In this document: one piece after another, positions 1-64,000 of the stretch
Layout of the letters: every line of letters starts with the position of its first letter
Position numbering within the stretch: position 1 is the first letter of the stretch
Position numbers and translations under genes: made by a program
Source of the DNA: Marsupella aquatica
Lineage: Eukaryota; Plantae; Marchantiophyta
DNA length: 64,000 nucleotides
Assembly: GCA_973895155.1 (NCBI GenBank)
Contig: OZ316891.1
Span: 124,001 to 188,000, forward strand
Reading direction: 5' to 3'
The notes under the pieces: generated by a model
The model's input: only the letters and a program-made list of their open reading frames with translations
What the model was told of the DNA's origin: nothing
The model's database searches: none

Positions 1-1235
1 CACTCGTTGCTTTGCGTTCGATGTGCTGTTTCTGAATGTCGAGCTGACTCCGATGCGTTGGATCCGATCCATCCTGTCACACATTTCGGTTGTGTGTTTT
101 TACGGCGAAAATTCGAGAAGGTGTTTTCAGGCCTTGGAAAGCACGATGAGCTTTTTTCGAATGTGTGTGTGAATTTCAGTTGCACTTGCCAATCCAGAGT
201 CAGGACTCTCAATCGAAGCTCCATCAAAACTCTCTGCCTCTCTCTATCGACTGTCCTGGGGCCTCGCTGGTGTCTCCATGTTTTAGGTTTAAATCAGTTC
301 ATAATTGCGACGTGCTCTCCGCCATTTCATTCTATCGCGTTCTTCCTTCGAGGTCCAACATTCGCTGCTGTAGTGGAGGGATTCAGCTACAGGTCTTCAA
401 TAAGGGAGTCTTCAATGAGAGGGACTGAGGGCAGCCCAGTACTTTTCCTATTGTTAGATTCCTGGCAGGGCTTTCCCGCAGTTCACTCCCAATCACGGCC
501 AGCAAGAACTAACTTCTCGAACAGTAGGAAATGTATTTAGTCTAATTGCACAGTATAGTTTGCCGGCTCCTAAAGAATTGTGTGGCTCACATATGAGCTG
601 CCTGCGTCTGGGAGGAGCGGTCGTAACTAAGGTTAGTGTACCTAACGGATCTCAGATCGTACCTAAGGGATTTCAGATGGTATATGTAACATGGCACAAT
701 TCTCGAAATTCTTTGATCTTTCTGTTCTCGGTTTGTAGTCTCGCAATTTTACAATACTTGTGAGGATAATTCTATTGGGCATGGCAGAGATAGAAGCTGT
801 CTGCAGACAATAGCTATCCCGTCAGTGTCAACGAACGTTTCCCCTCTTGCAAGTCTGTTGTGCTGTTTGATCCTGCTGCAGTTTCTTTCCACCACAGTTG
901 CTCCCGGATGTCACTGTTCTATCTTCATTGCCACATATTCGCTATTGGATTTGCAAATTGTCCGAATCGGTCCGTCGATGTATCCAGGAACGTCATTGTA
1001 ATTGCATTCAGTGAGTTTGAGTTCCGATTTTTGTGTTTTTGTCTGCTGTGATTTGTCTCCGCATCAGGCGCATCTGTCATCTCAACTTTTGTATAGGAAG
1101 TATTTTCAAAAGTGTTGAGATTTCGGCTCGTTGATCGAGGTTCTGAGACACGTTGCGTGAAGTGTGAATTCAAGCAGCAGGTAGAGTTGAAGGAGCCGCC
1201 GAATCCTGCGTGTCTAATTTTAACCACTAGTCAAC

Positions 1236-3880
1236 ATGGCCGTGATCATGGGAGTGGAGGTACCAACAATGACCCGAGTCGGGTTTATTGGAGCAGGCCA
1301 AATGTCGGAAGCATTAGCTCGAGGACTGGTCAAAGCCGGGATCCTCCCACCTGATCGCATTTTTGCCTCAAAGGGATCCCGAAAGGCGGTATTTGAAAAT
1401 TTTGGCGTCACAGTGTGCTCCAACTTAGAGGCAAGAAACGACACCACCCTGTTACAAATCAGTTGCATAGACTCATGTTAAGACAACTCGTCAGCAAGGC
1501 CTTGAGATTATTTTCATCCAAGGTTCATTCACTGACTTGAATTCATCGCGAGAGTCAGTATTTGTGCCCCGCGTGCCAACTTACATTTCAGTGTCATAAG
1601 CAACTTTTAGATGATAGAGAGCTTTATGCTTCAGCAATTTCTTTAATGGGGTATTTCTGAACCTGTCTAACTGTAGGGAGCCCGATAAAATTGGTGTCAT
1701 AGTTGACGCGTGGACTCAAAAGTGATGACTTTTGTTTCGTGTTTGACAGGTCGTTGAGCACTGCAACGTGGTGATCATTGCGGTGAAACCACAAATATGT
1801 ATGTCAATATTTCGAACCCATCTCTCTGATCTGCCGGATCCGATGTCTGCAAATAGTCGAGGACAGTAAGGATGAAGGGTTGACTTTGTATAACCCGGCC
1901 ATGGTCACGCACTGAGCAAATTTATGTTTGATTATTCTTGAATTCAGAGCTCGTTAAGCGAAGGGAAGATTCTTACAGAAATTTCTGTTGCTCGTGATTA
2001 GTGAAAACTGTACTTACAGATCTGAGGCCGCGACTGACGAAGGATCACCTTTTAGTATCAATTGCAGCAGGTATCACCATCGACAGCTTGCAAGTTGGTG
2101 CCCACCCTTCACCTTGTTCATAGTGCATACTCCTTGCTGTATGACTTGCATCAATTGTAATGAATCTGAAGGACAGCTGATGATTTTTGGTTCAGTCACC
2201 ACCAATCTATTAGTTGTGGATACTTTGTGACGTTAACTGTTGTGATCGTTTTGAGTAGAAATCGAGGGTTGTGGAGCTCATGTGAAGTGTCTTCCCTGGC
2301 CACGTGAGGAAAAATGAGAAAAAGACTCTGACCATACCCTGACCCTGAAGAATGTGCAAGATATGGTCAGGGATTCTGCGGCATCTGGAATGGGATTCCT
2401 TGTCCAATATTGGACAGCTCTGTTTGGAATTATGGATGCTGATATGAGAGCTGTGCTTAATTGGATCTTGCATGATTGCAGTTATGGGGAGGGGATGTTA
2501 GAGTTGTGAGAGTGATACCAAACACTCCGTGCCTAGTAGGTGAATGTGCAGCAGGTATGCTTAAAGTTCATCATTGCTCAGAAACCTTCGTGCAAACTTC
2601 CGTAAGATATGCACACACTTCGTTCTTAACTGAAACTTGGTCTGATGTTTTCGTGCTTATTACTATTTCCACCTCCCTAGGACGATGCTCCTACCTGGGA
2701 GGTTTATATTAGGAGAACTTGACAAGGTTTCGTCTGTCGCTGTTTGCATGTTTGGTTCTTGAGGTTTCGGTCTGCAGTGCTCCTGATCCATATGTGTTGC
2801 GACAGCTTTGAGTGCAGGCTCATCTGCCAATCAAGGAGACGTGGACCTTGTGAAAACACTTTTTGATGCAATTGGAAAAACTGTTCTTGTTGACGAAAAA
2901 CTTCTGAATGCCGTCACAGGTGTAAGGTATGACCTCAGTACACAACAGATCTCTGCTAGGTGCCTGCTAAAGAGCCGTCCCAGTTGTTGTAACTGGAGAG
3001 ATTTTCATCTCTCCTTCCCGCACATTTTGATTTTGGATTCATCCTGTAGACAAGAGTTTACTTGTGGCAATGCAGGACTCGGAATTTTTACATGGTTTGT
3101 GTATTCAGTGGAAGCGGTCCGGCTTTTGTCTACATAGCAATTGAAGCTATGGCGGATGGAGGAGTTGCTGCCGGCCTTCCAAGAGCAACAGCTTTGGCTC
3201 TGGCTGCACAAACAGTAAGGCGTTATGGGTTTTTTTAGGGGAATAGAAAGCAAGATTGGATATCCAACGTAGATTTATAACCTCCCTGGCGTCTTTCCCG
3301 ATAGCAGCTACAGACTTTATTCGTGCCAGCTAAAGCGTTCTGTAGTGTCTTTTTAAAAGGTTCTAACGTTGAGACTGTTGTCTTTGACATCTATGCACAG
3401 TTTGTTGGGGCAGGAAGAATGGTGCAGGAGACTAACAAGCATCCAGGCCAATTGAAAGATGAAGTAGCTTCACCGGCAGGTCAGTAGTGGCCCGAATTTA
3501 TGAATCCTTTGGTATCGTTAGTTATTAATAGGTTACTCGATGTCAAATTCCTTGGATGAAACTGTCAAAACTTACGCCAAGATATTAACCATCAAAAGGC
3601 CAGGACAAGCAGGCACCGCAAGCCAGCACGAGACATCTGAAATGGTATCCAACTTGACGCACTTCCGTAGAAAATGAGATAAACACCACATGTCGGGACG
3701 TGGAGGGTCTTTGTTGTTGCCACTGATAATCAAACACAAGTACTTTCTTGGTTGTTGGCTGCAGGCACAACAATTGCAGGATTGCATGAGTTGGAAAAAG
3801 CAGGTTTTCGTGCGGCTTGGATGAATGCAGTCTTGGCCACAGCAAAGCGTGGGGAGGAACTAGCAGGCGCGTCAAAGTAG
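1236..3880 (+). CDS. P5CR: Pyrroline-5-carboxylate reductase, 8 exons: 1236-1430, 1750-1798, 2002-2093, 2482-2554, 2806-2926, 3109-3214, 3401-3479, 3765-3880
   Basis: Spliced translation is continuous: [13 protein letters not shown] (Rossmann), [75 protein letters not shown], stop TAG 3878-3880. Intron phases are consistent; intron 1 has a GC donor. Confidence 0.96.
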
Positions 3881-4159
3881 GAAGCTGGAGTACGTTCGTG
3901 GTCATTTATCGATCCATGTACTCACCCACAAAATATTTGCGCCATCAAACATACTTACATGCCGAACAAAAAGTAGGAGATTGTCCATGCACATTCAGGG
4001 CCAGAACTACCAGAGATGTGACGAGTGACCATGAAAGGACGAGTAGAATTTCAAGTTGGAAGCCTGGTTAGATGCGGAAATCAACGCTTACTGGTATATA
4101 CTTCGTCTTGCCTTAGCTGTCACCATTGCATATGGTAATAAATTTTGAAAGCGATTCAA

Positions 4160-5110
4160 ATGGAATTCGGGCTGGAATTCGGGAAATTCGTGCTTATGAT
4201 ACAAAACTCTGGTAGCATTTGTCCACTGTTTCAAGCAAATTTCTTGAGATCCTGAACGAAAAGCGTCGTCCGCTTCACGTAAGGTTACTATCTCAGATGT
4301 TTTGGGATCATCGCAAGTACTTCACTCCACTGCCCTCTAGAGTACAGGCGTTGATTGAAAAGTCTCACATCCGTGCAGTCCGGTGTTAACTTTCTTGTCC
4401 AGGCTTCGAAATCTGTGCACTGAGGGATGGAATTTGCCTTCGTTAATTGAATTTTTGATGTTTGCTGTGTTTCTCATTTGAAGGAAGATGCTTTTCCTGA
4501 TAGAACCGTCGCCCTACTAACATGAGATCTGCCTCGCACGTTCCTACCTTAAAATGGAGAGGACCGTGAACGGAGCCAGGTCGAGTGAACCTAAATCCTA
4601 AAACCGGCGAGGTAATATTGGAAACGCGACTGTGTTTATCGTCATAAGATGTAAAAATCGAAGGTGGCCTAAGCGGGACCGGGTACTTTTCCAAGATAAG
4701 CTCAGGGAGATTCCAAATCCCAGGATTCCTTCCGAAATCAAGTGAAAATTCGTTCACAGCACTAACTTCCTTGATTTTCCCTGATAGAATCCTGTGCTTT
4801 AGTTGTGACCAGCCTTATGAATGTAATGACGTGACCTGTGCCATGATTTGTAGATTACTGCCTGAGGATTTGTGTCGTTTTCCAGAAAGTGTTCCAAATT
4901 TGCCAGTTCTGATGTTTTCCAGAAGCTTGTGGTAGGCTCGAGAGCAGCTGCCAGGGAGTCTTAGCTCAGGACCCCTTCGCACTGGATGAATTGCCCCCGG
5001 ACATTGACAATGACCGTCACATCTTTTGCAGTGACGAATGTGCTTTGCTTCAAAAATCCCACTGAAGCCAGATCAGTGAAACAGCACTCCACTGAGGTTT
5101 GAACATTGCC
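4160..5110 (-). pseudogene. Possible exon remnants of an unidentified gene convergent with P5CR
   Basis: Acceptor ttttggcag before 5110, then ~90 codons with one TAA; the 4443..4757 ORF has an AAG|GTAGG donor at 4548; further open stretches to ~4160. No recognisable homology. Confidence 0.25.
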
Positions 5111-5774
5111 CTGCCAAAAGACTGAAAATTAATAGTGAATCTCAAACAACAAGATGTTGAATTCCCCAAAGAGAACACAAACGTAATTTCTTTTTGGGCT
5201 TCATGTAATCTGCACTGCATGTAATTGCGTCTGATCGAGCCACAACAAAATCACCTCCTGGGTGGTTGGGCCCACACTGTCCATGACTGCTCGTTCTGGA
5301 TTTTACTAATGGATCAATCATAAGGCAATGTGCCTCTAGATAAGGAGGACAGGCAAAAGCTCTTGCCCTTCGTCATTTTCTACCTCCCCTTCAACCTCTA
5401 GGAGGGTCCTTTTGCACCTCAATTTATGAAAGATATTGTTTTTGTGACTCCATGTCATGTAGAGTCTTGGGCATGGTAGTTTTGATTTAATATGGTTCTA
5501 GTAAAGGGCCCTAGTTTAGCCTTATGTGTCTCCGGGGCACGGATTGATGTGCGTCTTCCCTTTCCCAAGGAGCAAAAGGGGCCAAACCTACTCATTAGCT
5601 AGCTTGCAAGAGGGTGTCTGTTAAGTATTGCTCTTAGTCTTGTGACTCATAGATTGCAATAACTAGGCTAACCACAGTTAGGGACTTAGCTAAGGTTAGG
5701 TTAGTTGTACGTCGGTGACCTTGCATATACCAGGGCAAGTGTAAGCCCCTAGTGTGATACGCTTGCTCATTGTA

Positions 5775-6086
5775 ACATACAAAATCCAAGAAACTCTTTG
5801 GGTTGAAATCACATGATTTCCACCAACTCATGCAATAGATTCTCCCTCTGGCAACAATGGGATTACTTGATGAAGGGGTTCGCTTGGCCATAGCAGGGGT
5901 GAGCAATATCTATCGCCAGATCTATACGAAGGTGTGGGACCCTTCAATGTATGAGAATTTGATGATAGATGTATTGTGCACTAATTTGATGATAGAGAGG
6001 AACCTGAAGGTATTGAAGGGGTATGTATGAAACAAGGCACGTCCAGAGGCTTCTATGGCTGAAGGCTATGTATTAGATGAGTCTTT
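5775..6086 (+). pseudogene. CACTA TnpD transposase fragment (DUF4218-like); continues at 47349-47540
   Basis: Colinear with the TnpD exon at 29660..30565 (MKTHDFHVMMQDILP, VKVWDP, RPEASMALDYIQEETLGFLTEYM); has premature stops and a deletion. Confidence 0.85.
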
Positions 6087-6112
6087 ATCAGCCTATTCAT
6101 TAAAAGTGTATT
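6087..6112 (+). repeat. Left TIR atcagcctattcattaaaagtgtatt
   Basis: Exact reverse complement of 47319-47344. Confidence 0.95.
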
Positions 6113-6124
6113 ATTATTTGATTT

Positions 6125-6380
6125 ATGTACATTTGGGCAATGAAAAGTGTACTTTTGGGCTTGGAAAAGTGTACATTTGGCCAATGAAAAGTGTACATTT
6201 GGGGATAAAAAAGTGTACAATTGATCTAAAGAGTGTATATTTGGGCAATGAAAAGTGTACATTTGAGCATCAAAATATGTATATTTGACTTAAAAAGTGT
6301 ACATTTCAGTGCATTTAGTCTAGAAAGTGTAGCTTTGAGTGCAACAAAGAGTACATTTGGCCTAAAAAGTGTACATTTTC
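6125..6380 (+). repeat. Subterminal repeats, ~10 copies of AAAGTGTACATTTG
   Basis: Recurs roughly every 22-24 bp; ~4 more copies at 47215-47293. Confidence 0.9.
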
Positions 6381-6599
6381 CTGAAAAATTTTATTATAAT
6401 CATTTAAAATAAAGAAATTAATAAAAAATATTTTTAATTATGCAGAAAAAATAAACATTCATATTCATAATAATCAAAAGTTTAGAAAATGAGTAGATAG
6501 TCTACTAAGTAACTAAACACTCAATGGCATGGTCTCACAATATATATAACTCTTACATAAAAACTAGTAACTATCTAATTATACCTTAGCTAGTGACAA

Positions 6600-9500
6600 C
6601 TAAGTGTACTTGTCCATCCTTTGGAGATAACTTTGGACAGTTTGTAGAACATTTCGAGGAATCTTCAAACCTCTGCCAACCATGTTTTCTTCCTTCATTC
6701 CAGATTTAAAACCATAAATTGCAGAATTTGCATACTGCCAATGTTGAGTGTTCTCACCAAATCCTGGATCTCGTTCCCATGTCTTGGTGGACATGAAACA
6801 ATTGAGATACCTAGCACTCTCACTCACATCAAGTTTAGAGTGTTTAGGCCTCCACCATTCCACAGGGAACATTGGAGCATATTGTTGAGTCAAAGGAGGG
6901 TCTCTTGAAGATGCAATTGGGACTTCATGCTTAGGGTCCACCTGACCCAAAGCTCTCACCAACCAGAAATGACCTCCACCATTTTTCTTCTCCCAATCAT
7001 CCTCGGGTCGAAGAAACACAAAGTTTCCTTCACAAATATCCTGGAGGGGAATCCACCGTCCTTGTTCTCTCTCAGCTCGAGATCCAACAAATGGTGCTGC
7101 TTGATCTTCCATCTCTTCCAAGACTTCATTTTGAAGAGCTGTCATCTCTGCATTCTCCTCATCTTCACTTAGAGGACCACTCTGTTCGCATGCCGATTGG
7201 TTGACCTTGTAACCAGTGCCGTGGTTAGTCTTAGGCCAAAATCCATTTTTCAATGGAAATTGATTATTTCCCTCCCCTTCCATTGCAAGCCCATTTGACA
7301 ACAGCTCCACAATTCTTTCCCAATATTTAACAAGAGGAAATCTTTCCTTGTATGCTATTGACGTCTCATCAATGCAACTCCTTCTCAAAAAATCAAGGTA
7401 CTTGTTAAGGAATGGGATTATCTCTTCTGATTTTGTGTATCTCTCCTATGGATTTAGCTAAGGGTTGTCCACTGGGTAAAAGAAGAGAATTTGTTATTGG
7501 ATCAGTTGCCCAAATGCACCTTCCGCCAACGGGAGCCCAAGCTTGCTTAACATGGGACTTATACTCCCGCTTATACTGAAATATTGGTACATTATCTCTC
7601 ATAGAGAAAAGAAATGATACCGGTTTTGAGTGACCTTGAATATCTTTGACCTTAAAACTTTGAAGATATTCTTTGTAAGATGCAACTTCTTGTATCAATC
7701 TTGGAACTGGATGAATGCTCTCACATTCCCAAACCTCTGCCATTAGTGCAAGAAGGGTTGCAACTTCCTTGTGTTGAACTTGATATGATACCTTGGAAAA
7801 TAGTGCATCAACTTCTTCGTGCGTATGACCAACCATTAGAAAGGACATTTGAACAGTTTCAAATATTCCTCTACTCACAAGCTCCGAGCAAAATGCCATG
7901 ACCGTTTGGTTTTTGTTGTCCTTTGCTGAATTATCCATTTGCAATGTTAGGTGCCTTGGCAAGGGCATGAACAACGGACTGCCCTTCTCACCACCCACGT
8001 CCCCTCCATCATCCTCATCCTGTCGGGTTGGGATGGTCTCAGTCTGACTGTCGGCAACTCCATCTTCAGAACCAATATACCTATTTACTTGAATATTCTT
8101 TGGTTCCAAATATCCCAACAAAAATGCATCAAAGTCAAGTAGGGCTTGAAAGAAAGGTCTGTGAAGTTCCCAATGCAAGCCATCAAGCATGTCACCTGTC
8201 TTGTCTCCATTGTACTCTTCAAGATCTCGAAGACACTTAGCCAAGGATGTCATTGTGAAATCTGCATCTCTTGGCCAAAGGCCAGTGACACTAAAGTGTG
8301 CATATACTCCTGGATCTCTCCCGTGGGTCAACATCCCCGTGAGAGCGATAGGTAGCAGCATTCCATGACCCGAAAGTGATTTAGGAGTACTAACCATTTT
8401 TGGAATCCATGTCTTTGCTTGATCCATCTTGTCGTGAATAATGCAAAGATATTCTCCTGGATGTTGCTTGGCCATCACTCGATGAGCGTAGTAAACATAT
8501 CTACGTGACATTTGCTCACGAAGATGTTGAGCTCTTTTTTCTTCAATTTCAGCACGTTCTTTTTTCCTTCTCTCTCGCATCAAACTGTCTTTGTATTCAC
8601 AACAAAGCGTACACTTGGCAAATGCGCCATCCTTGTGAAAACTGAAGTTTGCAAATGATGTGCTCCATATCTTGTAGAGAGTGTTATCCGTAACAGGAGG
8701 AAGCCCTTCTTCCTTCATCTTTGTTCTCACATCTTCCAAAATCTCTAACTTTTTGTAACACGCTGGAAGTCGATACTCAATGTTGTCTGTCCCATGAGCC
8801 CCTCCATAAGGCATATGAGGCATTGGCTCTGCATTTTGAGTCAAAAATGCCTCTAGAAGAGCTCGCGCATGCAAGGTATTTGACCTTGTTTTCTTCAAGC
8901 CTGTGTTCCCATGGAACCCAATTTTGCAACCCTCCATGTATCTTCTCTTGTAATCATAATACTTGGTGTGACTAAAACCATGGATGGTTGCAAATGCATC
9001 TTTACAGATGACCATACCTTTGAGAACATGGTGTCCCTTATCACGAACATCATCCTCTCTATAGTGGAAGAGGTTGAAAATGTGTGATGTTTTGGACTCG
9101 CTAGACATCCCATGAAATTCCATCCTAACATCTTCTATATCTTCCCTTGGCATAATGAGACAACATTTATGCTTGCAGCAATTTACTCTTTTGATCTCAT
9201 CAATTGCGGCTTCTGTTGTTTTTGAAACTGCCTTGGTTTGCAAGAGCCTCCTTTTCTTCTCAACTGGATCAACTTGATTCCTCTTGTTGAAGTTATATGG
9301 CCTTTGACGACATCCGGATGCGGATCCAACCACATGATCTGGATTCAGATCATCCCTATCCATTGACTCCATATTCTCTGTACCTTCTACCAGAATGTCT
9401 GACAAAACTTTTCCAGTTGCTACTAGTTTTGTGTGATCAATTCGCCATTGAACCAAACTAATTACTCTCTTGTGAATGCTTGGAAAGTATTGCGATTCCA

Positions 9501-10425
9501 TGACATCTTTCACAACAACCCCTACATAGTCTTCTCCCAGGATTTCATCATCAACAGCCGCCGTTGCTTGAGGCATAGTGATAGTCCCAGTGGCAACATT
9601 ACTCGATCGTCCTGAACCAATGTATAATTCGACCAACTCTGACATCCAGTTGGACCGTTGGTAATAATCAGAATGAGTTTTGGTCGATTTTGTTGATGGA
9701 GAATGTGAGACAAAACTCTCCTCAATTAAAACGTCGCCATCACCTTGCTTCTTAGAGGAAGACTTTCTCCCTTCATCAACATTCCAACCTTTTTTATGAA
9801 CATCGGCCAAGTCCCAGAGAACCCATGAGTCTTTTGCCTCTTCAATTGTTTCAGCCCCATTGTGTATGTAAGGTAAAGCCTTACTACCATGAATAACATC
9901 AGTGATTTTCACACTGATCCGAGACTCACCAAGTAATATGTTGTGACATCGGTCCTTTGGATTTACCTTGAAAATAACTCCAAGGGCTACACAACACCCA
10001 TCAATGAGCATTTCAACCTCGTCCCCTTGCCTTAGAGTGTTTGATGCATCCTCCATAACAATTGTAGGAGATTTATCCAAGTTATTATCTGGTCGAGTTG
10101 AACAACTACCAGTACTGATGCATTTTTGGGAATCTAGAGTTATAGAGAGATACGCGCACGAGATCTCCCAAATAACACATGAGTCAATGGCATCAAAAAG
10201 ATTTTCTACCCTTGGTAGTGGAAATGGTAGTTTTCGAGTTGGCTCGAAAACCTTCTCCACGAGCACACCAATTCGATTATCTCCCAACAATATGTTGTGC
10301 ACCCTATCCTGGGGGTTAATTTTCTGAACTGTCCCACAACCGACATCATATCCATCAATTGTCAAGGTCACATCATCACCTCTTGAAAACCTTCCAGTCA
10401 TTCTCGGATTTAGTAACTTGCACAA
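6600..10425 (-). pseudogene. Sola1-like (DUF7869-type) DDD transposase, ~1270 aa when joined, with three N-terminal DUF8039/Tnp1-like domains; one frameshift near 7430; 5' part cut off by the LTR insertion
   Basis: ORF 7405..10425 has CCKHKC, CTLC, IIHDKMDQ, QMDNSAKDNKN and GHTHEEVDALFS. Removing one A in cacaaaatcag joins it to 6600..7388 (KSIGEIHK-SEEIIPFLNKYLDFLRR). Confidence 0.8.
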
Positions 10426-10469
10426 TTTTCAGAAAAACCATCACAAATCCGAATGACAAGAATTTGAAG

Positions 10470-12337
10470 TGTAGTTTGCCATAGAGAACCAAAAATCACA
10501 TTTTAAAGTCTCCAAACTCGGTATTCGTTCCCTTTAAGAACAAGATGGGGTTGGTTTGATGTAATAAACTAAAAACAAAGCTTTAAGCTCTTGTGTCACA
10601 CATAGTAATCAATCTTGACTACTTTAATCAGGTACTTTGAAGATCGCTCCACAGCGGTGAGTAGTTTTTGATGATAACTCAACATCAGATAACCTTCAAT
10701 TAAGCAAAAGATTGCAATTAACAAAACACAAGGAAAAATCTCTCAGAGTATGCTTAAGGGAGTCTGGAATAGACCAAGGTTACTCCTTAGACATAAGTAA
10801 TAATGGAATGACTTTAAGGGAATCCAAATCCACACAGCTTTTCAGATCTAAACTGCATACTAGAGTATCCTTTTAAAATGCCGGCAACATGTCTTGACCT
10901 TTCTTCCTAAGTGATACTTAGTCAAGATCTAAAAGGATAAATACTTCAGCATTTAGATGGTACTAAGCAACATGAAGGTGAAAACATCATTTCCAATGCA
11001 ACTTAAACTCAATGAGTTAACTCTAAGAACTTGTGAGATTACAATGTGTCACCAAAGCGGAATCTGACATTATAATTCACGAGATTCATAACTGAGGTTT
11101 TACTTCAAGTATTTGGGTTCCAAAATACAAGAAGGAGGTAAGTCTCTCCAAATGTTAAACCTGATCTCGAACTCATAGATTCATGATCAACTAGTTTAAC
11201 ACAAGGGAGAGGCAAAACTGCAAAACTTAACCATCTCTCTACACTAGGGGAAGAGGTATAAATAGTGATGAACTACAGAATAAGAGGTCACAGGGTCGAA
11301 GAGACATGCCTCTTCATAACCCTCAAAAAGTCAAAACGACGATTCAATAAGTGGAAAGCCGGAAAAAATGGCTAAGTATGAACTCTTAAACTCTTAAAAA
11401 CTTAAACTCTTAAAAACGTAAAAACTTAAACTCTTAAAAACGTAAAAACTTAAACTCTTAAACTCTTAATTTCGGTATACTAAAAATTGAGTAGATTCAA
11501 CTATTTTTAACTTTCTACTCCTGGTTCGGAAAACTCTGAAATTTTTCCAGCAGGGTTTCCTAGGTACAGACTACAGCCTAAAGAAGTCTCATAGCTTTTA
11601 AAGCTCTACAACACATTTAGAAAAATTGGTAAAAGTACTATACTTTTCAATACTAGCTAAAAAGATAGTCTCCTTCAAGCTTGTTGTCGAATATCATCGG
11701 GTTCGAGCAGCTCCACGTAGGTGACAGTCCGATTCTGTGTTACCTCCATCAGCTCAGTCTGACGTGGTGATCCTCTAGAGTAGGGTAGGCACCTTAGTTG
11801 TCTCTCAGGATACATCAAAGGCATTCGCTTCATCAAATAACAGGAATCTATACGAAGAGCTTCTCTGTATATCCCTAGTACATCATAGTTGTTGCAGGTG
11901 GCAGCATATACTTGGGGATAGTGATGCAGAAACTCATCACTATTCATCATCCTGGAATAGAAGGGTCGAAGTCTCCATTTGACATCTCTGAAATACCGGT
12001 TGAAGCTGGGCAGAGTTTGAGAGGTAAGGTGGAAGAGAAGTCAGTAATGAGCGCCTATGTCTTGCATTCCTTCCCTTTCAAGGTGAGCTCTTCATCCGTT
12101 GTGGAGTCCCGTTGAACTAGTTGTAAGATGTCACGATCACAGAGTCGCCAAATCTTAAGGTGTAACTCGTAAAGAAGTGAACTAGTAAACTCGTAAACTG
12201 AGTTTACTCGTAACTTAGGAACTTAGTAACTTTGAATGCTGTTTTAGTTACAGTTAGCAATAATTGCAGTCTAAACACCGTAAAAAATTTAAAAATTTTC
12301 AGTTTCTTCATGCTTTTGGAATTACCCACTACTTACA
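10470..12337 (-). repeat. LTR A1
   Basis: tgtagtttgcc...ccactacttaca; apparently identical to 15453-17320 and 20436-22303. Confidence 0.95.
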
Positions 12338-12340
12338 TAG

Positions 12341-12350
12341 CCCTCTCCTC
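12341..12350 (-). other. Polypurine tract (GAGGAGAGGG on minus); second copy 17324-17333
   Basis: Purine run 3 nt from the LTR start on the element strand. Confidence 0.75.
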
Positions 12351-12426
12351 AAGCGGCGCCGTGCCCTCACAAGCCTTTCTGAAGTCTTCCACCAGAACTA
12401 AATCGCCTTTGAAATGCACATTGGTT

Positions 12427-13221
12427 TCAATTGTGTATTAAGTTTGATACTTGACTGGACAATTTGTCAAGCAACTTGTATACTTGCTTAACTTTTGGTG
12501 AAATTGTGGAAATATCTGGTACTTGCTTCTTTTTCTTGGTTTTTGCTTTTTCAAATTCAGAGCTAGAGCTGGTTTCATCATTTGAAGAACTAGGTGTTGT
12601 CCTTTTAGTGTTCTCTTCACTGCTGTTGTCACTCCCCTCGTCTGACATGGATTCTGATTCAGAATTGAGTTTCTTTTTCTTTTTCTTCTTAATATATTTC
12701 TTGAGCTCTTTTTTCAATCTTTTCTTTCCAGACACTTCTGAATCAACATATTTCTGTGCTGCAGCTAAAGCTTCTCCATATGTGGTTCCACCTTCTCTTC
12801 TCACATATCTTGCAATTCTAGATGGCAGTCCATTTATGAACCAATCTCTGACTGTTGATTTTGATGTAGCCGGGTTGTATTTGTCAACTAACTCTTCCAG
12901 CTTATCTGCATATTTCCGAACAGATCCATACTTGTTCATTTTTAAATAAGAAATTTTTGTGAAGGCTCTTGCTGCTGCCCCATCTTCTTTGTATTTCTCT
13001 AAAAATGCAGCTTTTGTCTTTGTCCAGTCATTTTTATCTAAAAATCGATGATGCCACTTTTGTGCTCCTTTCTTCATAAGTCCTCCAAAAATGCTTGCCT
13101 TCTCAGCGTCTTGGCTATGTCCATTTGAAATTGCAGTAGCTTCAAACTCCTTTAAGTAGGTCTCTGCATCCTCTTTAGATGTCCCTTTGAAGGTGTCATA
13201 GCGAATATTATTCCGGGCCAT
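12427..13221 (-). CDS. gag: Truncated retrotransposon Gag (capsid-like and basic region, no zinc knuckle)
   Basis: MARNNIRYDTFKGTSKEDAETYLKEFE...WFINGLPSRIARYVRREGGTT is highly similar to the Gag in 60671..63724. Confidence 0.9.
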   Translation of the reverse strand: MARNNIRYDTFKGTSKEDAETYLKEFEATAISNGHSQDAEKASIFGGLMKKGAQKWHHRFLDKNDWTKTKAAFLEKYKEDGAAARAFTKISYLKMNKYGSVRKYADKLEELVDKYNPATSKSTVRDWFINGLPSRIARYVRREGGTTYGEALAAAQKYVDSEVSGKKRLKKELKKYIKKKKKKKLNSESESMSDEGSDNSSEENTKRTTPSSSNDETSSSSEFEKAKTKKKKQVPDISTISPKVKQVYKLLDKLSSQVSNLIHN

Positions 13222-14915
13222 GTTGATCAAATGAGTAGGAAGAAATAAACTAGGCTGTGAAGGAGTGGCATTGAGATTCAATCAGGTGGAGGAATCTTTT
13301 AGGTGCAGATGAGGCTCCTTGTTTCTTCTTCCAAATTGGTTGACTATTCTCACTCAGATATCCCTTATCTTGACTACCTGTGTCTTTTTTATAATTTGAA
13401 TAGAGACCGCCTTAAGCTCTCCCATAATTTTTGTTTAACTCTCATCAGTCCAAATGAGGGAGAATTGGGGTGAGCTCTAAGTGTGGTGCTAGTGTCACGG
13501 AAAACACTAACATTGTCTCTCATTTCTTGATCTGGTGTAGCATCTCTGATCAATCTTCCTGCAAGTCTAACTGGAAGTGCAAAAGCATTCCAATCGGATG
13601 GTGTTAGTTTATTCGTGGTAGCCATGGTCAAGGTTCACAGGATTGTTGACTCAAGGTAGCTCTCTCCTCATGAATTCAGGAAAATGGGACTTTGCAATTT
13701 GCTGAAGATTTGAATAGTCATATTGGTTAACTCTTTGGAGCTCTGAAGGGTCGTCATCTCGTAGCTTTCTTTGTCAGAGACTGAAGGAATGCGCTCTGCA
13801 CATTTGTATCAGTCTGAAGATTTGAATAGTTGCTGATTTTTCTTCGCGTCGTGACTTCCAATTTCGCTTCCCTTTGTCAGTCATTCCTCATTCTGAAAGA
13901 CATTTCTTTTGGAGGAGAGTTGGTGCGGGTGCATTCTTGGAGATCCTTGGTTTACAAGAGGCAGCTTCAATGGTCGCACCGTTCCGTCATTTCTCAAATC
14001 CACGCCCTTTCAAGTTTGCTCGATCCATGGCTTGTATGCCCCTTTGTTGACACTTCTCTGCATATGGTGTCCGCAAGCGTTGTGTCGTTTCATCGAGTTC
14101 TCGGCGAGGTGCGTCTCTTCCGTGTGTCCCGTCAACTTGTAACCCTTCAACTAGTAAACACTTAACTTGTAAACTCGTAAAGTCATAATCGTCACGACGC
14201 TTACCCGTAACTCGTAAGGGTTAACCCGCAATGCCTTATCCCCTCGTATCTCGGCGAGTCCTTAGTAGCAAAGTACCCTTTCCACTTCAGATTTCTCACT
14301 GCTTTAGCTAACCTACTTTATCTGTGCCTCCGATTTTGTCTTTGCATCAATGTACTAGCTAAGTCTTGTATAGAAATCACTATATATTCCTCTCTTGTAA
14401 TTCTTCCATTTAGCCTTAATATAACCAAATGTAGATTTACTCGTTCCCACCAAGTAATAGATAGCCAATTATGAACTCCATACTACATCTCACACTTAAC
14501 ACCAAAGTTTGCGCATATCTATTGTGCAAGATGGCATAAGATATTCTAAAAAATAAATAAAATCTCCAACTATTTATCTATGGCTTTTGCCGCCTAATTT
14601 TCCTAACAGTCTATCAAATTGGTTGCACTTTTATCTAAGTCGACTTCTCATAATGTAAGAAGTTCATACTCTTCCTATACTATAGATTTAATTGACCAAA
14701 GTGAACTGTCTCTTAATTTCCTATCTTTCTTCTCTACAATTATGGTAAGTTAAAGTCTACCAGCTCTCTTGATTTAATTAAATCAGACTTAATCCCTCCT
14801 CTAAAAGTAGCTTCTTCCTACCACAACTTAGGAAGTCATGCTATAATTAAAGTCCTCCTAACAATCATATGGAGACTTTACTCAATCTCCTTTCTTAATT
14901 CCAAAGCATTGCTTT

Positions 14916-15242
14916 TTAAGCACTTTTAAGCCTCTTCTTCTTAGCCTTCATTTTTCTCCTTCCTCTCATAACAAGGAGAACTCCTTCTCGAATTACCTCT
15001 GCAAATGCAGCTGGTGCATCTGTGAAAGTGTAAGGTCGAGCTTCCAAAACTTGAATTGACCATTCTTCATATGTATCCATAAGGAATATTTCTTTCTGTA
15101 ATTTCTCAATCAATTCAATTCTGAAATTTGACATCCACTGCCTGCATATCATATTACCCCTTCTCCAAGAGATAAACAATGAAGTCTTGAGAAAGATGTC
15201 CTTTCTATAAGAGGAATGGCCTTCCCTCCTATATCCATTCAT
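14916..15242 (-). CDS. Small leader ORF between PBS and gag in family A (copies 19899..20225 and 56450..56776)
   Basis: 108-aa ATG ORF; EARPYTFTDAPAAFAEVI resembles EVMPYSIQSAPEALLRVL at the same position in family D. Confidence 0.45.
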   Translation of the reverse strand: MNGYRREGHSSYRKDIFLKTSLFISWRRGNMICRQWMSNFRIELIEKLQKEIFLMDTYEEWSIQVLEARPYTFTDAPAAFAEVIREGVLLVMRGRRKMKAKKKRLKSA

Positions 15243-15424
15243 CTTTCTCCCTTGGTTATAATAGAGTTAAAATCAGAGTAGAGATAACTTCCTCCTAAAT
15301 GGAATTGGCCTAACTCCACTTACAATGGTTACTCTCTTTCTCCCTGGCCTCAAAATCTCTCTTAAAATCCAAGGCTTCTAATTTGGTCATTCACTGCCTA
15401 ATGTCAAACCATTCCTGAATCTGT

Positions 15425-15442
15425 TCCCCGGCAGCGGCGCCA
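15425..15442 (-). other. Primer binding site (tRNA-Asp type) TGGCGCCGCTGCCGGGGA; copy at 20408-20425
   Basis: One mismatch to the Athila-type TGGCGCCGTTGCCGGGGA; 10 nt from the LTR end. Confidence 0.85.
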
Positions 15443-15452
15443 AAAAATCTCA

Positions 15453-17320
15453 TGTAGTTTGCCATAGAGAACCAAAAATCACATTTTAAAGTCTCCAAAC
15501 TCGGTATTCGTTCCCTTTAAGAACAAGATGGGGTTGGTTTGATGTAATAAACTAAAAACAAAGCTTTAAGCTCTTGTGTCACACATAGTAATCAATCTTG
15601 ACTACTTTAATCAGGTACTTTGAAGATCGCTCCACAGCGGTGAGTAGTTTTTGATGATAACTCAACATCAGATAACCTTCAATTAAGCAAAAGATTGCAA
15701 TTAACAAAACACAAGGAAAAATCTCTCAGAGTATGCTTAAGGGAGTCTGGAATAGACCAAGGTTACTCCTTAGACATAAGTAATAATGGAATGACTTTAA
15801 GGGAATCCAAATCCACACAGCTTTTCAGATCTAAACTGCATACTAGAGTATCCTTTTAAAATGCCGGCAACATGTCTTGACCTTTCTTCCTAAGTGATAC
15901 TTAGTCAAGATCTAAAAGGATAAATACTTCAGCATTTAGATGGTACTAAGCAACATGAAGGTGAAAACATCATTTCCAATGCAACTTAAACTCAATGAGT
16001 TAACTCTAAGAACTTGTGAGATTACAATGTGTCACCAAAGCGGAATCTGACATTATAATTCACGAGATTCATAACTGAGGTTTTACTTCAAGTATTTGGG
16101 TTCCAAAATACAAGAAGGAGGTAAGTCTCTCCAAATGTTAAACCTGATCTCGAACTCATAGATTCATGATCAACTAGTTTAACACAAGGGAGAGGCAAAA
16201 CTGCAAAACTTAACCATCTCTCTACACTAGGGGAAGAGGTATAAATAGTGATGAACTACAGAATAAGAGGTCACAGGGTCGAAGAGACATGCCTCTTCAT
16301 AACCCTCAAAAAGTCAAAACGACGATTCAATAAGTGGAAAGCCGGAAAAAATGGCTAAGTATGAACTCTTAAACTCTTAAAAACTTAAACTCTTAAAAAC
16401 GTAAAAACTTAAACTCTTAAAAACGTAAAAACTTAAACTCTTAAACTCTTAATTTCGGTATACTAAAAATTGAGTAGATTCAACTATTTTTAACTTTCTA
16501 CTCCTGGTTCGGAAAACTCTGAAATTTTTCCAGCAGGGTTTCCTAGGTACAGACTACAGCCTAAAGAAGTCTCATAGCTTTTAAAGCTCTACAACACATT
16601 TAGAAAAATTGGTAAAAGTACTATACTTTTCAATACTAGCTAAAAAGATAGTCTCCTTCAAGCTTGTTGTCGAATATCATCGGGTTCGAGCAGCTCCACG
16701 TAGGTGACAGTCCGATTCTGTGTTACCTCCATCAGCTCAGTCTGACGTGGTGATCCTCTAGAGTAGGGTAGGCACCTTAGTTGTCTCTCAGGATACATCA
16801 AAGGCATTCGCTTCATCAAATAACAGGAATCTATACGAAGAGCTTCTCTGTATATCCCTAGTACATCATAGTTGTTGCAGGTGGCAGCATATACTTGGGG
16901 ATAGTGATGCAGAAACTCATCACTATTCATCATCCTGGAATAGAAGGGTCGAAGTCTCCATTTGACATCTCTGAAATACCGGTTGAAGCTGGGCAGAGTT
17001 TGAGAGGTAAGGTGGAAGAGAAGTCAGTAATGAGCGCCTATGTCTTGCATTCCTTCCCTTTCAAGGTGAGCTCTTCATCCGTTGTGGAGTCCCGTTGAAC
17101 TAGTTGTAAGATGTCACGATCACAGAGTCGCCAAATCTTAAGGTGTAACTCGTAAAGAAGTGAACTAGTAAACTCGTAAACTGAGTTTACTCGTAACTTA
17201 GGAACTTAGTAACTTTGAATGCTGTTTTAGTTACAGTTAGCAATAATTGCAGTCTAAACACCGTAAAAAATTTAAAAATTTTCAGTTTCTTCATGCTTTT
17301 GGAATTACCCACTACTTACA
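15453..17320 (-). repeat. LTR A2 (shared middle LTR)
   Basis: Same sequence as A1, offset 4983 bp; PBS on one side and PPT on the other. Confidence 0.95.
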
Positions 17321-17409
17321 TAGCCCTCTCCTCAAGCGGCGCCGTGCCCTCACAAGCCTTTCTGAAGTCTTCCACCAGAACTAAATCGCCTTTGAAATGC
17401 ACATTGGTT

Positions 17410-18204
17410 TCAATTGTGTATTAAGTTTGATACTTGACTGGACAATTTGTCAAGCAACTTGTATACTTGCTTAACTTTTGGTGAAATTGTGGAAATATCT
17501 GGTACTTGCTTCTTTTTCTTGGTTTTTGCTTTTTCAAATTCAGAGCTAGAGCTGGTTTCATCATTTGAAGAACTAGGTGTTGTCCTTTTAGTGTTCTCTT
17601 CACTGCTGTTGTCACTCCCCTCGTCTGACATGGATTCTGATTCAGAATTGAGTTTCTTTTTCTTTTTCTTCTTAATATATTTCTTGAGCTCTTTTTTCAA
17701 TCTTTTCTTTCCAGACACTTCTGAATCAACATATTTCTGTGCTGCAGCTAAAGCTTCTCCATATGTGGTTCCACCTTCTCTTCTCACATATCTTGCAATT
17801 CTAGATGGCAGTCCATTTATGAACCAATCTCTGACTGTTGATTTTGATGTAGCCGGGTTGTATTTGTCAACTAACTCTTCCAGCTTATCTGCATATTTCC
17901 GAACAGATCCATACTTGTTCATTTTTAAATAAGAAATTTTTGTGAAGGCTCTTGCTGCTGCCCCATCTTCTTTGTATTTCTCTAAAAATGCAGCTTTTGT
18001 CTTTGTCCAGTCATTTTTATCTAAAAATCGATGATGCCACTTTTGTGCTCCTTTCTTCATAAGTCCTCCAAAAATGCTTGCCTTCTCAGCGTCTTGGCTA
18101 TGTCCATTTGAAATTGCAGTAGCTTCAAACTCCTTTAAGTAGGTCTCTGCATCCTCTTTAGATGTCCCTTTGAAGGTGTCATAGCGAATATTATTCCGGG
18201 CCAT
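17410..18204 (-). CDS. gag: Truncated Gag, second identical copy
   Basis: Translation identical to 12427..13221. Confidence 0.9.
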   Translation of the reverse strand: MARNNIRYDTFKGTSKEDAETYLKEFEATAISNGHSQDAEKASIFGGLMKKGAQKWHHRFLDKNDWTKTKAAFLEKYKEDGAAARAFTKISYLKMNKYGSVRKYADKLEELVDKYNPATSKSTVRDWFINGLPSRIARYVRREGGTTYGEALAAAQKYVDSEVSGKKRLKKELKKYIKKKKKKKLNSESESMSDEGSDNSSEENTKRTTPSSSNDETSSSSEFEKAKTKKKKQVPDISTISPKVKQVYKLLDKLSSQVSNLIHN

Positions 18205-20435
18205 GTTGATCAAATGAGTAGGAAGAAATAAACTAGGCTGTGAAGGAGTGGCATTGAGATTCAATCAGGTGGAGGAATCTTTTAGGTGCAGATGAGGCTC
18301 CTTGTTTCTTCTTCCAAATTGGTTGACTATTCTCACTCAGATATCCCTTATCTTGACTACCTGTGTCTTTTTTATAATTTGAATAGAGACCGCCTTAAGC
18401 TCTCCCATAATTTTTGTTTAACTCTCATCAGTCCAAATGAGGGAGAATTGGGGTGAGCTCTAAGTGTGGTGCTAGTGTCACGGAAAACACTAACATTGTC
18501 TCTCATTTCTTGATCTGGTGTAGCATCTCTGATCAATCTTCCTGCAAGTCTAACTGGAAGTGCAAAAGCATTCCAATCGGATGGTGTTAGTTTATTCGTG
18601 GTAGCCATGGTCAAGGTTCACAGGATTGTTGACTCAAGGTAGCTCTCTCCTCATGAATTCAGGAAAATGGGACTTTGCAATTTGCTGAAGATTTGAATAG
18701 TCATATTGGTTAACTCTTTGGAGCTCTGAAGGGTCGTCATCTCGTAGCTTTCTTTGTCAGAGACTGAAGGAATGCGCTCTGCACATTTGTATCAGTCTGA
18801 AGATTTGAATAGTTGCTGATTTTTCTTCGCGTCGTGACTTCCAATTTCGCTTCCCTTTGTCAGTCATTCCTCATTCTGAAAGACATTTCTTTTGGAGGAG
18901 AGTTGGTGCGGGTGCATTCTTGGAGATCCTTGGTTTACAAGAGGCAGCTTCAATGGTCGCACCGTTCCGTCATTTCTCAAATCCACGCCCTTTCAAGTTT
19001 GCTCGATCCATGGCTTGTATGCCCCTTTGTTGACACTTCTCTGCATATGGTGTCCGCAAGCGTTGTGTCGTTTCATCGAGTTCTCGGCGAGGTGCGTCTC
19101 TTCCGTGTGTCCCGTCAACTTGTAACCCTTCAACTAGTAAACACTTAACTTGTAAACTCGTAAAGTCATAATCGTCACGACGCTTACCCGTAACTCGTAA
19201 GGGTTAACCCGCAATGCCTTATCCCCTCGTATCTCGGCGAGTCCTTAGTAGCAAAGTACCCTTTCCACTTCAGATTTCTCACTGCTTTAGCTAACCTACT
19301 TTATCTGTGCCTCCGATTTTGTCTTTGCATCAATGTACTAGCTAAGTCTTGTATAGAAATCACTATATATTCCTCTCTTGTAATTCTTCCATTTAGCCTT
19401 AATATAACCAAATGTAGATTTACTCGTTCCCACCAAGTAATAGATAGCCAATTATGAACTCCATACTACATCTCACACTTAACACCAAAGTTTGCGCATA
19501 TCTATTGTGCAAGATGGCATAAGATATTCTAAAAAATAAATAAAATCTCCAACTATTTATCTATGGCTTTTGCCGCCTAATTTTCCTAACAGTCTATCAA
19601 ATTGGTTGCACTTTTATCTAAGTCGACTTCTCATAATGTAAGAAGTTCATACTCTTCCTATACTATAGATTTAATTGACCAAAGTGAACTGTCTCTTAAT
19701 TTCCTATCTTTCTTCTCTACAATTATGGTAAGTTAAAGTCTACCAGCTCTCTTGATTTAATTAAATCAGACTTAATCCCTCCTCTAAAAGTAGCTTCTTC
19801 CTACCACAACTTAGGAAGTCATGCTATAATTAAAGTCCTCCTAACAATCATATGGAGACTTTACTCAATCTCCTTTCTTAATTCCAAAGCATTGCTTTTT
19901 AAGCACTTTTAAGCCTCTTCTTCTTAGCCTTCATTTTTCTCCTTCCTCTCATAACAAGGAGAACTCCTTCTCGAATTACCTCTGCAAATGCAGCTGGTGC
20001 ATCTGTGAAAGTGTAAGGTCGAGCTTCCAAAACTTGAATTGACCATTCTTCATATGTATCCATAAGGAATATTTCTTTCTGTAATTTCTCAATCAATTCA
20101 ATTCTGAAATTTGACATCCACTGCCTGCATATCATATTACCCCTTCTCCAAGAGATAAACAATGAAGTCTTGAGAAAGATGTCCTTTCTATAAGAGGAAT
20201 GGCCTTCCCTCCTATATCCATTCATCTTTCTCCCTTGGTTATAATAGAGTTAAAATCAGAGTAGAGATAACTTCCTCCTAAATGGAATTGGCCTAACTCC
20301 ACTTACAATGGTTACTCTCTTTCTCCCTGGCCTCAAAATCTCTCTTAAAATCCAAGGCTTCTAATTTGGTCATTCACTGCCTAATGTCAAACCATTCCTG
20401 AATCTGTTCCCCGGCAGCGGCGCCAAAAAATCTCA

Positions 20436-22303
20436 TGTAGTTTGCCATAGAGAACCAAAAATCACATTTTAAAGTCTCCAAACTCGGTATTCGTTCCCTT
20501 TAAGAACAAGATGGGGTTGGTTTGATGTAATAAACTAAAAACAAAGCTTTAAGCTCTTGTGTCACACATAGTAATCAATCTTGACTACTTTAATCAGGTA
20601 CTTTGAAGATCGCTCCACAGCGGTGAGTAGTTTTTGATGATAACTCAACATCAGATAACCTTCAATTAAGCAAAAGATTGCAATTAACAAAACACAAGGA
20701 AAAATCTCTCAGAGTATGCTTAAGGGAGTCTGGAATAGACCAAGGTTACTCCTTAGACATAAGTAATAATGGAATGACTTTAAGGGAATCCAAATCCACA
20801 CAGCTTTTCAGATCTAAACTGCATACTAGAGTATCCTTTTAAAATGCCGGCAACATGTCTTGACCTTTCTTCCTAAGTGATACTTAGTCAAGATCTAAAA
20901 GGATAAATACTTCAGCATTTAGATGGTACTAAGCAACATGAAGGTGAAAACATCATTTCCAATGCAACTTAAACTCAATGAGTTAACTCTAAGAACTTGT
21001 GAGATTACAATGTGTCACCAAAGCGGAATCTGACATTATAATTCACGAGATTCATAACTGAGGTTTTACTTCAAGTATTTGGGTTCCAAAATACAAGAAG
21101 GAGGTAAGTCTCTCCAAATGTTAAACCTGATCTCGAACTCATAGATTCATGATCAACTAGTTTAACACAAGGGAGAGGCAAAACTGCAAAACTTAACCAT
21201 CTCTCTACACTAGGGGAAGAGGTATAAATAGTGATGAACTACAGAATAAGAGGTCACAGGGTCGAAGAGACATGCCTCTTCATAACCCTCAAAAAGTCAA
21301 AACGACGATTCAATAAGTGGAAAGCCGGAAAAAATGGCTAAGTATGAACTCTTAAACTCTTAAAAACTTAAACTCTTAAAAACGTAAAAACTTAAACTCT
21401 TAAAAACGTAAAAACTTAAACTCTTAAACTCTTAATTTCGGTATACTAAAAATTGAGTAGATTCAACTATTTTTAACTTTCTACTCCTGGTTCGGAAAAC
21501 TCTGAAATTTTTCCAGCAGGGTTTCCTAGGTACAGACTACAGCCTAAAGAAGTCTCATAGCTTTTAAAGCTCTACAACACATTTAGAAAAATTGGTAAAA
21601 GTACTATACTTTTCAATACTAGCTAAAAAGATAGTCTCCTTCAAGCTTGTTGTCGAATATCATCGGGTTCGAGCAGCTCCACGTAGGTGACAGTCCGATT
21701 CTGTGTTACCTCCATCAGCTCAGTCTGACGTGGTGATCCTCTAGAGTAGGGTAGGCACCTTAGTTGTCTCTCAGGATACATCAAAGGCATTCGCTTCATC
21801 AAATAACAGGAATCTATACGAAGAGCTTCTCTGTATATCCCTAGTACATCATAGTTGTTGCAGGTGGCAGCATATACTTGGGGATAGTGATGCAGAAACT
21901 CATCACTATTCATCATCCTGGAATAGAAGGGTCGAAGTCTCCATTTGACATCTCTGAAATACCGGTTGAAGCTGGGCAGAGTTTGAGAGGTAAGGTGGAA
22001 GAGAAGTCAGTAATGAGCGCCTATGTCTTGCATTCCTTCCCTTTCAAGGTGAGCTCTTCATCCGTTGTGGAGTCCCGTTGAACTAGTTGTAAGATGTCAC
22101 GATCACAGAGTCGCCAAATCTTAAGGTGTAACTCGTAAAGAAGTGAACTAGTAAACTCGTAAACTGAGTTTACTCGTAACTTAGGAACTTAGTAACTTTG
22201 AATGCTGTTTTAGTTACAGTTAGCAATAATTGCAGTCTAAACACCGTAAAAAATTTAAAAATTTTCAGTTTCTTCATGCTTTTGGAATTACCCACTACTT
22301 ACA
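20436..22303 (-). repeat. LTR A3 (5' LTR of the tandem)
   Basis: Same sequence as A1/A2; followed by TSD TGAAG. Confidence 0.95.
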
Positions 22304-22379
22304 TGAAGAGACTCACAATTATCCATACGGTCATTTGATTGCCATTCCGCAAATCCAAACGTTGGCTCAACTATCACGC

Positions 22380-23548
22380 TTGGATTGGGGTGGTCCAAAT
22401 CAAAACCACGAAGATTGTATTCCGAAGGTCAAATTTAAGCATCTCGCTTGAATTGGGATCGTCCGAATCCAAACCAACCTCTATCCAACACACCCTCTTG
22501 ATTTGGATGGTCCGAATTCAAACCCAGATGGGATCCCAAAGGTCCCAATTCAACAAACGCGCTTGGATTGGGATGGTCCAAATCCAAACCCAGATTTTAT
22601 TTCAAAGGTCCCAATTCAAGCACCGGGCTTGGATTTGGATGGTCCGAATCCAAAACCAGATTGTATTTCAAAGGTCCGAATCCAACCCACCATCTTGGAT
22701 TCGGATGGTCCGAATCCAAACACAGATTCTATCCCGAAGGTCCCAATTCAACAAACCGGCTTGGATTGGGATGGTCAGAATCCAAACCCAGATTGTATGT
22801 CAAAGGTCCCAATTTAAGCATCGGGCTTGGATTCGGATGGTCCGAATCCAAAACCAGATTGTATTTCAAAGGTCTGAATCCAACTCACCATCTTGGATTC
22901 GGATGGTTCGAATCCAAACACAGATTCTATCCCGAAGGTCCCAATTCAACAAACCGGCTTGGATTGGGATGGTCCAAATCCAAACCCAGATTGTATTTCA
23001 AAGGTCCCAATTTAAGCATCGGGCTTGGATTCGGATGGTCCGAATCCAAAACCAGATTGTATTTCAAAGGTCCGAATCCAACCCACCATCTTGGATTCAG
23101 ATGGTCCAAATCCAAACACAGATTCTATCCCGAAGGTCCCAATTCAACAAACCCGCTTGGATTGGGATGGTGCGCGAATCCAAACCCAGATTGTATTTCA
23201 AAGGTCCCAATTTAAGCATCGGGCTTGGAATCAGATGGTCCGAATCCAAAACCAGACTGTATTTCAAACGCCCAAATTCAACCATCTCGCTTGGATTGGG
23301 ATGGTCCGAATCCAAACCGAGATTGGATCCCAAAGGTCACAATTTAAGCATTGCACGCTTGGATTTGGATGGTCCGAATCCAACACACCCTCTTGGATTC
23401 GGACCATCCGAATCCAAACCAAGATTGGATTCTGATCAGATGGTCCCAATCCTAGAAAATGGATTGGATTCGGATCATCCGAATCCAAACAACAATCTAG
23501 GATTAGGACCATTAGAATCCACACATCAAGTCTGGATTCAGATGGTCT
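22380..23548. repeat. Array of palindrome TTGGATTCGGA-TGG-TCCGAATCCAA in 66-bp units with a 198-bp higher-order repeat
   Basis: The cagatt landmark recurs at 22591, 22789, 22987 and 23187; each 66-bp subunit holds one 11-3-11 inverted repeat. Confidence 0.92.
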
Positions 23549-23602
23549 AACTCCACAATGAAGATTATGTTGAGATGGATATATTGAGATTGAGATCTCT
23601 TC

Positions 23603-24264
23603 CTAATCAAATTTAGACATTCTGGGTTTTTCGGAACATTGGGTAATTCGTGAAATAATAATTGGGAAGTCACTAGAATGCAGAACAAAGTGAAAGGGTT
23701 CGTCTCGCTTCCCTAAGAACTCAAAATAAGCAAAGCGACTAAGACCATAACACACCTCAGCAGTCTTGTTTTTCCAGTATGTCTCCAAGGTTGGCTCTGC
23801 TACCTCTAAATTGATGAATAAGTTCATATCAAACTGACTAAGAAAGCTATCAAAGCCACTTCAAGTCTAAACTCCATCAGAGAGAAGAGCTGAGGAGGAG
23901 TTGCGCAGACCTGGATGCCCAAGTGAAGATATGAAACTAAAACAACAATGATGTCCATAGAGTACCTCTTATACTCGTGGGTTGGTATGTTCGGCCCTGA
24001 ATGTGCGATCCGATAAGGTTGAGGCAACACCGAGTATCGCGGTTAGAACAATCATCCAATCCTTTTTCAATCCATTGTGTCAGACAATACAGCTAGCGTC
24101 CCACCCAAACTGATAGGACCAGATCCCTTCTTGGTCTCTATCCGTACAGAGATCATCCGTACAGAGATCATCCGTACAGAGATCATCCGTGCAGTGATCA
24201 TCCGTATGCAAACAAGCCTTTCAGGAGGGGGTAAAGGGAGGACGAGGTCTTCCACAAACCTCAT
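23603..24264 (-). pseudogene. Degenerate coding-like region of the Sola-like element (possible upstream exon or accessory gene); includes 15-bp tandem ATCCGTACAGAGATC at ~24140-24207
   Basis: Three successive short minus-strand ORFs broken by stops and frameshifts, same strand as the transposase. Confidence 0.35.
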
Positions 24265-24628
24265 TGTTGTTTCGCTCTCTGTCGCTCCTCACTCTCGCTC
24301 CTCGCTCTCGCTCTAGCTCCTCATTCTCGCTCTTGGCTGGCTGCCGCCGCTATCCCTTGCCCTTGCCCTAATTGCCTTCTTGCCCTAATCTGCTGCAACG
24401 CCCTAGATCTTGCCCATCTTGACGTGTCCTCAATATATCTTGCCACGTGTCACTCCTAAAAATGGAAGTTGCCAAGAAAACCGTCATCGTCCTGCTCGCC
24501 AAAGAATCTGATGACTTGGATCTCTCCTCTGTCGGTGATCTTGTGGCCCTAGCGCTTGGGGATTCCCAAGAATTTCAATCACAAGTCCAAAGTAAGTTTC
24601 CGGAGGTTTATTCATGCATCTTAAGTTG

Positions 24629-24890
24629 TTGGATTCGGATGGTCCGAATCCAAGAGGGTTGTTTGGATTCGGACCATCCAAATCCAAGTGGGTTGTTTGG
24701 ATTCGGATGGTCCGAATCCAAGTGGGTTGTTTGGATTCGGATGGTCTGAATCTAAGAGGGTTGTTTGGATTCGGACCATCCGAATCCAAGAGGGTTGTTT
24801 GGATTCGGACCCTCGGATGGTTCAAATCCAAGTGGCTTGATTGGATTTGGATGGTCTGAATCTAAGAGGGTTGTTTGGATTTGGACCATC
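24629..24890. repeat. 34-bp tandem of the same palindrome; continues at 38321-38540 beyond the CACTA insertion
   Basis: Unit GTGGGTTGT-TTGGATTCGGA-(TGG/CCA)-TCCGAATCCAA. Confidence 0.92.
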
Positions 24891-25136
24891 CACTAGTAGA
24901 AATACCCCCTATTTTTTACCATAAAATACGACTAACTATGACTAAAACCGGTCATGTATGACTGAAAATCACTGACGTCGTTCTTGCAACTAGTAGTCAT
25001 AAAAGTGGTGACTTGGATTAACTTAGTCATATTATTGACTAGTGTCATTAGTCATTAGTCTGCAGGATATAGATGTATCTGTGGTTCTGAACCCGAAACC
25101 AAGAAGAGGGCAGGCCTGTGACTCTCGATGATTAGA

Positions 25137-25157
25137 TTTAGGGTTTAGGGTTTAGGG
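25137..25157 (+). repeat. (TTTAGGG)3 plant telomere-type repeat in the CACTA subterminal region
   Basis: tttagggtttagggtttaggg. Confidence 0.85.
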
Positions 25158-25471
25158 TCAAGTATTTGGAACCATACATCAGTCAAACATAAGTGTTTAG
25201 AATGACTTAGTTCGAGTCATATGGGGTTTTCCGTGAGTGATTGATAACACTCAATTGACCGCACTAGTTTCCGTAGACAATGCTGTCATTCATAGTCGAG
25301 ACTGAGTCATTAATGTCACAAAAGCACCAATCCAACTAACAATGGCACGATAATAACTCAAAATATGAGCAATCCATAAAAAAAAAGTATTACCCAACAT
25401 CATGTACTCCAAATTGTGGTCATATATTGAAACAATCCTTCACATTTTGAGTCTCAAATTGTATTTGGTAC

Positions 25472-28335
25472 CTAACACTCTACAAATTTCTCAGGCCACA
25501 TCACAAATGATTCCACAGCATCCACAAGATGGATGTGTGGCGGATCATCTCCCTTGTTTGGAAAGGGTAGAAGATATTTGGGCTTACTGACAGCAGTCAA
25601 CAACAGCACAACATGATCAGCAAGTACCTTCTTTCCATGGAAAGTACTTGCTTCAATTTGAAGTATGCCTTGCCCAACACAAACACCAGAATTATCAGTT
25701 GCCATTAGCCTAAAAGACTGTGCTACAATGCTCACTGCTGTCCCTTTTGGAGAAGTGTTATTCCTCTTCTTCTTTGGTGCCTTGTAAGGCAAAGTCTCCT
25801 TCCCACTGTTTCTGGTCCTCATCTTTCCCATGTTCATCAGTGGTGGGGATTGAGAAAACTCATCTCCAATACCTGGGGGAGGCTGAGAGTCTATGAAAAT
25901 CACATCATTGTCATCACTCTGCTTCTCCTGTGAATCTGAAAATTTGGTAGCCTCTAAGTTTCGTCTCCTCTTCCTACCTGCTGGATTTGGTATGCGCACC
26001 TCCTCCTGTGCTGGCTCTGTACCTCAATAGCAGCCACAAATTCCTTCATTTACAACTAAGCATATAGGCACTAAAGCTGTCAACAAACCATCAAGTTTGC
26101 ACTAATTGAACGTACATGGCATAGATACTCAACCACATTAACAGGCCAGACAGAGTCTTCAAACCAACATTTACTTACTCTCAATGACAGTTGTACCAGG
26201 TTCGATGATCTTTGGATCTGCTGCAACCACTACAATCTGATCACCTGATACACAATGTAACAAACCTTCAGGGTCTAGAACCTGAACCTGAACCATCCTG
26301 CATCCATGAACCTCAAATTCCTAGGTAAAGTCACACTACACTAAACATGATTTCAGATGACACGTACCACTCTTCTTTGTAGGCACAACTTCCACAATAT
26401 TTGCAGGCTCTTCATATGGATGTGCAATTGGGTGCTCAACCCTGCCAGCAATGTGCATCGCCCGCAACTCACGTAGTTCAGCTTGTACTTCCCTTAAGGT
26501 TGATCCTTGGCTTTGAAGAAGACTAGCTATGTCCTTGAATTGACTCTTCATCTCAGTCTCTACTGATGGCCAAGCGTTCTCCACAGTCTTCAACCGGTCT
26601 GATATCTCTGTAAGGGTAGACACTGCTCCCTGCTATATATCACATACACCAACCAAACGGCTCTTCTCAGCAATTTTACAATTGCATAAGGGCTGACAGT
26701 ACTGTACATCTGAAGAAGGACTGTATAACAGATTGTCCATCAATAATGCTCCTAAATTACCTGTTTAGATCCAATGCTGCCTTCATCACACTTTACCCTT
26801 TTGATTTTTGCCACAACCTCCTCTTTTGTGGGTTTCTCTCCAGTAAGCTTTTTCTGGAGCACATAAACATTGCAAGACACGTTTCTCAATGTCAATCTTG
26901 CCTAAACGTAGCGTGCTACTACAACTACATACAGTCCACTCAAATATTGAAATGTAAATAAAGATATGTATGGCATGGGAACCCAACCAATTTGGCTACT
27001 ACTGGTGCATGTCCTCCCCTCCCTATAAGCGTAGGATTCTTCACTGCATTTCTAGCAGCAATCATTTGTGCAGACTTCTCCTGTCCTGCCCTAGACAGGA
27101 ATGTCCCTCTCAGTCGAGCCCATTGTTCTACATGAACACTTGGGGGTGCTTCAGCATGTGGTTTACTGCCATCAGCAATCCATGCTTTGTGCAATCGATG
27201 CCTCTCTGTTTTCATGATAGTTCGTCCATACTCTGCAAGACAATCAGCACTGACCCCTTTCCCAGAATTCCCCAAATATTCCCACTTGTCTCGCATATAT
27301 TTGCAAACCAGTTCCCAGTCAGATGGATGTTGACAATTAAAGTTAGTACAGCTAATGTCCAACCACCGTAGACACTCCATTCGCAAGTCATTGTGCCATC
27401 TATTCTTTCCAGCACTCATCGTTGTGATCCGGCCTTCATCATCAACTTCAACAGTACCCAGCTTCACATTCTCACCTCTCCCAGTGCTCCCTGACGCACT
27501 ACTTGGTGTTGCAAATCCAGGAGTTGCTCTCCCATGGCCTGAGCGGGGTGTGATAGGGTTATCTGAAAAGAGAAACGCAATTAACACCATTAATATCATA
27601 TGGTCTCTGTGAACTACCTGATTTCAATACTTTACTTAGAACTGCTGTAGAAAATACCTCCTCCCCTCCGCAGACTCTGTGTCGGTTGGACTGAAGGTGC
27701 TAGTGCTGGTGCTGGTGCTGGGTTCCCACCATACCCACCATAACCTTGCCATCCTGTCGCCATTGGGAGAGGACCTCCCATGAATTGCCCCGATGGCCCC
27801 ATTGACCCTCCTTCATACATATTTGTGGGCTGCATACGGTCCCACATTGGGTCTGCCATTCACATCAGACCAGGCAAATTGTCATACTCAGACCCACATC
27901 TATTGAGGAACACAATCAGCCAATTTGAGCTCAAAATACACTTGTCCACATGAAACAAATTAAAATGTTCACACTTACTTGGCCAACTTGGACCCATATA
28001 GCTGGCAGAAGGGCCTACACCCATAGACCCGCCATAGTTATTGCCCCCCTGTCGTGCTTGCGGCCAGTTATAGTTGGGGGCATTAAATTGGGGGTTATTG
28101 CAATTGCTGTTGCTTGGGGCTTGGGCTGAGTATACAGAGGGCGTTGGTCGAGATCTCATAGAAGTTCCCCAGTTGCCTTACTACAAGCAGGCTTTGGTGG
28201 AGGGGTAGGATTTGGCATGTCATCATCCTCTGACATGCTAGCACTTGCATTCGGATCTTGGTCAGGATCATATTCTGTATCACCAACATCAGGCATGCAA
28301 TCCTCTACCTCATTCTTATCAGGAGATTCAGCCAT
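25472..28335 (-). CDS. CACTA TnpA-like multi-exon gene with C-terminal DUF8039/Tnp1-like domain (exon boundaries approximate)
   Basis: Minus-strand ORF series with GT-AG borders; RWHNDLRMECLRWLD...MKTERHRLHKAW...QWARL...KSAQMIAARNAVKNPTLIGRGGHA, a coiled coil, and terminal VCVGQG...LPFPN...DAVESFVMWP. Confidence 0.75.
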
Positions 28336-28798
28336 TGAAATAGGGGTCTTTGAAGTCAACCTCTCACTGCGTCGCCTAGGTCCGTCAGGATTACAGAAGG
28401 TCTTCCGTCTACACTGACTCCGCTTCGACAGTGTTGGGATACTTTTGTTACTGCAACACCCACATGAAATTCGACACAGGTTATGTATGTAGTAGTCCAT
28501 TACAGAAGCTACACAATGAACAGACGCACACAATGAGATACACATACAGCTCATACTATGCACAGTCCCTTACATATCCGAAATAGCCTCTTGCACATCA
28601 CCCAACAGGGCTGCGGCACATTGGCGAACCCATGCTCGATGTTTCACAGCCTGCTTCTCATACTCACACATGCCATTTTCGTCTGGCATCCTACTCACCA
28701 AGTTACTGCGGTTGCACAAACAAGTCATCCATTTATTGCTCATACTTGCTACTCATTGCACTTCAAAGAGTCACCTACTCACAACAAAACAAATCCAA

Positions 28799-31700
28799 CT
28801 ACTCATCATCTTCGTCCATGTCAGCTTCAACCTCTCCCTCATAAGTCTGTCTCACTGTCAAGGGGATGTACTCCCTGGTCCCCTGGCCCCGATGTACAAC
28901 GTCTACTGCCGGCTGTTCAAAGGCCCCATGTGCATCCAAACTGAACTCTATTTTAGTACCCTCCATCCTTCGAACTCTAGGTGAGCTATGGCAGACTACA
29001 CGCCAACCACGAGACTCCTCCACATCTAAAAAAAATACTTGCTCCACTTGACTTGGGAACACAAAAGGCTCCATCCATTCTGCCAGTCTTTGGTTAAAAT
29101 TGACCATTAGAAAGCCATCCATATCCCGTTTCATGGTCGCTCTTGGCCCATGCCAATCTGGCTTCACCCATGAACCTTTCATTAGGATGATTTGTTGTGA
29201 TGTGTTCCCATAATTCAGTGCCCAGATGTCTGCCAACTCCCCAACATATCCCATCTCCATCCAGCCCCTGTTGCTCTGAGCATCTATATGCTCAAACACA
29301 GATATTACCCCCGAATTATATGTCACTAAATGCTTGTCCTCATCATCATGCACACGGTACTGATTCCCATATGCTTTCATCCGTTTATACCGCTGTACAA
29401 TACGTCTGGGAGGCATAGACAAGAGGAGAACATCTCTATCCATGTTTGGGTTCTGCCTGCTATGCTCTCGAATTGTTGTCCTAATCCACTCAGGAAAAGT
29501 AGGGAATGCCTGGTGATTTAACCCTAATTGGGCGGCCTTCTGCACATTGTATTCCCTGCATGATGACAATGAGAACAATTTCTCAATACAATGTACATAT
29601 CCTACCAAAATGGATATGAATAAAGAAGGAATGCAAGGAGGGTGCGGAAACATGAGTACTCACTGCCACCAAGGTTGCATCATGACTGTATTGTGTAAGA
29701 CATATAAGTGTGCTGCATCACGAACTTCTGCAGACAATTGCAAGGAAGTAAAAGCGCCTTGAAGAACCTCTCCAGCCACCCCCTCTTCTTCCTCAGCATC
29801 CCACACCCTGCTCCTAACAGTGTCTACACCAGCCATGTACTCTGTAAGGAACCCCAAGGTCTCTTCTTGAATGTAATCGAGAGCCATGCTTGCTTCAGGC
29901 CTATAATAAGTACGTACATGGCCTTTTAGCAACTTCATGTACCGTTCCATTGGATACATCCACCTTGTACTCACTGGGCCGTAGTGGCCCAGATCTTCAA
30001 CCGCATGGATGATCAAATGAGTCATGACATCAAAAAATGCTGGCGGGAAATAAATCTCCAAGTCACAAAGCACACGCACAGTATCTGCCTTTAACTGAGG
30101 AAATGTTGTAGGGTCCCACACCTTCACACAAATACGACGAAAGATCTGACACAATCTCAAAATGACATTGCGAACTGGTTTTTGCATCAATCCCCTCAGA
30201 CATACTGGTAGAATGTCTTGCATCATAACATGGAAGTCATGAGTTTTCATGCTTCCCAACTTCTTCTTCCTTATATGCTTTGCAAAGGCTCCAGCGTACC
30301 CAGAGGGTACTCTGAACGAACTCAGCCTAGACAAAATTGTGTTCCACTCGTTCTGGGTGCAAACATATGGAGCTTGGTACTTGAAAACCACACCCGGCCT
30401 ATTCTGGGATTCTTGCAGCCAAAGTTGAGGACGAATGCCCTTCTCCTGAAGGTCCTTTCGTACTGCTGCAGTATCGTTGTCCCCCGATAGAAACTTCAAA
30501 AGACTTTCGCATACATTCTTCTCAATGTGCATAACATCAATGTTATGTTTGCTTGGCTCAAAATCCTGCACCCATGAAGTACGCATGATTGCCACAATTA
30601 GGTTCAGACACAAGAACTAAAAACTGTTGTGCATAGGATCTGAAGAGGTTCACTGAGTACAAGTGAATATGCAAATGTTACCTTCCAATACTCCAATGAT
30701 GTGTCCATCATTGTCTGCCTTTTGATGCCATGAGTCTTTGCTGGGTCATCTGGCACGTCTCTACAAGCACCATATTCATCATAAGACACCTTGTTCAGTC
30801 CCCACTGCAGAAGTTGGTCTCTACTAACCAACACAGGAGACTCTCGAAGCTCCCTCTGGTTGTTGAAGTGGGCTATGTGGGATTGCCTGTGCCTGAAAGG
30901 GTGGTCGGCAGGAAGATATCGCCTGTGGCCCTGGAATTTGATACTGCCCAAGGAAACGGACCGTTCAGATGTAACATCTGGGCCACATTGTGTGCAACCC
31001 AGATATCCCTTCCCTACCTGCCCAGATATCATGCTATGTCCAGGGTAGTTTGCTATTGAATTAACACACATTGCACGTAGGTTGAATGTCCTCGGTCTAC
31101 CAGGTCCACAAAGTGCATCAACTGTCATAACTCCATGTGTCCATAGAGTAATCCATTCCTCCACCGCAGGGGCCAACCAAACATCTATGTTTGCACTTAT
31201 AGCAGAGTTTGGGCCGGGAATCATAAGACACAAGATCACAAAAAAACGCTTGGTGGATATCCAAGGCGGGAGATTATAATTTATCAAAGTCACTGGCCAG
31301 CAAGAATACACGTTGTTCTTGTCTCCAAAAGGATTAGCACCGTCAAGGCTTAGACCAAACCTCACATTTCTGCTCTCTGCTGCAAAGTCCGGCCACTTCT
31401 CATCTATGTACTTCCAGTGGTTGGAATCTCCAACGTGACGTTGCAAACCATCTGTACTCTTCTGATCAGAGGTCCAAGTCATCATCTTAGAAATGGATGG
31501 ACACCTATAGAGGCGCTGCAATCTTGGAATGAGAGGGAAATGCCGTAGGACCTTAGCAGGTTGAGTTGACTTCCCCACGTTCTTATATCTGTGCTTTCCG
31601 CAGATAGGGCAGGATAGGCAATCAACATATTCTTTTCTGAAAAGTACATGGCCATCTGGGCATGCATGGATGGACACATAATTCAAACCAAGTTTGCTCA

Positions 31701-32556
31701 TCACCTTCTTTGCCTCATACATGTTCTTAGGAGCAATGTTTCCAGCGGGTAGTACTGTCCTCTGTAGGAACATCAACAACTCTGTTACACATATGTTGGG
31801 CACACGGTGACATCCACATATATTGAGGAACATCACTATGAACCCTAGTTTGGAGCAATTTGCACCACCATACAATGGGGACGTAGCTTCCTCCAAGTAG
31901 GCCCCAGTTCCCAAGAATTGACCATCATCTCCAGCTCCTTCTCCAATGTCAAACTCTTCTTGGTCCGATGGATTTGCACCATGCATGTCTGGTTCTTCGT
32001 CCCCCTGTGCCTCTGCATCTTCATAAAGTGCATCCAGGTCTTGAAAAATGTCGGAAACCATCCTAGGAACATCTGCCCCGTCCTCATTAGAAGTCTCGGG
32101 ACCTCCCTGTGGAACATACTCATCTTCGGCATTGTTGCCTGCATGACCAGTGACGTTATGAAAGAATGCAGAGCGTCTTGCTGTATTCACATTTTCAAAA
32201 TCTGCTCTCCATTCATCATCCGATGAATCCTCTTCCTCTGGCACATTCCACACCCTGCGGATTGGATGTCTTCCATGCCTTTGAAGATGAGAATGCACTT
32301 GGTTCAGGGTCATCGAGTGGTATCCTCGACATTGCATGCAGGGGCATCTCATCCGGGCATTTCTGCCCCGACTTGCTCTAAGCACCTCTCTATTCCACAA
32401 CTTGGAGTCATGACATGTAATCCTCAGTGGGTGATGCAAAGGGAGTCGCACTTCATTGGTATGTCTCTGATTCCTTTGCCCCAACTGTCCATCCTCATTT
32501 GCCTGATCCATACCTTCAGCTGTCGTAGGCACCCCTTGGCTATGTACCCTTTGCAC
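28799..32556 (-). CDS. CACTA TnpD transposase (Transposase_21, DUF4218, DUF4216); exons ~32556-30682, 30565-29665, 29555-28799
   Basis: CPCMQC..HLQRHG, IHACPDGHVLF, LRHFPLIPRLQRLY, FGLSLDGANPF, YNLPPW, IDVMHIEKNVCES, WMYPMERYM, EPFVFPSQVEQVFF. Confidence 0.93.
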
Positions 32557-32904
32557 TAGACAGGCTTATACAATTGCATATTCTAAGTACATGGAGGGGA
32601 CACATGCAAGTTTCATGAAGGAAATATCATAGACGCTAAACACACTCACTATCAAGTCCGCTCTGTGCTGGCGCCCGACCTGCTCACTACAGGCAGCAAC
32701 ATCATAACAGACTTGCTATAATCAGTGAAGTGCTTGGTCGTTGACCAGTCAATGGTACAACGTACATCATACACTGCCATACATCTCCACATGCAAAACC
32801 AAGACATTTGGAGGATGAAAAGGAGTAATGTCTTGTAGACAAAAAATAACACACAAAAGTTTATTTCAAAAATGTAACCGTCTAGCATACAGACAGTTGA
32901 GACC

Positions 32905-33855
32905 TTATTCATAATCATTAGGGCTAATAGAATCATACACACTATCAGAAAACTCTTCATCCGTGGTCTGGAACTCAGAAGTAACATATTCTGGGTCGTC
33001 ATAGGGAATGAATGGCTTTGCTGGCCATATTTCATATAAATCATATTTATGCTCATCTAATCGCATATTTGTTGAAAGTGACTGCCTGACCCATTCAGGG
33101 CAGACCACACGCAGCCCATGTGTGATGAGCCATCGTACTGTGGACTTTCCATACTCTCAGCATGCCTTAGAATATGAATGAGCAATGAGATGGGTGGTCT
33201 CATTAGTGAGCTTCTCAATCACTGTACCACCTCTTCTACTGATCTCCCTCTTGAAACGACAGACCCTATATGGCTTGATAGACTTGTCAAGTATAACAGC
33301 CCTCACACCTCTGAACATGGTACGGTCTGGGATGGGTTCTGTCTCATATGGGATAATGTTGTTGTATACTTTTGTGATCTGGTCAATAGACGGAACCCTA
33401 CTCCCACCTCTCCCTGCAATTCTACGAGCCTTGTGCCAATCTCGACTGTCTTTCATCATTTGGACGCTATTGTACTTGCTCTCAAACAAATTGTAATCAT
33501 CAGGATCTTGGACACTCCCTTTTCTAAGGGAGTCAGACATCCATTCTGCTGAAAGTATTTTGACATGCCTCAAGAAGACTTTGTCATAGAAAACCGACCA
33601 AGATGCCATTTTCAGACAATGTTCCCATGTTTCTGCAATAATATGGGTGACTTCAGTGTCCTGTAGTTGAGATTGTGTCTCTGTACCGTGACACTCAATG
33701 AGTTTTCTCCTAAGGATATCCAATCTTGCACTCTGAATACCTGGGACAAAAAAGACTCTGACCCCTTGGAAGATGGGAGCACACTGGGAAGTTGGAAGGG
33801 GGACAAGTTCACGCTTCCGTTTGGAAGGCATGATGCCTCCTGTAATAAAAGCCAA
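32905..33855 (-). pseudogene. Tandem BRCT-domain protein (Pol lambda-like BRCT) with one in-frame TGA at 33157-33159
   Basis: IFQGVRVFFV...VTHII...ILSAEWMSDSL and MFRGVRAVIL...GGTV...TTHLI...VVCPEWVRQSL; the two ORFs are in frame, 16 codons apart. Confidence 0.8.
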
Positions 33856-34734
33856 TAGAGAAATACCAGTGCCCGCGTTGCCTGTCCCTCAATGCTTCAG
33901 CCCAATGCTCTCTGATGACACAAAGTGCACTCTAGCTCCCTGATTGTGGCACACATGACAAGATCGAAAGTCAATACATGCAGTAAATCCCAGCACGGAG
34001 TTATAGGACAAACCATATACTCTTTAGTCAAATTATTTTCACCATGTGTTCATGTAATTACATTGATGAAAGTAGAGCGACAGCCTACTTCAGTATACAC
34101 ATAGCATACATGTGGCCCTTTATATTGTCTTGTCTGCATATAGCCTGAATTCACATTTGAATACCTGTATCTTACGTGACAGTGGTGGGGACTGAGAATG
34201 ATATCATTCAACTGCCCAATTTCCAGTCACATCTGTAATTGTACAAATGTATGGGTCAGGCACACGACTTAAGATGACCTTTGTTAAGAGCAGAAACAAA
34301 TACATAATTTGAGCTATATATGTATTTTCATACTCCAATGCATGCATGTTGTTTTACTCCAGGCAACAGTCTGCTTGGAATCTTTAGTCTTTCACAGTTA
34401 TGGTCTCTTGCCATACACATGATTCACTCAAAGTGGAAAAAACACAGACATCCTTGTGCAGGCCCTAACTTTGAAATTGCAATTAACTTAATCAGTCTTC
34501 AAAAAATAAGTTAACTTAGTTAGTTTTGGAGGTGTCATCGTGTACGAAAGTATAAGGACAGAACCATGTATGGCTGAACTGAAAAAGCAAGATCCAAATT
34601 TACTATGCAGTCACAAAGTCGATCGATAGCTCACTGTAGCGGGGTGTGTCTGAGCTATGGTTGACAGCGCAGTGAGGTGCCCACTTCATTAAAAAGTCCA
34701 AAATGTGAGATGTGCAATGTTGGATTCATTTAGC

Positions 34735-35457
34735 TCAGCCTGTTGGTGCTGATCCACTTGTTTTGTTGCTGGCGCTGGAGGTGTCATCCAGCAATAGCCA
34801 AGTCAAGTGGTCTCTCGCAGGGGTCTGCAAATGAGGGTCAATCGTATGGAGGTGGCAATACAAAAACCACCTATCAACCCCGTGTGCAGAGTGGGAATAA
34901 ATTTGGCGGTCACATGCATACCCTTCTGCCTGAAGGGCTAGTAAACACTCATGGTGCCAGGCTGTGGGACATCTGGGACAATGGACCATGTCTATCCAGT
35001 AGTCATCATCAGGCTCCCCACAAGCAGGACAAATATGTAGTGGGCAAAGGGAGTTATCATGGGGCAAGCATGTCAAACAAAAAAAATGAACACAAAACCT
35101 GTCAGGACATTTCCGCAGCTCTGGTTGATCCCCCTCAACAGTGCCGTTTGTGCCACATTGAGCACACTTGCTGATATTAGTGGCACAATCAAAGCAAGTC
35201 CAAGCACCCCGATGGTCCCCCTGGAGCCCAACCCCAGGGCATGCATTTTGTGGTGCATAAGTGGACCAGGAATTGACATGGAATTGTCTCAGGCAGGGGC
35301 CATCACACATGACCAGGTCACCTCCATCATCACAAATGGCACAGACATGAGCGGCTTTCTGATGAATTTGTGCATTGGACCAATGATGATGTCTACTCAT
35401 GGAATCGTGCCTCACCTGTGATCCGCCTCTGTGTGCTGACCGTTTTGGACGAGCCAT
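34735..35457 (-). CDS. Stand-alone EDM2/NSD-like composite PHD-finger protein
   Basis: CAICDDGGDLVMCDGPCLRQFH...WTCFDC...KCAQC...KCPDRFCVHFF...CPLHICPAC...CPRCPTAWHHECL follows the Cys/His spacing of plant EDM2 PHD fingers. Confidence 0.82.
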   Translation of the reverse strand: MARPKRSAHRGGSQVRHDSMSRHHHWSNAQIHQKAAHVCAICDDGGDLVMCDGPCLRQFHVNSWSTYAPQNACPGVGLQGDHRGAWTCFDCATNISKCAQCGTNGTVEGDQPELRKCPDRFCVHFFCLTCLPHDNSLCPLHICPACGEPDDDYWIDMVHCPRCPTAWHHECLLALQAEGYACDRQIYSHSAHGVDRWFLYCHLHTIDPHLQTPARDHLTWLLLDDTSSASNKTSGSAPTG

Positions 35458-37789
35458 GACTTCTACCCCGATAGAAAACAACACAATATATGGCCAGAGT
35501 CAGTGACGTAGTGAAGCATGCAAAGAATGAGAAACTAAAACTATGAATTAATACCAAAGATTTGAGAAACTGTAATTTCAAGTTCTAAATTCAAGACGGG
35601 TTGTGTGCATGGAGGAAATTTTAAGTTTAGGACTCTGAGATTGTACACAGGCAATTACTGAACGATTTCTGCCATTAAAGGTGGGCAATTGTTGGGCTAG
35701 CATTTTCACACATTAATTTTTATAAATTTTGGGGGCCACGAAAATAAGGGGAACCAGTAGAAGAATTCAAAAGTCCACAGCAGGACATTGCTCAGCACAG
35801 CAAGAAGGCCAGTAGAATACAATCGACACCCCATACATAAAATCCAATCAAATAACCCAAATCCAGTCTACACTTCCATAGTGAAATCCTAGCTTGACCC
35901 TGGCCCCGATCTGAGATTGCTATAGTGATGGGCATGCATAAGAGAGGGAGAGATTTCTATACATACTTGAGGATAAGCAGCACAAACGCTCGACCCTGAG
36001 ACCACCAGTGAAGACAAAGCAATGACAATGTAGAGGGCTCTGAGTGATTATAGACCTCAAGAGTTGACAAAACCCTGGAATGATTTCTTTGTGCCTAGCT
36101 TGGCAAAAGAGAAAGCTCTTGAACGGGTGGGAAAATGATTTGCAAGTGCCACAGACAGAGTGTGGCTCATCAGTTCTGTGGCTCATTAGTTGTTCGTGGA
36201 GGAGTACATTATAGAGTATCACATTTGACTAATGTCCTGTACATTGAATACATACAGTGGCAAAGTAGTCAATGGAAGAGTGACCTGCTCCCTTTGCGTT
36301 CTTCCTGTTGCCGAAATATGAATGTAGAGGTAGAATTGCATGCAGGAAAATTTGAAGTTTAGGGCTATGACATCCATGCTTTGTGCAACCTCTAATCCGA
36401 AAGCCTCCAAAGACACAAGTGAAGCATGTAGGCGCGCGTAATAACTTCTAATTTAGTCATTGACAGTACAAGAGTATACTCTAAAATCTGCGATTCTGAA
36501 AGTACAAGCATTGCAAGCGCGCAGGTCTGAAAAGTTGTTGCAAGACACAAATAAGCACTAAGCGACTAAGGACAGGACCGTTGAGTTGAAATCACAGCTC
36601 AGCAAAGGCAAAGAAAAACCCCCCGCACCCCACCTTAGTTCTGCACAACACTTCTGCACACTAGAATACTAGTGTATAAGATTAGAGCAATTCAAGCCGA
36701 AGCAGAATGAAAGTGCCAACAATATACTGTGATCCCATCTACATTTCCATAGTGAAATCCAAGTTCGACGCCGACCCCGACATGAGATTGCTATAGTGAT
36801 GGGCATGCATAAGAGAGGGAGAGATGATGACACGTACTTGAGGATCGCGAGAGAGAGAAATTTGCAACAGAGAGTGGACACAATGGAAGAGCGAGACACG
36901 ATGGAAGAGCGAGACCGAGAGAGAGGGCGAGAGAGAGTGAGGTGAGAATTCAGCAAGAGAGGTCTCGAATAGGGACAACCTTCTATATATGAACCATAGT
37001 TTTTGCTGTCATTAATTTTCCAGAGTTAAGATGAACAAACAGAGTACAAACAGAGCACAATGAAGCACCACAGTGCGTCGCACGGGACCTCTCACCTCTG
37101 CCTGAACACCAGCCGCACCCAACACCACACCAGAGATCAGTGGTCTTGAAAACAAGTTGACACCCTAAACCTGGCACTTCCAATGTCGCCCGCTCCAATG
37201 TCGCAGCGCATTTTTGTTCTAGCTCGTTCTCCTCTTGACCGAAGAACAACCCAACAAGCAAATGGCGGAAGATGGACGCACTTAGCACCTGGGTGAATGT
37301 GGTCACGTTGCGCTTCAAGTGTGGCCCTAAACCCTTCCTCCTCCCTTCAATCACAGAGAGTCTTCGACCGCAAGAGCAAGAAGCACTTCCTCTCCTCTCA
37401 TCTCCCAATGCTATGCAAGGCAAAGAGGTAAAGACTTACAAAGCTAATGGAGGAAGATGGACCCCCGCACCACGAACTTGGCGTCCGACCCTAAAATTTC
37501 CCGCAATGCCCCCGCAATGCCTTCAGGGAGCACTCGCAAACGCACCCAGCACCCGATTGAATGTGGTCAGGTCGCTTCAAGTGTGGTGTCAAACCCTTCC
37601 TCCTCCCTGAAATCACAGAGAGCCCGACTCACTGCACACTAAGAATCCCATTGTTTCTCCATAAACCTTCGTTCCCTCCTTGATTGATCGACTATCGATC
37701 GCCCCTCTCAATGAGTCGCCTCATTCGCTCCACCTCCCCTCCCCTTTATAAACCCTCTTTGCAGACGAAGACCCTACATTTGCTCCCGC

Positions 37790-37923
37790 GCACAAGGGTG
37801 GAGAGTACTAAGGTTCTCAGCCAGTGACATGTAAGGGGCTCATGTAAGGGGGTACTGCACAACGGTGGAGAGTACTAAGGTACTCAGCCAGTGACATGTA
37901 AGGGGCTCATGTAAGGGGGTACC
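37790..37923. repeat. Two tandem 67-bp copies in the CACTA 5' region
   Basis: gcacaa.ggtggagagtactaaggt.ctcagccagtgacatgtaaggggctcatgtaagggggtac x2. Confidence 0.9.
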
Positions 37924-38775
37924 TCTACTATTTGAAGCTTTCTCACATAAAAAGCTTGAATGTTTGGCAATTGGTGAGTAGCACTCACTCACATAAGAAC
38001 CCTAAACTAAGACAATCAGCTTAGATAGTGGACCTGCCATTTTCCTTATGATGGGATGTTGTAATTAAGTGGTATCCCCCATCCAACTTCAAAGGTGCAT
38101 GGACAACCTTGAACCATGAACAATGTCCCTTGCACCTTGAAGAATGAGTGATTGAAAAGAGTAGGTAAAGTCAACATCGCAAAGGAGTCGCAACAAATGA
38201 GTGGAAACTTTGTGGAAGTGATACTTAAGACATATGTAGTGATAACACCCTAAACTTCCATAACCTTGTCACAATAGTCAATAGTGGTTTGGTAAAAAAT
38301 AGGGGGTATTTCTACTAGTGCCAAATCCAAGAGGGTTGTTTGGATTTGGACCATCCAAATCCAAGTGGGTTGTTTGGATTCGGACCATCCGAATCCAAGT
38401 GGCTTGATTGGATTCAGATGGTCCGAATCTAAGAGGGTTGTTTGGATTCGGACCATCCGAATCCAAGTGGGCTTCTTGTATTAGATTCGGATGGTCCAAA
38501 TCCAACAGGCTTGATTGGATTCGGATGGTCCAAATCCAAGAGCCCTCAATCTCACTTTGACAGTGATTTCTTAAAACAAATTTCATGGATTTGAAGTCCA
38601 ATATGAATTTTCACTCTCCAATGCAGAGAGTGATCTGGTGAATACAACTCTTGCCATTTCAGAGGCAGACTGCGACGATGGGCTCATTTTGGAGGACCGT
38701 GATCCAGGATTTCGGTGAGGACTTGAGTTCTCGCGAGTAAACTTCCGCCTGAATTCATTTAACATTTAGGATCCA

Positions 38776-41700
38776 GTGTTATGTGTCAAGATCAAGACAG
38801 GCAACAACCAAACATTGGTCATCGGACCCGTGGTCTCTGTGGGAATGATAGGAAGAGGAATGAATTCTATCATTGTAGAGGTGTCGGACACGATGAGGTG
38901 GGCAAAGTTGCAACTTCCGTCGAAGGCTTTCTCGGCCGAGTTCAATGTGGATGGTATGCAAGTGGGGAATTAAGTGTGTTGTTGATGGGATTCTTTCCAA
39001 AATCCTACACAAAGGAGAAGATTATTGGAGGACTGAAGGGAATGCTTCCTTTGGACATTTTTTATGGGTTTCTTTATTTGAAACTCAACATTGTAAACAA
39101 CCCATCAAAGTTCTCTCTTCCATCCACATGGACTCTTAACAATTTGCTTGAGAAAGCAGGTCTAGTGTCACCAGACTCAAATGTTTGGATCACCAAGGCA
39201 CTAGCCTTTGCACACACGCTTGACCTGGAAAAAGCAAATCTATGGGTAGAGTCTTTGGTGAAGTTGAGGAAAAGTACACAACCACAGAACATAATTGAGT
39301 CTACGCCAGCCAAAAGAACTCCAGCAACTACGATGGAGACAACACAAACTACTGCAGCAACAACCATGGATAGAGCGGCAGGGAAGCGAAAGCAGAGGGA
39401 GAAGAAGCTTCCGGTTGAGAAACCTACTTCAGTTGAGAAGAAGATCACGGCTCCAGCCAAGAAGAAGTCAAGGGAGAAGAAGAAACAAAAAACCGACACC
39501 GGAGTTGTGAATTCAACTCCTGTAGATTTTTCATTACATGCTGAAGATGAGGGTGATAGGCCACATGCTCCAGAGGAGAAAGACGTCTTAGAAGGGAATG
39601 AAGTTCTTCAACAAATGGAGCAGTACTATACTTTTGGGATAAACGAAATTTTTCTGATCCCAGTTGAAAGTATTTTTGCCGCACCAGCGAGACTATGCTA
39701 TCGGATGATGAATTTTGATCATGTGCAAGACATTGCTGATTCCATGATCAAAACACCTGGGCATGAGCCACATGTCGCTGATTTGATTCCTTTTAACGTC
39801 AAGCGAAGAAAGGTACTCCATTTTGAGAATACGGAGTCGGACCGGAAGGATTTTTTGGCCGGAGTGAAAAAGGGCGAGGTCCAATTTCTAGCCGTTAGTG
39901 GTCAGCACTCTGCGAGAGCTGCGAGATGGATTCGTGATTGGGCAACGAAGGATGCCAAGCTCACCCAGTTGGCCAAGAAGTTAGAATTCAGGAAATCCAT
40001 AATATTGTCTGATCGCACACCGTCTTCAATTCTTGTTGAGCACTCCATGAGATCGAACGCCATCAATAGCACGATGGTGTTTCAGTCTTGCTTTAAAGAT
40101 ACAGTTGTCCATGCGAGGCGGCAGTTTGTTGAATGTGGAAATCCAGACAAACCAAAACATGGCGACAACAAAACAAATGCTCAAGACAACCAAAAATTTC
40201 AGGTAAGAAATGTGATTACTTTGTATGCATTTCTCTACCATAGAGAGTAATTCTATTTTGGATTCGGATGGTCTCAGTCCGACACGATTTGTCAAAGAGT
40301 ATTGGAACTTTTGGAATGTTTAGTACGAGTTTTGTTTTTGATTGAGACCATCCGAATCCAAAACTATTATCGCACATTAGAATCCTTTTTTTCCAACCCT
40401 TGAGTTGGGGATAACTGACTAGCTTTCCTTTTGGATTGTAGGATTGGTTGGCTCTGGCAAGAATGACTATGGGCAGGAAGGACTTGCGAAATGTATACTG
40501 GCTACTTTTTGCGGACAATGATCTTTTTGAGTTGTGGCGGTTAGTCTGTGAGATGTGGTTGCATGGGAAACTTCCTGATGGAGCTGGGATGGAAGGAAAT
40601 AACAAGTCCAAAAAAGCAATTACCATTGCCATGTTTCGTCCCTTTGATGGTGAGTTGATCTCACAGAAAGACATCACAAAAATCCTGACACAAGTGAAGT
40701 CAGGAAAGGCATTGCTGAAGAAAGATGCCACAAATAAATCTGACATACCCTCAATAGAGGAGCTTGCGAAGGATGTGAAAAAAGTGAGGAAGCTCAAGTC
40801 TCTCATTGAAGAGTACTACTTTGGCAAGGATCCAAGGAATTTCCCTTCGGATACCGACTGGAAGAAAGTTGTAGAGGTTCTGCCATTGTTGAGTGTTGAC
40901 GCAGAATTCAAGAGATGCAGAAGAGCGGCTGGTGAAGTTTTTTTGTCAAATCTGTTGAAGCCAAATCATACCAGGGAGAGTGCAATCTTGCCAATAGCTC
41001 TGGTGATGCGCCTTGATGACATTTATTGCCAGAAGTTTGGCGGAGGGACACATTCTCGGAGCCAACCGTGGGTCAGGTTCTTTAGTGACAATCTAATGAA
41101 AATAGTTGATCCACCAGCAATAGAAGAATCATCTCCAACGTGCTCACTTGCCATTGTTGACTTCAGTCGAGATCACCAGAAGCTGTGGATGGAAGCAAAA
41201 GTTTTGGTCTTCTACAATACATTGTGGAGCTACCACAAAATCTTACAATCGTTGTAGCCATAACTGTTCATCCGGGGTCTCTTGCAATGAATGTCCTAAG
41301 CTCACTTCAAAAATTGGGACAAGAGAAATCTCACACGATTCACATTGAGTATGGGAGTTATTCTCGAGAGGATCAACCGCACCCGCTTGATTCATGTTGG
41401 GGAGGCGGAATTGAAGAAGTTATATTCGCAGGAATTTCTTGAGATGAAAATGTCAATTGGAATGATGTTTTCAAACCCAATCACCCAAAGCCAAAATTCT
41501 TTTTTGGTTCAAAAGATACTGATTTTGAGGTCACCAAGATTGACACTGGGAAGGCAAAGGTTGACACAGACGACGTGTCAAAACCCGAAGATCTAAAAAT
41601 GATGCTGACCCCAGAAGAGGCGACCAAGGTTTTGCACATGGCCCCTCGATTTGAGATAGTTGGTGCTCGTGGTGGTTGGGTGAATCCACATGCCAAACCC

Positions 41701-42177
41701 ACGCGGATGATACAGAGGATTATTGAATCCTTGTCAGAAGCTGGAGACTTGATTCTTGATTTTTTCTCGGGTGGTCAAGTGATGAAGACAACATTCTTGG
41801 TGCAACGCGAATGCTTTGTTTATTGTGACTCTCAAGATGAGAGACACTTTGTGGAAGCGTATGCTTCATTCCTTTGTGAGAGGGTCCCCTCAATCAAGGA
41901 AAATTGGGATCCTCGTGGTGGGAGTTCTAGGCATTGGAAACCCACTATTGCGGATGTTTCTGCCAAACATGAATCAGCTGATAATTCTGAAGAAGTGGGC
42001 GCTAAGTCAGTCAAAGATAATGGGGCATCAGAGGTGGCGTATGCAAAGAATTTGGATGACCGTGTAGGTCAAAGTGAAAGCATAGAACCCTACGATGTTG
42101 ATGATAATGTTGGTCTTGCACACGCCCTTCATCAGGTGCAGGTGCCCAAAGTTAGAACTAAGAGAGGCTTCTCTTAG
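38776..42177 (+). pseudogene. ParB/sulfiredoxin-like domain fused to a beta-class N4/N6 DNA-methyltransferase-like domain; intron 40203-40441; probable C-terminal tail at 45471-45682
   Basis: IPVESIFAAP..YRMMNFDHVQDIADSM..QFLAVSGQHSARA (ParB-like); SLAIVDFS, EEVIFAG, NPHAKPTRMIQRIIESLSEAGDLILDFFSGG..QRECF (MTase motif X/I order). Frameshift ~41200 and TGA 41440-41442. Confidence 0.65.
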
Positions 42178-42307
42178 TGCTTGACTCCTTGTAGTGGGCA
42201 TGCCACTCACAATCACCTTCTTATCTCCCTCCTCTTGAACAACCAACCTGCAAACACACCTCCAAGTCTTGTGGCTCCACTCCCACAACAAAAATTGTAA
42301 GGAGTTG

Positions 42308-42325
42308 TCCCCGGCAGCGGCGCCA
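42308..42325 (-). other. tRNA-Asp-type PBS of truncated family B element
   Basis: tccccggcagcggcgcca on plus; 20 nt from the LTR end. Confidence 0.8.
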
Positions 42326-42345
42326 AAAACAAAGGTGGGACTCTA

Positions 42346-45300
42346 TGTCAAACACTTGTCAAGGAGCTTAAGCGGCTTTTCTCCCCAAAAGACTACCTAA
42401 TACCTGCTCCATATCATACCAGGGTCACAAAGGATTGACAAAACTTCTGAAATGTGCCTACAATGACTAATCACTCCATACATAAGTAGTTTCAACTCTC
42501 CACTTCTAGAGAGGTAGTCCCCTTGACTACTTTTGTACTCACACCCTTCCCCTCTCCTCTACTCCCAAGGATCAGCAAGGGGGATCTCCGCTCCAAGCTG
42601 TCACCTTAGAGAAGAGTCTCACACAAACACCCAAGAACCAAAGTACTTTCCTCTTCAAGCTTAAGTCTCCTCAAGACCCTCAAAGTAGTGTTACCCCTCA
42701 ACCTTGCCCCCCCTGGCCTTGGTTTGGGTCCACACATCCCCTTTGAGCTCTAGAGAAGGCTCCTCTATCTAAGGACTCTTCCTCTTGTTCTTACTTCTTG
42801 TTAACACCACACACCAAGCAAAATACTTTCCACCCTCAAGCTATAATCCTCTCTAAGTCTCAAAGTAGTGCTCTACCTTAACCTTGCCTCTTGGCCTTGG
42901 TTTTGTACTAGCACATCCCCTTCAAGCTTAGACCAAGATTACATCATAGCATGGACTCTTCTCTTGCTCTCATATGCTTCAAATGCACTCACACTTAATG
43001 CTCACAATGAAGATTGGCAAGTCTCCTTTTATTGCATCACCTTTACAACAAAAGTTCACTACACATTCTCCACACTAAGCATGGACCACCTCTCCCTTCT
43101 CAAGCTTAGCCCTACCTTGACAAGGTAGAGATTCCACTTAAGAGATGAGACTCCCGGTCCCTAACAAAGGAAAACTTTCTCCTTATATACTATTCTCCTT
43201 CCACACCACACCAAGCTTGACCTGGGGTCCAACTACTCCTCCCCCAAGTCCTCCTAACACACAAAGTGCAACTCTATAGTTTGTAGCTCACTCTACAACC
43301 TATTGCTTGACTCCTTCCAAGCCCTGGAATATGCCACACATGAGTTGCATGCTTTGACCTCCAAACCTGATCTCACTTATGGTCCTCCTCACCAGCTTCC
43401 CAACCCACTTGAAAGCTCGCAAAAAGAGTGAGTGAGTCTCAAGTTGTGTCATGTCAAAGTTGGCTCCTTATTTACTAGTTCTTACTTACTACCCCGACCT
43501 ATCAACTTACTTTCCTTACCCTAACGGTCTTGCACCTTTACCCTCTCTTCTCCATGTATCCTAACTTGGGTGACACGGGTGCAAGAAGTGTCGGCCTAAA
43601 AACCTGGTCTTACTTCCCCCATGCCGACTCCCGTTTGCAAGCTATGGGGACCCCCTTGTGGCCTCCGCTAAAAATATATGAGTGATTATTTTTCTGGGTT
43701 TCCACCTTCACCGAGGGGTGCCTTACCTTCCCCTAACTCAGCACAAAAAAATTTGGGCCCCAACGGATACCCCTAGCTAAAGTTATGCCCATTCTCCCAA
43801 GGCTATTTTTGGTGTAAAGCGGGTGTAAGCGGCGACCCGATTACACTTGAACCTTACACGCCCCTTATGGGGATTTCACGTGTCATGAGGGGAGAGTACT
43901 CTCATTATACTCACATTTCTTATGAAGAAGATTGATAAGGACACCAATTTTTGCAGCATTTTCCTCTCTCTTAAATTCAATCTAAAATGGCAGCATTCTC
44001 TATTGGATCGAATGACAGCAGGTCAATTGATAGCTCAGCAGGTCTACAGCACCCTTCTCAGTCCACCTCCATAGCCATCCAGCCTTGCAAGTGATTCAAA
44101 ATCGCAGCAGAATTTTGCAGCAGCCATAGCCCACCAATTCGCAGCTTGCAGCACAATAGCACAGTAGCAGATTCGAAGCATAGCAACTGATTCGAAGCAC
44201 AGGAGCAGCATCCATAGCTTGATTCCTTCTCAACAACTAGCTCTATTCCAATCACTTAGCCAAGCAGGTCTCTCTTCTCAATTTCGTAGCTGCCCACCTC
44301 TGCAATTTCACAGCTAGCAGCAGCATCCATCAATTCAGCAGCATCAAGGTAGCAGCCAGCCAATTCTCGTGAGTATCTCATGCCTGATTAATAGCAGCAC
44401 CTCTAATCTATTGTGCCGCTGCCATAGCAGCAAGCAGCCTTCCCAATTCAAAGCCAGCCTCCCTATTCCAATCAGCAGCCATAGCTCACAATTCAATTTC
44501 ACAGTAGCAGCTAGGTCAAGTCCTTCTCAGCAGCAGCTAGCTCAATTCAATCCCGCACCTGCCTATTCAGATCAAGAGTGGCCTATTTTGATGAGCACCA
44601 GCCCTTCAATTAGCCCACCTTGTGCATTCCTGCCCATGTCGTGCTTGCCTGACCTCGTGCTAGTCTGGTCGCAGCCACGTCGACACGTTTTGACACTTAG
44701 AAAAATTTTGTTTTCCTCTCAGGAGAAACAGTTATACTGGCCCCTCTTGAAGGCCATTCCATAATTCACTCAAATGTCCAAACATACTTCTGAGCATATT
44801 TCTGGAATCCTTGGACATAGGACTCACTCCTAAATTTATCAAACTCTCTAAATACTCCATAACGACTTTCCTAAAAATACATAAGTTTGACCATATCTAT
44901 TAAAGCGCATTACTATTCCAAATCTTTGTGTTTCCAAAAAGTAACAAAAGGTGACAAATTATTTCTGAGACAATCCAGGGATATTATGGTCTATACTTAA
45001 CTCAATTCTAACCTCGAACCCACAAAATTTACCCCTTGGCTATTTTCTCCGGGGCCCGCTAGTTGGTTATTTTAATTTCTGTCAAAATACTCACAACTCC
45101 TAGGTTGAGACCCCACTTGACTTCATACTTTTTCAGGGTTCCCTAGGGACCTCCCAACACCCATGGGAGAAATATCAGCCAAAAATAAGATGTCAGGTGT
45201 CGGGTCATTTTCCGGTCCCGACTTAGTCGCCTATCCTAACTAAGGGTGGAACATTTATTGCCTACCAAAATCACATTACTTATCCCTTTACATTTGCTTA

Positions 45301-45470
45301 GAACAACACATTTTCTCCCTTCCATGATTTCCTACTAGCCTTTCCTAGTGACTTAGGGTTGTAAACCCTAAGTACTTTGCTAACACTACAACAACTTTCT
45401 TACTATTCCTTGTACAAACAACAAAAAAATTGACAAGTTCCTTGCATACCCTATATTGAGCCGGTCCACA
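42346..45470 (-). mobile_element. Family B 5' LTR (3.1 kb) with PBS and a short leader remnant (~42180-42345)
   Basis: TG...CA ends match solo LTR 51228-53221 in inverted orientation; no second LTR or TSD seen. Confidence 0.8.
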
Positions 45471-45917
45471 GTGGGCCAAATAGAGGCCAAGAAGTTTCAT
45501 TGGATGCTGCTCCATCGATTCTTAACAGGAAGGAGTATAAGAGAGGAGAATTGGGATTGATAACTCCTGTTTGGACGTCACTTTATTGGGTAGAACAAAG
45601 TACTTCAGATGTCAATTTTGAAATCCAAGAGGAGCTGGGTGTTGACATTATTGATGAATACGGATCTCTTTTTTCAGACTGAGATCAAACCGTCTGACTT
45701 TCCATTTTTTCATACCAATCTAAAATACTTCTCGGTCTCACAGAATGCGGTCAGCAATTAGAGCCTCGATATCCACCTACGCTCTTTGGGGCTTCTAAAA
45801 ATGGTATGTAGGTTTTTTTGTTGTTAGTCATTGTCTTGTATTTTTGGACTGAGACAATCTCAGTCCAAAGTTCAAATTTGGTTTTCTTTCTAAGAGTTGT
45901 ATTTGTTGCCCTTGCAG

Positions 45918-46954
45918 AATTGAGACCTTGTCCCATCAAGCGGAAGTTGCTCATTTTGGATCTTAACAAAATACTTTGGGATTCACTTGAATTCCAAAGC
46001 AAGGGCAAATCCAGAAACATTGTGACCCCAAGTGGAGTGCATTGGGATAGATCAAATGGAACTAGTCGCATGTATACAGAGAGGCCAGGGTTCCATGAGT
46101 TTCTAAAGTTGGTTTTTGACCGGTTTGACGTTGCAATTTGGACATGTGCTGGGATGCCGCGGACAGTGAAAATGTTGAACATGATGTTCACTGTTGAGGA
46201 GCGGTTGAAACTGAAGTTTGTATTCACACAGGTGGAAGCCTTTGACACAGGCATTCAAAGGCATGACATTACAAATGGAAAGGCAAATGTGCTATTGAAG
46301 GATTTTCGGGTGGTATAGAGTGCATTTGGAAATCTATATGATGAAACCAACACACTCCTTGTGGATAACTCCCCCTTGAAGGCATTTGCCAACCCAGACA
46401 TGACCGGACTATTTCCAGTGCCCTACACACATGCCAATCGTGGAGACAATTTTCTTCTAACAATTCTTTGGCCATGTCTTGAGAAACTGTCACATGCAAG
46501 TGACATTCGTTGTTATCTTCTCCTAAACTCTCCAAAGTGGTCTCTATTGCACATTAAGAGAGACAAGGAAAAAAATGAGATTACTTATGATCAACTTAGT
46601 AAGAGATGTGCAGCAAAAATTTGGAAGTCACAGTATAGGCATAGTGTGCTGGACCTCAATAGCAATGAGATTCCTTGGGCTATGAAGCACCGTATATGTA
46701 GCTTACGTCCTGAGGTGGAACTTGACGATGCACTTGTCACCTCACTTGCTAGATCATTTGTAGGACGGGAATATTCAGGTCTGTATAGAGAAAATCCCAT
46801 ACACTTTTTGCGGGAGATTATAGCAGTTAGGAACAACACCACCAAATTTCATCTCCCTGAAGATAAAGGGAGTTGCAACCGTGACATTAGGGTAGATAGT
46901 AAAGGAGACAAGGGCACGTGCTCAAATAAATATTGTAAGGAGCACTTTGTTTAG
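45918..46954 (+). pseudogene. FCP1/NIF-family HAD phosphatase-like gene, premature TAG at 46316-46318; small upstream exon 45744-45803
   Basis: KLLILDLNKIL, RPGFHEFLKLVFDRFDVAIWT, LLKDF..V*, ETNTLLVDNSPLKAFANP; the two ORFs are in frame. Confidence 0.85.
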
Positions 46955-47318
46955 AGATCTGACTCATGTTAAGCCCATTAGATAGTAAAAAATGGGTGCC
47001 AGCCCTGGATATTCATTGTAAGTTTGGACACAATTGTATATAATTATTTCACACATTATCAATCAATGGTCCTTGCCTAGGCTTCTTTGTGCGTAAATGT
47101 TTTTACAAGTATGATCTCTATCCCATGGTTCTTTGTGAACTAATAAGTAATATAATACTATTATAATTAATATAATATAATATATTAATATAATACTAAT
47201 CAGATTTGGCCTATAAAGTGTACATTTAGGTATCAAAAAGTGTATATTTGGGCTTCTTAAAGTGTACATTTGGGGACATAAAAGTGTACATTTCAGGACT
47301 GATTTGTGAACAAACGAA

Positions 47319-47344
47319 AATACACTTTTAATGAATAGGCTGAT
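47319..47344 (-). repeat. Right TIR of the Sola-like element
   Basis: aatacacttttaatgaataggctgat followed by TSD cttt. Confidence 0.95.
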
Positions 47345-48375
47345 CTTTGGGATTCCTTTCTGAATACATGATTGATGCTAAGGGAGAGGGAAAACGAACC
47401 TGGGAGTTGGAGGAGATGTTGGCGTTGCAGGCATTGTCTTGGAAGGGGCTACGAAGGAGAAAACTTTGGATTGGTCTGAAATGATGGCCATGCATCATTA
47501 TATATTGGAGAATGAAGAGACAGTGGCTCCATGGTACAGGTACATAAAACCCTAAACCCTCCTATCCTTAAGCACATGGATCATAATTATGCTGCCCCAT
47601 TGTGTTTGTATATTCATGGTGGATCGTGCACTAATGTCTTCAGTGTTGTTGTTGCCATGTAGGATATATGATGCTACCAATGAGACCGTTACCAAACAAA
47701 GAGTGGATTTCTGGAAGGAATGGATGAGGAAGCCTGCCAATCGAAGAAAACTAGTGGAATTTCCCCTTGACTGCCAAGAACTGCCACCTTTCAGGGAATG
47801 GTTTCAAACATTAGTCAATACTGCGCCTGGTGGACGTGGGCTGGTGAGATGTTGGAAAGACCCAGACACTGGACTCTTATATAAAAGTGAGTGGATTGTA
47901 CTGATATGTACTTTTCAGGTGTGTTTGGAAGTTGATATTGTACTTGGAAATGAAATTCATTAAAGTGCTTTGGTGTTGTGTGTTTGTTTAGTGGTTCCAT
48001 CAGGATCTGAAGGCAGATCAGGCCAATTTGACATACTACATTCTAGAGGATCTTCAGGTAATACAAATCTGCTCGTCATGCATATGCAAACTGTGCATTG
48101 CTCAACTTTTCAATGTACATATTTTCTGATTGAATGCATGTGTGTACCCTAAAAGGCGGGGCCTCTGCGATGCGCAAGGATCGAAGGCATGCTAAGAAGA
48201 TGTTTGATAATGCTGCTAAAACATGAAGGAATCAGGGAGACTTGCCCAAACACATTAAAGTGAGTATTGTACTTTTTTTGAATGTAGATTTAGACATAGA
48301 TCCTCTCTGTTATTGCGTGTATAAAACCTGGACTGTGCATAAATTCCAGAGTTATTAATTGACATTGTATGTGAA

Positions 48376-50584
48376 ATGCAGATTTATGACAATGATATTG
48401 ATGATTCTGATCCCAACAAACAATACTGGCTAGAGGAACTTTGTGGCAACGTACTCAGAGTCTTTGATGTATCAAAGCCAAAATGGACTGATCATCCACG
48501 AATTCATACGAACAGTCTGTGGGATAACATGGCAGCTGAGTGGGAGTATGTGGGTGGGGAATTTATTTTGGCAAAATTCCAGAGTCATTGTCGTAGCATA
48601 TTTAAGAGAGAGCGCCATAAAATGCATATTTACTAGAAGAAAGCTTGCAATGAGGATCCAACCAAACCTGGGCCATTTGGTGTTGATCCAAAGAAATGGG
48701 CAGCTTTGGTATCTCATTTCACCAGTCCATCAATGATATCTTTGAGTAAACAGATGACTAATAAAAGAGCACGAGTGCAAGATACCTCTCACTTTGGAAG
48801 AGGAGGGCATGCTGCAGCAGCAAAGAGAATGGTAAACTATCACTATCATTTTCACTATCAATTTTGTCTTGTTTGTGAATCTTGACCATAGTTTATTATG
48901 CTTTAGGACATCAGTTGTAAGGTGTAATGAGATGATATGCAAAATTTGATGTACTATACTTAATAAACATCCTGTAGGTTGGTAACATTCATTAAACTAT
49001 CTAGCATTTGAGACTTTGAAGCTTTCCTTATATGTCCTTCAAAGATTGATAAAAGGACTTGTCACGCAACGGGTCACATCATTTCAGGACTCAAAAGGAC
49101 TCTAAAAAATGCATTTTAGACAATGAAATTTTACCAAAGCATGCATACTAATAGCATAATCTTATATTTCAAAACTTAAATAGTGACAAACACTAAACCT
49201 TTAATATGTACAGGACAAAAATATCAGTAATTTTGGCTTATTTAGGGCCATCAATAACAGGATCCCTTAAAACAGTTGAAAACTTGATGTATCTACATGG
49301 TGAGGTAGGTTACACCATGTAAAATAGTATTGTGGAAAAATTAGACTTAAATGTCTTAAGATAAAATCATGTTGAATCTTTTTCCATGTTACGGAAGTCA
49401 TTTTTCACTAAAAAAGCATGTTTTTGAGTCCTGAAAGTGGTTCCTGCGAGGTACACCAAATTGTGAATGAGGCCAAACATGATGACTACGTGGATGGCAC
49501 ATCACTCCAGTAATGCACAAGTTCCAACATTTGTGCCTAGTCACAGTAAGGTGCCTACAGCTACCAAAGAAGGTAGTAGAAAATGATCTTTTACTTTTCC
49601 AGTGATAATGAAGGTAAAATTCTCTATCATGTATTCACTGTCCATTCAATGTAATTATTGTGGTGTATATATGTCATTGTATGTTTAAAATTTCCAGCCC
49701 ATGGCAGAGTACTAGGTTTTGGGCGGGTCCTTTGCAAAGCGAATAAAAGCTCTACTTTTTTGTTCTGGCCCAATATAGGCATGATTCCCCCGTGTCCTTT
49801 GGACCCAGACTATAATGTTCTTGCATGTTTCTAGTGTGATTATATGTTGTTGGTGTATATATGTTTGTTTATGCATTTCTCTTGTGTGTGTTTGATGACA
49901 GCATCTTTAGGGGAGCCTCTCGTGTCGGCGGGAAGACCAACTGATATAGCCAACAACATTCTGAAGCAAAAAGAATTGGAAGTCAACCTATTGCCATCTA
50001 AGTTGCCCAAAGATGCCATTTCAGATGCCTTTCAGTTGCCTGAGGATAAGTCAATTGAGTTGACACCAGATAAAACCCCAGAATCATCTGAGTTGCCAAA
50101 ATATACTCCTGCTCCAAGTGAGCAGGATGACACTCCATCAACAAGAAGGGGAAAGAAGAAAAGGAAGAAAGGATCTTCAACAAATGCATCACCAGCACAT
50201 AAGAAACCGATTCAATCTCCTAACCCCATTGCAAAGGTAAAAGTGTTCTTTGATTTGAGTGTTCTTAGATTGTATCTTTCAATTTGTGTTTATTGCATTT
50301 TTAACAAAATGTGTTGTTCACATTTCGCAAGAGGAGATTTAGTGAAGATGAAGAGTGTTGTGGACAATTCCATGATAGTGGCAGAAGGTGAGGTGACAGG
50401 GCTGCTAGGAGAAGATAAGTTCCATTGTGCAGATTTTGAAAGCCCTTTCTTGCGAGTGCGTGTGATTGAAGTGTTTCTAGATGTGGCATTGTCATTTGCT
50501 AATGCAGGGGAGAACCAGTCTAAGTTATCTCATGTGAAGGGGATGAATGCCCTATGGAACTCTAGATTGCTCAAGAAACAGTAG
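48376..50584 (+). pseudogene. TnpA-like exons of the outer CACTA with C-terminal DUF8039-like domain
   Basis: WLEELCGNVLRVFDV...WEYVG...IFKRERHKMH parallels 26940..27599; terminal IVAEGEV...LRVRVIEV...ALWN; premature stops. Confidence 0.75.
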
Positions 50585-51227
50585 AAGCAGCCATGGGCCA
50601 AGAAGCATTAGACATGATAGAAGAAGGTTTTGTAGAATGAGAATGACAACTCTGTTTTCTACACACATTCAGAGTTGGTGGTATTTCAGATTGCAGCCCT
50701 TGATATACATCTAATAATATCGTGTAATTATGCTTTTTTTTAATGTCATTTTGCTTCATAAATTTGCATTGAGTTGAATAACTATTGTGTTCAATAACTA
50801 TTATGGGAGTTAAGAATGTATTTTGTATGAATGTTGTCACGTCGTCAGCCTAGGCCTTAACCTGGGCTTCGACTTAGACAGGCACATCCTTCGTCAAAAT
50901 GAGGGTTCGGGCAGGGAGGGAGGCACGAAATGCACCTAACTCACGTAAACTAGCGCTAAGTGCGCCTATGGTCATATACGGACACCTCCTAGGTATGGTT
51001 TGTGTTCCGCCGCCGGAACGTACCTCAGTCGATAGCAGCATCGACCCCGACTTACGGACTTCTAAGCCTTTGTGTTGTCCGCCTTCGATCCGGATTCGAT
51101 AATATGGGTACTCAACCCAGGCTCGCAACCACTTACCCGCAAGCTGCACCCCGTGCACGACTTAAGTAGTGCGTTCGGCCAAGCGTTGGCACCTATACAC
51201 AAGATTAACACATATACACATGCACAA

Positions 51228-53221
51228 TGTGGAATGGCTCAAGGGAGGCTTGAGTAGGAAATGCGTCAGTTTTTTGCTTTCAAGGAGTAGTAATTACATA
51301 GTTTAGTGATTAGCGGAGTTGTTAGGTTTAAGGTAACTTAATAACTAGGGAAGTAGAGTAGGGAAATAAATTGAGGGAGAGGACATGTTTCTCTAAGAAG
51401 TATCAAGAGTTGAGTAAGTTATTTGGTAAGGGCGGAAAAAAGTTACGGTAGTCGGCAAGTCGGGCCGAAGGCATGACCGATACTTTTGAGTGATAAGTTT
51501 TGCTAAGACTCACCCTATAGGTGCTAGGTAGTCCCTAGACCACACATAAAAGTCACAAAGTCAAGTGGGGTCTTAACCTAGGAGTTGCAAGTATTTTGGC
51601 AAAACTTAAAGTTACCAAATAGCGGGTCTCGGGAAAAATAGCTGATGGGAAAAGGTAGGGGTTCCAAGTTGCAAAATAGGTTAAATATGGTCCACTCTAT
51701 CCCTGGAAACTTGTGGGAGAACTTGGTTACCTTTGGTTACTTTTTGGGAGCATCTCAAAGTTGAGAAGAATTTTGGAAAACATAAGAATTAACCCTCTTT
51801 ACCTAATTTTAGAAAATTGGTTATAGGGTTTTGTTTAGATCTTAGTAAACCAGGACATAGCCCTATGTCAAGAAAATCTATGGATCTACTCAAAAGTCCT
51901 TTTGGCCTTATGGGTGATTTTTGGCGGTGGGTACAATATGGGCCGGGGAATTATAGTTTTTCCCAAATAACGAAATCCGACTAAGTGTAAAAATGCTTCG
52001 ACGAAGCTACCACAAGGCAAGAATAAGTCAAGCACAAGGGCGGCTAGGAGATGGTTGAATAGACCAGGCAATCACAAGGTGAAGGGGCTTGAGTGGGAGT
52101 GGTAGTTAGTTGGACTTTTGTTGTAGTGTGACTTTGGTAGTTAGTAGGACTTTGGTGATTGGACCTTGGTCCTTGGTCCTTGGTCCTTGGTGGGCTACCT
52201 TGGTCCTTGGTGGGCTACTTTGGTCCTTGGTCCTCTACCTTGGTCCTTGGTCCTTGGTCCTTGGTTCTTGGTGGGCTACTTTGGTCCTTGGTCCTCTACC
52301 TTGGTCCTTGGTCCTCTACTTTGGTCCTTGGTCCTTGGTCCTTGGTGGGCTACCTTGGTGTGGTGTGGAAGGAGAATAGTATATAAGGAGAAAGTTTTCA
52401 TTTGTTAGGGACCGGGAGTCTCATCTCTTAAGTGGAATCTCTACCTTGTCAAGGTAGGGCTAAGCTTGAGAAGGGAGAGGTGGTCCATGCTTAGTGTGGA
52501 GAATGTGTAGTGAACTTTTGTTGTAAAGGTGATGCAATAAAAGGAGACTTGCCAATCTTCATTGTGACCATTAAGTGTGAGTGCATTTGAAGCATATGAG
52601 AGCAAGAGAAGAGTCCATGCTATGAGGTAATCTTGGTCTAAGCTTGAAGGGGATGTGCCAGTACAAAACCAAGGCCAAGAGGCAAGGTTAAGGTAGAGCA
52701 CTACTTTGAGACTTAGAGAGGATTATAGCTTGAGGGTGGAAAGTATTTTGCTTGGTGTATGGTGTTAACAAGAAGTAAGAACAAGAGGAAGAGTCCTTAG
52801 ATAGAGGAGCCTTCTCTAGAGCTCAAAGGGGATGTGTGGACCCAAACCAAGGCCAGGGGGCAAGGTTGAGGGGTAACACTACTTTGAGGGTCTTGAGGAG
52901 ACTTAAGCTTGAAGAGGAAAGTACTTTGGTTCTTGGGTGTTTGTGTGAGACTCTTCTCTAAGGTGACAGCTTGGAGCGGAGATCCCCCTTGCTGATCCTT
53001 GGGAGTAGAGGAGAGGGGAAGGGTGTGAGTACAAAAGTAGTCAAGGGGACTACCTCTCTAGAAGTGGAGAGTTGAAACTACTTATGTATGGAGTGATTAG
53101 TCATTGTAGGCACATTTCAGAAGTTTTGTCAATCCTTTGTGACCCTGGTATGATATGGAGCAAGTATTAGGTAGTCTTTTGGGGAGAAAAGCCGCTTAAG
53201 CTCCTTGACAAGTGTTTGACA
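51228..53221 (+). mobile_element. Family B solo LTR
   Basis: TGTGG...TGACA flanked by 5-bp TSD CACAA (51223-51227, 53222-53226). Confidence 0.92.
52163..52358 (+). repeat. (CCTTGGT)n minisatellite just upstream of a TATA-like box in solo LTR B
   Basis: Many CCTTGGT units mixed with GGGCTA/CCTCTA, then gtatataagg at ~52379. Confidence 0.9.
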
Positions 53222-53724
53222 CACAAGCATACAATCTCAATTTACACAAAGGAAATAATGGGAAAGGATTTTACTACATAGGAGACATACGCGTACACTT
53301 AGTTGACCCGAAAGCTCTTGAATGAACAGGTCCAAGGCCGAGGGTGTACACTACAACAGAGCCCGGCTCTACACTCGCCCAACGAGCTTAGTCTTACGCC
53401 CTCCCCTTGGTACTCTTTCACTCCCAAAGGTTGGGACTCCCCGCACATACCGCGGATGTCCAACACTGAGACTAAAAACCCCCTGCCTCTACCGAGGGAT
53501 GCACTAAATACTAAGGGCCAAGGAACAGAGTGCCCTCATGCCCAAAGATTTGCTAACTACGGTCCTAACTAAGTTGGCTGTCAGGCCGGAAAACGGCTTG
53601 TCTTATTAGAAGATTCTATTCTACGTAGGCTGGTCAGCATGGCAGTGTCGCTTTAACTAGGGCAGCACTGGCTGCTACAGCCTAGTTTAGCTACTCCTGA
53701 CTCAATTCTAATCCTACTCTGCCG

Positions 53725-54390
53725 CTAATGCCTGGTGCGCTTGCCAAAGCCGTTTGAGTGGGAGCGGCCATCCCGCTGTCTACGGAGTCTGTCGTTGTCC
53801 ATTTTGAGAAGCTGGACTTGGTCTAGCAGAGATTCGTTCACTCGTTTCGCCGCGTCCGTCTCCTCCACTGCCTCCTGGCATGCCTCTTCCAGCTGCTGGG
53901 CGTCGCTCGTCAGCTTGCCCACGATCTGGTTCTGCTTCTCGGCTTTGGTTTGAAGCTGCGCTACTTTGGCCTGTAGGGCGGCTATCTCCGTAGTGTCATG
54001 TTGGGCCCGTTCTTCGGCCTCCTCCAGGTCTTTCTGCCAGATGATAGTTTGATTCTTCAAACTATCAATCTGGGTCCGGAGCCGTGAAATCTTGGCCTCC
54101 TTCCCAGCTTTGGCCTGTTTGGCTAGGGCGGTAAGGGCGTGCGCCTTCGCTAACAACTCATCGACGGCTGCAACCTTGGGTCGTAGTTGCAGAAGCTCAG
54201 CCTCTTGAGCCGCAACTTTGTCCTTTAAGTACACGGACTCAACCCGGTACCGCTCTATCCTCTGAAGGGCCTCTGACTGGGCCCAACCTGCATTTACTGC
54301 GGTAATTAACTCCTGATTGAAGAAATAGGCTACCTTCCGGGCCATGAACTCCCCGGTATCCCGGGCAATCTGTTGAGAGAAATCTCCCAT
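53725..54390 (-). CDS. Coiled-coil accessory protein of family C element (5' side interrupted by LTR A4)
   Basis: 221-aa ORF, A/Q/E/K-rich heptad pattern, basic C-terminus. Confidence 0.6.
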   Translation of the reverse strand: MGDFSQQIARDTGEFMARKVAYFFNQELITAVNAGWAQSEALQRIERYRVESVYLKDKVAAQEAELLQLRPKVAAVDELLAKAHALTALAKQAKAGKEAKISRLRTQIDSLKNQTIIWQKDLEEAEERAQHDTTEIAALQAKVAQLQTKAEKQNQIVGKLTSDAQQLEEACQEAVEETDAAKRVNESLLDQVQLLKMDNDRLRRQRDGRSHSNGFGKRTRH

Positions 54391-54396
54391 AAGCCC

Positions 54397-57300
54397 TGTA
54401 AGTAGTGGGTAATTCCAAAAGCATGAAGAAACTGAAATTTTTTAAATTTTTTACGGTGTTTAGACTGCAATTATTGCTAACTGTAACTAAAACAGCATTC
54501 AAAGTTACTAAGTTCCTAAGTTACGAGTAAACTCAGTTTACGAGTTTACTAGTTCACTTCTTTACGAGTTACACCTTAAGATTTGGCGACTCTGTGATCG
54601 TGACATCTTACAACTAGTTCAACGGGACTCCACAACGGATGAAGAGCTCACCTTGAAAGGGAAGGAATGCAAGACATAGGCGCTCATTACTGACTTCTCT
54701 TCCACCTTACCTCTCAAACTCTGCCCAGCTTCAACCGGTATTTCAGAGATGTCAAATGGAGACTTCGACCCTTCTATTCCAGGATGATGAATAGTGATGA
54801 GTTTCTGCATCACTATCCCCAAGTATATGCTGCCACCTGCAACAACTATGATGTACTAGGGATATACAGAGAAGCTCTTCGTATAGATTCCTGTTATTTG
54901 ATGAAGCGAATGCCTTTGATGTATCCTGAGAGACAACTAAGGTGCCTACCCTACTCTAGAGGATCACCACGTCAGACTGAGCTGATGGAGGTAACACAGA
55001 ATTGGACTGTCACCTACGTGGAGCTGCTCGAACCCGATGATATTCGACAACAAGCTTGAAGGAGACTATCTTTTTAGCTAGTATTGAAAAGTATAGTACT
55101 TTTACCAATTTTTCTAAATGTGTTGTAGAGCTTTAAAAGCTATGAGACTTCTTTAGGCTGTAGTCTGTACCTAGGAAACCCTGCTGGAAAAATTTCAGAG
55201 TTTTCCGAACCAGGAGTAGAAAGTTAAAAATAGTTGAATCTACTCAATTTTTAGTATACCGAAATTAAGAGTTTAAGAGTTTAAGTTTTTACGTTTTTAA
55301 GAGTTTAAGTTTTTAAGAGTTTAAGAGTTCATACTTAGCCATTTTTTCCGGCTTTCCACTTATTGAATCGTCGTTTTGACTTTTTGAGGGTTATGAAGAG
55401 GCATGTCTCTTCGACCCTGTGACCTCTTATTCTGTAGTTCATCACTATTTATACCTCTTCCCCTAGTGTAGAGAGATGGTTAAGTTCTGCATTTTTGCCT
55501 CCCTTTTGTTAAGTCTATTGATTCTGAACCTACGAGTTCTAAATCAGACTTAATAATTGGAGAGACTTACCTCCTTCTTGTATTTTGGAACCCAAATACT
55601 TGAAGTAAAACCTCAGTTATGAATCTCGTGAATTATAATGTCAGATTCCGCTTTGGTGACACATTGTAATCTCACAAGTTCTTAGAGTTAACTCATTGAG
55701 TTTAAGTTACATTGGAAATGATGTTTTCACCTTCATGTTGCTTAGTACCATCTAAATGCTGAAGTATTTATCCTTTTAGATCTTGACTAAGTATCACTTA
55801 GGAAGAAAGGTCAAGACATGTTGCCGGCATTTTAAAAGGATACTCTAGTATGCAGTTTAGATCTGAAAAGCCGTGTGGATTTGGATTCCCTTTAAAGTCA
55901 TTCCATTATTACTTATGTCTAAGGAGTAACCTTGGTCTATTCCAGACTCCCTTAAGCATACTCTGAGAGATTTTTCCTTGTGTTTTGTTAATTGCAATCT
56001 TTTGCTTAATTGAAGGTTATCTGATGTTGAGTTATCATCAAAAACTACTCACCGCTGTGGAGCGATCTTCAAAGTACCTGATTAAAGTAGTCAAGATTGA
56101 TTACTATGTGTGACACAAGAGCTTAAAGCTTTGTTTTTAGTTTATTACATCAAACCAACCCCATCTTGTTCTTAAAGGGAACGAATACCGAGTTTGGAGA
56201 CTTTAAAATGTGATTTTTGGTTCTCTATGGCAAACTACATGAGATTTTTTGGCGCCGCTGCCGGGGAACAGATTCAGGAATGGTTTGACATTAGGCAGTG
56301 AATGACCAAATTAGAAGCCTTGGATTTTAAGAGAGATTTTGAGGCCAGGGAGAAAGAGAGTAACCATTGTAAGTGGAGTTAGGCCAATTCCATTTAGGAG
56401 GAAGTTATCTCTACTCTGATTTTAACTCTATTATAACCAAGGGAGAAAGATGAATGGATATAGGAGGGAAGGCCATTCCTCTTATAGAAAGGACATCTTT
56501 CTCAAGACTTCATTGTTTATCTCTTGGAGAAGGGGTAATATGATATGCAGGCAGTGGATGTCAAATTTCAGAATTGAATTGATTGAGAAATTACAGAAAG
56601 AAATATTCCTTATGGATACATATGAAGAATGGTCAATTCAAGTTTTGGAAGCTCGACCTTACACTTTCACAGATGCACCAGCTGCATTTGCAGAGGTAAT
56701 TCGAGAAGGAGTTCTCCTTGTTATGAGAGGAAGGAGAAAAATGAAGGCTAAGAAGAAGAGGCTTAAAAGTGCTTAAAAAGCAATGCTTTGGAATTAAGAA
56801 AGGAGATTGAGTAAAGTCTCCATATGATTGTTAGGAGGACTTTAATTATAGCATGACTTCCTAAGTTGTGGTAGGAAGAAGCTACTTTTAGAGGAGGGAT
56901 TAAGTCTGATTTAATTAAATCAAGAGAGCTGGTAGACTTTAACTTACCATAATTGTAGAGAAGAAAGATAGGAAATTAAGAGACAGTTCACTTTGGTCAA
57001 TTAAATCTATAGTATAGGAAGAGTATGAACTTCTTACATTATGAGAAGTCGACTTAGATAAAAGTGCAACCAATTTGATAGACTGTTAGGAAAATTAGGC
57101 GGCAAAAGCCATAGATAAATAGTTGGAGATTTTATTTATTTTTTAGAATATCTTATGCCATCTTGCACAATAGATATGCGCAAACTTTGGTGTTAAGTGT
57201 GAGATGTAGTATGGAGTTCATAATTGGCTATCTATTACTTGGTGGGAACGAGTAAATCTACATTTGGTTATATTAAGGCTAAATGGAAGAATTACAAGAG

Positions 57301-58065
57301 AGGAATATATAGTGATTTCTATACAAGACTTAGCTAGTACATTGATGCAAAGACAAAATCGGAGGCACAGATAAAGTAGGTTAGCTAAAGCAGTGAGAAA
57401 TCTGAAGTGGAAAGGGTACTTTGCTACTAAGGACTCGCCGAGATACGAGGGGATAAGGCATTGCGGGTTAACCCTTACGAGTTACGGGTAAGCGTCATGA
57501 CGATTATGACTTTACGAGTTTACAAGTTAAGTGTTTACTAGTTGAAGGGTTACAAGTTGACGGGACACACGGAAGAGACGCACCTCGCCGAGAACTCGAT
57601 GAAACGACACAACGCTTGCGGACACCATATGCAGAGAAGTGTCAACAAAGGGGCATACAAGCCATGGATCGAGCAAACTTGAAAGGGCGTGGATTTGAGA
57701 AATGACGGAACGGTGCGACCATTGAAGCTGCCTCTTGTAAACCAAGGATCTCCAAGAATGCACCCGCACCAACTCTCCTCCAAAAGAAATGTCTTTCAGA
57801 ATGAGGAATGACTGACAAAGGGAAGCGAAATTGGAAGTCACGACGCGAAGAAAAATCAGCAACTATTCAAATCTTCAGACTGATACAAATGTGCAGAGCG
57901 CATTCCTTCAGTCTCTGACAAAGAAAGCTACGAGATGACGACCCTTCAGAGCTCCAAAGAGTTAACCAATATGACTATTCAAATCTTCAGCAAATTGCAA
58001 AGTCCCATTTTCCTGAATTCATGAGGAGAGAGCTACCTTGAGTCAACAATCCTGTGAACCTTGAC
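54397..58065 (+). mobile_element. Family A copy: LTR 54397-56239, PBS 56250-56267, leader; interrupted by family D
   Basis: Near-identical reverse complement of the tandem unit up to ...gaaccttgac. Confidence 0.95.
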
Positions 58066-58234
58066 TGTGGTATGGGTGTCCCTGCAATTTTTTCTGGAAA
58101 CTTGTTTATTTTTAGCATATCACAAGATTTACTTACACTTTAGACACCTTCCGGCCAACATTTACTTGTTCTGGACACTTATAGAAATATTTGACATCTC
58201 CGGCTTTCCTGACGATTCCTAGTGTACTTTGCCC

Positions 58235-58502
58235 GACGCTGTGACCAGCGCCCGTTTCTTTTACTCAAGACGCTGCGGAAGCGTCCAACCTCCTCATGAC
58301 GCTTTTGGCAGTGCCCGACCGCCACCAAGACTCTATGAGGATTTCGACCGACGCTGTGGAAAGCGTCAGCTTCAACACACGACGCTGTGAGCAGCGTCCA
58401 CCCTAGTATTGACGCTGTGAGCAGTGTGAGCAGCGTCCGTTGGTTTTACTTAAGACGCTTCTAGCAGCGTCCAGATTCTCCCGACGCTTCTAGCAGCGTC
58501 CG
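58235..58502. repeat. GACGCT-N6/7-AGCGTC hairpin repeats in LTR D; again at 60250-60390
   Basis: For example gacgctgtgagcagcgtcc, gacgcttctagcagcgtcc, gacgctgcggaagcgtcc. Confidence 0.85.
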
Positions 58503-60670
58503 CTCAACACTTAGTTTTTGAAGTAGATTACTAGTAAAGTAGTATTCTACCACCCTTGTTGAAGTACTTATGCTGTGCTTCTCCCTTGTTTAGTTTTAAG
58601 CTTGGAAAGGCACGACTGTTCTTACCTCCTCCATTTTAGGATTCCAGCACTTATAAGACAGAGTAGAATGCTCATTTGAAGTAGAGAGAAATAGAGTTAA
58701 TACTGTATTCAGAATTGAGTCTTCTGAATAGTTTTCTCCTCCTTCCATTGTAACAAGGCATGCTGTGAGTGTTTTGTATGGAAGTAAAGCTATATTGATT
58801 GAAGTTAAGATTGAATTCAAGAGATTCCTGTGGTGATTGAATTCAGTTGCAGATTTCTGAAACTCGTATTGAATTCACTGCTAGGCTTGCTTGCAGAGTC
58901 GGGATTCGCTAGCCAATTCAAGAATAGTTAATGATAAATGAGAAGTAAATTCTGATTCTCAGAGTAGTTAGTACTGTTGCTTTGATTCTGGAATATGGTT
59001 TAGAGTTTGACTGAATTGCGTATCGCTGATGTCAAACCATGTTGACGGCATTTTAAATCATATCATTCATTTGCAATCAGAAAGCTTCTGCTTCATCAGA
59101 TTGAGAATTCCATTATCATTAACCTTTGTGTTTTGAAGAGTGAGATGGATGAATTATGAGATAGATTTCATGTCTATACTGAGCCCAAATCCTTTCTGAA
59201 GGAGTGGCAGTAGCTTGTAGTCTCTAAATCCTTACTCATTTCTTCTCTAATTCATAAATCAGAAGTTCAGTTACTTTGTTGTTTGTTTATTCGATTTTTT
59301 TATTGAGAAGTGAAGTCAACATAGAGCTCAAGACTCTAAATCACTCGGAGTGATAAAAGTTATACAATTCATTCTGAAATCTGTTCTTAAAGGGATCGAA
59401 ACCCTGGTTTTAGGTGAGGAGAGTCACTTTTGATACTTAGCACTATACGACATCTTTTTGGCGCCGCTGCCGGGGAACGAATTTAAGATTGAATTGACGT
59501 ACAGGCAGTGTATGCCAGAAGGAGCTAGACGGGAGAGGAATTCACGTTCTACTATAATTGTGAAGATGCGTCATCACTCCAGTTAAAAAGATGAAGAGCT
59601 TCCATTTCGAGGTGATGCCGTACTCTATCCAAAGCGCCCCGGAAGCTCTCTTAAGAGTATTGGAAAAATTTGTGGTGCCAAACTTAAGAGAAGAAACCGC
59701 CCTCCCACCAGAAAAGGCCTCACAGAGAGGAGCTGTTGCTCGTCAAGTTGCTTTGGAGATAGTCGAAGACACCAAAGACACTTTGAGTGACAAGTGAAGT
59801 TATTCTAACGTTGCTCGGGACGTATGATTTGTAAAATTGTCCAACCATCCTGGTTCGTGTGACCGATGCCACCTATCCGATCTTTGGGAACATTAAGAAT
59901 TAGGAATTTGAGGAATCGTTATGTTAATTCTTGGGTTCTGAGCCTGAGAGGGAGGAATGGCATACATTGGTTAACTATCACCTGGTGGGAAGATGAAAGT
60001 TTGCATTTAGTAATATTAAGGCTGAATGGTAGGATCACACAGGAGTGATATTTAGTCATTTCCATTCGGGAGTTAGCGGAAAGAATCATGCACCAGGAAT
60101 TGCGTAGAAGATTAGGAAGGAGTTAGACGTCTGATTAGTAGGATGGCCTAGTGTAGCGTACCATGTGGTAAAGAAATTTCAGGGTGAAGGAAGTCGGAGA
60201 TTATGGGGAACGCCCGGTTCCAGTAATCGCCACCGTAAAGGAGATAAGGAAGGACGCCGCGAAGAGCGTCCAATGCGATTCGTCCCAGAAGATTCCGCAA
60301 GTCAGGACGCTTCGAGTAGCGTCCGATCCCAGTGGACGCTGTGAGCAGCGTCCGGTGGAATCTGTGACGAACCAACGTGCGCGACGCTTCTGGTGTGCCT
60401 TTCCGCGTCTCAACCTGAAGGACGCACCAGAGAAAACGAGGTTTTAGAATCTCGGCTGGTCACTGAAGGGAAGTATTAGCTACGGGATAGCAAGGGGGAG
60501 GAATCATGCAAGGGATGTTGAACGACGCTACGGGAAGTCACTTTGAGGAAGCAGGTTCATATCTCCCGGAGTGGGGTGATAACGTCGCACCTAAATGGTG
60601 ACTCCTTGCATAAAGACTCCTGAGGAGCGGGTCTGGTGTCTCAAAATCACCCGTGCTTGGAGAATGAGGG

Positions 60671-63600
60671 ATGTCTGAGGGAGATCCACCGAATAAAAGA
60701 AAACCTACCAAGACCTCCAGTAATTCGGATGCTGCAAAATTAGTAGTGACCCCTCGCACATTGTTACCCGAATTCCAGTCACCAGGAGCACCTGCACCGG
60801 GTAGTGTGTGGAAACAAGTGGGATCTATTCAAGAGGCAAGTGGCTCTTTGGAAAGGCCCACGTCGACCCGACCCCTGTTTGTAAATCTTCGTTCAGGTCC
60901 AAAACTTATTGGTTCTCAAAAGACCAAGCTCCGCCAGCAGACAGTACGTTCGGTGAACCAAATTGACTCTGGTGTGGATAGTACCACTGAGAGGGCCTTA
61001 TCTCATACCGAAGGAAGAAATTTGGGTTTGCCCGAGAATACAGTTGCAGAATCGCTGGCCCAAGATAATTCTGTCGATCTTTCACAATTGGATAATCCAG
61101 AACCACTGAGTGAAGCCGGTGGTTCGTCTTCTAGTGAGACAAGCAGCAGTTCAGGCTTGGGCAGCCCAAACCCATTTGCTACCCGATCAGCTCTTCCTTT
61201 CGTTACCCTCCTAGCTCCAACCACGATGGCTCGAAATAATGTGAGGTACGACCGGTTCTTCGGTACTTCCAAGGAGGATGCAGAGGTGTATTTGAAAGAA
61301 TTTGAAGCTGCAGCTGCATCCAATGGACAGAGTCAAGACGCTGAAAAAGCCAATCTGTTTGGTGGTCTAATGAAAAAGGGTGCTCAGAAATGGTATGACC
61401 GTTTTCCGGACAAGCAGGATTGGGGGAAATTGAAGGCTGCTTTCTTGGCCAAATATAAAGAAGAAGGAGCAGCTGCGCGTGCCTTTGCCCGAATCTCACA
61501 TCTGCACATGAAGAAACATGGGTCTGTGAGGAAATATGCCGACAAATTATTGGATTTGGTAGATCAATATAATCCAGCTACCTCGAAATCTACTATCAAG
61601 GACTGGTTTATTAACGGTTTACCCTCCAGGATTGCTCGTTACGTGAGACGAGAAGGTGGCACCACTTTGGAAGAAGTACAAGAGGCAGCCCAGAAGTACG
61701 TAGACTCGGAGATTTCAGAGAGAAAACGAGTTAAGAAGGACCTGAAGAAAGACAAAAGAAAGAAGAAGAAAACGTCCAGGTCTAAATCTGACTCGGAGAC
61801 GGAATCAAGTGGAAGTAGCACTAGTGAGGAGGACGAGAGTACAAATTCGAGCACTAGTGATAGTTCAAGCTCAAGTTCCGACTCAGAATCCGTTGCTCCT
61901 AAAAAGAAGAAATCCTCTGTAAAAGGGAATAATAAAGTTCCCAACCAGAAGAAGATGGATCGCATGATGGAAGAACTCTCTGGCCAATTGTCCAAGTTGA
62001 ATGTCAATATCGCCGCGGTAAAACCAGTACGAAGGTTGCCTGCTCCCATGAGAATGAACGTATGGTGCACCCGATGCAGTCAGCAGGGCCATTACCCGAA
62101 CGAGTGCCCCACATTACGAACCCCGGTGAATTATGTAGATGGTCAAGAAGAGGCTGAGGAGTATGAGTACGATCCCACGTATACCGTCCAAACAGCACCC
62201 CCTGGACAGTATTTCCCACCACCTCCTGCTTCCAGACCGACTTGGGGACCACCTAAGCCCACTTTCAATAAACCAACGTCAAGACCACCCATGGGACCCC
62301 CGGGAGGATACCCACCACGAGGAATGCCGCGTCAAAAAGGGGCTTGTTGGAATTGTGGCCAACCTGATCATTATTCACCCCAGTGCCCTTATCCCAAACA
62401 GGAGGTGGGGTATACACCTGTCTGTGGGAACTGTGGAAAAGAAGGACACTTACCGGTGGAATGCCCGAATCTGGCTAAGCCTAGGCTGATGGTTCGATTT
62501 GCTCAAGAGCCAGTTAAAGAAGCAAGTCGACCTGAAGCCAAGATTCGGATGGTTTATTCTGAAGAGATGGAGCAATGCAGCTTCATTCAACATATGGATG
62601 TAAATCGGGTGGAATTAAAGCCAGATTCACTTTTTCATCAACCAGTATCCGGGGTGGTGCCTGATGTCTTGGTAAGTCATTTAGTGAAACCTGAAGTAGT
62701 TGGTATGCCGAATGATCGAGTTCAGAATCGGGATAAAGTTCTGACTAATATTTACGCAACTACTCGTTCGAAGAAAAAGGAGACCAAGAAGCACGAGCAT
62801 CAGAAGGTCGCGAAAGCTCCCAAGGATGAAGGGCGCAAGCCATGTAAGGAAGGCCTCGACAAAGAAGACGACCCTGCTTATGACCGATATGACCCAAAAT
62901 ACTTCTTGCCCGACATCTCTTTGGAAGTGAAAGACCATCTGGAAGAGCTAGTTAAGGAGCAAGTGCAATCTCCTAACCCACCAGTAGTAGTCAAAGCTAA
63001 AGAGCCACTGAAAAATCCAGGTTATGATATTGTTGAAGATGTCAAGAATCATCCTGCACATATCACCATTGGGGAATTATTACAGGACAATCCGGTTTAT
63101 AGGCGACAGCTGAGGAGCCTCCTTGCAGGAAAACGGAGGAAGAAGAAGTTACCTTCGGTGGATGTGCTACGAACAGAGTGGGAGGACAAAGGACCGATGG
63201 AAATTGAGGTTCAAATCCAGGGGTGTGTCATTCGGAGAGTTCCTGTGGATGGAGGAGCCAGCGTTAATCTGATTACACAGTCAGCAGCATTTAATTTGGG
63301 TTTCACTAAGTTTGAGCCCACTCCCAAGATTTTGCGCATGGCGGATCAGTCTCGTGTGGTACCCATAGGGAAGCTGACCAGAGTAGAAACTTTGATTGCT
63401 GGTGTCCCTTTTCTGTTGGATTATGTGGTTATTAATCCGGAAATACCATCCAGCTTTCCTGTTTTGTTAGGCCGACCATGGTTGTATAAGGCTCAAGTTC
63501 AGGTTAATTGGCAATCTCAAGAGCTTTCATTTGGGAAGCCTAAGGTGACTGTTAGTTGGGTTCCGGAACCACATTTTGGAGAAACACAAACAGATGATGG

Positions 63601-63724
63601 GTACACCTCGGATTTTTCGACCTCTTCGCTAGTCCTGCAGCCATTGGAATTTGAACTGGAGGAAGTTCGTTACTTGGAAGTTTATCTGTCTGATGCTCCC
63701 ATAAAACCAACTAGGCCCTCCTGA
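60671..63724 (+). CDS. gag: Gag-protease polyprotein: capsid, three CX2CX4HX4C knuckles, aspartic protease
   Basis: CTRCSQQGHYPNEC, CWNCGQPDHYSPQC, CGNCGKEGHLPVEC; VDGGASVNLI...VLLGRPWL. Confidence 0.95.
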   Translation: MSEGDPPNKRKPTKTSSNSDAAKLVVTPRTLLPEFQSPGAPAPGSVWKQVGSIQEASGSLERPTSTRPLFVNLRSGPKLIGSQKTKLRQQTVRSVNQIDSGVDSTTERALSHTEGRNLGLPENTVAESLAQDNSVDLSQLDNPEPLSEAGGSSSSETSSSSGLGSPNPFATRSALPFVTLLAPTTMARNNVRYDRFFGTSKEDAEVYLKEFEAAAASNGQSQDAEKANLFGGLMKKGAQKWYDRFPDKQDWGKLKAAFLAKYKEEGAAARAFARISHLHMKKHGSVRKYADKLLDLVDQYNPATSKSTIKDWFINGLPSRIARYVRREGGTTLEEVQEAAQKYVDSEISERKRVKKDLKKDKRKKKKTSRSKSDSETESSGSSTSEEDESTNSSTSDSSSSSSDSESVAPKKKKSSVKGNNKVPNQKKMDRMMEELSGQLSKLNVNIAAVKPVRRLPAPMRMNVWCTRCSQQGHYPNECPTLRTPVNYVDGQEEAEEYEYDPTYTVQTAPPGQYFPPPPASRPTWGPPKPTFNKPTSRPPMGPPGGYPPRGMPRQKGACWNCGQPDHYSPQCPYPKQEVGYTPVCGNCGKEGHLPVECPNLAKPRLMVRFAQEPVKEASRPEAKIRMVYSEEMEQCSFIQHMDVNRVELKPDSLFHQPVSGVVPDVLVSHLVKPEVVGMPNDRVQNRDKVLTNIYATTRSKKKETKKHEHQKVAKAPKDEGRKPCKEGLDKEDDPAYDRYDPKYFLPDISLEVKDHLEELVKEQVQSPNPPVVVKAKEPLKNPGYDIVEDVKNHPAHITIGELLQDNPVYRRQLRSLLAGKRRKKKLPSVDVLRTEWEDKGPMEIEVQIQGCVIRRVPVDGGASVNLITQSAAFNLGFTKFEPTPKILRMADQSRVVPIGKLTRVETLIAGVPFLLDYVVINPEIPSSFPVLLGRPWLYKAQVQVNWQSQELSFGKPKVTVSWVPEPHFGETQTDDGYTSDFSTSSLVLQPLEFELEEVRYLEVYLSDAPIKPTRPS

Positions 63725-64000
63725 CAATTAACTTCATCATCGGAAGTGGGCCCAGCAGCAGACGAACCTCCTAATACTGAGGCTAATAGGGATTTACACC
63801 ATGATATGGGAGTGTCAGCTACCCTTGAGCCATTTGCACCAGAAGTATCCAAACTTGGACTTCAGCCGGCAAACCTCACGGATGGAATTGTGGATCCAAA
63901 AGCTTGTCAGAAAATCGAAATTGAGCCAGGCAAGTTTTTGAATATTGGTAAGCATATCGAAGGAGAGCATTTTGCAGCAGCAGCAGATTTTGCCAATGAC
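63725..64000 (+). CDS. pol: In-frame continuation after the gag-pro stop (probable start of the RT-containing pol)
   Basis: 92 open codons to the window end; KIEIEPGKFLNIGKHI resembles the pre-RT segment of gypsy Pol. Confidence 0.65.

Follow-up and report, generated by a model that had tools for sequence, protein, structure and literature searches.

A decayed Sola1-like transposon of the liverwort Marsupella aquatica carries a ParB/methylase-like helper gene and arrays of a palindrome

The 64,000 nt stretch of Marsupella aquatica DNA analysed here (the window; contig OZ316891.1, 124,001-188,000, forward strand, with all coordinates given as window positions) contains a DNA transposon in which the transposase gene is accompanied by a gene with ParB-like and methylase-like parts, by FCP1-like exons and by arrays of a palindrome. 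The reading that we favour, and hold to be reasonably probable, is that a multicopy, cut-and-paste Sola1-like transposon is represented here by a decayed copy, and that its helper likely binds the element's own palindromes and would help to keep the element expressed rather than methylate its DNA. The features are as follows, with strand in parentheses where there is one.

6083-6086: left target site duplication (TSD), CTTT
6087-6112 (+): left terminal inverted repeat (TIR), 26 bp
6126-6378: 6 left subterminal matches to a ~22-bp repeat around AAAGTGTACATTT, at which the transposase likely acts
6600-10401 (-): Sola1-like DDD transposase, DUF7869, with DKMDQ, QMDNS and GHTHEEVD, N-terminal TNP1/En/Spm-like repeats and one frameshift
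10470-22303 (-): nested Gypsy-like LTR retroelement, three tandem LTRs, TSD TGAAG; outside the core
22380-23488: palindrome array 1, 16 sites TTGGATTCGGA-NNN-TCCGAATCCAA, period mostly 66 bp, upstream of the transposase
24462-24591 (+): predicted exon 1 of the ParB-methylase gene, with ATG, open frame, GTAAGT donor and a phase that fits the acceptor at 38662
24629-24865: left part of palindrome array 2, with 6 sites repeating every 34 bp, inside predicted intron 1
24891-38320 (-): nested CACTA element, CACTAG...CTAGTG, splitting array 2; outside the core
38340-38539: right part of palindrome array 2, with another 6 sites
38663-40202 (+): exon with an N-terminal beta/alpha domain and a ParB/Srx-fold domain, with SGQHS at 39897; interrupted by two stops and one frameshift
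40258-40361: a pair of variant palindromes within the conserved intron 3' of the ParB domain
40442-42140 (+): exon with a helical domain and an N4/N6-methylase fold of the beta class; motif IV is replaced by DFSR at 41159, and DFFSGG is at 41758
42141-45433 (-): nested truncated LTR-retroelement fragment, PBS-like site near 42309; approximate ends, no TSD
45434-45682 (+): C-terminal end of the ParB-methylase ORF, DEYGS conserved
45744-45803 (+): predicted small exon, bounded by an AG acceptor and a GT donor and sharing the frame of the FCP1 exon
45844-45868: palindrome variant in the FCP1 intron
45918-46954 (+): exon resembling an FCP1/NIF-type HAD phosphatase, with DLNKIL as motif I and a premature stop codon at 46316
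47204-47296: right subterminal 22-bp repeats, 4 matches
47319-47344 (-): right TIR
47345-47348: right TSD, CTTT

The two TIRs are identical at 26/26 bases and CTTT is present at both ends of the element. Joining the flanks without the element gives ...RPEASMAEGYVLDESLGFLSEYM..., in which a CACTA frame of the Tnp2 family is open and matches ...RPEASMALDYIQEETLGFLTEYM... of the nested CACTA element, and the CTTT duplication is fixed at this one site because the interrupted host frame is restored on excision. The empty site is also represented by loose contig ends at 47344 and 47347 in two of four runs. Removal of the three nested insertions leaves a core of 12,701 bp, in which the transposase lies on the minus strand and the ParB-methylase gene is divergent from it. 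A preliminary description had delimited a single element by its TIRs, TSD and restored CACTA frame and had placed its core at ~12.7 kb, both of which are borne out here.

That this copy is decayed, as also proposed earlier, is apparent from a transposase frameshift near 7405-7445 together with stop codons at 38716, 38767, 41440 and 46316 and frameshifts near 38950, 41220 and 42120 in the ParB-methylase and FCP1 parts. Contigs from other copies lack the breaks at 38718 and 38950 in all four runs and the break at 42120 in three of the four, and a 1,319-bp contig that is ~86% alike and covers the methylase tail and FCP1 represents a diverged copy. No other full-length copy bearing a TIR at each end was seen, which counts against the explanation we favour. 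Comparison with homologues suggests that coding sequence adjoining the insertion at 42141-45433 has been lost, and no joint across 42140-45433 is present among the 15 of 63 contig joints listed.

The transposase matches DUF7869 (E=3e-43), and its DKMD, DN and GHTH..D motifs are invariant in plant and oyster homologues. To judge by these motifs, and with moss Sola1 being the known plant group, it is a putative member of Sola1. The 4-bp TSD (from one site), the 26/26-bp TIRs and the subterminal repeats fit a Sola element, in support of the earlier report of a Sola-like transposase on the minus strand, and the protein would act on the TIRs together with the subterminal 22-bp repeats. A 4-bp TSD is given both for Sola1-1_Ec32 of Ectocarpus (PMC12477816) and for Sola2. 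Membership of Sola2 was not supported, as the DF.EN, SDG and HGK..D motifs of the published alignment (PMC3627910) are not matched, compared by eye, by DKMDQ, QMDNS and GHTHEEVD.

The preliminary description had also recognised a divergent ParB/methylase-like gene; both folds are predicted from our models, with the correction that the ORF runs on beyond the third insertion. The ParB exon was modelled at pLDDT 83, and its top Foldseek rows are Noc, ParB, PadC and sulfiredoxin (prob 0.85-1.00, E 4e-3 to 4e-2), with ParB/Noc first at prob 1.00 and E=4e-3, a value above 0.001. Its motif reads GQHS in 33 of 42 motif matches and includes R in none, so that the homologues do not have the GxxR-box arginine of the ParB CTP pocket. 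This motif and the Foldseek E-value both count against the explanation we favour. A confidently modelled helical domain follows, for which the fold lists are filled by the methylase domain and do not demonstrate a ParB-type HTH. The family includes 142 relatives at E<=1e-3, many of which end at the same intron 3' of the ParB domain, and scans with the ParB alignment recovered no relative in viral contigs (0 of 134 stretches) or in prokaryotic genomes (0 of 38).

The 25-bp palindrome occurs at 31 sites, all of them inside the core and mostly in predicted introns, and at none in 100 shuffles. The family is placed upstream of the transposase and in introns of the ParB and FCP1 parts; the arrays between the divergent genes had been noted previously, and the three further palindromes in the ParB and FCP1 introns are added here. 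The CG of the palindrome is its most mutated position, where the 62 half-sites show C>T 12 times and G>A 9 times, and the core has a CpG o/e of 0.40-0.76, so the element was host-methylated and not fully protected. By analogy with ParB/parS and with VANC acting on the non-coding repeats of VANDAL, the helper likely grips the palindromes of its own element, and the ParB part would load as a dimer on the arrays between the divergent genes and on the intronic sites. VANC, encoded by VANDAL (MuDR) elements, has been shown experimentally to bind dense motif arrays, which tandem repeats form both within introns and between genes, although the analogy is functional only, as VANDAL belongs to another superfamily and its 9-bp motif is not palindromic (PMC5735166).

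The methylase exon matches N6_N4_Mtase (E=3.6e-6), with CcrM as its top structural match (Z 15.2, rmsd 4.1, 205 aligned); M.RsrI was matched by profile (E=1.9e-7), there are further matches to M.MboIIA, PvuII and bdelloid N4CMT, and a search of PHROGs returned weak methylase matches only. In the model the permuted Rossmann fold of the beta class is present, with motif IV before motif I. The catalytic motif IV of beta-class methylases is (D/N/S)PP(Y/F/W), which is found in 0 of 15 aligned rows of the family; the nine rows covering the position, as located from strand order and the start of the alignment to CcrM, have DFSR, DLAR, DFAR, DLTS, DLIA or DLI. Conservation extends to the initial Asp of motif IV, to a K that precedes motif I and to motif I itself as D.FSGG; this motif I is one residue shorter than that of M.RsrI and is absent altogether from two Riccia models. 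Since the catalytic motif is missing from all 15 rows, the methylase part is probably a pseudoenzyme, to judge by sequence, and may retain a role in binding SAM or DNA.

The FCP1 part matches NIF (PF03031) with E=1e-6 and 9e-5, and UBLCP1 weakly (E=0.03). As no start codon of its own precedes motif I, it probably consists of exons joined by splicing and not of an independent third gene; the FCP1-type phosphatase proposed earlier is supported as an NIF-like, integral part of the cargo. Motif I of FCP1/SCP (NIF) HAD phosphatases is DxDxT, and this is matched neither by DLNKIL in the element nor by DVEGLL in Riccia P0183, such that phosphatase activity is uncertain. Spliced onto the ParB-methylase transcript, these exons may act on the RNA polymerase II CTD or on chromatin at the bound element, which is the weakest step of the mechanism we propose.

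We think it improbable that the helper works as an N4-cytosine or N6-adenine methylase and marks the element's own DNA. The complete beta-class fold and the residues conserved at motifs IV and I are in its favour, as is the presence in each palindrome half-site of GANTC, the target of CcrM, although so short a word is a lead only; it is opposed by the family-wide lack of the catalytic motif, by the shortened or missing motif I, and by the three intronic palindrome variants, which include non-GANTC half-sites. Of the earlier suggestion that the element marks, binds or protects its own DNA, binding is probable, marking is doubtful with motif IV degenerate throughout the family, and full protection is contradicted by the decay of CG. 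We give similarly little credence to the ParB protein being a transposition cofactor, comparable to TnpA of En/Spm, that bridges or compacts a long element and is not a chromatin regulator. ParB proteins are known to bridge DNA and spread along it, and these elements are long; however, the palindromes are internal, near the divergent promoters and in introns, and the ends hold the different 22-bp repeat. Helper genes do occur in giant elements (PMC12477816).

A stronger contender, though still the lesser possibility, is that the ParB-methylase gene, perhaps with FCP1, is a selected and promiscuous cassette that moves across transposon families and has the Sola element as one carrier. Consistent with this, for 11 of the 13 ParB-family models of Riccia none of the 25 transposase tags sampled is a neighbour, a sparse sampling that weakens the point, and none of 80 transposase loci from metagenomes (~30% identity for the most part, 29 of them at least 8 kb), where the transposase relatives are distant, AT-rich and decayed, has a ParB or methylase gene. 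Red-algal PAG genes (bioRxiv 10.1101/2025.02.11.637652) and fungal TET/JBP genes are also reported to shift between superfamilies. Against it are linkage to Sola1 in Ectocarpus and to the same transposase in two other liverwort genera. In Riccia sorocarpa R1sor_005697 (ParB part plus NIF) adjoins the transposase R1sor_005696, a single adjacent pair with a chance probability of 0.03-0.11, and R1sor_010355 combines ParB and transposase pieces in one gene model, implying a same-strand order as opposed to the divergent order in M. aquatica; in Calypogeia fissa the ParB-methylase CAM6082376 is seven accessions from the transposase CAM6082369, with both records giving a 66.6-Mb contig. The Riccia and metagenome counts, the chance probability of the adjacent pair and the same-strand order in R1sor_010355 also weigh against the reading we favour. 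Such a cassette would be compatible with the self-binding mechanism. That the cargo genes inserted independently, or are pieces of the host picked up passively, is very improbable and already largely refuted, even though three other insertions did enter the element and NIF-like fragments lie close to a transposase fragment at one independent metagenome place only (L007-L009). Cargo with termini of its own, named in the preliminary description as what would count against a single system, was looked for, and the cargo genes, which are thus integral, are not bracketed by any further pair of inverted repeats having a TSD of at least 2 bases; moreover the palindrome is common to the transposase and cargo regions, the ORFs and intron are conserved across species, and the linkage recurs in Riccia and Calypogeia. 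An inverted repeat at L007 (1205/12485) was rejected as a pair of element ends, as L031 has the same sequence outward on both sides.

The self-binding helper that we favour has published counterparts, and the earlier view of the system as undescribed does not hold. Sola1-1_Ec32, at 21.5 kb with a 4-bp TSD, has a ParB plus N4/N6-methylase gene on the opposite strand, for which its authors propose a self-binding and self-modifying role, and its best blastp match is moss Sola1-1_PPa (PMC12477816). It shares with the M. aquatica element giant size, TSD length, gene orientation and frequent nested insertions, but is from a brown alga and, compared by description, has AACCG termini and a 282-bp imperfect TIR rather than ATCAG and a 26-bp perfect one; palindrome and phosphatase have no occurrences in the main text, and its methylase is presented as potentially active whereas the liverwort family is degenerate at motif IV. 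In red-algal Plavaka elements PAG2/PAG3 include a ParB-like protein beside tandem inverted-repeat arrays, with self-binding proposed, and a PF01555 methylase within the same cassette (bioRxiv 10.1101/2025.02.11.637652). These differ in that the transposase is of the EnSpm/Plavaka type, ParB forms a fusion with a 2OG oxygenase and a separate gene joins the methylase to SET, and the available passages include no FCP1. A literature search for a DNA transposon combining an FCP1 phosphatase with ParB found none, although subscription papers, Repbase and algal supplements may hold land-plant examples; as far as these searches reach, the land-plant lineage, degenerate methylase, FCP1 module and intronic sites are new relative to the algal elements.

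ParB-bearing accessory genes of algal giant DNA transposons were reported in 2025, in passages that include no test of function (PMC12477816; bioRxiv 10.1101/2025.02.11.637652). The present lineage brings such genes into land plants, and into liverworts, which are genetically tractable; the 25-bp palindrome confined to the element is an unusually clean candidate binding site, so ParB/parS-like self-recognition by eukaryotic transposons becomes directly testable, and a methylase part that is perhaps no enzyme changes the mechanism to be considered. A more speculative extension, which we rate as rather unlikely, is that bryophytes have an ancient and widespread Sola1 clade with a complete, phage-derived parS/ParB-like module, in which a clamp on intronic palindromes, a dead methylase reading modified DNA and a spliced effector resembling a Pol II CTD phosphatase would act together; if true, silencing would be countered by a mechanism that differs both from VANC and from the 'self-methylating' model proposed for algae. 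Phage fusions of ParB with an N6_N4 methylase (ESM Atlas; Iyer et al. PMC4738411) are similar in domain order and folds and are the likely ultimate source of the helper gene, which differs in being spliced, eukaryotic and degenerate at motif IV. These fusion proteins are the nearest named ESM Atlas clusters, with feature scores of 0.77-0.79 that provide a lead, the bar being 0.9.

The element is bounded by perfect inverted repeats and interrupted by three insertions, the removal of which leaves 12,701 bp, in agreement with the ~12.7 kb core of the preliminary description.

Features of the element (window positions)
6087-6112 and 47319-47344: terminal inverted repeats, 26 bp each, perfect, with CTTT flanking both
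10470-22303: Gypsy-like element with three LTRs, target site duplication (TSD) TGAAG
24891-38320: nested CACTA element, splitting one palindrome unit in two
about 42141-45433: truncated LTR fragment

Joining the flanks with a single CTTT restores a host site with an open CACTA Tnp2-family frame, RPEASMAEGYVLDESLGFLSEYM, which fixes the TSD at 4 bp, and empty-site contigs are present in two of four public runs. AAAGTGTACATTT repeats with 22-bp spacing lie at both ends (six left, four right). The repeats and the open joined frame bear out the single element proposed previously, and a search for separate termini around the accessory genes found no second inverted-repeat pair with a TSD of at least 2, the only candidates being two ten-base pairs (TSD 0-1).

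The transposase was correctly placed on the minus strand, in an ORF with its ATG at 10401 and a DUF7869 match. It matches 53 proteins (29-64% identity), and its conserved motifs DKMDQ, QMDNS and GHTHEEVD appear to fit the Sola1 pattern. These motifs differ from the published Sola2 alignment in its accessible part (PMC3627910); moss Sola1 is the known plant group (PMC12477816). The closest homologues that carry a species or genus name come from Calypogeia fissa, Riccia sorocarpa and Ceratodon, which makes a liverwort the probable host. The copy is indeed decayed, with a single transposase frameshift near 7405-7445; three of its breaks are absent from other copies. The transposase N-terminus (9300-10401, minus strand) matches a TNP1/En/Spm domain (PF03017; PF26133 in homologues), as it does in Calypogeia, and this domain was possibly borrowed from CACTA elements.

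The divergent helper gene has an exon at 38663-40202, for which a search of 1.84 billion representatives gave 142 relatives (E<=1e-3); of 16 looked up by name, 13 are from Riccia and one from Calypogeia, and many relatives terminate at the same intron. Its N-terminal ~220 residues (38663-39390, plus strand) are confidently modelled as a beta-sheet and helical domain. The predicted folds agree with the proposed ParB/N4-N6-methyltransferase-like gene: the model of homologue P0002 (pLDDT 83) best matches Noc/ParB (prob 1.00, E=4e-3), and that of Calypogeia homologue P0065, representing the next exon (pLDDT 59 on average, with better values where the chain is folded), matches beta-class amino-methylases, with 38 Foldseek matches at E<=1e-3 and a Z of 15.2 against CcrM (rmsd 4.1, 205 aligned). 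Profile comparison of the methylase exon with M.RsrI gives E=1.9e-7. The ORF resumes beyond the LTR fragment and stops at a conserved DEYGS. Among named Atlas clusters, phage ParB-methylase fusions come nearest, with scores short of the confidence threshold.

A PF03031 match at 45918-46954 (motif I, DLNKIL) agrees with the phosphatase described earlier, but not as a gene with its own start: the frame lacks an ATG ahead of motif I, and a predicted exon of 60 bases (AG acceptor, GT donor) lies 61 bases past the methylase stop, so that the FCP1 exons are likely spliced onto the helper transcript. In an independent case, a ParB part and a NIF domain are united in a single Riccia gene model, P0183.

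The palindrome TTGGATTCGGA-NNN-TCCGAATCCAA occurs at 31 sites, all within the core (0 in 100 shuffles). As proposed, arrays lie between the divergent genes, with 16 sites upstream of the transposase and 12 in the predicted first helper intron, and a further three are in later introns (two in the next helper intron, one in an FCP1 intron). Its most mutated position is the CG, which points to host methylation.

Canonical motifs are DPPY, GxxR and DxDxT, and the CcrM target is GANTC. Motif I of the helper methylase is D.FSG(G/S) in eight rows of the family alignment, and the motif IV position reads DFSR, DLAR, DFAR, DLTS, DLIA or DLI in the nine rows covering it. The catalytic (D/N/S)PP(Y/F/W) is present in none of 15 rows, which makes the domain, in our reading, a probable pseudoenzyme. 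Active methylation by the helper of the element's own DNA, the "marking" suggested previously, is accordingly improbable from this degenerate motif. The mechanism we favour, with some reserve, is that the ParB helper would recognise the element's internal palindromes and thereby sustain expression. Self-binding to motif arrays has an experimentally tested analogue in the VANC anti-silencing proteins (PMC5735166).

Whether the parts travel together has a mixed answer. R1sor_005696 (transposase) adjoins R1sor_005697 (ParB and NIF), R1sor_010355 combines ParB and transposase pieces in one model, Calypogeia CAM6082376 and CAM6082369 are separated by seven accessions, and a diverged contig covers the methylase tail and FCP1. 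However, for 11 of the 13 ParB models in Riccia none of the 25 sampled transposase tags is a neighbour (p=0.03-0.11 for the one adjacency), no ParB or methylase occurs at 80 distant metagenome transposase loci, and no second full-length copy was seen. NIF-like fragments occur at one metagenome place only, represented by three loci (L007, L008, L009). They are three decayed tandem NIF/FCP1-like fragments in AT-rich DNA (L007 2294-5369, minus strand), ~5 kb upstream of the distant DUF7869 transposase fragment and divergent to it.

The system cannot be called undescribed. Like the window element, Ectocarpus Sola1-1_Ec32 (21.5 kb) has a 4-bp TSD and an opposite-strand gene (1104 aa) with ParB and N4/N6-methylase, for which self-binding and self-modification are proposed (PMC12477816), and the ParB-domain PAG3 of Plavaka elements similarly adjoins inverted-repeat arrays, as reported in a Bostrychia preprint (bioRxiv 2025.02.11.637652). 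The element is a land-plant variant of these recently described ParB-helper giant transposons; the earlier observations are confirmed and their interpretation partly supported. We found no published report of the FCP1 addition, the liverwort case or the degenerate motif; subscription papers, Repbase and the algal-paper supplements may hold land-plant examples.

The two Gypsy units in 10470-22304 are 100% identical across 6,852 bp, reflecting either tandem duplication in the very recent past or an error of assembly. Related sequence recurs at 54397-58065 (98%) and, in diverged form, at 59442-61772; positions 60668-63724 hold a gag/protease ORF. Two different LTR-like fragments share an 870-bp block (42346-43215 and 52354-53221, 99% alike). 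The nested CACTA junctions lack a clean 2- or 3-bp TSD (left ...CCATC, right CCAAA...). Upstream of its Tnp2 gene, at 33160-35499 (minus strand), this CACTA encodes BRCT domains (E=5e-11) together with NSD-like PHD fingers (E=2e-5), and is thus a second element with chromatin-type cargo. An exon at 1224-1478 (plus strand) resembling F420-dependent NADP oxidoreductase (E=5e-8) is probably part of a host gene.

Follow-up and report, generated by a model that had tools for sequence, protein, structure and literature searches.

A repeated 25-bp dyad in a giant Sola-like transposon of the liverwort Marsupella aquatica is a candidate recognition site of the element's own ParB-fold protein

A very large transposon of the liverwort Marsupella aquatica carries many copies of one palindromic motif close to a ParB-like gene, which raises the question of what reads these copies. 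The window, that is, the whole stretch of 64,000 nucleotides that was analysed (contig OZ316891.1, positions 124,001 to 188,000), contains a Sola-like DNA transposon at 6087-47344, which spans 41 kb and ~12.7 kb without its nested insertions. Its 26-bp terminal inverted repeats (TIRs) are identical at both ends, CTTT is duplicated on each side, and the empty site obtained by removing the element restores an open reading frame that was read as CACTA-transposase-like. The transposase, for which we presume the Sola label from its motifs, matched the Pfam family DUF7869 (E=3e-43) and carries three acidic motifs. Sola elements generate 4-bp target-site duplications. The Sola1 target is a tetranucleotide with an AWWT preference (PMC3845634), which the CTTT duplication does not fit, although one insertion at a single site cannot exclude such a preference. 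The units of the first nested LTR retroelement are 100% identical and flanked by a 5-bp target duplication, and the nested CACTA/EnSpm element has identical 31-bp TIRs and ORFs matching Transposase_21, DUF4218, DUF4216, BRCT and PHD.

Table 1. Coordinates of the Sola-like element and its parts, as positions in the window.
Feature	Position	Strand	Remarks
Left target-site duplication and left TIR	6083-6086; 6087-6112	+	CTTT; 26-bp TIR
Left subterminal 22-bp repeats	6144-6378	+	8 copies, core AAAGTGTACATTT; likely transposase end-binding sites (predicted)
Sola-like transposase	6600-10428	-	two frames, 7405-10428 and 6600-7445
Nested LTR retroelement	10470-22303	none	LTR-internal-LTR-internal-LTR; 0 dyads
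66-bp array	22380-23556	none	21 dyads match the degenerate pattern with ≤3 mismatches
Dyad-free spacer	23557-24591	none	predicted divergent promoter region
ParB-like gene, predicted exon 1	24462-24591		splice-signal and phase support only, without homolog support
34-bp array, left half	24629-24890	none	directly after predicted donor at 24592
Nested CACTA/EnSpm element	24891-38320	-	inside one dyad unit; 0 dyads
34-bp array, right half	38321-38539	none	
ParB-like gene, exon 2	38626-40202	+	N-terminal domain, linker, ParB/Srx-fold domain
Intron 2 dyad pair	40256-40363	none	hybrid dyads at 40258-40282 and 40337-40361, oppositely oriented
ParB-like gene, exon 3	40442-42177	+	helical domain and beta-class methyltransferase-like domain, frameshifted
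Second nested LTR fragment	42180-45400	-	boundaries approximate; 0 dyads
NIF/FCP1-like phosphatase gene	45460-46954	+	predicted intron 45804-45917
Right end	47215-47348	+	subterminal repeats 47215-47293, TIR 47319-47344, CTTT 47345-47348

The dyad consists of two 11-bp arms around a 3-bp centre (11-3-11, 25 bp). Ten exact copies and 28 copies at ≤3 mismatches were found in the window, against 0 of either in 100 shuffles, and a degenerate half-site pattern, built from the very sites that it then counts, returned 37 dyads with a 3-bp spacer, compared with 0-4 for any other spacer length in the range 0-8. A preliminary description had put the number at roughly 35, a figure that stands only once mismatches are allowed, and had given periods of 66 and 34 bp, which were borne out. 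It had also stated that the spacers differ; instead, the centre is conserved as TGG or CCA (TGG 23, CCA 7, AGG 3, TCA 2, TCG 1 and CAA 1 of the 37 dyads), and because CCA is TGG on the opposite strand, the dyad is a single site in two orientations. The conserved part thus comprises the arms and the asymmetric centre, and it is the linker between dyads that varies: the consensus is identical in the 66-bp and 34-bp arrays, whereas sampled 9-bp linkers agree at 3-6 of 9 positions. The 66-bp unit is a 32+34-bp dimer of one strong and one degenerate dyad, arranged in a 198-bp higher-order repeat, and this array, with the LTR insertion taken out, lies upstream of the transposase ORF and begins ~120 bp from it. 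What had been described as two separate 34-bp arrays is one array, cut mid-unit by the CACTA element.

The dyads are confined to non-coding parts of the element. All 56 exact half-sites lay inside four clusters, each of them non-coding, whereas the nested elements (28.6 kb), the flanks (22.7 kb) and the element's coding DNA (8.7 kb) had none, and the degenerate pattern likewise found no dyad in the 51 kb of nested elements and flanks. The four clusters also took in 36 of the 37 dyads, which lay upstream of the transposase ORF or in predicted introns of the two cargoes, the divergent ParB-like gene and the phosphatase gene. The confinement to the Sola-like element proposed earlier is hence supported in the window and, broadly, in public contigs; the family specificity of the dyad refers to this window and the matching public contigs. 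The exact dyad was absent from the viral contigs, metagenome contigs and prokaryote genomes searched, and none of 112 pattern matches to related loci in metagenomes was confirmed. A foldback element with the arrays as modular TIRs was rejected, as the outer and inner ends mismatch outside the dyads.

The intronic sites differ in symmetry. Intron 1 could end at any of five in-phase acceptors in the stretch 38563-38668, of which that at 38563 yields an in-frame stop and four lie further downstream; for intron 2 (40203-40441), the Calypogeia protein P0014 reads across the same junction. The sites previously placed at ~40259 and ~40340 are present at 40258 and 40337, but as hybrids of a common and a variant arm, self-complementary at 7-8 of 11 positions, and not as symmetric copies; together they form a 24-bp inverted repeat with CTA at both sides. 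The variant dyad with compensated arms reported for the phosphatase intron was found as described, perfectly mirrored, at 45844-45868.

Public contigs were then compared with the array over 38340-38539. The differences listed fell on 10 of 50 linker positions and on 0 of 125 consensus-state arm positions, a contrast inflated by contigs being anchored on the dyad and by the superimposition of units from different array positions, so that the Fisher P of 2e-6 is invalid as a test of independent copies. Of the seven deviating arm positions of the window copy, five differed in the contigs, all toward the consensus, and in other public contigs intact dyads were separated by new linkers of 9-10 bp. 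That the dyad is better conserved than its linkers fits a protein site, and we consider it fairly probable that selection maintains the dyad as the site of some protein. The two arguments made earlier for a dimeric protein site are weak: the centre does not vary freely, and the mirrored arm is explicable by template switching. Summed contig depth was similar in magnitude over the arrays and the ParB-like gene, depth not being copy number, and runs X6 and X8 (small share) left the arrays uncovered, where absence in contigs is not evidence.

A neutral origin has to be weighed against selection. The dyad could be a hairpin minisatellite that amplifies itself and persists only where it is harmless, in introns and spacers, the intron 2 pair being a small MITE-like derivative of it. 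The tandem structure, the 198-bp higher-order repeat and the CTA-flanked inverted repeat of intron 2 fit such an origin, coding constraint alone could explain the absence from exons, and mirrored arms and flipped centres in inverted repeats are expected from template switching, selection being unnecessary (PMC8604942). Template switching and concerted evolution can also homogenise arms without selection. The array deviations were of CpG-decay type in 16 of 29 substitutions and mirrored in 1 of 26 deviating columns, which again suits a minisatellite; the deviations look like ordinary CpG decay, so methylation has reached the sites in this dead copy at the least, a point against the reading preferred below. 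Nevertheless, four clusters with unrelated flanks retain the 25 bp despite linker drift, and not one dyad lies in the 51 kb that nested insertions and flanks together span. Array contigs rarely entered unlike sequence (2-6% in two deep runs), in contrast to the CACTA end, whose TIR had heterogeneous flanks in public contigs, and among the matches listed, six of the nine array-side loose ends tested mapped back to the element and three did not map to the window. We regard the neutral minisatellite as rather unlikely. The CpG observed/expected ratio of the arrays and spacer (0.57-0.76) exceeded that of the transposase, exon 3, the phosphatase gene and the nested elements (0.40-0.51), but the flank reached 0.67 and the motif has CpG of its own, so the contrast is uninformative.

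The protein encoded beside the arrays was examined by profile and fold. Pfam, PHROGs, NCBIfam and PDB sequence searches did not detect its ParB domain, which came from the Atlas and the fold search only; its Atlas neighbours were DUF3723 (31% of cluster members) and ParB_N. The modelled protein is not the window copy but the Riccia homolog P0073, 28% identical to the window protein over 192 aa, a first model from 5 sequences being unusable (pLDDT 36). The top Foldseek matches of the P0073 model were Noc, ParB and KorB (E 4e-4), and it matched the structures of PadC (Z 8.5), KorB (Z 8.1), pNOB8 ParB over model residues 105-408 (Z 7.4, rmsd 5.2) and Spo0J over residues 137-403 (Z 4.5, rmsd 4.8). 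The ParB likeness given earlier to the element protein is upheld, as a fold, by these neighbours and by the matches of the homolog, and a helix-turn-helix is weakly suggested by the extended matches to pNOB8 ParB and Spo0J. A profile of the family had 130 matches, of which those with a name are from liverworts; longer homologs were not found in the searches, which is weak evidence.

Two motifs of this protein appear altered. The arginine motif of ParB is GxxR. The core motif in exon 2 of the window copy, which has two stops and one frame change, is SGQHS, a type found in 54 of the 91 cores counted, and GxHR occurred in 0 of 141 proteins; by sequence, the arginine motif looks degenerate. A parS-like partition role, as suggested earlier, finds no support in the sequence, since the ParB core is without the GxxR arginine and no ParA-like ATPase or other motor occurred among the 17 ORFs scanned against Pfam, shorter ORFs being left out. 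In ParB, the arginine patch is required for spreading (PMC5499601). Exon 3 matched N6_N4_Mtase in Pfam (E=3.6e-6) and the enzymes CcrM, RsrI and MboIIA, with CcrM the top but a weak match (E 0.0065), and its motif-I-like DFFSGG has counterparts in 4 homologs. A catalytic PPY-type motif was not found in this domain; at the putative motif IV position, which is our own reading of the alignment where the model is of low confidence, the window protein and 3 homologs have D without PPY, and [DNS]PP[YFW] occurred in 0 of 141 proteins, most of which do not span the methylase region. The methylase catalytic motif thus looks degenerate. GANTC is the CcrM site, and the common dyad arm contains GANTC; the corresponding reading of this arm was set aside, as the variant arm is without GANTC and the CcrM match is generic.

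We propose, with about an even chance of being right, that the dyad is a candidate recognition site of the element-encoded ParB-fold protein, bound by a dimer and likely keeping the element's own genes accessible. Among the points in its favour are two Riccia gene models, P0100 and P0104, that link the ParB-like portion with a piece of transposase or an FCP1 domain. That the putative reader is the ParB-like protein itself is likewise evenly balanced, and that the effect of the predicted binding is anti-silencing is offered tentatively, by analogy. Under this proposal, tandem duplication of a 33/34-bp monomer would have produced two arrays, mirror images of each other, on either side of the divergent promoter, with the centre flipped through template switching, and the helical region after the ParB core would read the dyad. 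The protein would act as a binder or recruiter and not as a methylase, because its methylase catalytic motif looks lost, and the outcome may be family-specific anti-silencing or activation, like that of VANC for VANDAL.

Other readers of the dyad were considered. The Sola transposase, or another product of its gene, may bind the dyad and thereby activate its own family sequence-specifically, which we hold to be unlikely. Subterminal repeats are the usual transposase sites, and those of this element carry a non-palindromic motif unrelated to the dyad, which lies near neither end; in addition, the red-algal arrays discussed below adjoin ParB-like genes in a different transposase superfamily. In favour of the transposase, the larger array lies directly upstream of its ORF, and a 2026 preprint reports that transposases can activate cognate copies sequence-specifically (10.64898/2026.08.24.746577). 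Alternatively, the dyads may form an enhancer array, read by a host transcription factor, that times element expression, for example in the germ line. The location of the sites, next to a divergent promoter and within first introns, and the conserved asymmetric centre agree with a host factor, but 25 bp with 11-bp arms is long for a plant transcription factor site and half-sites are absent from the other transposons of the window; we hold this to be very unlikely. Least probable, and highly so, is an action as RNA, through intronic hairpins that give small RNAs or steer splicing: opposite-orientation sites can pair as long stems in predicted introns (intron 2, -75.4 kcal/mol, without a shuffle baseline), but on neither strand did wobbles outnumber mismatches among the deviations, both being equally frequent, the short stem is broken in hybrid sites, which persist although their arms do not match, and no Rfam family reached gathering score over 22300-24950.

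The preferred reading, recognition by the element's own ParB-fold protein, has precedents, and the concept of a self-binding ParB-accessory transposon is already in print for red and brown algae. In the red alga Bostrychia moritziana, Plavaka (EnSpm) has tandem inverted-repeat arrays beside the ParB-like gene PAG3, for which the authors propose self-binding and cite the VANDAL parallel (bioRxiv 10.1101/2025.02.11.637652). Both are giant DNA transposons with adjoining arrays and a ParB-like accessory gene; however, the Plavaka transposase is EnSpm and not Sola-like, its ParB is fused to a 2OG oxygenase with a separate methylase (PAG2), whereas here a methylase-like domain is fused to ParB, and the available part of that report mentions neither a phosphatase gene nor intronic solo sites, both present in the M. 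aquatica element. Sola1-1_Ec32 of the brown alga Ectocarpus (21.5 kb) shares the Sola type, nested insertions and a ParB-like and N4/N6 methyltransferase gene on the strand opposite the transposase (PMC12477816); the portion of that paper available to us mentions no third gene, and 'palindrom' occurs 0 times in its main text, while the M. aquatica element has a phosphatase gene and a methylase motif that looks degenerate. VANDAL elements of Arabidopsis (Mutator superfamily) likewise combine an accessory gene with a family-specific motif that accumulates as tandem repeats in introns and intergenic parts, and VANC binding and demethylation were shown experimentally (PMC5735166), but their motif, YAGTATTAY, is 9 bp and non-palindromic, unlike the 25-bp candidate site, and homology between the two systems is not expected.

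Bacterial ParB, Noc and KorB, with their parS, NBS and OB sites, have clustered dyads near the gene (PMC5499601), and the modelled protein would resemble them in that a helical region follows an N-terminal ParB/Srx fold. It differs in belonging to a spliced eukaryotic gene of a chromosomal transposon, in its altered arginine motif and fused methylase-like domain, in a 25-bp site with asymmetric centre and in that no ParA-like ORF was recognised here. Marchantia DN4MT1 also has a beta-class N4/N6 methyltransferase-type domain in a liverwort, but it is a host gene with intact TSPPY, and 'ParB' occurs 0 times in the text available (bioRxiv 10.1101/2021.02.12.428880), whereas the element domain is without a PPY-type motif. 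Our literature search found no ParB-accessory transposon in land plants and none with phosphatase cargo.

More doubtfully, the observations may be joined into one picture, in which liverworts would host an old, diversified lineage of giant Sola-like elements with a self-contained epigenetic kit: a catalytically dead ParB-fold methylase would read a family-specific 25-bp dyad by the divergent promoter and in introns of every element gene, the FCP1-like phosphatase would tune RNA polymerase II, and some families would add a histone-H3-tail mimic. Land plants would then have evolved sequence-specific anti-silencing a second time, independently, in a system whose protein-site pairs are readable from sequence. 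If the proposed ParB-type control of the element holds, each family would offer a protein and its site as a natural pair for targeted de-repression, and the persistence of very large elements in methylated plant genomes would be partly explained. Because the locus offers a defined 25-bp candidate site, natural variants (two arm types, hybrids and degenerate units) and a liverwort protein family, this proposed control lends itself to a direct test in a lineage that has transformable models.

The dyad, a 25-bp palindrome of two 11-bp arms (half-sites) around a 3-bp centre, was found in its exact pattern 10 times in the window and 28 times when up to three mismatches were allowed, and 100 shuffles yielded none. 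A search with the degenerate half-site TTGGAYTNRGA, whose counts describe the sites and do not test them independently since it was built from them, returned 37 dyads at the 3-bp spacer; every other spacer length between 0 and 8 gave 0-4. The centre trinucleotides of these 37 dyads were TGG (23), CCA (7), AGG (3), TCA (2), TCG (1) and CAA (1); because TGG and CCA are reverse complements, the dyads are a single kind of site that occurs in either orientation and whose asymmetric centre is conserved. Within the 34-bp array, the centre flips and the linker does not change orientation. Template switching between inverted-repeat arms is known to flip the centre and also to homogenise the arms (PMC8604942). 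The preliminary description had noted compensated arms and differing spacers, and had read the latter as a sign of a dimeric protein site; since template switching gives both flipped centres and homogenised arms, neither is evidence of selection, and the differing spacers mostly reduce to the one conserved centre TGG/CCA. Among 27 sites in the window, arm substitutions were of CpG type in 16 of 29 and deviating columns were mirrored in 1 of 26; the arm deviations in the window are decay rather than compensation. Each 66-bp unit consists of one strong and one degenerate dyad, and the 66-bp and 34-bp arrays mirror each other across the spacer that separates them. The dyads agree between both arrays, and the linkers compared, a sample, match at 3-6 of 9 positions.

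Four clusters hold every one of the 56 exact half-sites in the window and 36 of its 37 dyads: one lies upstream of the transposase ORF, two lie in the ParB-like gene (in predicted intron 1 and in intron 2) and one lies in an intron predicted for the phosphatase gene. The sole dyad outside them, with three mismatches, is inside the transposase ORF. The window search detected no exact half-site in the nested elements (28.6 kb), the flanks (22.7 kb) or coding DNA (8.7 kb), which bears out, within the window, the earlier proposal that the dyads are confined to the Sola-like element. The intron 2 junction is read across by a Calypogeia protein; intron 1 is predicted from a donor and five in-phase acceptors, and exon 1 is predicted without homolog support.

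The Sola-like element, a DNA transposon, ends in identical 26-bp TIRs with CTTT on either side. Its in silico removal restores an open frame, and the entire 41 kb is therefore a single insertion; by our reading, the restored frame is similar to the DUF4218 region in the other CACTA transposase of the window. Two separate 34-bp arrays had been described, which are in fact one, since a nested CACTA element interrupts a dyad unit and cuts the array mid-unit. Without its three nested insertions, the element measures ~12.7 kb and comprises, in order, the minus-strand transposase gene (DUF7869), the 66-bp array, a 1-kb spacer and the 34-bp array, and, on the plus strand, two spliced genes, one ParB-like/methylase-like and the other for a NIF/FCP1-like phosphatase. 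The copy has decayed: its ParB-like gene contains stops and frame changes, and its transposase is spread over two frames. The Sola assignment, worded here as Sola-like, is based on the 4-bp duplication, DUF7869 and catalytic motifs of apparent Sola type. The CTTT target duplication is at odds with the AWWT preference of Sola1 (PMC3845634). Subterminal 22-bp repeats, of a motif unrelated to the dyad, occur at both ends in the same orientation, not inverted, which is unusual for end-binding arrays. In the N-terminal third of the transposase there are three repeated domains, of which one matches Transposase_23 weakly (E 5e-4); by our reading of the ORFs, similar domains also occur in those of the CACTA elements.

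Features of the Sola-like element and its surroundings (window coordinates)
Feature	Position	Remark
Older CACTA-like element	~5850-6086 and 47345-50600	host of the Sola-like insertion
Sola-like element	6087-47344	TIRs at 6087 and 47344
Subterminal repeats	6144-6378 and 47215-47293	
Transposase	7405-10428	minus strand
Dyad outside clusters	9339	
Nested LTR element	10470-22303	5-bp duplication
66-bp array	22380-23556	
Intron 1 donor, ParB-like gene	24592	predicted
34-bp array	24629-24890 and 38321-38539	
Nested CACTA element	24891-38320	31-bp TIRs; splits one dyad unit in two
Intron 1 acceptors, ParB-like gene	38563-38668	predicted
Nested LTR fragment	~42180-45400	
Inverted 870-bp stretch	42346-43215 and 52354-53221	inside and outside the Sola-like element
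Variant dyad	45844-45868	predicted phosphatase intron
Relative of nested LTR element	54397-58065	inverted

The surrounding elements gave several further observations. The nested CACTA element has additional BRCT and PHD-finger ORFs; its junction is better explained by a duplication of 1 bp, or of 2 bp with a slip, than by one of 3 bp, and the CACTA-array junction was found again, with zero differences, in one contig of the public sequencing run X5. The nested LTR element is a tandem arrangement built from three LTRs and two internal parts that are 100% identical, and a gag-like ORF is the only one recognised in it. It is either a tandem insertion that happened very recently or a duplication made in assembly; its relative is 98% identical. 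The insertion of the Sola-like element in an older CACTA-like element brings the nesting levels to four. The two copies of the 870-bp stretch, part of an LTR family, are 99% identical.

For exon 2 of the ParB-like gene, four close homologs at 40-45% identity and 130 profile matches were obtained; of 30 looked up, 14 had a named organism (Riccia sorocarpa 13, Calypogeia fissa 1), which suggests that the host is a bryophyte, whether a liverwort or another. Searches of Pfam, PHROGs and NCBIfam gave no call for the ParB-like domain, and the Atlas clusters listed were DUF3723 (0.95; 31% of members) and ParB_N (0.92; 126 shared features, below the guide value). The structure model of the homolog P0073 (28% identical over 192 residues) has pLDDT >80 at residues 91-340; Foldseek matched it to Noc, ParB and KorB (best E 3.9e-4), and VIA-align to PadC (Z 8.5, rmsd 3.2, 99 aligned) and KorB (Z 8.1, rmsd 2.9, 94 aligned); of the seven highest rows, 6 or 7 are ParB/Srx-fold proteins. 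Matches that continue into the helical region beyond it score lower (pNOB8 ParB, Z 7.4, rmsd 5.2; Spo0J, Z 4.5), so the model goes as far as suggesting a DNA-reading helix-turn-helix there. The core motif is SGQHS-like, and GxHR, which we take to be the CTP-clamping motif, occurs in none of the fetched homologs, so that canonical CTP clamping is doubtful; the dyad system is not a parABS system, and a partition role like that of parS has no support. The C-terminal part matches N6_N4_Mtase and beta-class enzymes, and a motif-I-like stretch is retained in the window copy and four homologs. No PPY-type motif was seen at the position read as motif IV in the alignment of the window copy and three homologs, and the methylase domain is apparently dead. 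Since two Riccia gene models, both automated, fuse the ParB-like part with part of a transposase or with an FCP1 domain, an old three-gene linkage is suggested. Four other Riccia models among the 141 fetched homologs (P0058, P0079, P0094 and P0114) start with a histone H3 N-terminal tail-like stretch, not found in the window, which may serve the family as a chromatin decoy.

Public contigs from six of the eight listed sequencing runs (X1, X2, X3, X5, X6 and X8) were aligned to the window, and those of X1, X2, X3 and X5, whose labels are of three organisms, cover the arrays. When differences with a share of at least 25% were counted, 10 of 50 linker positions differed versus 0 of 125 consensus arm positions, a contrast that speaks for conservation of the dyad as a unit and is inflated by mapping anchored on the dyad and by the piling up of array units. 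Five further differences restore the consensus where the window copy deviates, and X1 and X3 contigs carry new ~9-bp linkers between dyads.

We propose the dyad as a candidate operator read by the element's own ParB-like protein, which is the likeliest reading and has roughly even chances. A dimer of the protein would bind each dyad, and the arrays flanking the divergent promoter, together with the intron sites, would concentrate it over all three genes, with family-specific relief from silencing or timed activation as the possible outcome. The dyads could instead be a neutral hairpin minisatellite, for which the intron-2 dyad pair speaks, being a 24-bp inverted repeat with CTA flanks and MITE-like in look; we judge this unlikely. 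Recognition by the transposase ranks below it and is improbable, and a host factor as the reader is quite improbable and an RNA role of the sites more so still. The mechanism by which the ParB-like protein would read the dyad is directly testable.

The design is already published for algae: Ectocarpus Sola1-1_Ec32 has a ParB and N4/N6 methyltransferase gene opposite the transposase (PMC12477816), and Bostrychia Plavaka elements have tandem inverted-repeat arrays adjoining a ParB-like gene, for which the authors draw the VANDAL comparison (bioRxiv 2025.02.11.637652). VANC binds a 9-bp motif located within tandem repeats of non-coding DNA (PMC5735166). The Sola-like element would work as the algal elements with a ParB accessory gene do, and plausibly also in the manner of VANC. 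In a literature search of mostly open-access journals, the Ectocarpus and Bostrychia papers were the only ones found on ParB-bearing giant transposons, and no liverwort Sola case was found. What this element adds is a case from a land plant whose ends are defined, together with the exact site anatomy, the presence of sites at all three genes, the phosphatase cargo and the apparently dead methylase domain. The dyad feature is real and well-bounded and its kind recently described; its mechanism is proposed.

Over 38270-38680, contigs running on into unlike sequence made up 6% in X1, 2% in X3, 58% in X5 and 100% in X8. The X5 and X8 shares appear to stem mainly from the CACTA end, where contig flanks are mixed (agreement 0.47-0.57), as expected for an independent mobile element. 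Ten array-side loose ends were among the 24 listed of 74; nine were tested, six mapping to the element's arrays and three, all from X3, nowhere in the window. Two of these three are mutually complementary, and one lies next to the end of the intron, suggesting a related family whose intron differs. The X3 loose ends at 38484 and 38552 apparently show such a family with a different inverted repeat ending intron 1, possibly a family-specific variant of the site.

Follow-up and report, generated by a model that had tools for sequence, protein, structure and literature searches.

Accessory genes with captured host domains are described for several DNA transposons. The VANC and KIU (Ulp1) genes of the Vandal elements carry such domains and act in anti-silencing (PMC13317346), and fungal DNA transposons carrying TET/JBP genes are reported (PMC12730594). 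In the Pack-CACTA elements, host-derived sequence lies between CACTA TIRs (PMC13317346). On the side of host repair, plant DNA polymerase lambda (Pol lambda) is described as binding XRCC4/Lig4 through its BRCT domain and is linked to excision-site repair (PMC4444747), and Ku-dependent end joining of the transposon break is reported to set the excision footprint (PMC3894167).

The element studied here lies in the window, the whole 64,000-nucleotide stretch of Marsupella aquatica DNA that was analysed. Like the Vandal VANC/KIU and the fungal TET/JBP elements, it carries an extra open reading frame (ORF) beside the transposase in one element lineage. However, those genes act on silencing marks, whereas the ORF in the window encodes a DNA-repair-type domain and belongs to the CACTA superfamily. 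With the Pack-CACTA elements it shares sequence of putative host derivation between CACTA TIRs. In contrast to them, the window element keeps a full TnpD transposase, and its BRCT cargo is complete, deeply diverged and syntenic. A Pack-CACTA element is non-autonomous and holds a recent fragment with a close donor; here the TnpD is full and the protein searches returned no close donor.

The element spans 24891-38320 (13,430 bp, 13.4 kb) and ends in perfect 31-bp TIRs starting with CACTA. All of its genes are on the minus strand, in the order PHD ORF, BRCT ORF, TnpD and open pieces at the TnpA position. The features are as follows.

38290..38320, minus strand: 5′ TIR of the CACTA element; identical to the opposite end at 31 of 31 bases
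34735..35457, minus strand: intact 240-aa triple PHD ORF of the NSD/EDM2 type, with a C4HC2H last finger and no methyltransferase domain
33840..33862, minus strand: pyrimidine-rich stretch that closes with an AG, 8 nt ahead of the BRCT start codon; putative splice acceptor
32905..33831, minus strand: tandem-BRCT ORF of 308 codons, a single exon with one interruption in the window copy
33484..33777, minus strand: BRCT repeat 1, with Arg/Ile at the Pol lambda R57/L60 positions and a Trp-rich alpha2 helix conserved in the family
33034..33318, minus strand: BRCT repeat 2, interrupted by a TGA
33157..33159, minus strand: premature TGA at codon 225, inside repeat 2; a CpG transition of the window copy
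32908..33009, minus strand: acidic Ser/Thr-rich tail, common to homologues P0127, P0128, P0136 and P0138/P0195 and missing from the L001 subgroup
28799..32511, minus strand: TnpD transposase of 1162 aa, with three predicted exons (32511-30682, 30565-29664 and 29555-28799) and no internal stop
25472..28569, minus strand: co-oriented open pieces at the TnpA position, with no Pfam match
24891..24921, plus strand: 3′ TIR (31 bp); this end of the element also contains short repeated motifs

The CACTA-starting TIRs and a TnpD with Transposase_21, DUF4218 and DUF4216 domains are those of a CACTA/EnSpm element. A 3-bp target-site duplication is a further hallmark of this superfamily. None was seen at the two ends of this single aged copy, which lies inside an array of 34-bp repeat units; its flanks are halves of one such unit with one extra base. 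The sequence-only reading had described a co-oriented PHD-BRCT-TnpD-TnpA cassette. Its first three members are co-oriented inside the TIRs as described, and the label 'TnpA' is positional because the pieces have no Pfam match. The TnpD has Asn at position 488 (codon 31050-31048), compared with Asp in 83 of the 84 relatives having the motif. We take this Asp to be a catalytic acidic residue, and the full set expected of an active copy is not intact in the window TnpD. The window copy of the element is probably dead. Among the 120 TnpD matches listed, the named relatives are all from Riccia sorocarpa and are 41-43% identical to it. Together with a Streptophyta cluster as the nearest match of the PHD protein and with C-to-T decay at CG and CHG sites, they suggest a non-seed land plant as the likely host.

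Several other features were observed in and around the element. A 114-bp direct repeat (85%) in its 5′ region, at 35861-35974 and 36732-36845, is possibly a duplicated leader. Just outside the element, 38763-42177 (plus strand) holds three long frames, the last of which matches an N6/N4 DNA methylase at 27.5 bits (cut-off 26.7). These frames may form another mobile element with a methylase-like gene, since they adjoin the palindromic arrays of 34-bp units in which the CACTA element inserted. A second piece resembling the TnpA-position ORF (30% over 172 aa, E 3e-12) lies at 48388-48864 (plus strand), and searches with three patterns found no CACTA end matching it. Three head-to-tail units of 4,983 bp, in which some stretches are 100% identical and a gag-like ORF is present, occupy 10470-22300, and their inverted partner lies ~35 kb away at 54397-58070; this is either an array of tandem retroelements or an artefact of the assembly. 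A DUF7869 ORF of 1007 aa with a weak Transposase_23 match is present at 7405-10428 (minus strand), and a split NIF-phosphatase-like ORF at 45812-46954 (plus strand).

Translation of 33831-32908 (minus strand) with X at the TGA gave a BRCT protein of 308 aa. Pfam searches found BRCT_2 (PF16589, 53.3 bits, cut-off 27.3) and BRCT (PF00533, 48.6 bits, cut-off 21.3), each in two stretches, and neither an 8-kDa lyase nor a Pol X polymerase domain; the five full-length homologues that were scanned lack both as well. Thus, the proposal of two BRCT repeats with no polymerase was correct. A whole Pol lambda gene was rejected, as the ORF has no polymerase domain. A chance ORF was also rejected. The gene had also been placed directly upstream of the transposase, and the distance to TnpD is 393 bp; the start needed correction, with the ATG at 33831 and not at 33855. 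As before the BRCT ATG of the window, an AG precedes the ATGs of the PHD ORF and the L001 BRCT ORF by 5-9 nt. Pfam matches above the cut-offs and the predicted order beta1-alpha1-beta2-beta3-alpha2-beta4-alpha3 indicate the BRCT fold. AlphaFold2 models showed two BRCT folds and a helical linker of ~55 aa both in the window protein (pLDDT 63, pTM 0.39) and in its orthologue from the related element L001 (pLDDT 79, pTM 0.47). In the L001 model, repeat 2 fits onto single BRCT domains with Z of 14-15 and r.m.s.d. of 1.4-2.7 Å. Superposition of the two-domain models, at low pTM, on canonical tandem pairs or on the Lig4 pair gave r.m.s.d. of 11-20 Å, with 11-13 Å for pairs packed head-to-tail. A complex prediction of L001 TnpD exon 1 with the L001 BRCT protein, run without alignments, scored 0.00, which speaks neither for nor against an interaction.

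Related elements were sought by a scan with a TnpD alignment, from which the best 80 of 185 loci were taken. The best locus, L001, encodes a TnpD 45% identical to that of the window (58% in the core). At 875-1684 it carries an intact 269-aa two-BRCT ORF, co-oriented and 500 bp before the likely TnpD start, whose product shares 29% identity with the window protein across 269 aa (E 2e-25). An intact orthologue is thus present in the same slot of a related CACTA, as the sequence-only reading had required of its proposal. Among the best 80 of the 185 loci, a BRCT gene lies beside TnpD in one (L001) of the 52 having at least 1.5 kb upstream. When these 80 loci were searched with profiles in six frames, BRCT turned up in L001 alone and a PHD homologue in none. 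A Pfam scan covering 61 of the 106 co-oriented ORFs lying upstream, without duplicate loci, likewise found BRCT in L001 alone. A TnpD tree of 81 of 101 sequences (near-duplicates removed, core matches of at least 200 aa) placed the window and L001 in a clade of 11 tips with an SH-like support of 0.988. All 24 distinct BRCT-less loci that extend 1.5 kb or further upstream fall outside this clade, and its other nine tips are proteins known without flanking DNA. The tree and the locus searches together show that both clade members with DNA sequence carry the BRCT gene, against 0 of 24 loci outside. A third BRCT-TnpD linkage is likely, because the BRCT protein P0126 and the TnpD P0011, which belongs to the clade, are ENA proteins that each lie on one contig of 13,432 bp. 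In a further related CACTA (L003, 4089-7005), the TnpD gene contains a SET-domain exon, flanked by the exons for Transpos_assoc and Transposase_21.

Searching 1.84 billion representatives with a profile yielded 63 matches with E of 0.001 or less. Besides several fragments, ten full-length homologues with intact frames (L001, P0122, P0124-P0129, P0194 and P0195) were collected, a count biased by protein collections that hold open frames only. They are 264-321 aa long and 22-43% identical to the window protein; L001 alone has a confirmed transposon context, and the others come from short contigs. Their annotation gives no functional name beyond 'BRCT domain'. Across lineages, each repeat is most similar to the repeat at the same position, indicating that the duplication of the repeats is older than the split of the lineages. 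Two insensitive methods added no homologue: a word-index search with the window protein (0 among 317 candidates) and a BRCT-protein scan of metagenomes (0 of 41 pattern matches confirmed). Short single-BRCT proteins (P0143, P0144, P0145, P0149 and, from Riccia fluitans, P0152), Pol X-like and with no polymerase, may be further mobile or orphan derivatives.

The TGA inside repeat 2 had been attributed to a former CGA. Reads were checked by aligning four of six listed runs (two organisms, three studies, all contigs) to 32500-34100. One of the two, organism A, may be the species of the window itself. At position 33159, all four runs have G on the plus strand (CGA, Arg), at 91%, 100%, 99% and 100% of depth. 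Codon 33157-33159 is CGA in each of the four, and the TGA is therefore a decay mutation of the window copy. In a nine-row alignment, the corresponding column holds Arg in P0127 and P0128, the two closest homologues by E-value, and Leu, Val or Phe in the other six. Among 40 sites listed of 91, the covering runs differ from the window at five, and all five are C-to-T, two in CG and three in CHG contexts, which indicates that the window copy is ageing by methylation-driven deamination. An assembly error at the stop was rejected, since the TGA fits the CG/CHG decay pattern of the four other sites. In organism B (run X5), all seven indels listed fall outside the BRCT ORF (p ~0.002 if uniform), and one minor contig of run X1 has a 1-base deletion inside it. 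The synonymous to non-synonymous split between the organisms, 7:10 in a partial list with three window-specific sites left out, is weak evidence of selection. At 33188-33300, contigs of both organisms match repeat 2 there alone at ~88% and then continue into other sequence; they represent either a diverged or a deleted subfamily.

The BRCT gene is very probably an old accessory gene kept by selection. A neutral Pack-CACTA cargo, that is, a captured host fragment now decaying, would account for the stop in the window copy and for the single BRCT-bearing locus among the 52 of the best 80, but it is the least probable of the alternatives, as the stop belongs to the window copy alone, L001 has an open and syntenic frame at 29% identity, no close host donor turned up among the 1.84 billion representatives, and the listed indels of organism B avoid the ORF.

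The repeats had been likened to the N-terminal BRCT of plant Pol lambda. Host proteins among the profile matches were classed by Pfam (55 of 63 scanned). A profile of 18 family repeats, applied to a host set that the same family profile had chosen, gave 36-50 bits for six of six Pol X BRCTs, 31-32 for three REV1 proteins, 31 for one RING-BRCT protein and 14-34 for 18 multi-BRCT proteins; the algal fragment P0146 scored 62.6 bits. Mean pairwise scores rank the host classes as the profile does, with Pol X first. In a FastTree analysis of 75 domains, REV1, the RING-BRCT protein and 17 of the 18 multi-BRCT (TopBP1-like) proteins are united in a clade (0.96) that excludes Pol X and nearly all of the family. 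Beside this clade lie one family repeat and two unclassified domains, and the multi-BRCT domain P0169 (the display root) is outside it. P0146 is the sister of the plant Pol lambda P0172 (0.93), and both share a Trp at the start of alpha2 with eight of nine first repeats. Branching on the Pol X side of the tree lacks resolution and singles out no donor.

Other comparisons point away from Pol lambda. With window repeat 1 alone, the top classified host domain is that of REV1 P0155, whose score of 118 exceeds that of every Pfam-confirmed Pol X (103 or less). Human Pol lambda was absent from two PDB sequence searches and had an E of 0.33 in another. In the fold search, PARP4 (Z 15) and XRCC1 ranked higher, at Z 14-15, than human Pol lambda at Z 11.4. 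The PDB sequence and fold searches thus favour Rad4, BRCA1, Lig4, PARP4 or XRCC1 over Pol lambda, though fold searches are unable to name a donor class. The likeness is therefore moderately supported: the profile and mean pairwise scores favour it, the repeat 1 score and the PDB and fold searches do not, and the tree does not decide. Judged on these sequence comparisons, the BRCT gene probably originated from a Pol X gene. It resembles the N-terminal region of Pol lambda in the BRCT fold, in Pol X being the best-scoring host class and in a short basic N-terminus. Window repeat 1 is 32% identical to the plant Pol lambda P0172 and keeps the residues equivalent to R57 and L60. However, the family is duplicated, transposon-encoded and devoid of the 8-kDa and polymerase domains, and the Ku-contact residues of Pol lambda are poorly kept across it.

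Human Pol lambda is reported to dock on the Ku bridge via R57 and L60, and an Arg at the L60 position to impair its recruitment by Ku (PMC12056208). Window repeat 1 has Arg and Ile at these positions, as P0172 does, and in window repeat 2 the L60 position is taken by Arg. In the family, the Ku-contact Arg occurs in four of 18 repeats, and Arg together with a hydrophobic residue in one of 18, namely window repeat 1. The repeats had been proposed as a module for recruitment to end joining; the Arg/Ile pair of window repeat 1 agrees with this, but the occurrence of the pair in 1/18 repeats makes recruitment of Ku/XRCC4-LIG4 a weak hypothesis. Phosphopeptide pockets of BRCTs are described by an S/T-G motif after beta1 and a T/S-x-K motif at alpha2 (PMC10386641). 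The S/T-G motif is present in one of 18 family repeats and in none of the nine first repeats, and thus the protein is not a phospho-reader of the BRCA1/TopBP1 type, a candidate that was rejected. The family shares two BRCTs per chain with the canonical tandems (BRCA1, TopBP1/Rad4 and MDC1) and with the long-linker pair of DNA ligase IV, which are its top PDB matches. It differs from the canonical tandems in the near absence of the S/T-G pocket, in the ~55-aa helical linker and in its separate position in the tree.

Among the invariant positions of the family is a Trp-Ser-Trp patch on the alpha2 helix of the first repeat; the alpha1 Ku face is not among them. This patch could be a partner surface or an inter-repeat interface: alpha2 is described as the variable partner-binding part of BRCTs, and in canonical tandems alpha2 of repeat 1 packs on repeat 2 (PMC10386641). 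An accessory gene with a non-repair partner, whose Trp-rich alpha2 surface binds a protein of the element itself or a chromatin or silencing factor in an anti-silencing-like manner, is somewhat unlikely in absolute terms. It is nonetheless nearly as likely as a repair partner because the Ku face is poorly conserved. The invariance of the alpha2 patch and not of the Ku face, the described role of alpha2 in partner binding, the neighbouring gene of the EDM2 PHD type and the precedent of captured domains in the anti-silencing VANC/KIU genes of Vandal (PMC13317346) are all consistent with such a partner. However, nothing names one, the Trp patch could simply face the other repeat, and the window copy shows heavy CG/CHG decay.

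A decoy, in which the polymerase-less BRCT takes the Pol X site on Ku and excludes Pol lambda so that templated repair restoring the element is favoured, is improbable. The Arg/Ile pair that window repeat 1 shares with P0172 would suit such a competitor, and catalytically dead human Pol lambda is reported to be dominant-negative in an R57-dependent manner (PMC12056208). However, the R57/L60-type residues are absent from 17 of 18 family repeats, which makes a Ku decoy unlikely for the family as a whole.

The BRCT ORF could alternatively be an N-terminal exon spliced to TnpD, or the middle part of a PHD-BRCT-TnpD fusion, and serve as a transposase appendage. Its co-orientation 393-500 bp upstream of TnpD in both elements and the SET exon within the TnpD gene of L003 would fit such a fusion. 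Alternative splicing is known for CACTA transcripts and counts in the same direction. However, every full-length homologue has its own stop shortly after repeat 2 or the tail, and the TnpDs of L001 and P0011 each retain a Met of their own. As a whole, this fusion is very improbable, and sequence features make splicing of the BRCT ORF to TnpD unlikely. We infer a stand-alone BRCT product from the stop present in all homologues and the TnpD Met kept in L001 and P0011. The product would arise by alternative splicing from an upstream leader, with an acceptor of its own.

The preferred reading is therefore that of a two-BRCT gene standing on its own in one CACTA clade. By capture and duplication, the N-terminal BRCT of a host polymerase of the Pol X (Pol lambda) type would have given rise to a two-BRCT protein that may serve as a phosphorylation-independent docking adaptor. 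The adaptor would recruit host end-joining proteins to transposase-induced breaks. Given an accessory gene and a Pol X origin, such a repair role is rather tentative when assessed from the protein sequences, and its partner need not be Ku. The whole explanation, a Pol X-derived, stand-alone gene for an end-joining docking adaptor that sits in elements of one CACTA clade and is broken in the window copy, falls a little short of being probable.

The gene preceding the BRCT ORF encodes a PHD protein with Pfam matches to PHD-1st_NSD and PHDvar_NSD, both just under the cut-offs. The protein matches PHD1-3 of NSD2 with an E of 1e-7, and its nearest atlas cluster is from Streptophyta (score 0.93). 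A C4HC2H last finger is described for EDM2 and NSD1 (PMC3776765), and EDM2 is reported to bind H3K9me2 chromatin at transposons (PMC7529245). The window protein shares the triple PHD and the C4HC2H finger with the PHD1-3 cassette of EDM2/NSD, the EDM2 likeness being judged by pattern. Unlike these proteins, it stands alone, with 240 aa and without an ELP or SET domain. Its stop is 903 bp upstream of the BRCT gene, and the L001 sequence ends 874 bp upstream of its BRCT start, too early to reach an equivalent PHD gene.

A search of titles and the opening parts of abstracts found no transposon-encoded BRCT, a scope that leaves most subscription journals and Repbase outside; bryophyte repeat tables and Repbase entries could bear on the novelty of a BRCT carried by a transposon. 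The transposon accessory genes found in the literature act on silencing, whereas the BRCT gene would concern repair. Sequence comparison shows it to be a genuine accessory gene that is conserved in one CACTA clade and may act as a repair adaptor. That the clade carries a kit for host manipulation, comprising a Pol lambda BRCT pair docking on end joining and, in some members, a heterochromatin-reading PHD protein of the EDM2 type, is unlikely on present evidence. If true, a eukaryotic cut-and-paste element would possess a gene dedicated to steering host DNA repair, and the BRCT gene would make it testable whether transposons actively steer the host repair of their own breaks.

What the first reader, a model, noticed from the sequence alone, without database searches (positions are those of the whole stretch)
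34735..35457. CACTA carries a stand-alone EDM2-like PHD reader
An uninterrupted ORF consisting essentially of EDM2-type composite PHD fingers lies inside the CACTA TIRs. Known: Arabidopsis EDM2 PHDs read H3K9me2-containing marks and promote full-length transcription across heterochromatin. Inference: a captured reader used as an anti-silencing decoy or for target-site selection.
Basis: partly seen in the sequence, partly recalled or inferred. Interest (0 to 1): 0.8.

Follow-up and report, generated by a model that had tools for sequence, protein, structure and literature searches.

The report
Transposon keeps its own chromatin reader
A many-copy plant jumping gene carries, beside its transposase, a separate small gene for three zinc fingers most similar to those of the host chromatin protein EDM2; the gene is under purifying selection and likely binds chromatin to help the element stay expressed, which is untested.

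Summary
Observation confirmed. A 240-codon open frame (35457-34735, minus strand) lies inside a 13.4-kb CACTA-type element with perfect 31-bp TIRs. It is almost entirely a triple PHD module with all 24 zinc-ligand positions. The best named relative is Physcomitrium EDM2, and the EDM2-type tail is shared (105 of 130 plant-type rows, 0 of 6 NSD-like rows).

It is not a decaying one-off capture. A sister family in another study keeps the frame with dN/dS about 0.3, and at least 19 short relatives form one clade (pairwise identities of about 38-58% where measured). Their genomic context could not be fetched. A twin-BRCT gene is a second passenger.

Expression and binding are untested, and the family has been remodelled: the acidic residues before finger 1 are gone (0 of 22 against 107 of 113) and a His ligand is now Cys. 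EDM2's H3K9me2 reading therefore cannot be assumed.

Best reading: a selected accessory chromatin-binding protein that likely helps the element's expression (0.45); rival: tethering at integration (0.3). New variant of a known kind.

The parts
24891..38320 (-). CACTA-type DNA transposon, 13,430 bp; all genes found in it are on the minus strand
   Evidence: Perfect 31-bp TIRs starting CACTA; Tnp2 domains; covered end to end by contigs of 4 runs from 2 studies
38290..38320 (-). Terminal inverted repeat at the 5' end of the genes
24891..24921 (+). Terminal inverted repeat at the 3' end of the genes
34735..35457 (-). Intronless 240-codon ORF: short basic N-terminus, conserved helix (about aa 28-34), triple EDM2-type PHD module, EDM2-type tail
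35185..35343 (-). Finger 1 (C39 C42 C51 C55 H60 C73 C88 C91); no Asp/Glu in the residues just before C39
35035..35166 (-). Finger 2 (C98 C101 C117 C122 C127 C130 C138 H141); C127 replaces the His of EDM2/NSD; EDM2's insert of about 20 aa is missing
34798..35031 (-). Finger 3 (C143 C146 C160 C163 H168 C171 C201 H204) and the TP-x-R-x-H tail
32904..33831 (-). Second passenger: twin-BRCT gene; this copy has an in-frame stop at codon 225 and the frame runs on to codon 308
   Evidence: Pfam BRCT E 5e-11, two stretches; sister family 18 differences in 429 nt
28799..32511 (-). Spliced transposase (Transpos_assoc, Transposase_21, DUF4218, DUF4216); exact exon ends inferred
25472..27623 (-). Further open frames without a family hit; second-ORF (TnpA-type) exons inferred from position only
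35861..36845 (-). Two 114-nt copies (35861-35974, 36732-36845; 85% alike), each starting near a GT donor-like site; candidate non-coding 5' exon ends (inferred)
24625..24890 (.). 34-bp tandem array into which the element inserted; it continues at 38321-38542

Best explanation
The ORF is a separate, purifying-selected accessory gene of this CACTA-type transposon, coding for a non-catalytic triple-PHD zinc-finger protein that likely derives from an old capture of a host EDM2-family module and likely binds chromatin to help the element stay expressed when silenced. Shown: intact frame and ligands, place inside the TIRs, retention with dN/dS about 0.3 in a sister family, and one clade of short relatives. 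Inferred: it is made from its own mRNA, spliced from a shared non-coding 5' exon, since PHD, BRCT and transposase frames each have an acceptor-like AG close before the ATG. Inferred: the transposase message must run through the 3' ends of two upstream genes in silenced chromatin, the situation in which EDM2 suppresses early polyadenylation. The protein would act as a stripped-down adaptor or as a competitor of host EDM2. Which mark or partner it binds is open and probably differs from EDM2's. Odds: about 0.85 for a selected accessory gene, about 0.45 for this role.
For: Selection: window against the majority variants of run X4 gives 19.3 nonsynonymous and 15.7 synonymous changes over 566 and 154 sites, dN/dS 0.31-0.35. 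16 of 35 single changes are silent against 10.3 expected with mutation types kept (P 0.025); in the core, 12 of 24 against 6.3 (P 0.007). No ligand changes. The adjacent non-coding stretch differs at 42 of 382 nt against 9 of 297 in the ORF's 3' part. Multi-copy: X1 contigs over transposase, BRCT and PHD have depths 200-260; in X4 six pieces over the same genes have 2294-2506. Family: 19 short rows form one side of a branch; 12 of them at 100/100. EDM2 origin: tail motif in 12 of 19 short, 105 of 130 plant-type and 0 of 6 NSD-like rows; nearest group is liverwort EDM2 paralogues (89/89); the pre-finger motif is in 21 of 22 short rows and 1 of 111 others, the Calypogeia protein. EDM2/AAE promotes distal polyadenylation over intronic heterochromatin (PMC7472560 and PMC7529245, passages). 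Transposon-coded anti-silencing accessory proteins exist (10.64898/2026.08.24.746577, passages).
Against: No binding, expression or phenotype data. The likely histone-tail surface is changed: Asp/Glu within 2-4 residues before the first Cys in 0 of 22 short rows against 107 of 113 others; that such acids bind the H3 tail is recalled from AIRE/BHC80-type fingers. EDM2's other domains are absent, so how it would reach the RNA-processing partners is unknown. No single contig joins PHD to transposase in X4; the link rests on equal depth, and the tool warns that depth is no copy number. X1 and X2 may be the window's own source. 4 of 40 X4 differences were not displayed; even if all were amino-acid changes the ratio would be about 0.4 (hand estimate). 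Whether the distant relatives lie in transposons is not shown. The neighbouring BRCT passenger fits a role at integration or repair better than a role in expression.
Confidence: 0.45

Rival explanations
1. Integration aid. The PHD protein would bind the transposase complex and tether it to a chosen chromatin state, as RAG2 does for RAG1, while the twin-BRCT protein would recruit or shield repair factors at the cuts.
For: Two non-catalytic adaptor genes, a chromatin-type and a repair-type, sit in a row before the transposase and both diverge less than non-coding DNA (BRCT 18 of 429 nt against 42 of 382). RAG2's PHD binds H3K4me3 and RAG2 stimulates Transib transposition (PMC5175335, PMC4840297; search listing only). 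The remodelled surface could reflect a new partner.
Against: No evidence of contact with the transposase. One insertion site, in a tandem array, says nothing on preference. The donor family is known for transcript processing, not for targeting.
Confidence: 0.3
2. Not truly stand-alone: the frame is the last coding exon of a longer spliced protein whose N-terminal exons lie upstream (35500-37000).
For: An acceptor-like AG lies 5 nt before the ATG; P0004, P0005 and P0027 have called extensions before the aligned Met.
Against: Most relatives start with Met about 30-40 residues before the first Cys. The major X4 family departs from the window upstream of about 35700 yet keeps the ORF. The search for longer forms returned 2 proteins, neither of this clade (weak evidence by the tool's own note).
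Confidence: 0.1
3. Neutral cargo: a captured host fragment copied along with the element, as in Pack-type elements, at most acting as camouflage against silencing.
For: CACTA elements often hold captured fragments (PMC8978399, passages). Changes private to this copy are 3 nonsynonymous to 1 silent, and this copy's BRCT gene has a stop.
Against: dN/dS about 0.3 between families; 22 of 24 ligands invariant among relatives that are 39-59% identical; family-wide derived features; long stem from any host gene. Private decay is expected in any single inserted copy.
Confidence: 0.05
4. The distant short relatives are ordinary single-copy host genes (like the short EDM2-like genes of grasses), and only this lineage picked one up.
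For: Grasses have annotated 300-360-aa EDM2-like genes. Context of the relatives was not obtained.
Against: The grass genes group inside seed-plant EDM2, and joining them to the short family is rejected (AU p 0.026). None of the 13 short clusters looked up has an NCBI or UniRef record. In X1 a diverged PHD piece has depth 2740, and its loose end, read by hand, matches P0003 at 7 of 9 residues, so that relative is repetitive too.
Confidence: 0.1

Closest known systems
EDM2 (ENHANCED DOWNY MILDEW 2) and EDM2-like plant proteins of the ASI1-AIPP1-EDM2 complex
   Same: The same composite PHD module and C-terminal tail; 30% identity to Physcomitrium EDM2 over 216 columns.
   Different: 240 aa against 600-1600; no N-terminal RFD-like, acidic or methyltransferase-like domains; His-to-Cys in finger 2; insert of about 20 aa lost; acidic pre-finger patch replaced by a conserved helix; encoded in a transposon.
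Transposon-coded anti-silencing accessory proteins: VANC of VANDAL, TnpA of Spm/CACTA (10.64898/2026.08.24.746577; passages and section 6 read)
   Same: A separate accessory gene inside a plant DNA transposon, kept by selection.
   Different: Those act sequence-specifically, and TnpA has a helix-turn-helix domain derived from the transposase. This gene is a host-type PHD module with no such domain; 'PHD' occurs 0 times in that preprint's main text.
CACTA elements with gained domains or captured fragments (Peptidase_C48, Transposase_24, AP2 pieces; PMC8978399, passages)
   Same: CACTA backbone with extra coding DNA; captured pieces upstream of the transposase.
   Different: Those gains are domains within ORF2 or short fragments; here there are two whole extra frames, PHD and BRCT ('PHD' and 'BRCT' 0 times in that paper).
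RAG2 beside RAG1/Transib (search listing only)
   Same: PHD-bearing partner gene of a DDE transposase.
   Different: Different finger type, superfamily and kingdom; binding to the transposase is not shown here.
NSD1-3 PHD1-3 cassette
   Same: Same interleaved finger layout (E 1e-7; Foldseek lists NSD1/NSD3 PHD5-C5HCH and PZP domains).
   Different: NSD-like rows match only up to profile position about 177 and lack the tail; no SET or PWWP domain here.

Membership tests
CACTA (En/Spm) transposons | Short TIRs beginning CACTA/CACTG | tested here: met
   31-bp perfect TIRs
CACTA (En/Spm) transposons | Tnp2-family transposase with Transpos_assoc, Transposase_21, DUF4218, DUF4216 | tested here: met
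   E 4e-61, 2e-27, 9e-9, 2e-5
CACTA (En/Spm) transposons | Short target-site duplication (3 bp in most plants; recalled) | tested here: inconclusive
   No 3-bp duplication at this copy: flanks end ATC and begin CCA. Against the array unit only one C is doubled; a C run sits at the junction, and one copy cannot fix the family's TSD length
CACTA (En/Spm) transposons | Intact DDE triad | tested here: inconclusive
   This copy reads ANYPG at nt 31053 where an Asp is recalled; whether sibling copies differ was not displayed
EDM2 protein family | Composite atypical PHD module with the EDM2 tail | tested here: met
EDM2 protein family | His as fifth ligand of finger 2 and acidic residues before finger 1 | tested here: not met
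   Cys in 18 of 19 short rows, His in 129 of 130 others; acid in 0 of 22 against 107 of 113
EDM2 protein family | Acidic regions and N6-adenine-methyltransferase-like ELP domain (PMC7529245, passage) | tested here: not met
   The 240-aa frame holds only the PHD module. Filed as EDM2-derived, not as an EDM2
EDM2 protein family | Binds H3K9me2-containing tails and the AIPP1/ASI1 complex | not testable with these tools
   Needs peptide arrays and pull-downs
NSD methyltransferases | SET and PWWP domains; no EDM2 tail | tested here: not met
   the tree alone does not reject an NSD-side attachment
Transposon anti-silencing factors (VANC, TnpA) | Encoded by the element as a separate, conserved gene | tested here: met
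Transposon anti-silencing factors (VANC, TnpA) | Sequence-specific action on cognate copies with loss of DNA methylation | not testable with these tools
   No methylome or expression data
Pack-type neutral gene fragments | Recent, near-identical host fragment decaying neutrally | tested here: not met
   dN/dS about 0.3; 30% identity to the best named host protein

The most novel reading that the evidence does not exclude
A whole lineage of CACTA elements in non-seed plants took the reader module of the host's own read-through-heterochromatin machinery long ago, retooled it, and uses it with a BRCT partner as a reader-based counter-silencing system: a third kind beside the sequence-specific VANC and TnpA systems.
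Probability: 0.25. Interest if true: 0.82.

Novelty: new variant of a known kind. Interest (0 to 1): 0.58.

Why it matters
The plant transposon anti-silencing proteins I read about act on their own DNA motifs. A selected, transposon-borne copy of the EDM2 module would mean that an element turned the host's heterochromatin read-through system, or its reader, to its own use. It gives a small, naturally trimmed version of a PHD module for which my PDB searches found no plant structure, and a direct test of whether accessory readers govern CACTA expression or target choice.

Tried and rejected
No whole genome is held, so genomic copies could not be aligned. No RNA holder was listed among 7 runs. 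Scans for relatives' DNA found nothing confirmed in metagenome contigs (62 and 145 pattern matches), viral contigs (15) or prokaryote genomes (81), so their context is unknown. Run X7 (share 0.06) gave only 3 short pieces under 90% alike and is not counted. The first ligand count used eight mis-numbered positions and was redone. 7 of 162 proteins were dropped from the trees for short cover; the careful tree used 45 of 155 rows chosen by me. An NSD-side attachment is not rejected by the AU test, so the donor is not settled by the tree. The atlas query with the transposase got no answer, so the host lineage is not established; a liverwort-like host is only suggested by the nearest named proteins. 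No complex was predicted: no histone tail was at hand and neighbourhood alone is weak grounds. The primary EDM2 binding papers were not held; their results are taken from a review. Literature searches listed no paper whose title or abstract start describes a CACTA-borne EDM2-type PHD or BRCT gene; most subscription journals, Repbase reports and bioRxiv supplements (including the preprint's list of 962 Spm proteins) were not visible.

Full report
1. Observation. The minus-strand frame 35457-34735 is open for 240 codons. It matches NSD-type PHD profiles just under Pfam's cut-offs, human NSD2 PHD1-3 at E 1e-7 and Physcomitrium EDM2 at E 3e-24. The EDM2 match spans residues 38-220 and includes the tail after finger 3. 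AlphaFold2 on a 17-row alignment gives mean pLDDT 74, above 79 for residues 51-210, with disordered ends. Foldseek's best matches are multi-finger PHD domains (PZP, E 2e-4; NSD1/NSD3 PHD5-C5HCH), with low TM-scores. The ESM Atlas's first cluster (0.93) is a plant group with NSD-type PHD families.

2. The element. Perfect 31-bp TIRs at 24891 and 38320 enclose, all on the minus strand: a 5' region, the PHD frame, a twin-BRCT frame (33831-32904, stop at codon 225 in this copy), a spliced Tnp2 transposase, and further frames without a family hit. The element sits in a 34-bp tandem array; no 3-bp duplication is seen. PHD, BRCT and transposase frames each have an acceptor-like AG close before the ATG, and two 114-nt duplicated blocks upstream begin near donor-like GT sites. 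Splicing from a shared non-coding first exon is my inference from this layout.

3. Sibling copies. Seven public runs from five studies hold part of the BRCT-PHD stretch. All 30 bins of the element are covered in the four runs laid. In X1, long low-difference contigs over transposase, BRCT and PHD have depths of 200-260. In X4 (another study and organism label) a sister family about 95% alike shows six pieces over these genes at depths of 2294-2506; no single contig bridges them, and this family departs from the window upstream of about 35700. X5 (third study) shows most of the same variants at low depth. The runs were found with this stretch, X1 and X2 may be the window's source, and depth is not a copy number.

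4. Selection. From 35 of the 40 X4 majority differences (one more belongs to a compensating indel pair, four were not displayed), there are 19.3 nonsynonymous and 15.7 synonymous changes; dN/dS is 0.31-0.35. Silent changes exceed a simulation that keeps mutation types (16 of 35 against 10.3, P 0.025; core 12 of 24 against 6.3, P 0.007). One of these sites (35320) mixes in another family. The adjacent non-coding DNA differs at 42 of 382 nt, close to the silent rate of 0.10, against 9 of 297 in the ORF's 3' part, 18 of 429 in BRCT and 54 of 1449 in the transposase. Changes private to the window copy are 3 nonsynonymous and 1 silent, as expected after insertion.

5. The wider family. Searches returned short relatives of about 130-280 aa, at 38-58% identity where measured. 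The 13 short clusters looked up come only from Logan, JGI or ENA assemblies. Nineteen with enough cover form one side of a branch; twelve of them do so at 100/100 on a stem of 1.83 changes per site. In 13 aligned rows, 22 of 24 ligand columns are invariant against 20 of 164 others. In X1 a diverged PHD piece has depth 2740, and its loose end, read by hand, matches P0003, so at least one distant relative is repetitive. Whether the relatives lie in CACTA elements is not shown (searches found no locus).

6. Origin. The tail motif occurs in 12 of 19 short rows (several of the rest are truncated), 105 of 130 plant-type rows and 0 of 6 NSD-like rows. The nearest group in the tree is a set of six rows of 280-768 aa (89/89, not starred); the four looked up are liverwort proteins from Calypogeia, Riccia and Marchantia. 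A motif 12-13 residues before the first Cys is in 21 of 22 short rows and in 1 of 111 others, the Calypogeia protein; I defined this motif after seeing the sequences. The short EDM2-like genes of grasses are a separate origin (AU p 0.026). An NSD-side attachment is not rejected (p 0.34). So EDM2-type is supported by motifs and best hits, and the exact donor is open.

7. What changed. Finger 2 has Cys where EDM2 and NSD have His (18 of 19 short rows; His in 129 of 130 and 6 of 6). EDM2's insert of about 20 aa is lost. The acidic patch before finger 1 is gone: median net acid 0 against 9, and Asp/Glu at -2 to -4 in 0 of 22 against 107 of 113. In AIRE/BHC80-type fingers such acids hold the H3 tail (recalled). 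EDM2's reported H3K9me2 binding (PMC7472560, review passage; PMC7529245, passages) therefore cannot be assumed here.

8. Mechanism. I commit to a selected accessory chromatin-binding protein that likely supports the element's own expression (0.45). EDM2's known job is to favour distal polyadenylation across intronic heterochromatin, and the transposase message here would have to pass two upstream gene ends if it shares their promoter. Lacking EDM2's other domains, the protein would be an adaptor or a competitor. The main rival is tethering of the transposase at integration, with BRCT handling repair (0.3). A longer spliced protein (0.1), host-gene status of the distant relatives (0.1) and neutral cargo (0.05) are less likely.

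9. Against what is known. Accessory anti-silencing genes (VANC, TnpA) are described in 10.64898/2026.08.24.746577 (passages and section 6), and gained domains and fragments of CACTA in PMC8978399 (passages); neither main text mentions PHD. PHD partners of other transposases are known (RAG2; listing), and earlier notes of this scan report several in animals (unchecked). I also saw passages of PMC3632883, PMC9292364 and PMC10852260 and the abstract of 10.1101/2022.09.21.507229; none adds to the case. Searches listed nothing on a CACTA-borne EDM2-type PHD or BRCT gene, within the library's limits. Verdict: new variant of a known kind, interest 0.58.

Noticed in passing
window 32904-33831 (-): Twin-BRCT passenger gene between the PHD gene and the transposase; lower divergence than non-coding DNA in the sister family; stop at codon 225 in this copy. 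Weak hits to TopBP1 and ligase 4 BRCTs; a likeness of the first repeat to plant polymerase lambda is recalled, not tested.
   Followed up: partly
window 38763-42177 (+): Three frames just outside the CACTA; the last hits N6_N4_Mtase (E 4e-6) and CcrM/RsrI-type bacterial amino-methyltransferases weakly. The first has a GQHS motif that recalls ParB/Srx folds (recalled, no hit). Candidate mobile gene for an adenine or N4-cytosine methyltransferase; the CACTA sits in the array upstream of it.
   Followed up: partly
window 42346-53221: Element with inverted ends of about 880 bp, 98-100% alike, holding NIF/HAD-phosphatase-like frames at 45812-46954.
   Followed up: no
window 10470-22303 and 54397-58070: Head-to-tail units with a period of 4983 bp and gag-like frames, nearly identical to an inverted copy at 54397-58070: tandem LTR-element pieces or an assembly duplication.
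   Followed up: no
window 22339-23555, 24625-24890, 38321-38542: 66-bp and 34-bp tandem arrays built on one palindromic core, facing each other across 23550-24625.
   Followed up: no
window 6600-10428 (-): 1007-aa frame with DUF7869 (E 3e-43) and a weak Transposase_23 hit; a 22-bp array at 6126-6306 resembles one at 47215-47293.
   Followed up: no
window 31053: The transposase has Asn where CACTA enzymes are recalled to have their second catalytic Asp; this copy may be inactive.
   Followed up: no
proteins P0030-P0034: Grasses have their own short EDM2-like genes of 296-361 aa (rice Os03g0266600 cluster, maize, sorghum, Miscanthus), a separate origin of a PHD-only form.
   Followed up: partly

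Follow-up and report, generated by a model that had tools for sequence, protein, structure and literature searches.

The coding blocks at 38773-42107 and 45470-45682 of the window (the whole 64,000-nucleotide stretch of Marsupella aquatica DNA that was analyzed) are a decayed, intron-containing gene, a dead copy of the cargo of a transposon with terminal inverted repeats (TIRs). From sequence comparisons and the predicted structure of a relative, about even confidence is given to the reading that the intact product combines a disarmed beta-class amino-methyltransferase fold with a probable ParB-like domain, and that it would bind the palindromes of its own element and not methylate. Binding of the transposon's repeats, instead of methylation, is considered likely because the usual catalytic motif is missing.

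The features of the gene are given below (P0004, P0028 and P0135 are related proteins, the first two from Calypogeia).

38773 to 40202, plus strand: coding exon 1, comprising the N-terminal part, a basic linker and the ParB-like domain (38773 is not fixed as the gene start)
About 39624 to 40000, plus strand: ParB-like domain, motif SGQHS
40203 to 40441, plus strand: phase-0 GT-AG intron with two palindrome-like motif copies inside (40260, 40339)
40442 to 41050, plus strand: helical middle domain, 43% to P0004, all-helical with high confidence in the P0135 model
41051 to 41910, plus strand: domain with the beta-class amino-methyltransferase fold, from profile, fold and motif comparisons (motif X NPHAKP, motif I DFFSGG)
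41147 to 41170, plus strand: place of motif IV, LAIVDFSR, within the methyltransferase-fold domain
42108 to 45425 (approximate boundaries): LTR-type insertion(s) in the acidic linker of the gene, with a depth drop in the last bin of copy coverage
About 45470 to 45682, plus strand: the gene's conserved C-terminal domain, ending ...DEYGSL and present in 12 relatives

Four breaks were located in this copy: the reading frame shifts by 1 nt near 38950 and again near 41208, a TGA stands at 41440, and the LTR-type insertion splits the gene; no full protein is yielded under any reading. An earlier reading of the sequence only had placed a frameshift at ~41200 and a stop at 41440, and both were recovered, as were the motifs that it had quoted: NPHAKP...LILDFFSGG..QRECF (41683-41819), SLAIVDFS (41144-41167) and FLAVSGQHSARA (39885-39920). 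The last ~70 nt of the range that it had assigned to the gene (38776..42177) probably belong to the LTR-type insertion. An 870-bp copy of part of that insertion (99%) is found at 52354-53221, and a primer-binding-site-like motif was read by eye near 42315; a clean target duplication around 42108..45425 was looked for and not found. The full X-bridged read-through of the gene is 1103 aa. It was aligned in one piece, from the ParB-like through the methyltransferase-like part, with the natural full-length protein P0135 (33% over 686 aa, E 1.5e-100), and the natural protein P0028 spans the intron join (47% over 309 aa); the fusion of the two parts is therefore real. The C-terminal domain is 39% identical to residues 613-675 of P0004 (E 5e-9). 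A degenerate two-motif pattern gave one match in the window vs. 0 in 100 shuffles.

Parts of the stretch are present in eight sequencing runs from five organisms, and three of these runs contain at least half of its words; no RNA data were among the listed runs. Contigs of five runs (X1-X5) aligned with many variants, and those of X6 were sparse only. At both frameshift sites other copies have one base more, and at 41440 they read a sense codon; they are thus without these three breaks. When 1.84 billion cluster representatives were searched with a profile, 124 matches at E <= 0.001 were returned, including the longer relatives that word-index searches had not recovered. Most of the matches are fragments, many of which may be pseudogenes; natural uninterrupted family proteins of 901-1009 aa exist, and the motifs are kept across the family at 20-45% overall identity. 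Among the 20 of the 124 matches that were looked up, eight were from Riccia sorocarpa and two from Calypogeia fissa; one further Calypogeia cluster of five came from separate searches. All named relatives are liverworts (Calypogeia, Riccia). A tree was calculated from 21 family rows (each with 200 or more of the 286 columns occupied) and 10 phage rows. The window protein joined Calypogeia P0004 and P0010 (support 97/96), and the family was separated from the phage enzymes (100/100); the tree names no donor. No relatives were found by pattern search in viral contigs or by protein search in JGI metagenomes, and tblastn against phages gave nothing better than E 0.7-3. A metagenome pattern match was rejected as a chance hit.

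The sequence-only reading had placed the gene in a plant transposon, and a DNA transposon was delimited around it. Its anatomy rests on one mapped copy:

6083 to 6086: left 4-bp target-site duplication; the same four bases flank both ends
6087 to 47344: host TIR element, 41.3 kb, about 12.7 kb net without three nested insertions
6087 to 6380: left 26-bp TIR and 22-bp subterminal repeats
6600 to 7445, minus strand: ORF of 281 aa with no Pfam match, which lies downstream of the transposase frame and overlaps it
7405 to 10428, minus strand: open DUF7869 transposase, 1007 aa (PF25273, E 3e-43), on the strand opposite the methyltransferase-like gene
10470 to 22303: nested retroelement-like block, foreign to the host element (4983-bp period, gag ORFs)
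22339 to 23560: 66-bp tandem array with the palindrome TTGGATTCGGA-N3-TCCGAATCCAA (candidate binding sites)
24629 to 24890: left half of a 34-bp palindromic array, split by the nested CACTA
24891 to 38320, minus strand: nested CACTA, 13.4 kb, with 31-bp TIRs, Tnp2, DUF4218, DUF4216, and BRCT and PHD cargo
38321 to 38545: right half of the 34-bp palindromic array, directly upstream of the gene
45812 to 46954, plus strand: NIF/FCP1-like phosphatase-fold gene (PF03031), with one stop at 46316
47173 to 47348: right 22-bp subterminal repeats, 26-bp TIR (ending at 47344) and 4-bp duplication (47345-47348)

The 26-bp TIRs are perfect. The empty site, reconstructed by eye, restores an in-frame CACTA DUF4218-like peptide, E-S-L-G-F-L-S-E-Y-M, and the inner CACTA has the comparable peptide E-T-L-G-F-L-T-E-Y-M; by eye, the host element thus appears to have interrupted an older CACTA gene frame. 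A 2-bp AT target duplication was rejected in favor of the 4-bp one because the latter restores this frame without extra residues. The neighboring CACTA was ruled out as host, as the gene lies outside its CACTA...TAGTG ends, which stop upstream at 38320. Chapaev transposons also make 4-bp duplications. TIRs and a 4-bp target duplication, both present here, define Sola transposons as PMC10741241 describes them; the 4-bp duplication fits Sola, a putative assignment. Within the window, 60 of the 61 palindrome half-sites belong to DNA of the element itself, with some of these in the intron, and the arrays lie between the divergent transposase and methyltransferase-like genes. The arrays might instead be bound by the transposase. 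In the relatives P0066, P0106 and P0120, the FCP1-like part is fused to the methyltransferase-like domain.

For the methyltransferase-like domain, PF01555 scored 27.5 bits on the window protein (cut-off 26.7 bits; E 3.6e-6), covering motifs X-I only. A single-sequence fold prediction reached a pLDDT of only 35 and was set aside. Structural modeling was carried out on P0135: with a 66-row alignment, AlphaFold gave pLDDT values that for the most part exceeded 90 in residues 280-750. Residues 463-758 of this model were superposed on CcrM with a Z of 17.6 (rmsd 3.8, 224 aligned). The Z values were 16.3 for both MboIIA and BceJIV, 16.1 for PvuII, 15.9 for RsrI and 15.5 for the rotifer N4CMT; they ranged from 15 to 17.6 across nine beta-class entries, vs. 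8-11 for MT-A70 proteins and at most 5.3 for unrelated folds. Foldseek matched the same model to beta-class structures (E 4e-7), and the family profile matched RsrI (E 1e-9). With the Atlas model of P0004, TM values of 0.62-0.64 were obtained; the top rows included phage ParB_N+MTase clusters, and in three of six clusters 12-96% of the members also carry ParB_N. The domain is modeled as a permuted Rossmann fold with its catalytic half before its SAM-binding half. On these models, the beta-class fold that had been proposed from the letters alone is solid.

A second proposal of the sequence-only reading, i.e. that the DPPY/SPPY motif is gone, was borne out. A profile-profile alignment with 10 phage enzymes placed LAIVDFSR on the LxxxDPPY strand, with the Asp of DFSR on that of DPPY; its overall E of 1e-9 was driven by motifs X-I, and the N-terminal half alone gave the same register at an E of only 0.13. 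Not one of the 36 matches (out of 124) that cover motif IV has [DSN]PP[YFW] there. Asp occupies position 1 in 32 of the 36, Phe or Leu position 2 in 33, and Arg, Lys or His position 4 in 32; one row of this table is mis-registered. Only one match contains DPPF at any place; this protein of 1598 aa has PF01555 three times and was matched over 30 positions. In the close copies, all four variants inside LAIVDFSR are silent, vs. 7 of 26 elsewhere in the table (Fisher p 0.012). Decay does not account for the DFSR found at the catalytic site, since the motif is missing from the relatives and the variants seen there in close copies are all silent; among the 36 relatives covering the site, the catalytic motif is, by sequence, lost family-wide. 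Motif X is of the HPxxKP type, with Lys in 53 of 54. The exact sequence DFFSGG makes up motif I in 29 of 56 and is one residue too short for GxG (DxFxGxG), and the acid position of motif II is Asp in 19 of 49. The kept Asp of motif IV (32/36), Lys of motif X (53/54) and glycine loop (29/56) run against a simple dead-site reading; an active enzyme would also explain them.

In a rival reading, which we judge unlikely, amino-methyltransferase activity persists in the intact copies by way of a new D-F-x-R motif; they would write 4mC or 6mA on the element's own palindromes and thereby block 5mC silencing. The whole fold is kept, and the three elements just named are conserved across Calypogeia and Riccia. 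Against this stand the replacement of both prolines and the aromatic in 36 of 36, variation at positions 2-4 of motif IV (20 different 4-mers among the relatives) and the shortened GxG loop; the aromatic of motif IV is the residue that stacks the flipped base. The rotifer enzyme bears on the same point, as its activity is abolished by SPPY -> APPA (as described in PMC8885841). Self-modification has been proposed for this protein class in the relevant passage of PMC12477816.

The ParB claim of the earlier reading is weakly supported, and a ParB-like domain is likely. Its nearest Atlas neighbors (0.95) were fungal clusters and DUF3723, the nearest named neighbor; ParB_N scored 0.92, in a row that shares just 122 of 256 features. 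A DndB match (E 0.035) fell below the cut-off, and no ParB profile match was obtained in Pfam, PHROG or NCBIfam. The secondary-structure order (strand-helix-helix-strand-strand-GxH-helix) fits in the P0135 model, at a pLDDT of only 45-80. A phage model labeled "ParB/Sulfiredoxin" aligns over 713 columns (E 6.5e-6, for the whole model). PDB fold searches with the whole P0135 model listed no ParB entry, which is not evidence against a ParB fold. S[GR]QHS is kept in five of five sequences. In ParB/Srx proteins the motif G-x-[HR]-R carries the nucleotide-binding arginine; since Ser is found here where that arginine is expected, the domain may likewise have been disarmed. Matches of rhinovirus VP1 to the ParB-like part (E 0.014) were dismissed as chance.

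What the analysis establishes is how the gene is built and broken, which element hosts it, which fold a relative's predicted model takes, and that the catalytic motif is lost across the family. For the binding protein we infer the following mode of action. Beta-class enzymes dimerize, and the methyltransferase fold would likewise dimerize and read two inverted 11-bp half-sites. ParB-like domains bridge DNA; the one present here would bridge, or spread along, the arrays between the two divergent genes. Such binding would shield the sites from host 5mC silencing or keep the transposase promoter open, and the acidic linker, the C-terminal domain and the FCP1-like neighbor may recruit or decoy host transcription factors. 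The outcome would be VANC-like anti-silencing assembled from prokaryote-type parts. A wider hypothesis is possible, and we hold it to be doubtful: liverwort Sola-like transposons may have carried a phage-type ParB-methyltransferase since before the split of leafy and complex-thalloid liverworts. D-F-x-R would then be a re-tuned active site, either writing 4mC/6mA by an unknown chemistry or flipping and shielding palindrome cytosines. Together with the FCP1-like module it would form an anti-silencing kit that is complete in itself and, among land plants, the first one made of restriction-modification parts.

The protein could also be a transposition cofactor like TnpA of CACTA elements, binding internal repeats and assisting the transposase in the pairing or cutting of the ends, without any part in silencing. 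The bridging of DNA by ParB-like domains would suit this role; the palindromic arrays are central, not subterminal, and the ends carry a different, 22-bp repeat. We consider such a cofactor distinctly unlikely. In its favor, the gene is a fixed cargo opposite the transposase, here and in Ectocarpus (as described in PMC12477816), and DUF3723 is, in the descriptions consulted, a conserved cargo of Starships.

By implication, the sequence-only reading had treated the architecture as new. It has already been published for an algal Sola transposon: as described in PMC12477816, Sola1-1_Ec32 of Ectocarpus (21.5 kb) carries a gene for a 1104-aa protein, ParB-like plus N4C/N6A methyltransferase, opposite its transposase, and similar proteins are cited there for green and red algal transposons. 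Shared with that element are the two-domain design of ~1100 aa (1104 there, 1103 here), the position opposite the transposase, and the large TIR element with nested insertions; the 4-bp target duplication found here is again like Sola. The likeness of the proteins is one of architecture only, by the published description. Unlike Sola1-1_Ec32, the present element has a land-plant host and an FCP1-like neighbor or fusion. The motif loss is family-wide here, and the passage in PMC12477816 gives no motif for the algal protein.

The fold and the motif order IV-VIII, X, I, II are shared with M.CcrM, M.RsrI, M.MboIIA, M.PvuII and phage ParB-MTase fusions. Unlike those enzymes, the family has D-F/L-x-R for DPPY/SPPY, GG for GxG, 7-13% identity to them, extra helical, acidic and C-terminal domains, and an intron. 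Two eukaryotic proteins with a prokaryote-type beta-class fold were also compared. MpDN4MT1a/b of Marchantia are described in bioRxiv 2021.02.12.428880 as low-copy host genes with TSPPY, proven 4mC activity and no extra domains; bdelloid N4CMT (Z 15.5 to the P0135 model) is described in PMC8885841 as a low-copy host gene with SPPY, a chromodomain and proven 4mC activity. Here, unlike in both, the fold is transposon cargo without TSPPY/SPPY, MpDN4MT1 being set apart by its description. The suggestion of a mobile relative, in function, of these 4mC writers was therefore not upheld, since they carry TSPPY/SPPY and none of the 36 relatives covering the site does.

An inactive partner or decoy in the manner of METTL14, steering or blocking an active host or element methyltransferase (e.g. 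of the DN4MT1 type), is very improbable. METTL14 and other inactive partners have the same fold class, and an active beta-class 4mC enzyme is described for the liverwort Marchantia (bioRxiv 2021.02.12.428880); the element has no active partner gene, and DN4MT1-like proteins (TSPPY/SPPY) are absent from the 124 matches, which argues that they and this family are distant. It is barely credible that the whole family is neutral passenger DNA whose function was lost long ago: the four breaks in this copy, the fragmentary state of most matches and the residue changes at 19 of 37 coding variants (best-supported rows of the contig comparison) would agree with it, and the natural uninterrupted proteins and the motifs kept at low overall identity speak against it.

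The binding protein of the favored reading has analogs of function in other transposons. VANC of Arabidopsis VANDAL transposons is an anti-silencing protein whose likely targets are internal non-coding tandem repeats (as described in PMC10398659). Here too a transposon-encoded protein occurs with internal tandem repeats, an analogy of function only; unlike the present case, the host element of VANC is of the Mutator type, and no link in sequence or fold is shown in the descriptions compared. In DIRS1 retrotransposons, the N6A-MTase domain is described as inactive in all copies (PMC4738411). It is likewise a methyltransferase fold carried by a transposon, and the present family is probably inactive too; unlike this family, it is a group-2, PCIF1-derived domain inside a retroelement polyprotein, according to the same description. 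Fungal TET/JBP proteins, by the account seen, are further transposon-borne epigenetic cargo.

Literature searches returned no account of the land-plant family. PMC12477816, on Ectocarpus, had escaped the same searches, so an earlier description in print may exist. The novelty lies in a lineage of land plants that has lost the catalytic motif throughout the family. The window adds a land-plant element with both ends defined, a tally of the motif IV loss, a partner of the FCP1 type and a candidate sequence for the target. The passage in PMC12477816 left open whether the accessory proteins modify their own element, and the land-plant branch speaks for retention of the fold with loss of the catalytic motif, in this lineage at least. 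If 5mC shielding by the binding protein is true, it would be the second way to reach VANC-like anti-silencing, unrelated to the first, and possibly a compact, sequence-specific epigenetic tool. PF01555 matches in liverwort genomes should not be taken for 4mC writers. Tests could draw on uninterrupted natural proteins, on a candidate target palindrome confined to the element, and on hosts that are near relatives of Marchantia, a tractable model.

The cargo gene of the host element (a decayed gene with ParB-like and beta-class methyltransferase-like parts) may be accompanied by a second pseudo-enzyme and, possibly, preceded by a distant first exon:

45917-46954 (+), FCP1-like gene
24463-24592 (+), short ORF with a CT-rich stretch on its 5' side, ending at a GTAAGT donor-like site

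The FCP1-like gene, the candidate pseudo-enzyme, has DLNKIL at the position expected for the DxDxT catalytic motif; relatives have DVEGL at the same place. In three proteins, P0066 (Riccia), P0106 and P0120, the methyltransferase-like domain and the FCP1-like part form a single fusion. The short ORF, the possible first exon, stops immediately upstream of the host element's 34-bp palindromic array; were it exon 1, the array and the CACTA element inserted there would fall in intron 1.

For the ParB-like part (39624-40000, +), the closest language-model neighbors were fungal clusters, among them DUF3723, which is conserved cargo of Starships; this hints that ParB-like cargo recurs across large eukaryotic transposons. 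Whereas the cargo gene is dead, the transposase frame of the host element (-, including 7405-8100) is open throughout its 1007 aa. Its first ~350 aa comprise repeated beta-rich domains, which recur in ORF 49835-50584.

Other mobile sequences were delineated as follows:

24891-38320 (-), complete CACTA element of 13.4 kb, bounded by 31-bp TIRs
33157-33888, BRCT-domain cargo of that CACTA
34735-35499, its NSD-like PHD-finger cargo
about 5950-6086 and 47345-50584 (+), older CACTA interrupted by the host element (read by eye)
10470-22303, retroelement-like block, tandemly repeated (4983-bp period, 100% identity)
60668-63724 (+), open Ty3 gag-protease frame, 1018 aa

The nested CACTA was inserted into the palindromic array, and a clean 3-bp duplication was absent at the insertion site. 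Within the older CACTA, a DUF4218-like frame was recognized, as was, near 48400-48830, a remnant resembling TnpA (also read by eye). The tandem block represents either a very recent duplication or an assembly artifact; an inverted copy (98-99% identity) lies at 54397-58070. At the DNA level, the Ty3 frame shows 68% similarity to two gag ORFs, one at 12427 and the other at 17410.

Follow-up and report, generated by a model that had tools for sequence, protein, structure and literature searches.

Plant retrotransposons separate Gag-protease (Gag-PR) from reverse transcriptase, RNase H and integrase (RT-RH-IN) in various ways, by splicing in Ogre and by a single stop in Retand. A stop followed by CARYYA occurs in the plant LTR element SIRE1, where it serves pol/env-like readthrough; SIRE1 differs from the locus described here in being Ty1/copia and in carrying its stop between pol and the env-like gene. 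Type I readthrough is defined as UAG-CARYYA (PMC3159437, PMC5382211), and adenines 5′ of the stop are frequent there (PMC3159437). Plant assays of the TMV context give 32% readthrough when transient and 6–10% when stable; with UGA or UAA readthrough is lowered yet retained, a change of the +1 C abolishes it, and Trp is inserted at UGA, according to the accessible text of PMC2754532, which also cites RIRE2 as a readthrough candidate. The layout GAG-PROT:s:RT-RH-INT is tabulated for 351 Retand (49%) and 47 Ogre (14%) elements in the accessible part of Neumann 2019 (PMC6317226), which makes a post-protease stop a common arrangement among plant non-chromoviruses. The preliminary description of this locus had called recoding at that position uncommon, which needs correcting: a single stop there is the prevailing Retand layout. 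For the single-stop layout the accessible literature names candidates and no tested mechanism. CARYYA at gag/pol stops is discussed, and absent, in the available portion of a fungal copia paper (PMC3441728).

The window, the whole 64,000-nucleotide stretch analysed here, contains an element whose Gag-protease frame closes at a TGA directly followed by CAATTA (Table 1). An LTR with TG..CA ends, a primer-binding site, Gag with CCHC knuckles and a weakly matching protease are present, as expected of a Ty3/gypsy LTR element. The primer site, found as an identical 18-mer in two related loci (L003 and L005), is presumably of the tRNA-Asp type. The element interrupts the fourth copy of a gag-only family (54397-58065, + strand), whose homology to the other gag-only copies ends at 58065; intact copies continue past TTGAC. 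The window stops short of RT; the order PR-RT-RH-INT is seen in the relatives P0011, L003 and L005. No second RNase H (aRH) was matched by Pfam at E 0.01 in the L005 Pol or in P0011, and no Pfam chromodomain match was obtained in the relatives. Judged by these sequence features, the element is a Ty3/gypsy non-chromovirus of Athila-like character. Its protease region is 52–57% identical to that of L001–L004 over the aligned stretch, and its named relatives belong to two liverworts, Calypogeia fissa and Riccia sorocarpa, which makes a bryophyte host likely.

Table 1. Features of the element and of its Gag-protease/RT linker, in window positions
Feature	Position	Strand	Remark
Candidate target-site duplication TTGAC	58061-58065		3′ copy beyond window
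Likely 5′ LTR, TG...CA, 1387 bp, inserted in gag-only sister element	58066..59452	+	TG at 58066, CA at 59451-59452
Primer-binding-site-like 18-mer	59459..59476	+	after 6-nt T-rich spacer
Gag-protease ORF, 1017 aa from ATG at 60671	60671..63724	+	60668-63724 from stop to stop, 1018 codons
Retrotransposon Gag (capsid) domain PF03732	61382..61621	+	Pfam E 2.7e-06
CCHC zinc knuckles PF13917, PF00098	62057..62389	+	Pfam
Aspartyl protease domain	63203..63484	+	weak Pfam matches below cut-off
Gag-protease/RT linker site TCC TGA CAA TTA	63719-63730		read from sequence
In-frame TGA	63722-63724	+	86 codons past LLGxPW protease motif; in register with TAG of L001-L004, L006
CAATTA, a CARYYA readthrough hexamer	63725..63730	+	directly 3′ of TGA
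Open Pol frame past stop	63725..63967	+	first Met = codon 28; codons 48-79 (63866-63961) match pre-RT segment
Junction	63962..64000	+	7 nt (63962-63968) in both contig sets, then 32 nt off family's main form

Two side observations concern the relatives. Past its integrase, L005 carries a 745-aa sense ORF (2386-4620, + strand) with no Pfam match, an extra 3′ ORF of the lineage. In L003, a Gag N-terminal extension (2349-2957) and the Gag core (2837-5707) lie in different overlapping frames. The extension is fused to the core in P0004 and in the window, and the L003 split is likely a private frameshift.

Reading of the sequence and its ORFs confirmed that TGA-CAATTA closes the 1017-aa gag-pro ORF. 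The preliminary description had further reported 92 open codons past the TGA; the frame does stay open to the end of the window, but only ~81 of the 92 follow the family's main form. Searched with a profile built from the segment ahead of RT in the relatives, the post-stop frame matched at E 7e-4 (hmmsearch), and none of the other five frames fell below E 0.26. The chance of finding CARYYA behind any given stop is ~0.2–0.4%. Within the window, TRACARYYA was seen 9 times against 11.85 expected, and of the 29 ORFs reaching 150 aa one is followed by the hexamer, with ~7% odds of some long ORF having it. The motif by itself is thus weak evidence at this scale, because 15 of the 6444 stop triplets carry CARYYA.

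Comparison with related loci is more informative. A metagenome scan gave six loci (L001–L006), five of which cover the linker, L005 ending ahead of the protease. In all five, an in-frame TAG followed by CARYYA lines up with the window stop, the hexamer being CAATCA in L001 and CAACCA in L002, L003, L004 and L006. The stop lies 135–162 codons past LLGxPW in these loci versus 86 in the window; in gapless register with the window stop, Pro occupies codon −8 in 5/6 sequences and Val codon +8 in 5/5. In L003 and L004 the same frame goes on into RVT_1, and in L006 into the N-terminal part of RT, which accounts for 3/3 loci reaching RT. A single in-frame stop interrupts the linker (two in L006), versus 5–22 in each other frame, and the additional, private TAG of L006 (nt 174) lacks the hexamer, like an ordinary nonsense change. 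A search of viral contigs and prokaryote genomes returned no related locus.

The hexamer is conserved at positions where the encoded protein does not require it. The five loci are 67–78% identical to one another in alignable DNA, and synonymous sites among the related loci are near saturation. The first codon of the hexamer is CAA in 6/6 sequences, although only 51% of the Gln codons of these elements are CAA, and the +6 A is retained in 6/6 across TCA, CCA and TTA, which encode three amino acids. Of the fourfold third positions of the protease, 1/42 are invariant among five sequences, 4/54 among four loci and 0/18 among all six; the five loci do not count as independent trials, because they share a single data set and clade, and these control columns are equally related. 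Variation is confined to the Y positions of CARYYA and to the identity of the stop (TAG or TGA). That synonymous positions of the hexamer are kept across families points to one mechanism. With stop plus CARYYA in 5/5 loci and RT in frame in 3/3, sequence comparison supports well the programmed PR/RT readthrough suggested in the preliminary description, and neither refuting outcome named there, a sense codon in copies of the family or splicing, came up.

The distribution of the stop was also followed in proteins, with 160 stored sequences examined, 92 of them with the protease motif. Most of the 92 are uninformative on the stop, because contig ends and decayed copies are indistinguishable. Seven end exactly at GS(K/R)(E/Q)LK, the residues ahead of the TAG in the loci, only six of them being additional because P0012 clusters with the protein of L001. 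A frameshift at this common end was considered and is excluded by the DNA, in which the TAG is present with RT in the same frame. Nine proteins were flagged as running on into the RT-start motif; one looks spurious, and the NCBI rows are gene models. P0011 (1664 aa, contig of 6113 nt) is clearly a relative without the stop, and P0039 is weak run-on evidence because it has no RVT_1 match and is a gene model. A quick tree was built from 60 protease rows, with 37 of the 92 proteins (P0030 and P0044 included) left out for having too little sequence around the motif. The TAG group forms a clade with support of 100, and the window falls outside it, in a weak group (89) with a clade of run-on proteins. 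As this run-on clade (P0023, P0039) is equally close to the window, not every member of the lineage has the stop; the cassette may have had one origin with losses, or two origins. P0030, a close sister of the window represented by protein only, ends 89 residues past the protease motif. The 81 post-stop codons, used as query, found no protein among 93 candidates.

Copies of the window's own family were compared by aligning to it the contigs of seven of the ten listed sequencing runs (X1, X3, X4, X5, X6, X7 and X8). The deepest contigs covering the site are identical to the window, one from X1 (63527-63968, depth 788) and one from X4 (63629-63781, depth 3541); the window itself may derive from X1. 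One X4 contig, at depth 531, diverges by an in-frame gap of 18 nt shortly before the site and by 28 differing letters, of which 12 are displayed, none within 63722-63730, and 16 are at positions not displayed. Two further X4 contigs match only 63713-63745, the remainder failing the 80% setting, with three differing letters each, one at 63736 by depth sum and two of unseen position. Contigs of X6, X7 and X8 gave no match across 63670-63830, and no contig among those listed for X3 and X5 spans the stop. A sense codon in place of the stop was thus seen in none of the compared contigs of the window's family; sister families may have one here, since most of the X4 contig differences are not displayed.

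The same contigs locate a junction near the window's end. Those of X1, X3 and X4 diverge from the window behind 63968, and other X1 and X4 contigs join before 63962. The RT-start motif seen in L003, L004 and L006 does not occur in the final 11 codons of the window, whose last 45 nt matched nothing notable in the window or the loci. The segment 63962-64000 is likely an internal pol deletion or rearrangement in this copy, and the 7-nt overlap suggests microhomology-mediated deletion. Given the departure of the contigs at 63962-63968 and the missing RT-start motif, RT is probably not next in the window copy, which is probably defective past 63968. The expectation of an in-frame RT beyond the window thus holds for L003, L004 and L006 and is doubtful for this rearranged copy.

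This rearrangement bears on the first of three alternatives, that the TGA of the window's family arose as plain nonsense and was propagated by a non-autonomous subfamily, with CAATTA a product of chance or a Gln-Leu leftover. Besides the rearranged copy, the reading draws on the nearby non-autonomous gag-only sisters, which are 100% identical, on stop-less relatives such as P0011, and on the use of TGA instead of TAG in a sequence outside the TAG clade. It has to accept, at the low per-stop frequency given above, a chance hexamer whose landing in register adds to the improbability, and a Gln-Leu leftover fares little better, as YYA follows only 9/180 other in-frame Gln codons (9/32 when Ser, Pro or Leu comes next). 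The one private nonsense change at hand, at nt 174 of L006, came without such a context. We therefore regard a nonsense origin as very unlikely.

Also very unlikely is that Gag-PR truly ends at the stop and that Pol is translated independently, either from an AUG further down, reached by reinitiation or internal initiation, or from a transcript specific to it. Every sequence does have a Met no more than 39 codons past the stop, and that of the window has G at −3 and +4. The position of the first Met is, however, unshared (codons 28, 12, 3, 39, 25 and 29), with L003 offering only a poor-context Met at codon 39, and the codons between stop and Met are constrained as protein (pS 0.50–1.16 versus pN 0.06–0.29); it is these two observations that make reinitiation unlikely. 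Separate production would also leave unexplained both CARYYA and a Pol in frame with Gag. The third alternative, again very unlikely, is that some transcripts lose the stop by splicing, as in Ogre: in the five relatives the TAG supplies an AG readable as an acceptor, and the window has two 6-of-8 donor-like sites upstream (63503 and 63545), but the linker shows no intron signature, having a single in-frame stop with coding-type conservation on both sides, unlike the non-coding spacer averaging 274 bp, only 19–26% T around the stop, no pyrimidine tract ahead of the TAGs and no AG in the window's TGA, and an intron leaves the invariant +6 A unexplained.

The conserved stop plus CARYYA cassette is probably a programmed leaky stop with tobamovirus-type, low-level readthrough, producing Gag-PR in bulk and Gag-PR-RT-RH-IN rarely. 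Under this model, full-length RNA from the 5′ LTR would be translated and most ribosomes would end at the UGA, freeing the 1017-aa Gag-protease. A small fraction, likely a few percent, would insert an amino acid by near-cognate decoding at UGA and stay in frame to yield Gag-PR-RT-RH-IN. Protease would thereby be supplied at the level of Gag, whose ratio to RT, RNase H and integrase would be fixed with these three enzymes scarce. The hexamer directly behind the stop may be sufficient, with RNA structure seemingly unneeded: no 3′ stimulatory hairpin stands out in any of the 6/6 stretches, where local folding z-scores range from −1.02 to +0.78. The codon before the window's stop is TCC, without the 5′ adenines common at readthrough sites, and the rate of readthrough may be low because of this and the use of UGA.

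Other features of the window are mostly transposon-related. The gag-only, non-autonomous family forms a tandem array at 10470-22303 (− strand), in which three 1868-bp LTRs are common to two 4983-bp units that are 100% identical, reflecting either very recent activity or an assembly duplication; the 284-aa Gag ORF of this family is 76% identical to the Gag of the studied element over 174 aa. The array cuts the upstream end of a 1007-aa ORF with DUF7869 (7405-10428, − strand; E 3e-43). Pieces of a CACTA-type transposase (Transposase_21, DUF4218 and DUF4216) lie at 28799-32565 (− strand), near ORFs with BRCT (33157-33888) and PHD fingers (34735-35499) that are possibly cargo. ORFs at 38763-46954 (+ strand) include a weak N6/N4 DNA methylase match (41443-42177) and a NIF-type phosphatase (45812-46318), and are probably exons of transposon-borne genes; the phosphatase ORF has a single TAG without CARYYA, then 211 more in-frame codons. 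An 870-bp inverted pair, 99% identical (42346-43215 and 52354-53221), forms the LTR pair of a third, related family, for which the same motif of the primer site recurs at 42325 (− strand). Tandem repeats of 66 bp and 34 bp with internal palindromes occur in both orientations at 22434-23555, 24576-24873 and 38287-38550, resembling transposon subterminal repeats.

The CARYYA signal and the single-stop layout are each known already, separately. Their combination in UAG and UGA forms, alongside stop-less sisters, in a lineage without detected aRH, appears to be new. Our literature search found no report of CARYYA at the PR/RT stop of bryophyte elements, and the accessible texts of PMC11963269, PMC5009743, PMC12885004 and PMC13392006 are silent on a readthrough signal between PR and RT; CARYYA in RIRE2-like elements may be covered by Gao 2003, Havecker and Voytas 2003 and Harrell 2002. 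The 9-nt cassette suits existing plant dual-reporter assays, and the UAG, UGA and stop-less sisters form a natural series on the amount of Pol that an element needs. Annotation tools will label such elements broken though they are possibly intact.

Set against described systems, the hexamer most closely recalls the type I tobamovirus site UAG-CAR-YYA, with which the window has in common the hexamer itself and a same-frame downstream Pol (PMC3159437, PMC5382211); local folding showed no 3′ structure. The canonical type I stop is UAG, which the five relatives match; the window differs in its UGA and absent 5′ adenines, and because its stop is UGA it is not filed as canonical type I. Among retrotransposons, Athila, a non-chromovirus of the OTA group, resembles the lineage in the lack of aRH and chromodomain in the relatives, the large LTR and the candidate 5-bp target-site duplication. 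The primer site of the window, if Asp-like as presumed, would agree with Athila and differ from Retand. According to the accessible part of PMC6317226, primer sites are Asp in 72% of Athila elements and Lys or Arg in Retand. Athila is mostly organized as one ORF (50%) or with a stop before the protease (12%), whereas the window's stop follows it (PMC6317226). Ogre has the same Gag-PR / RT-RH-IN split, with a single stop in its minority form (PMC6317226), but usually an intron-spliced spacer and an aRH, and the window linker has no intron-like spacer. Retand (Tat clade; RIRE2, Cinful-1, Tat4-1), like the window lineage, has one in-frame stop between protease and RT; an aRH is present in 98% of Retand elements and was detected in neither the L005 Pol nor P0011, and as the accessible Retand layout table gives no stop context, the likeness is one of layout alone (PMC6317226). 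Tat clades without aRH, reported from Marchantia (PMC10508981, accessible text), are another possible home for the lineage. We tentatively propose, as a possibility we hold with less than even confidence, an undescribed non-seed-plant Ty3/gypsy lineage without aRH in which a tobamovirus-type leaky stop sets the Gag-PR/RT ratio. The CARYYA cassette would have been reached or kept, with UAG and UGA, independently of Retand, and the one-ORF close sisters would mark repeated gain and loss of a six-base translational switch at one site. The finding extends a known pattern and opens no new one.
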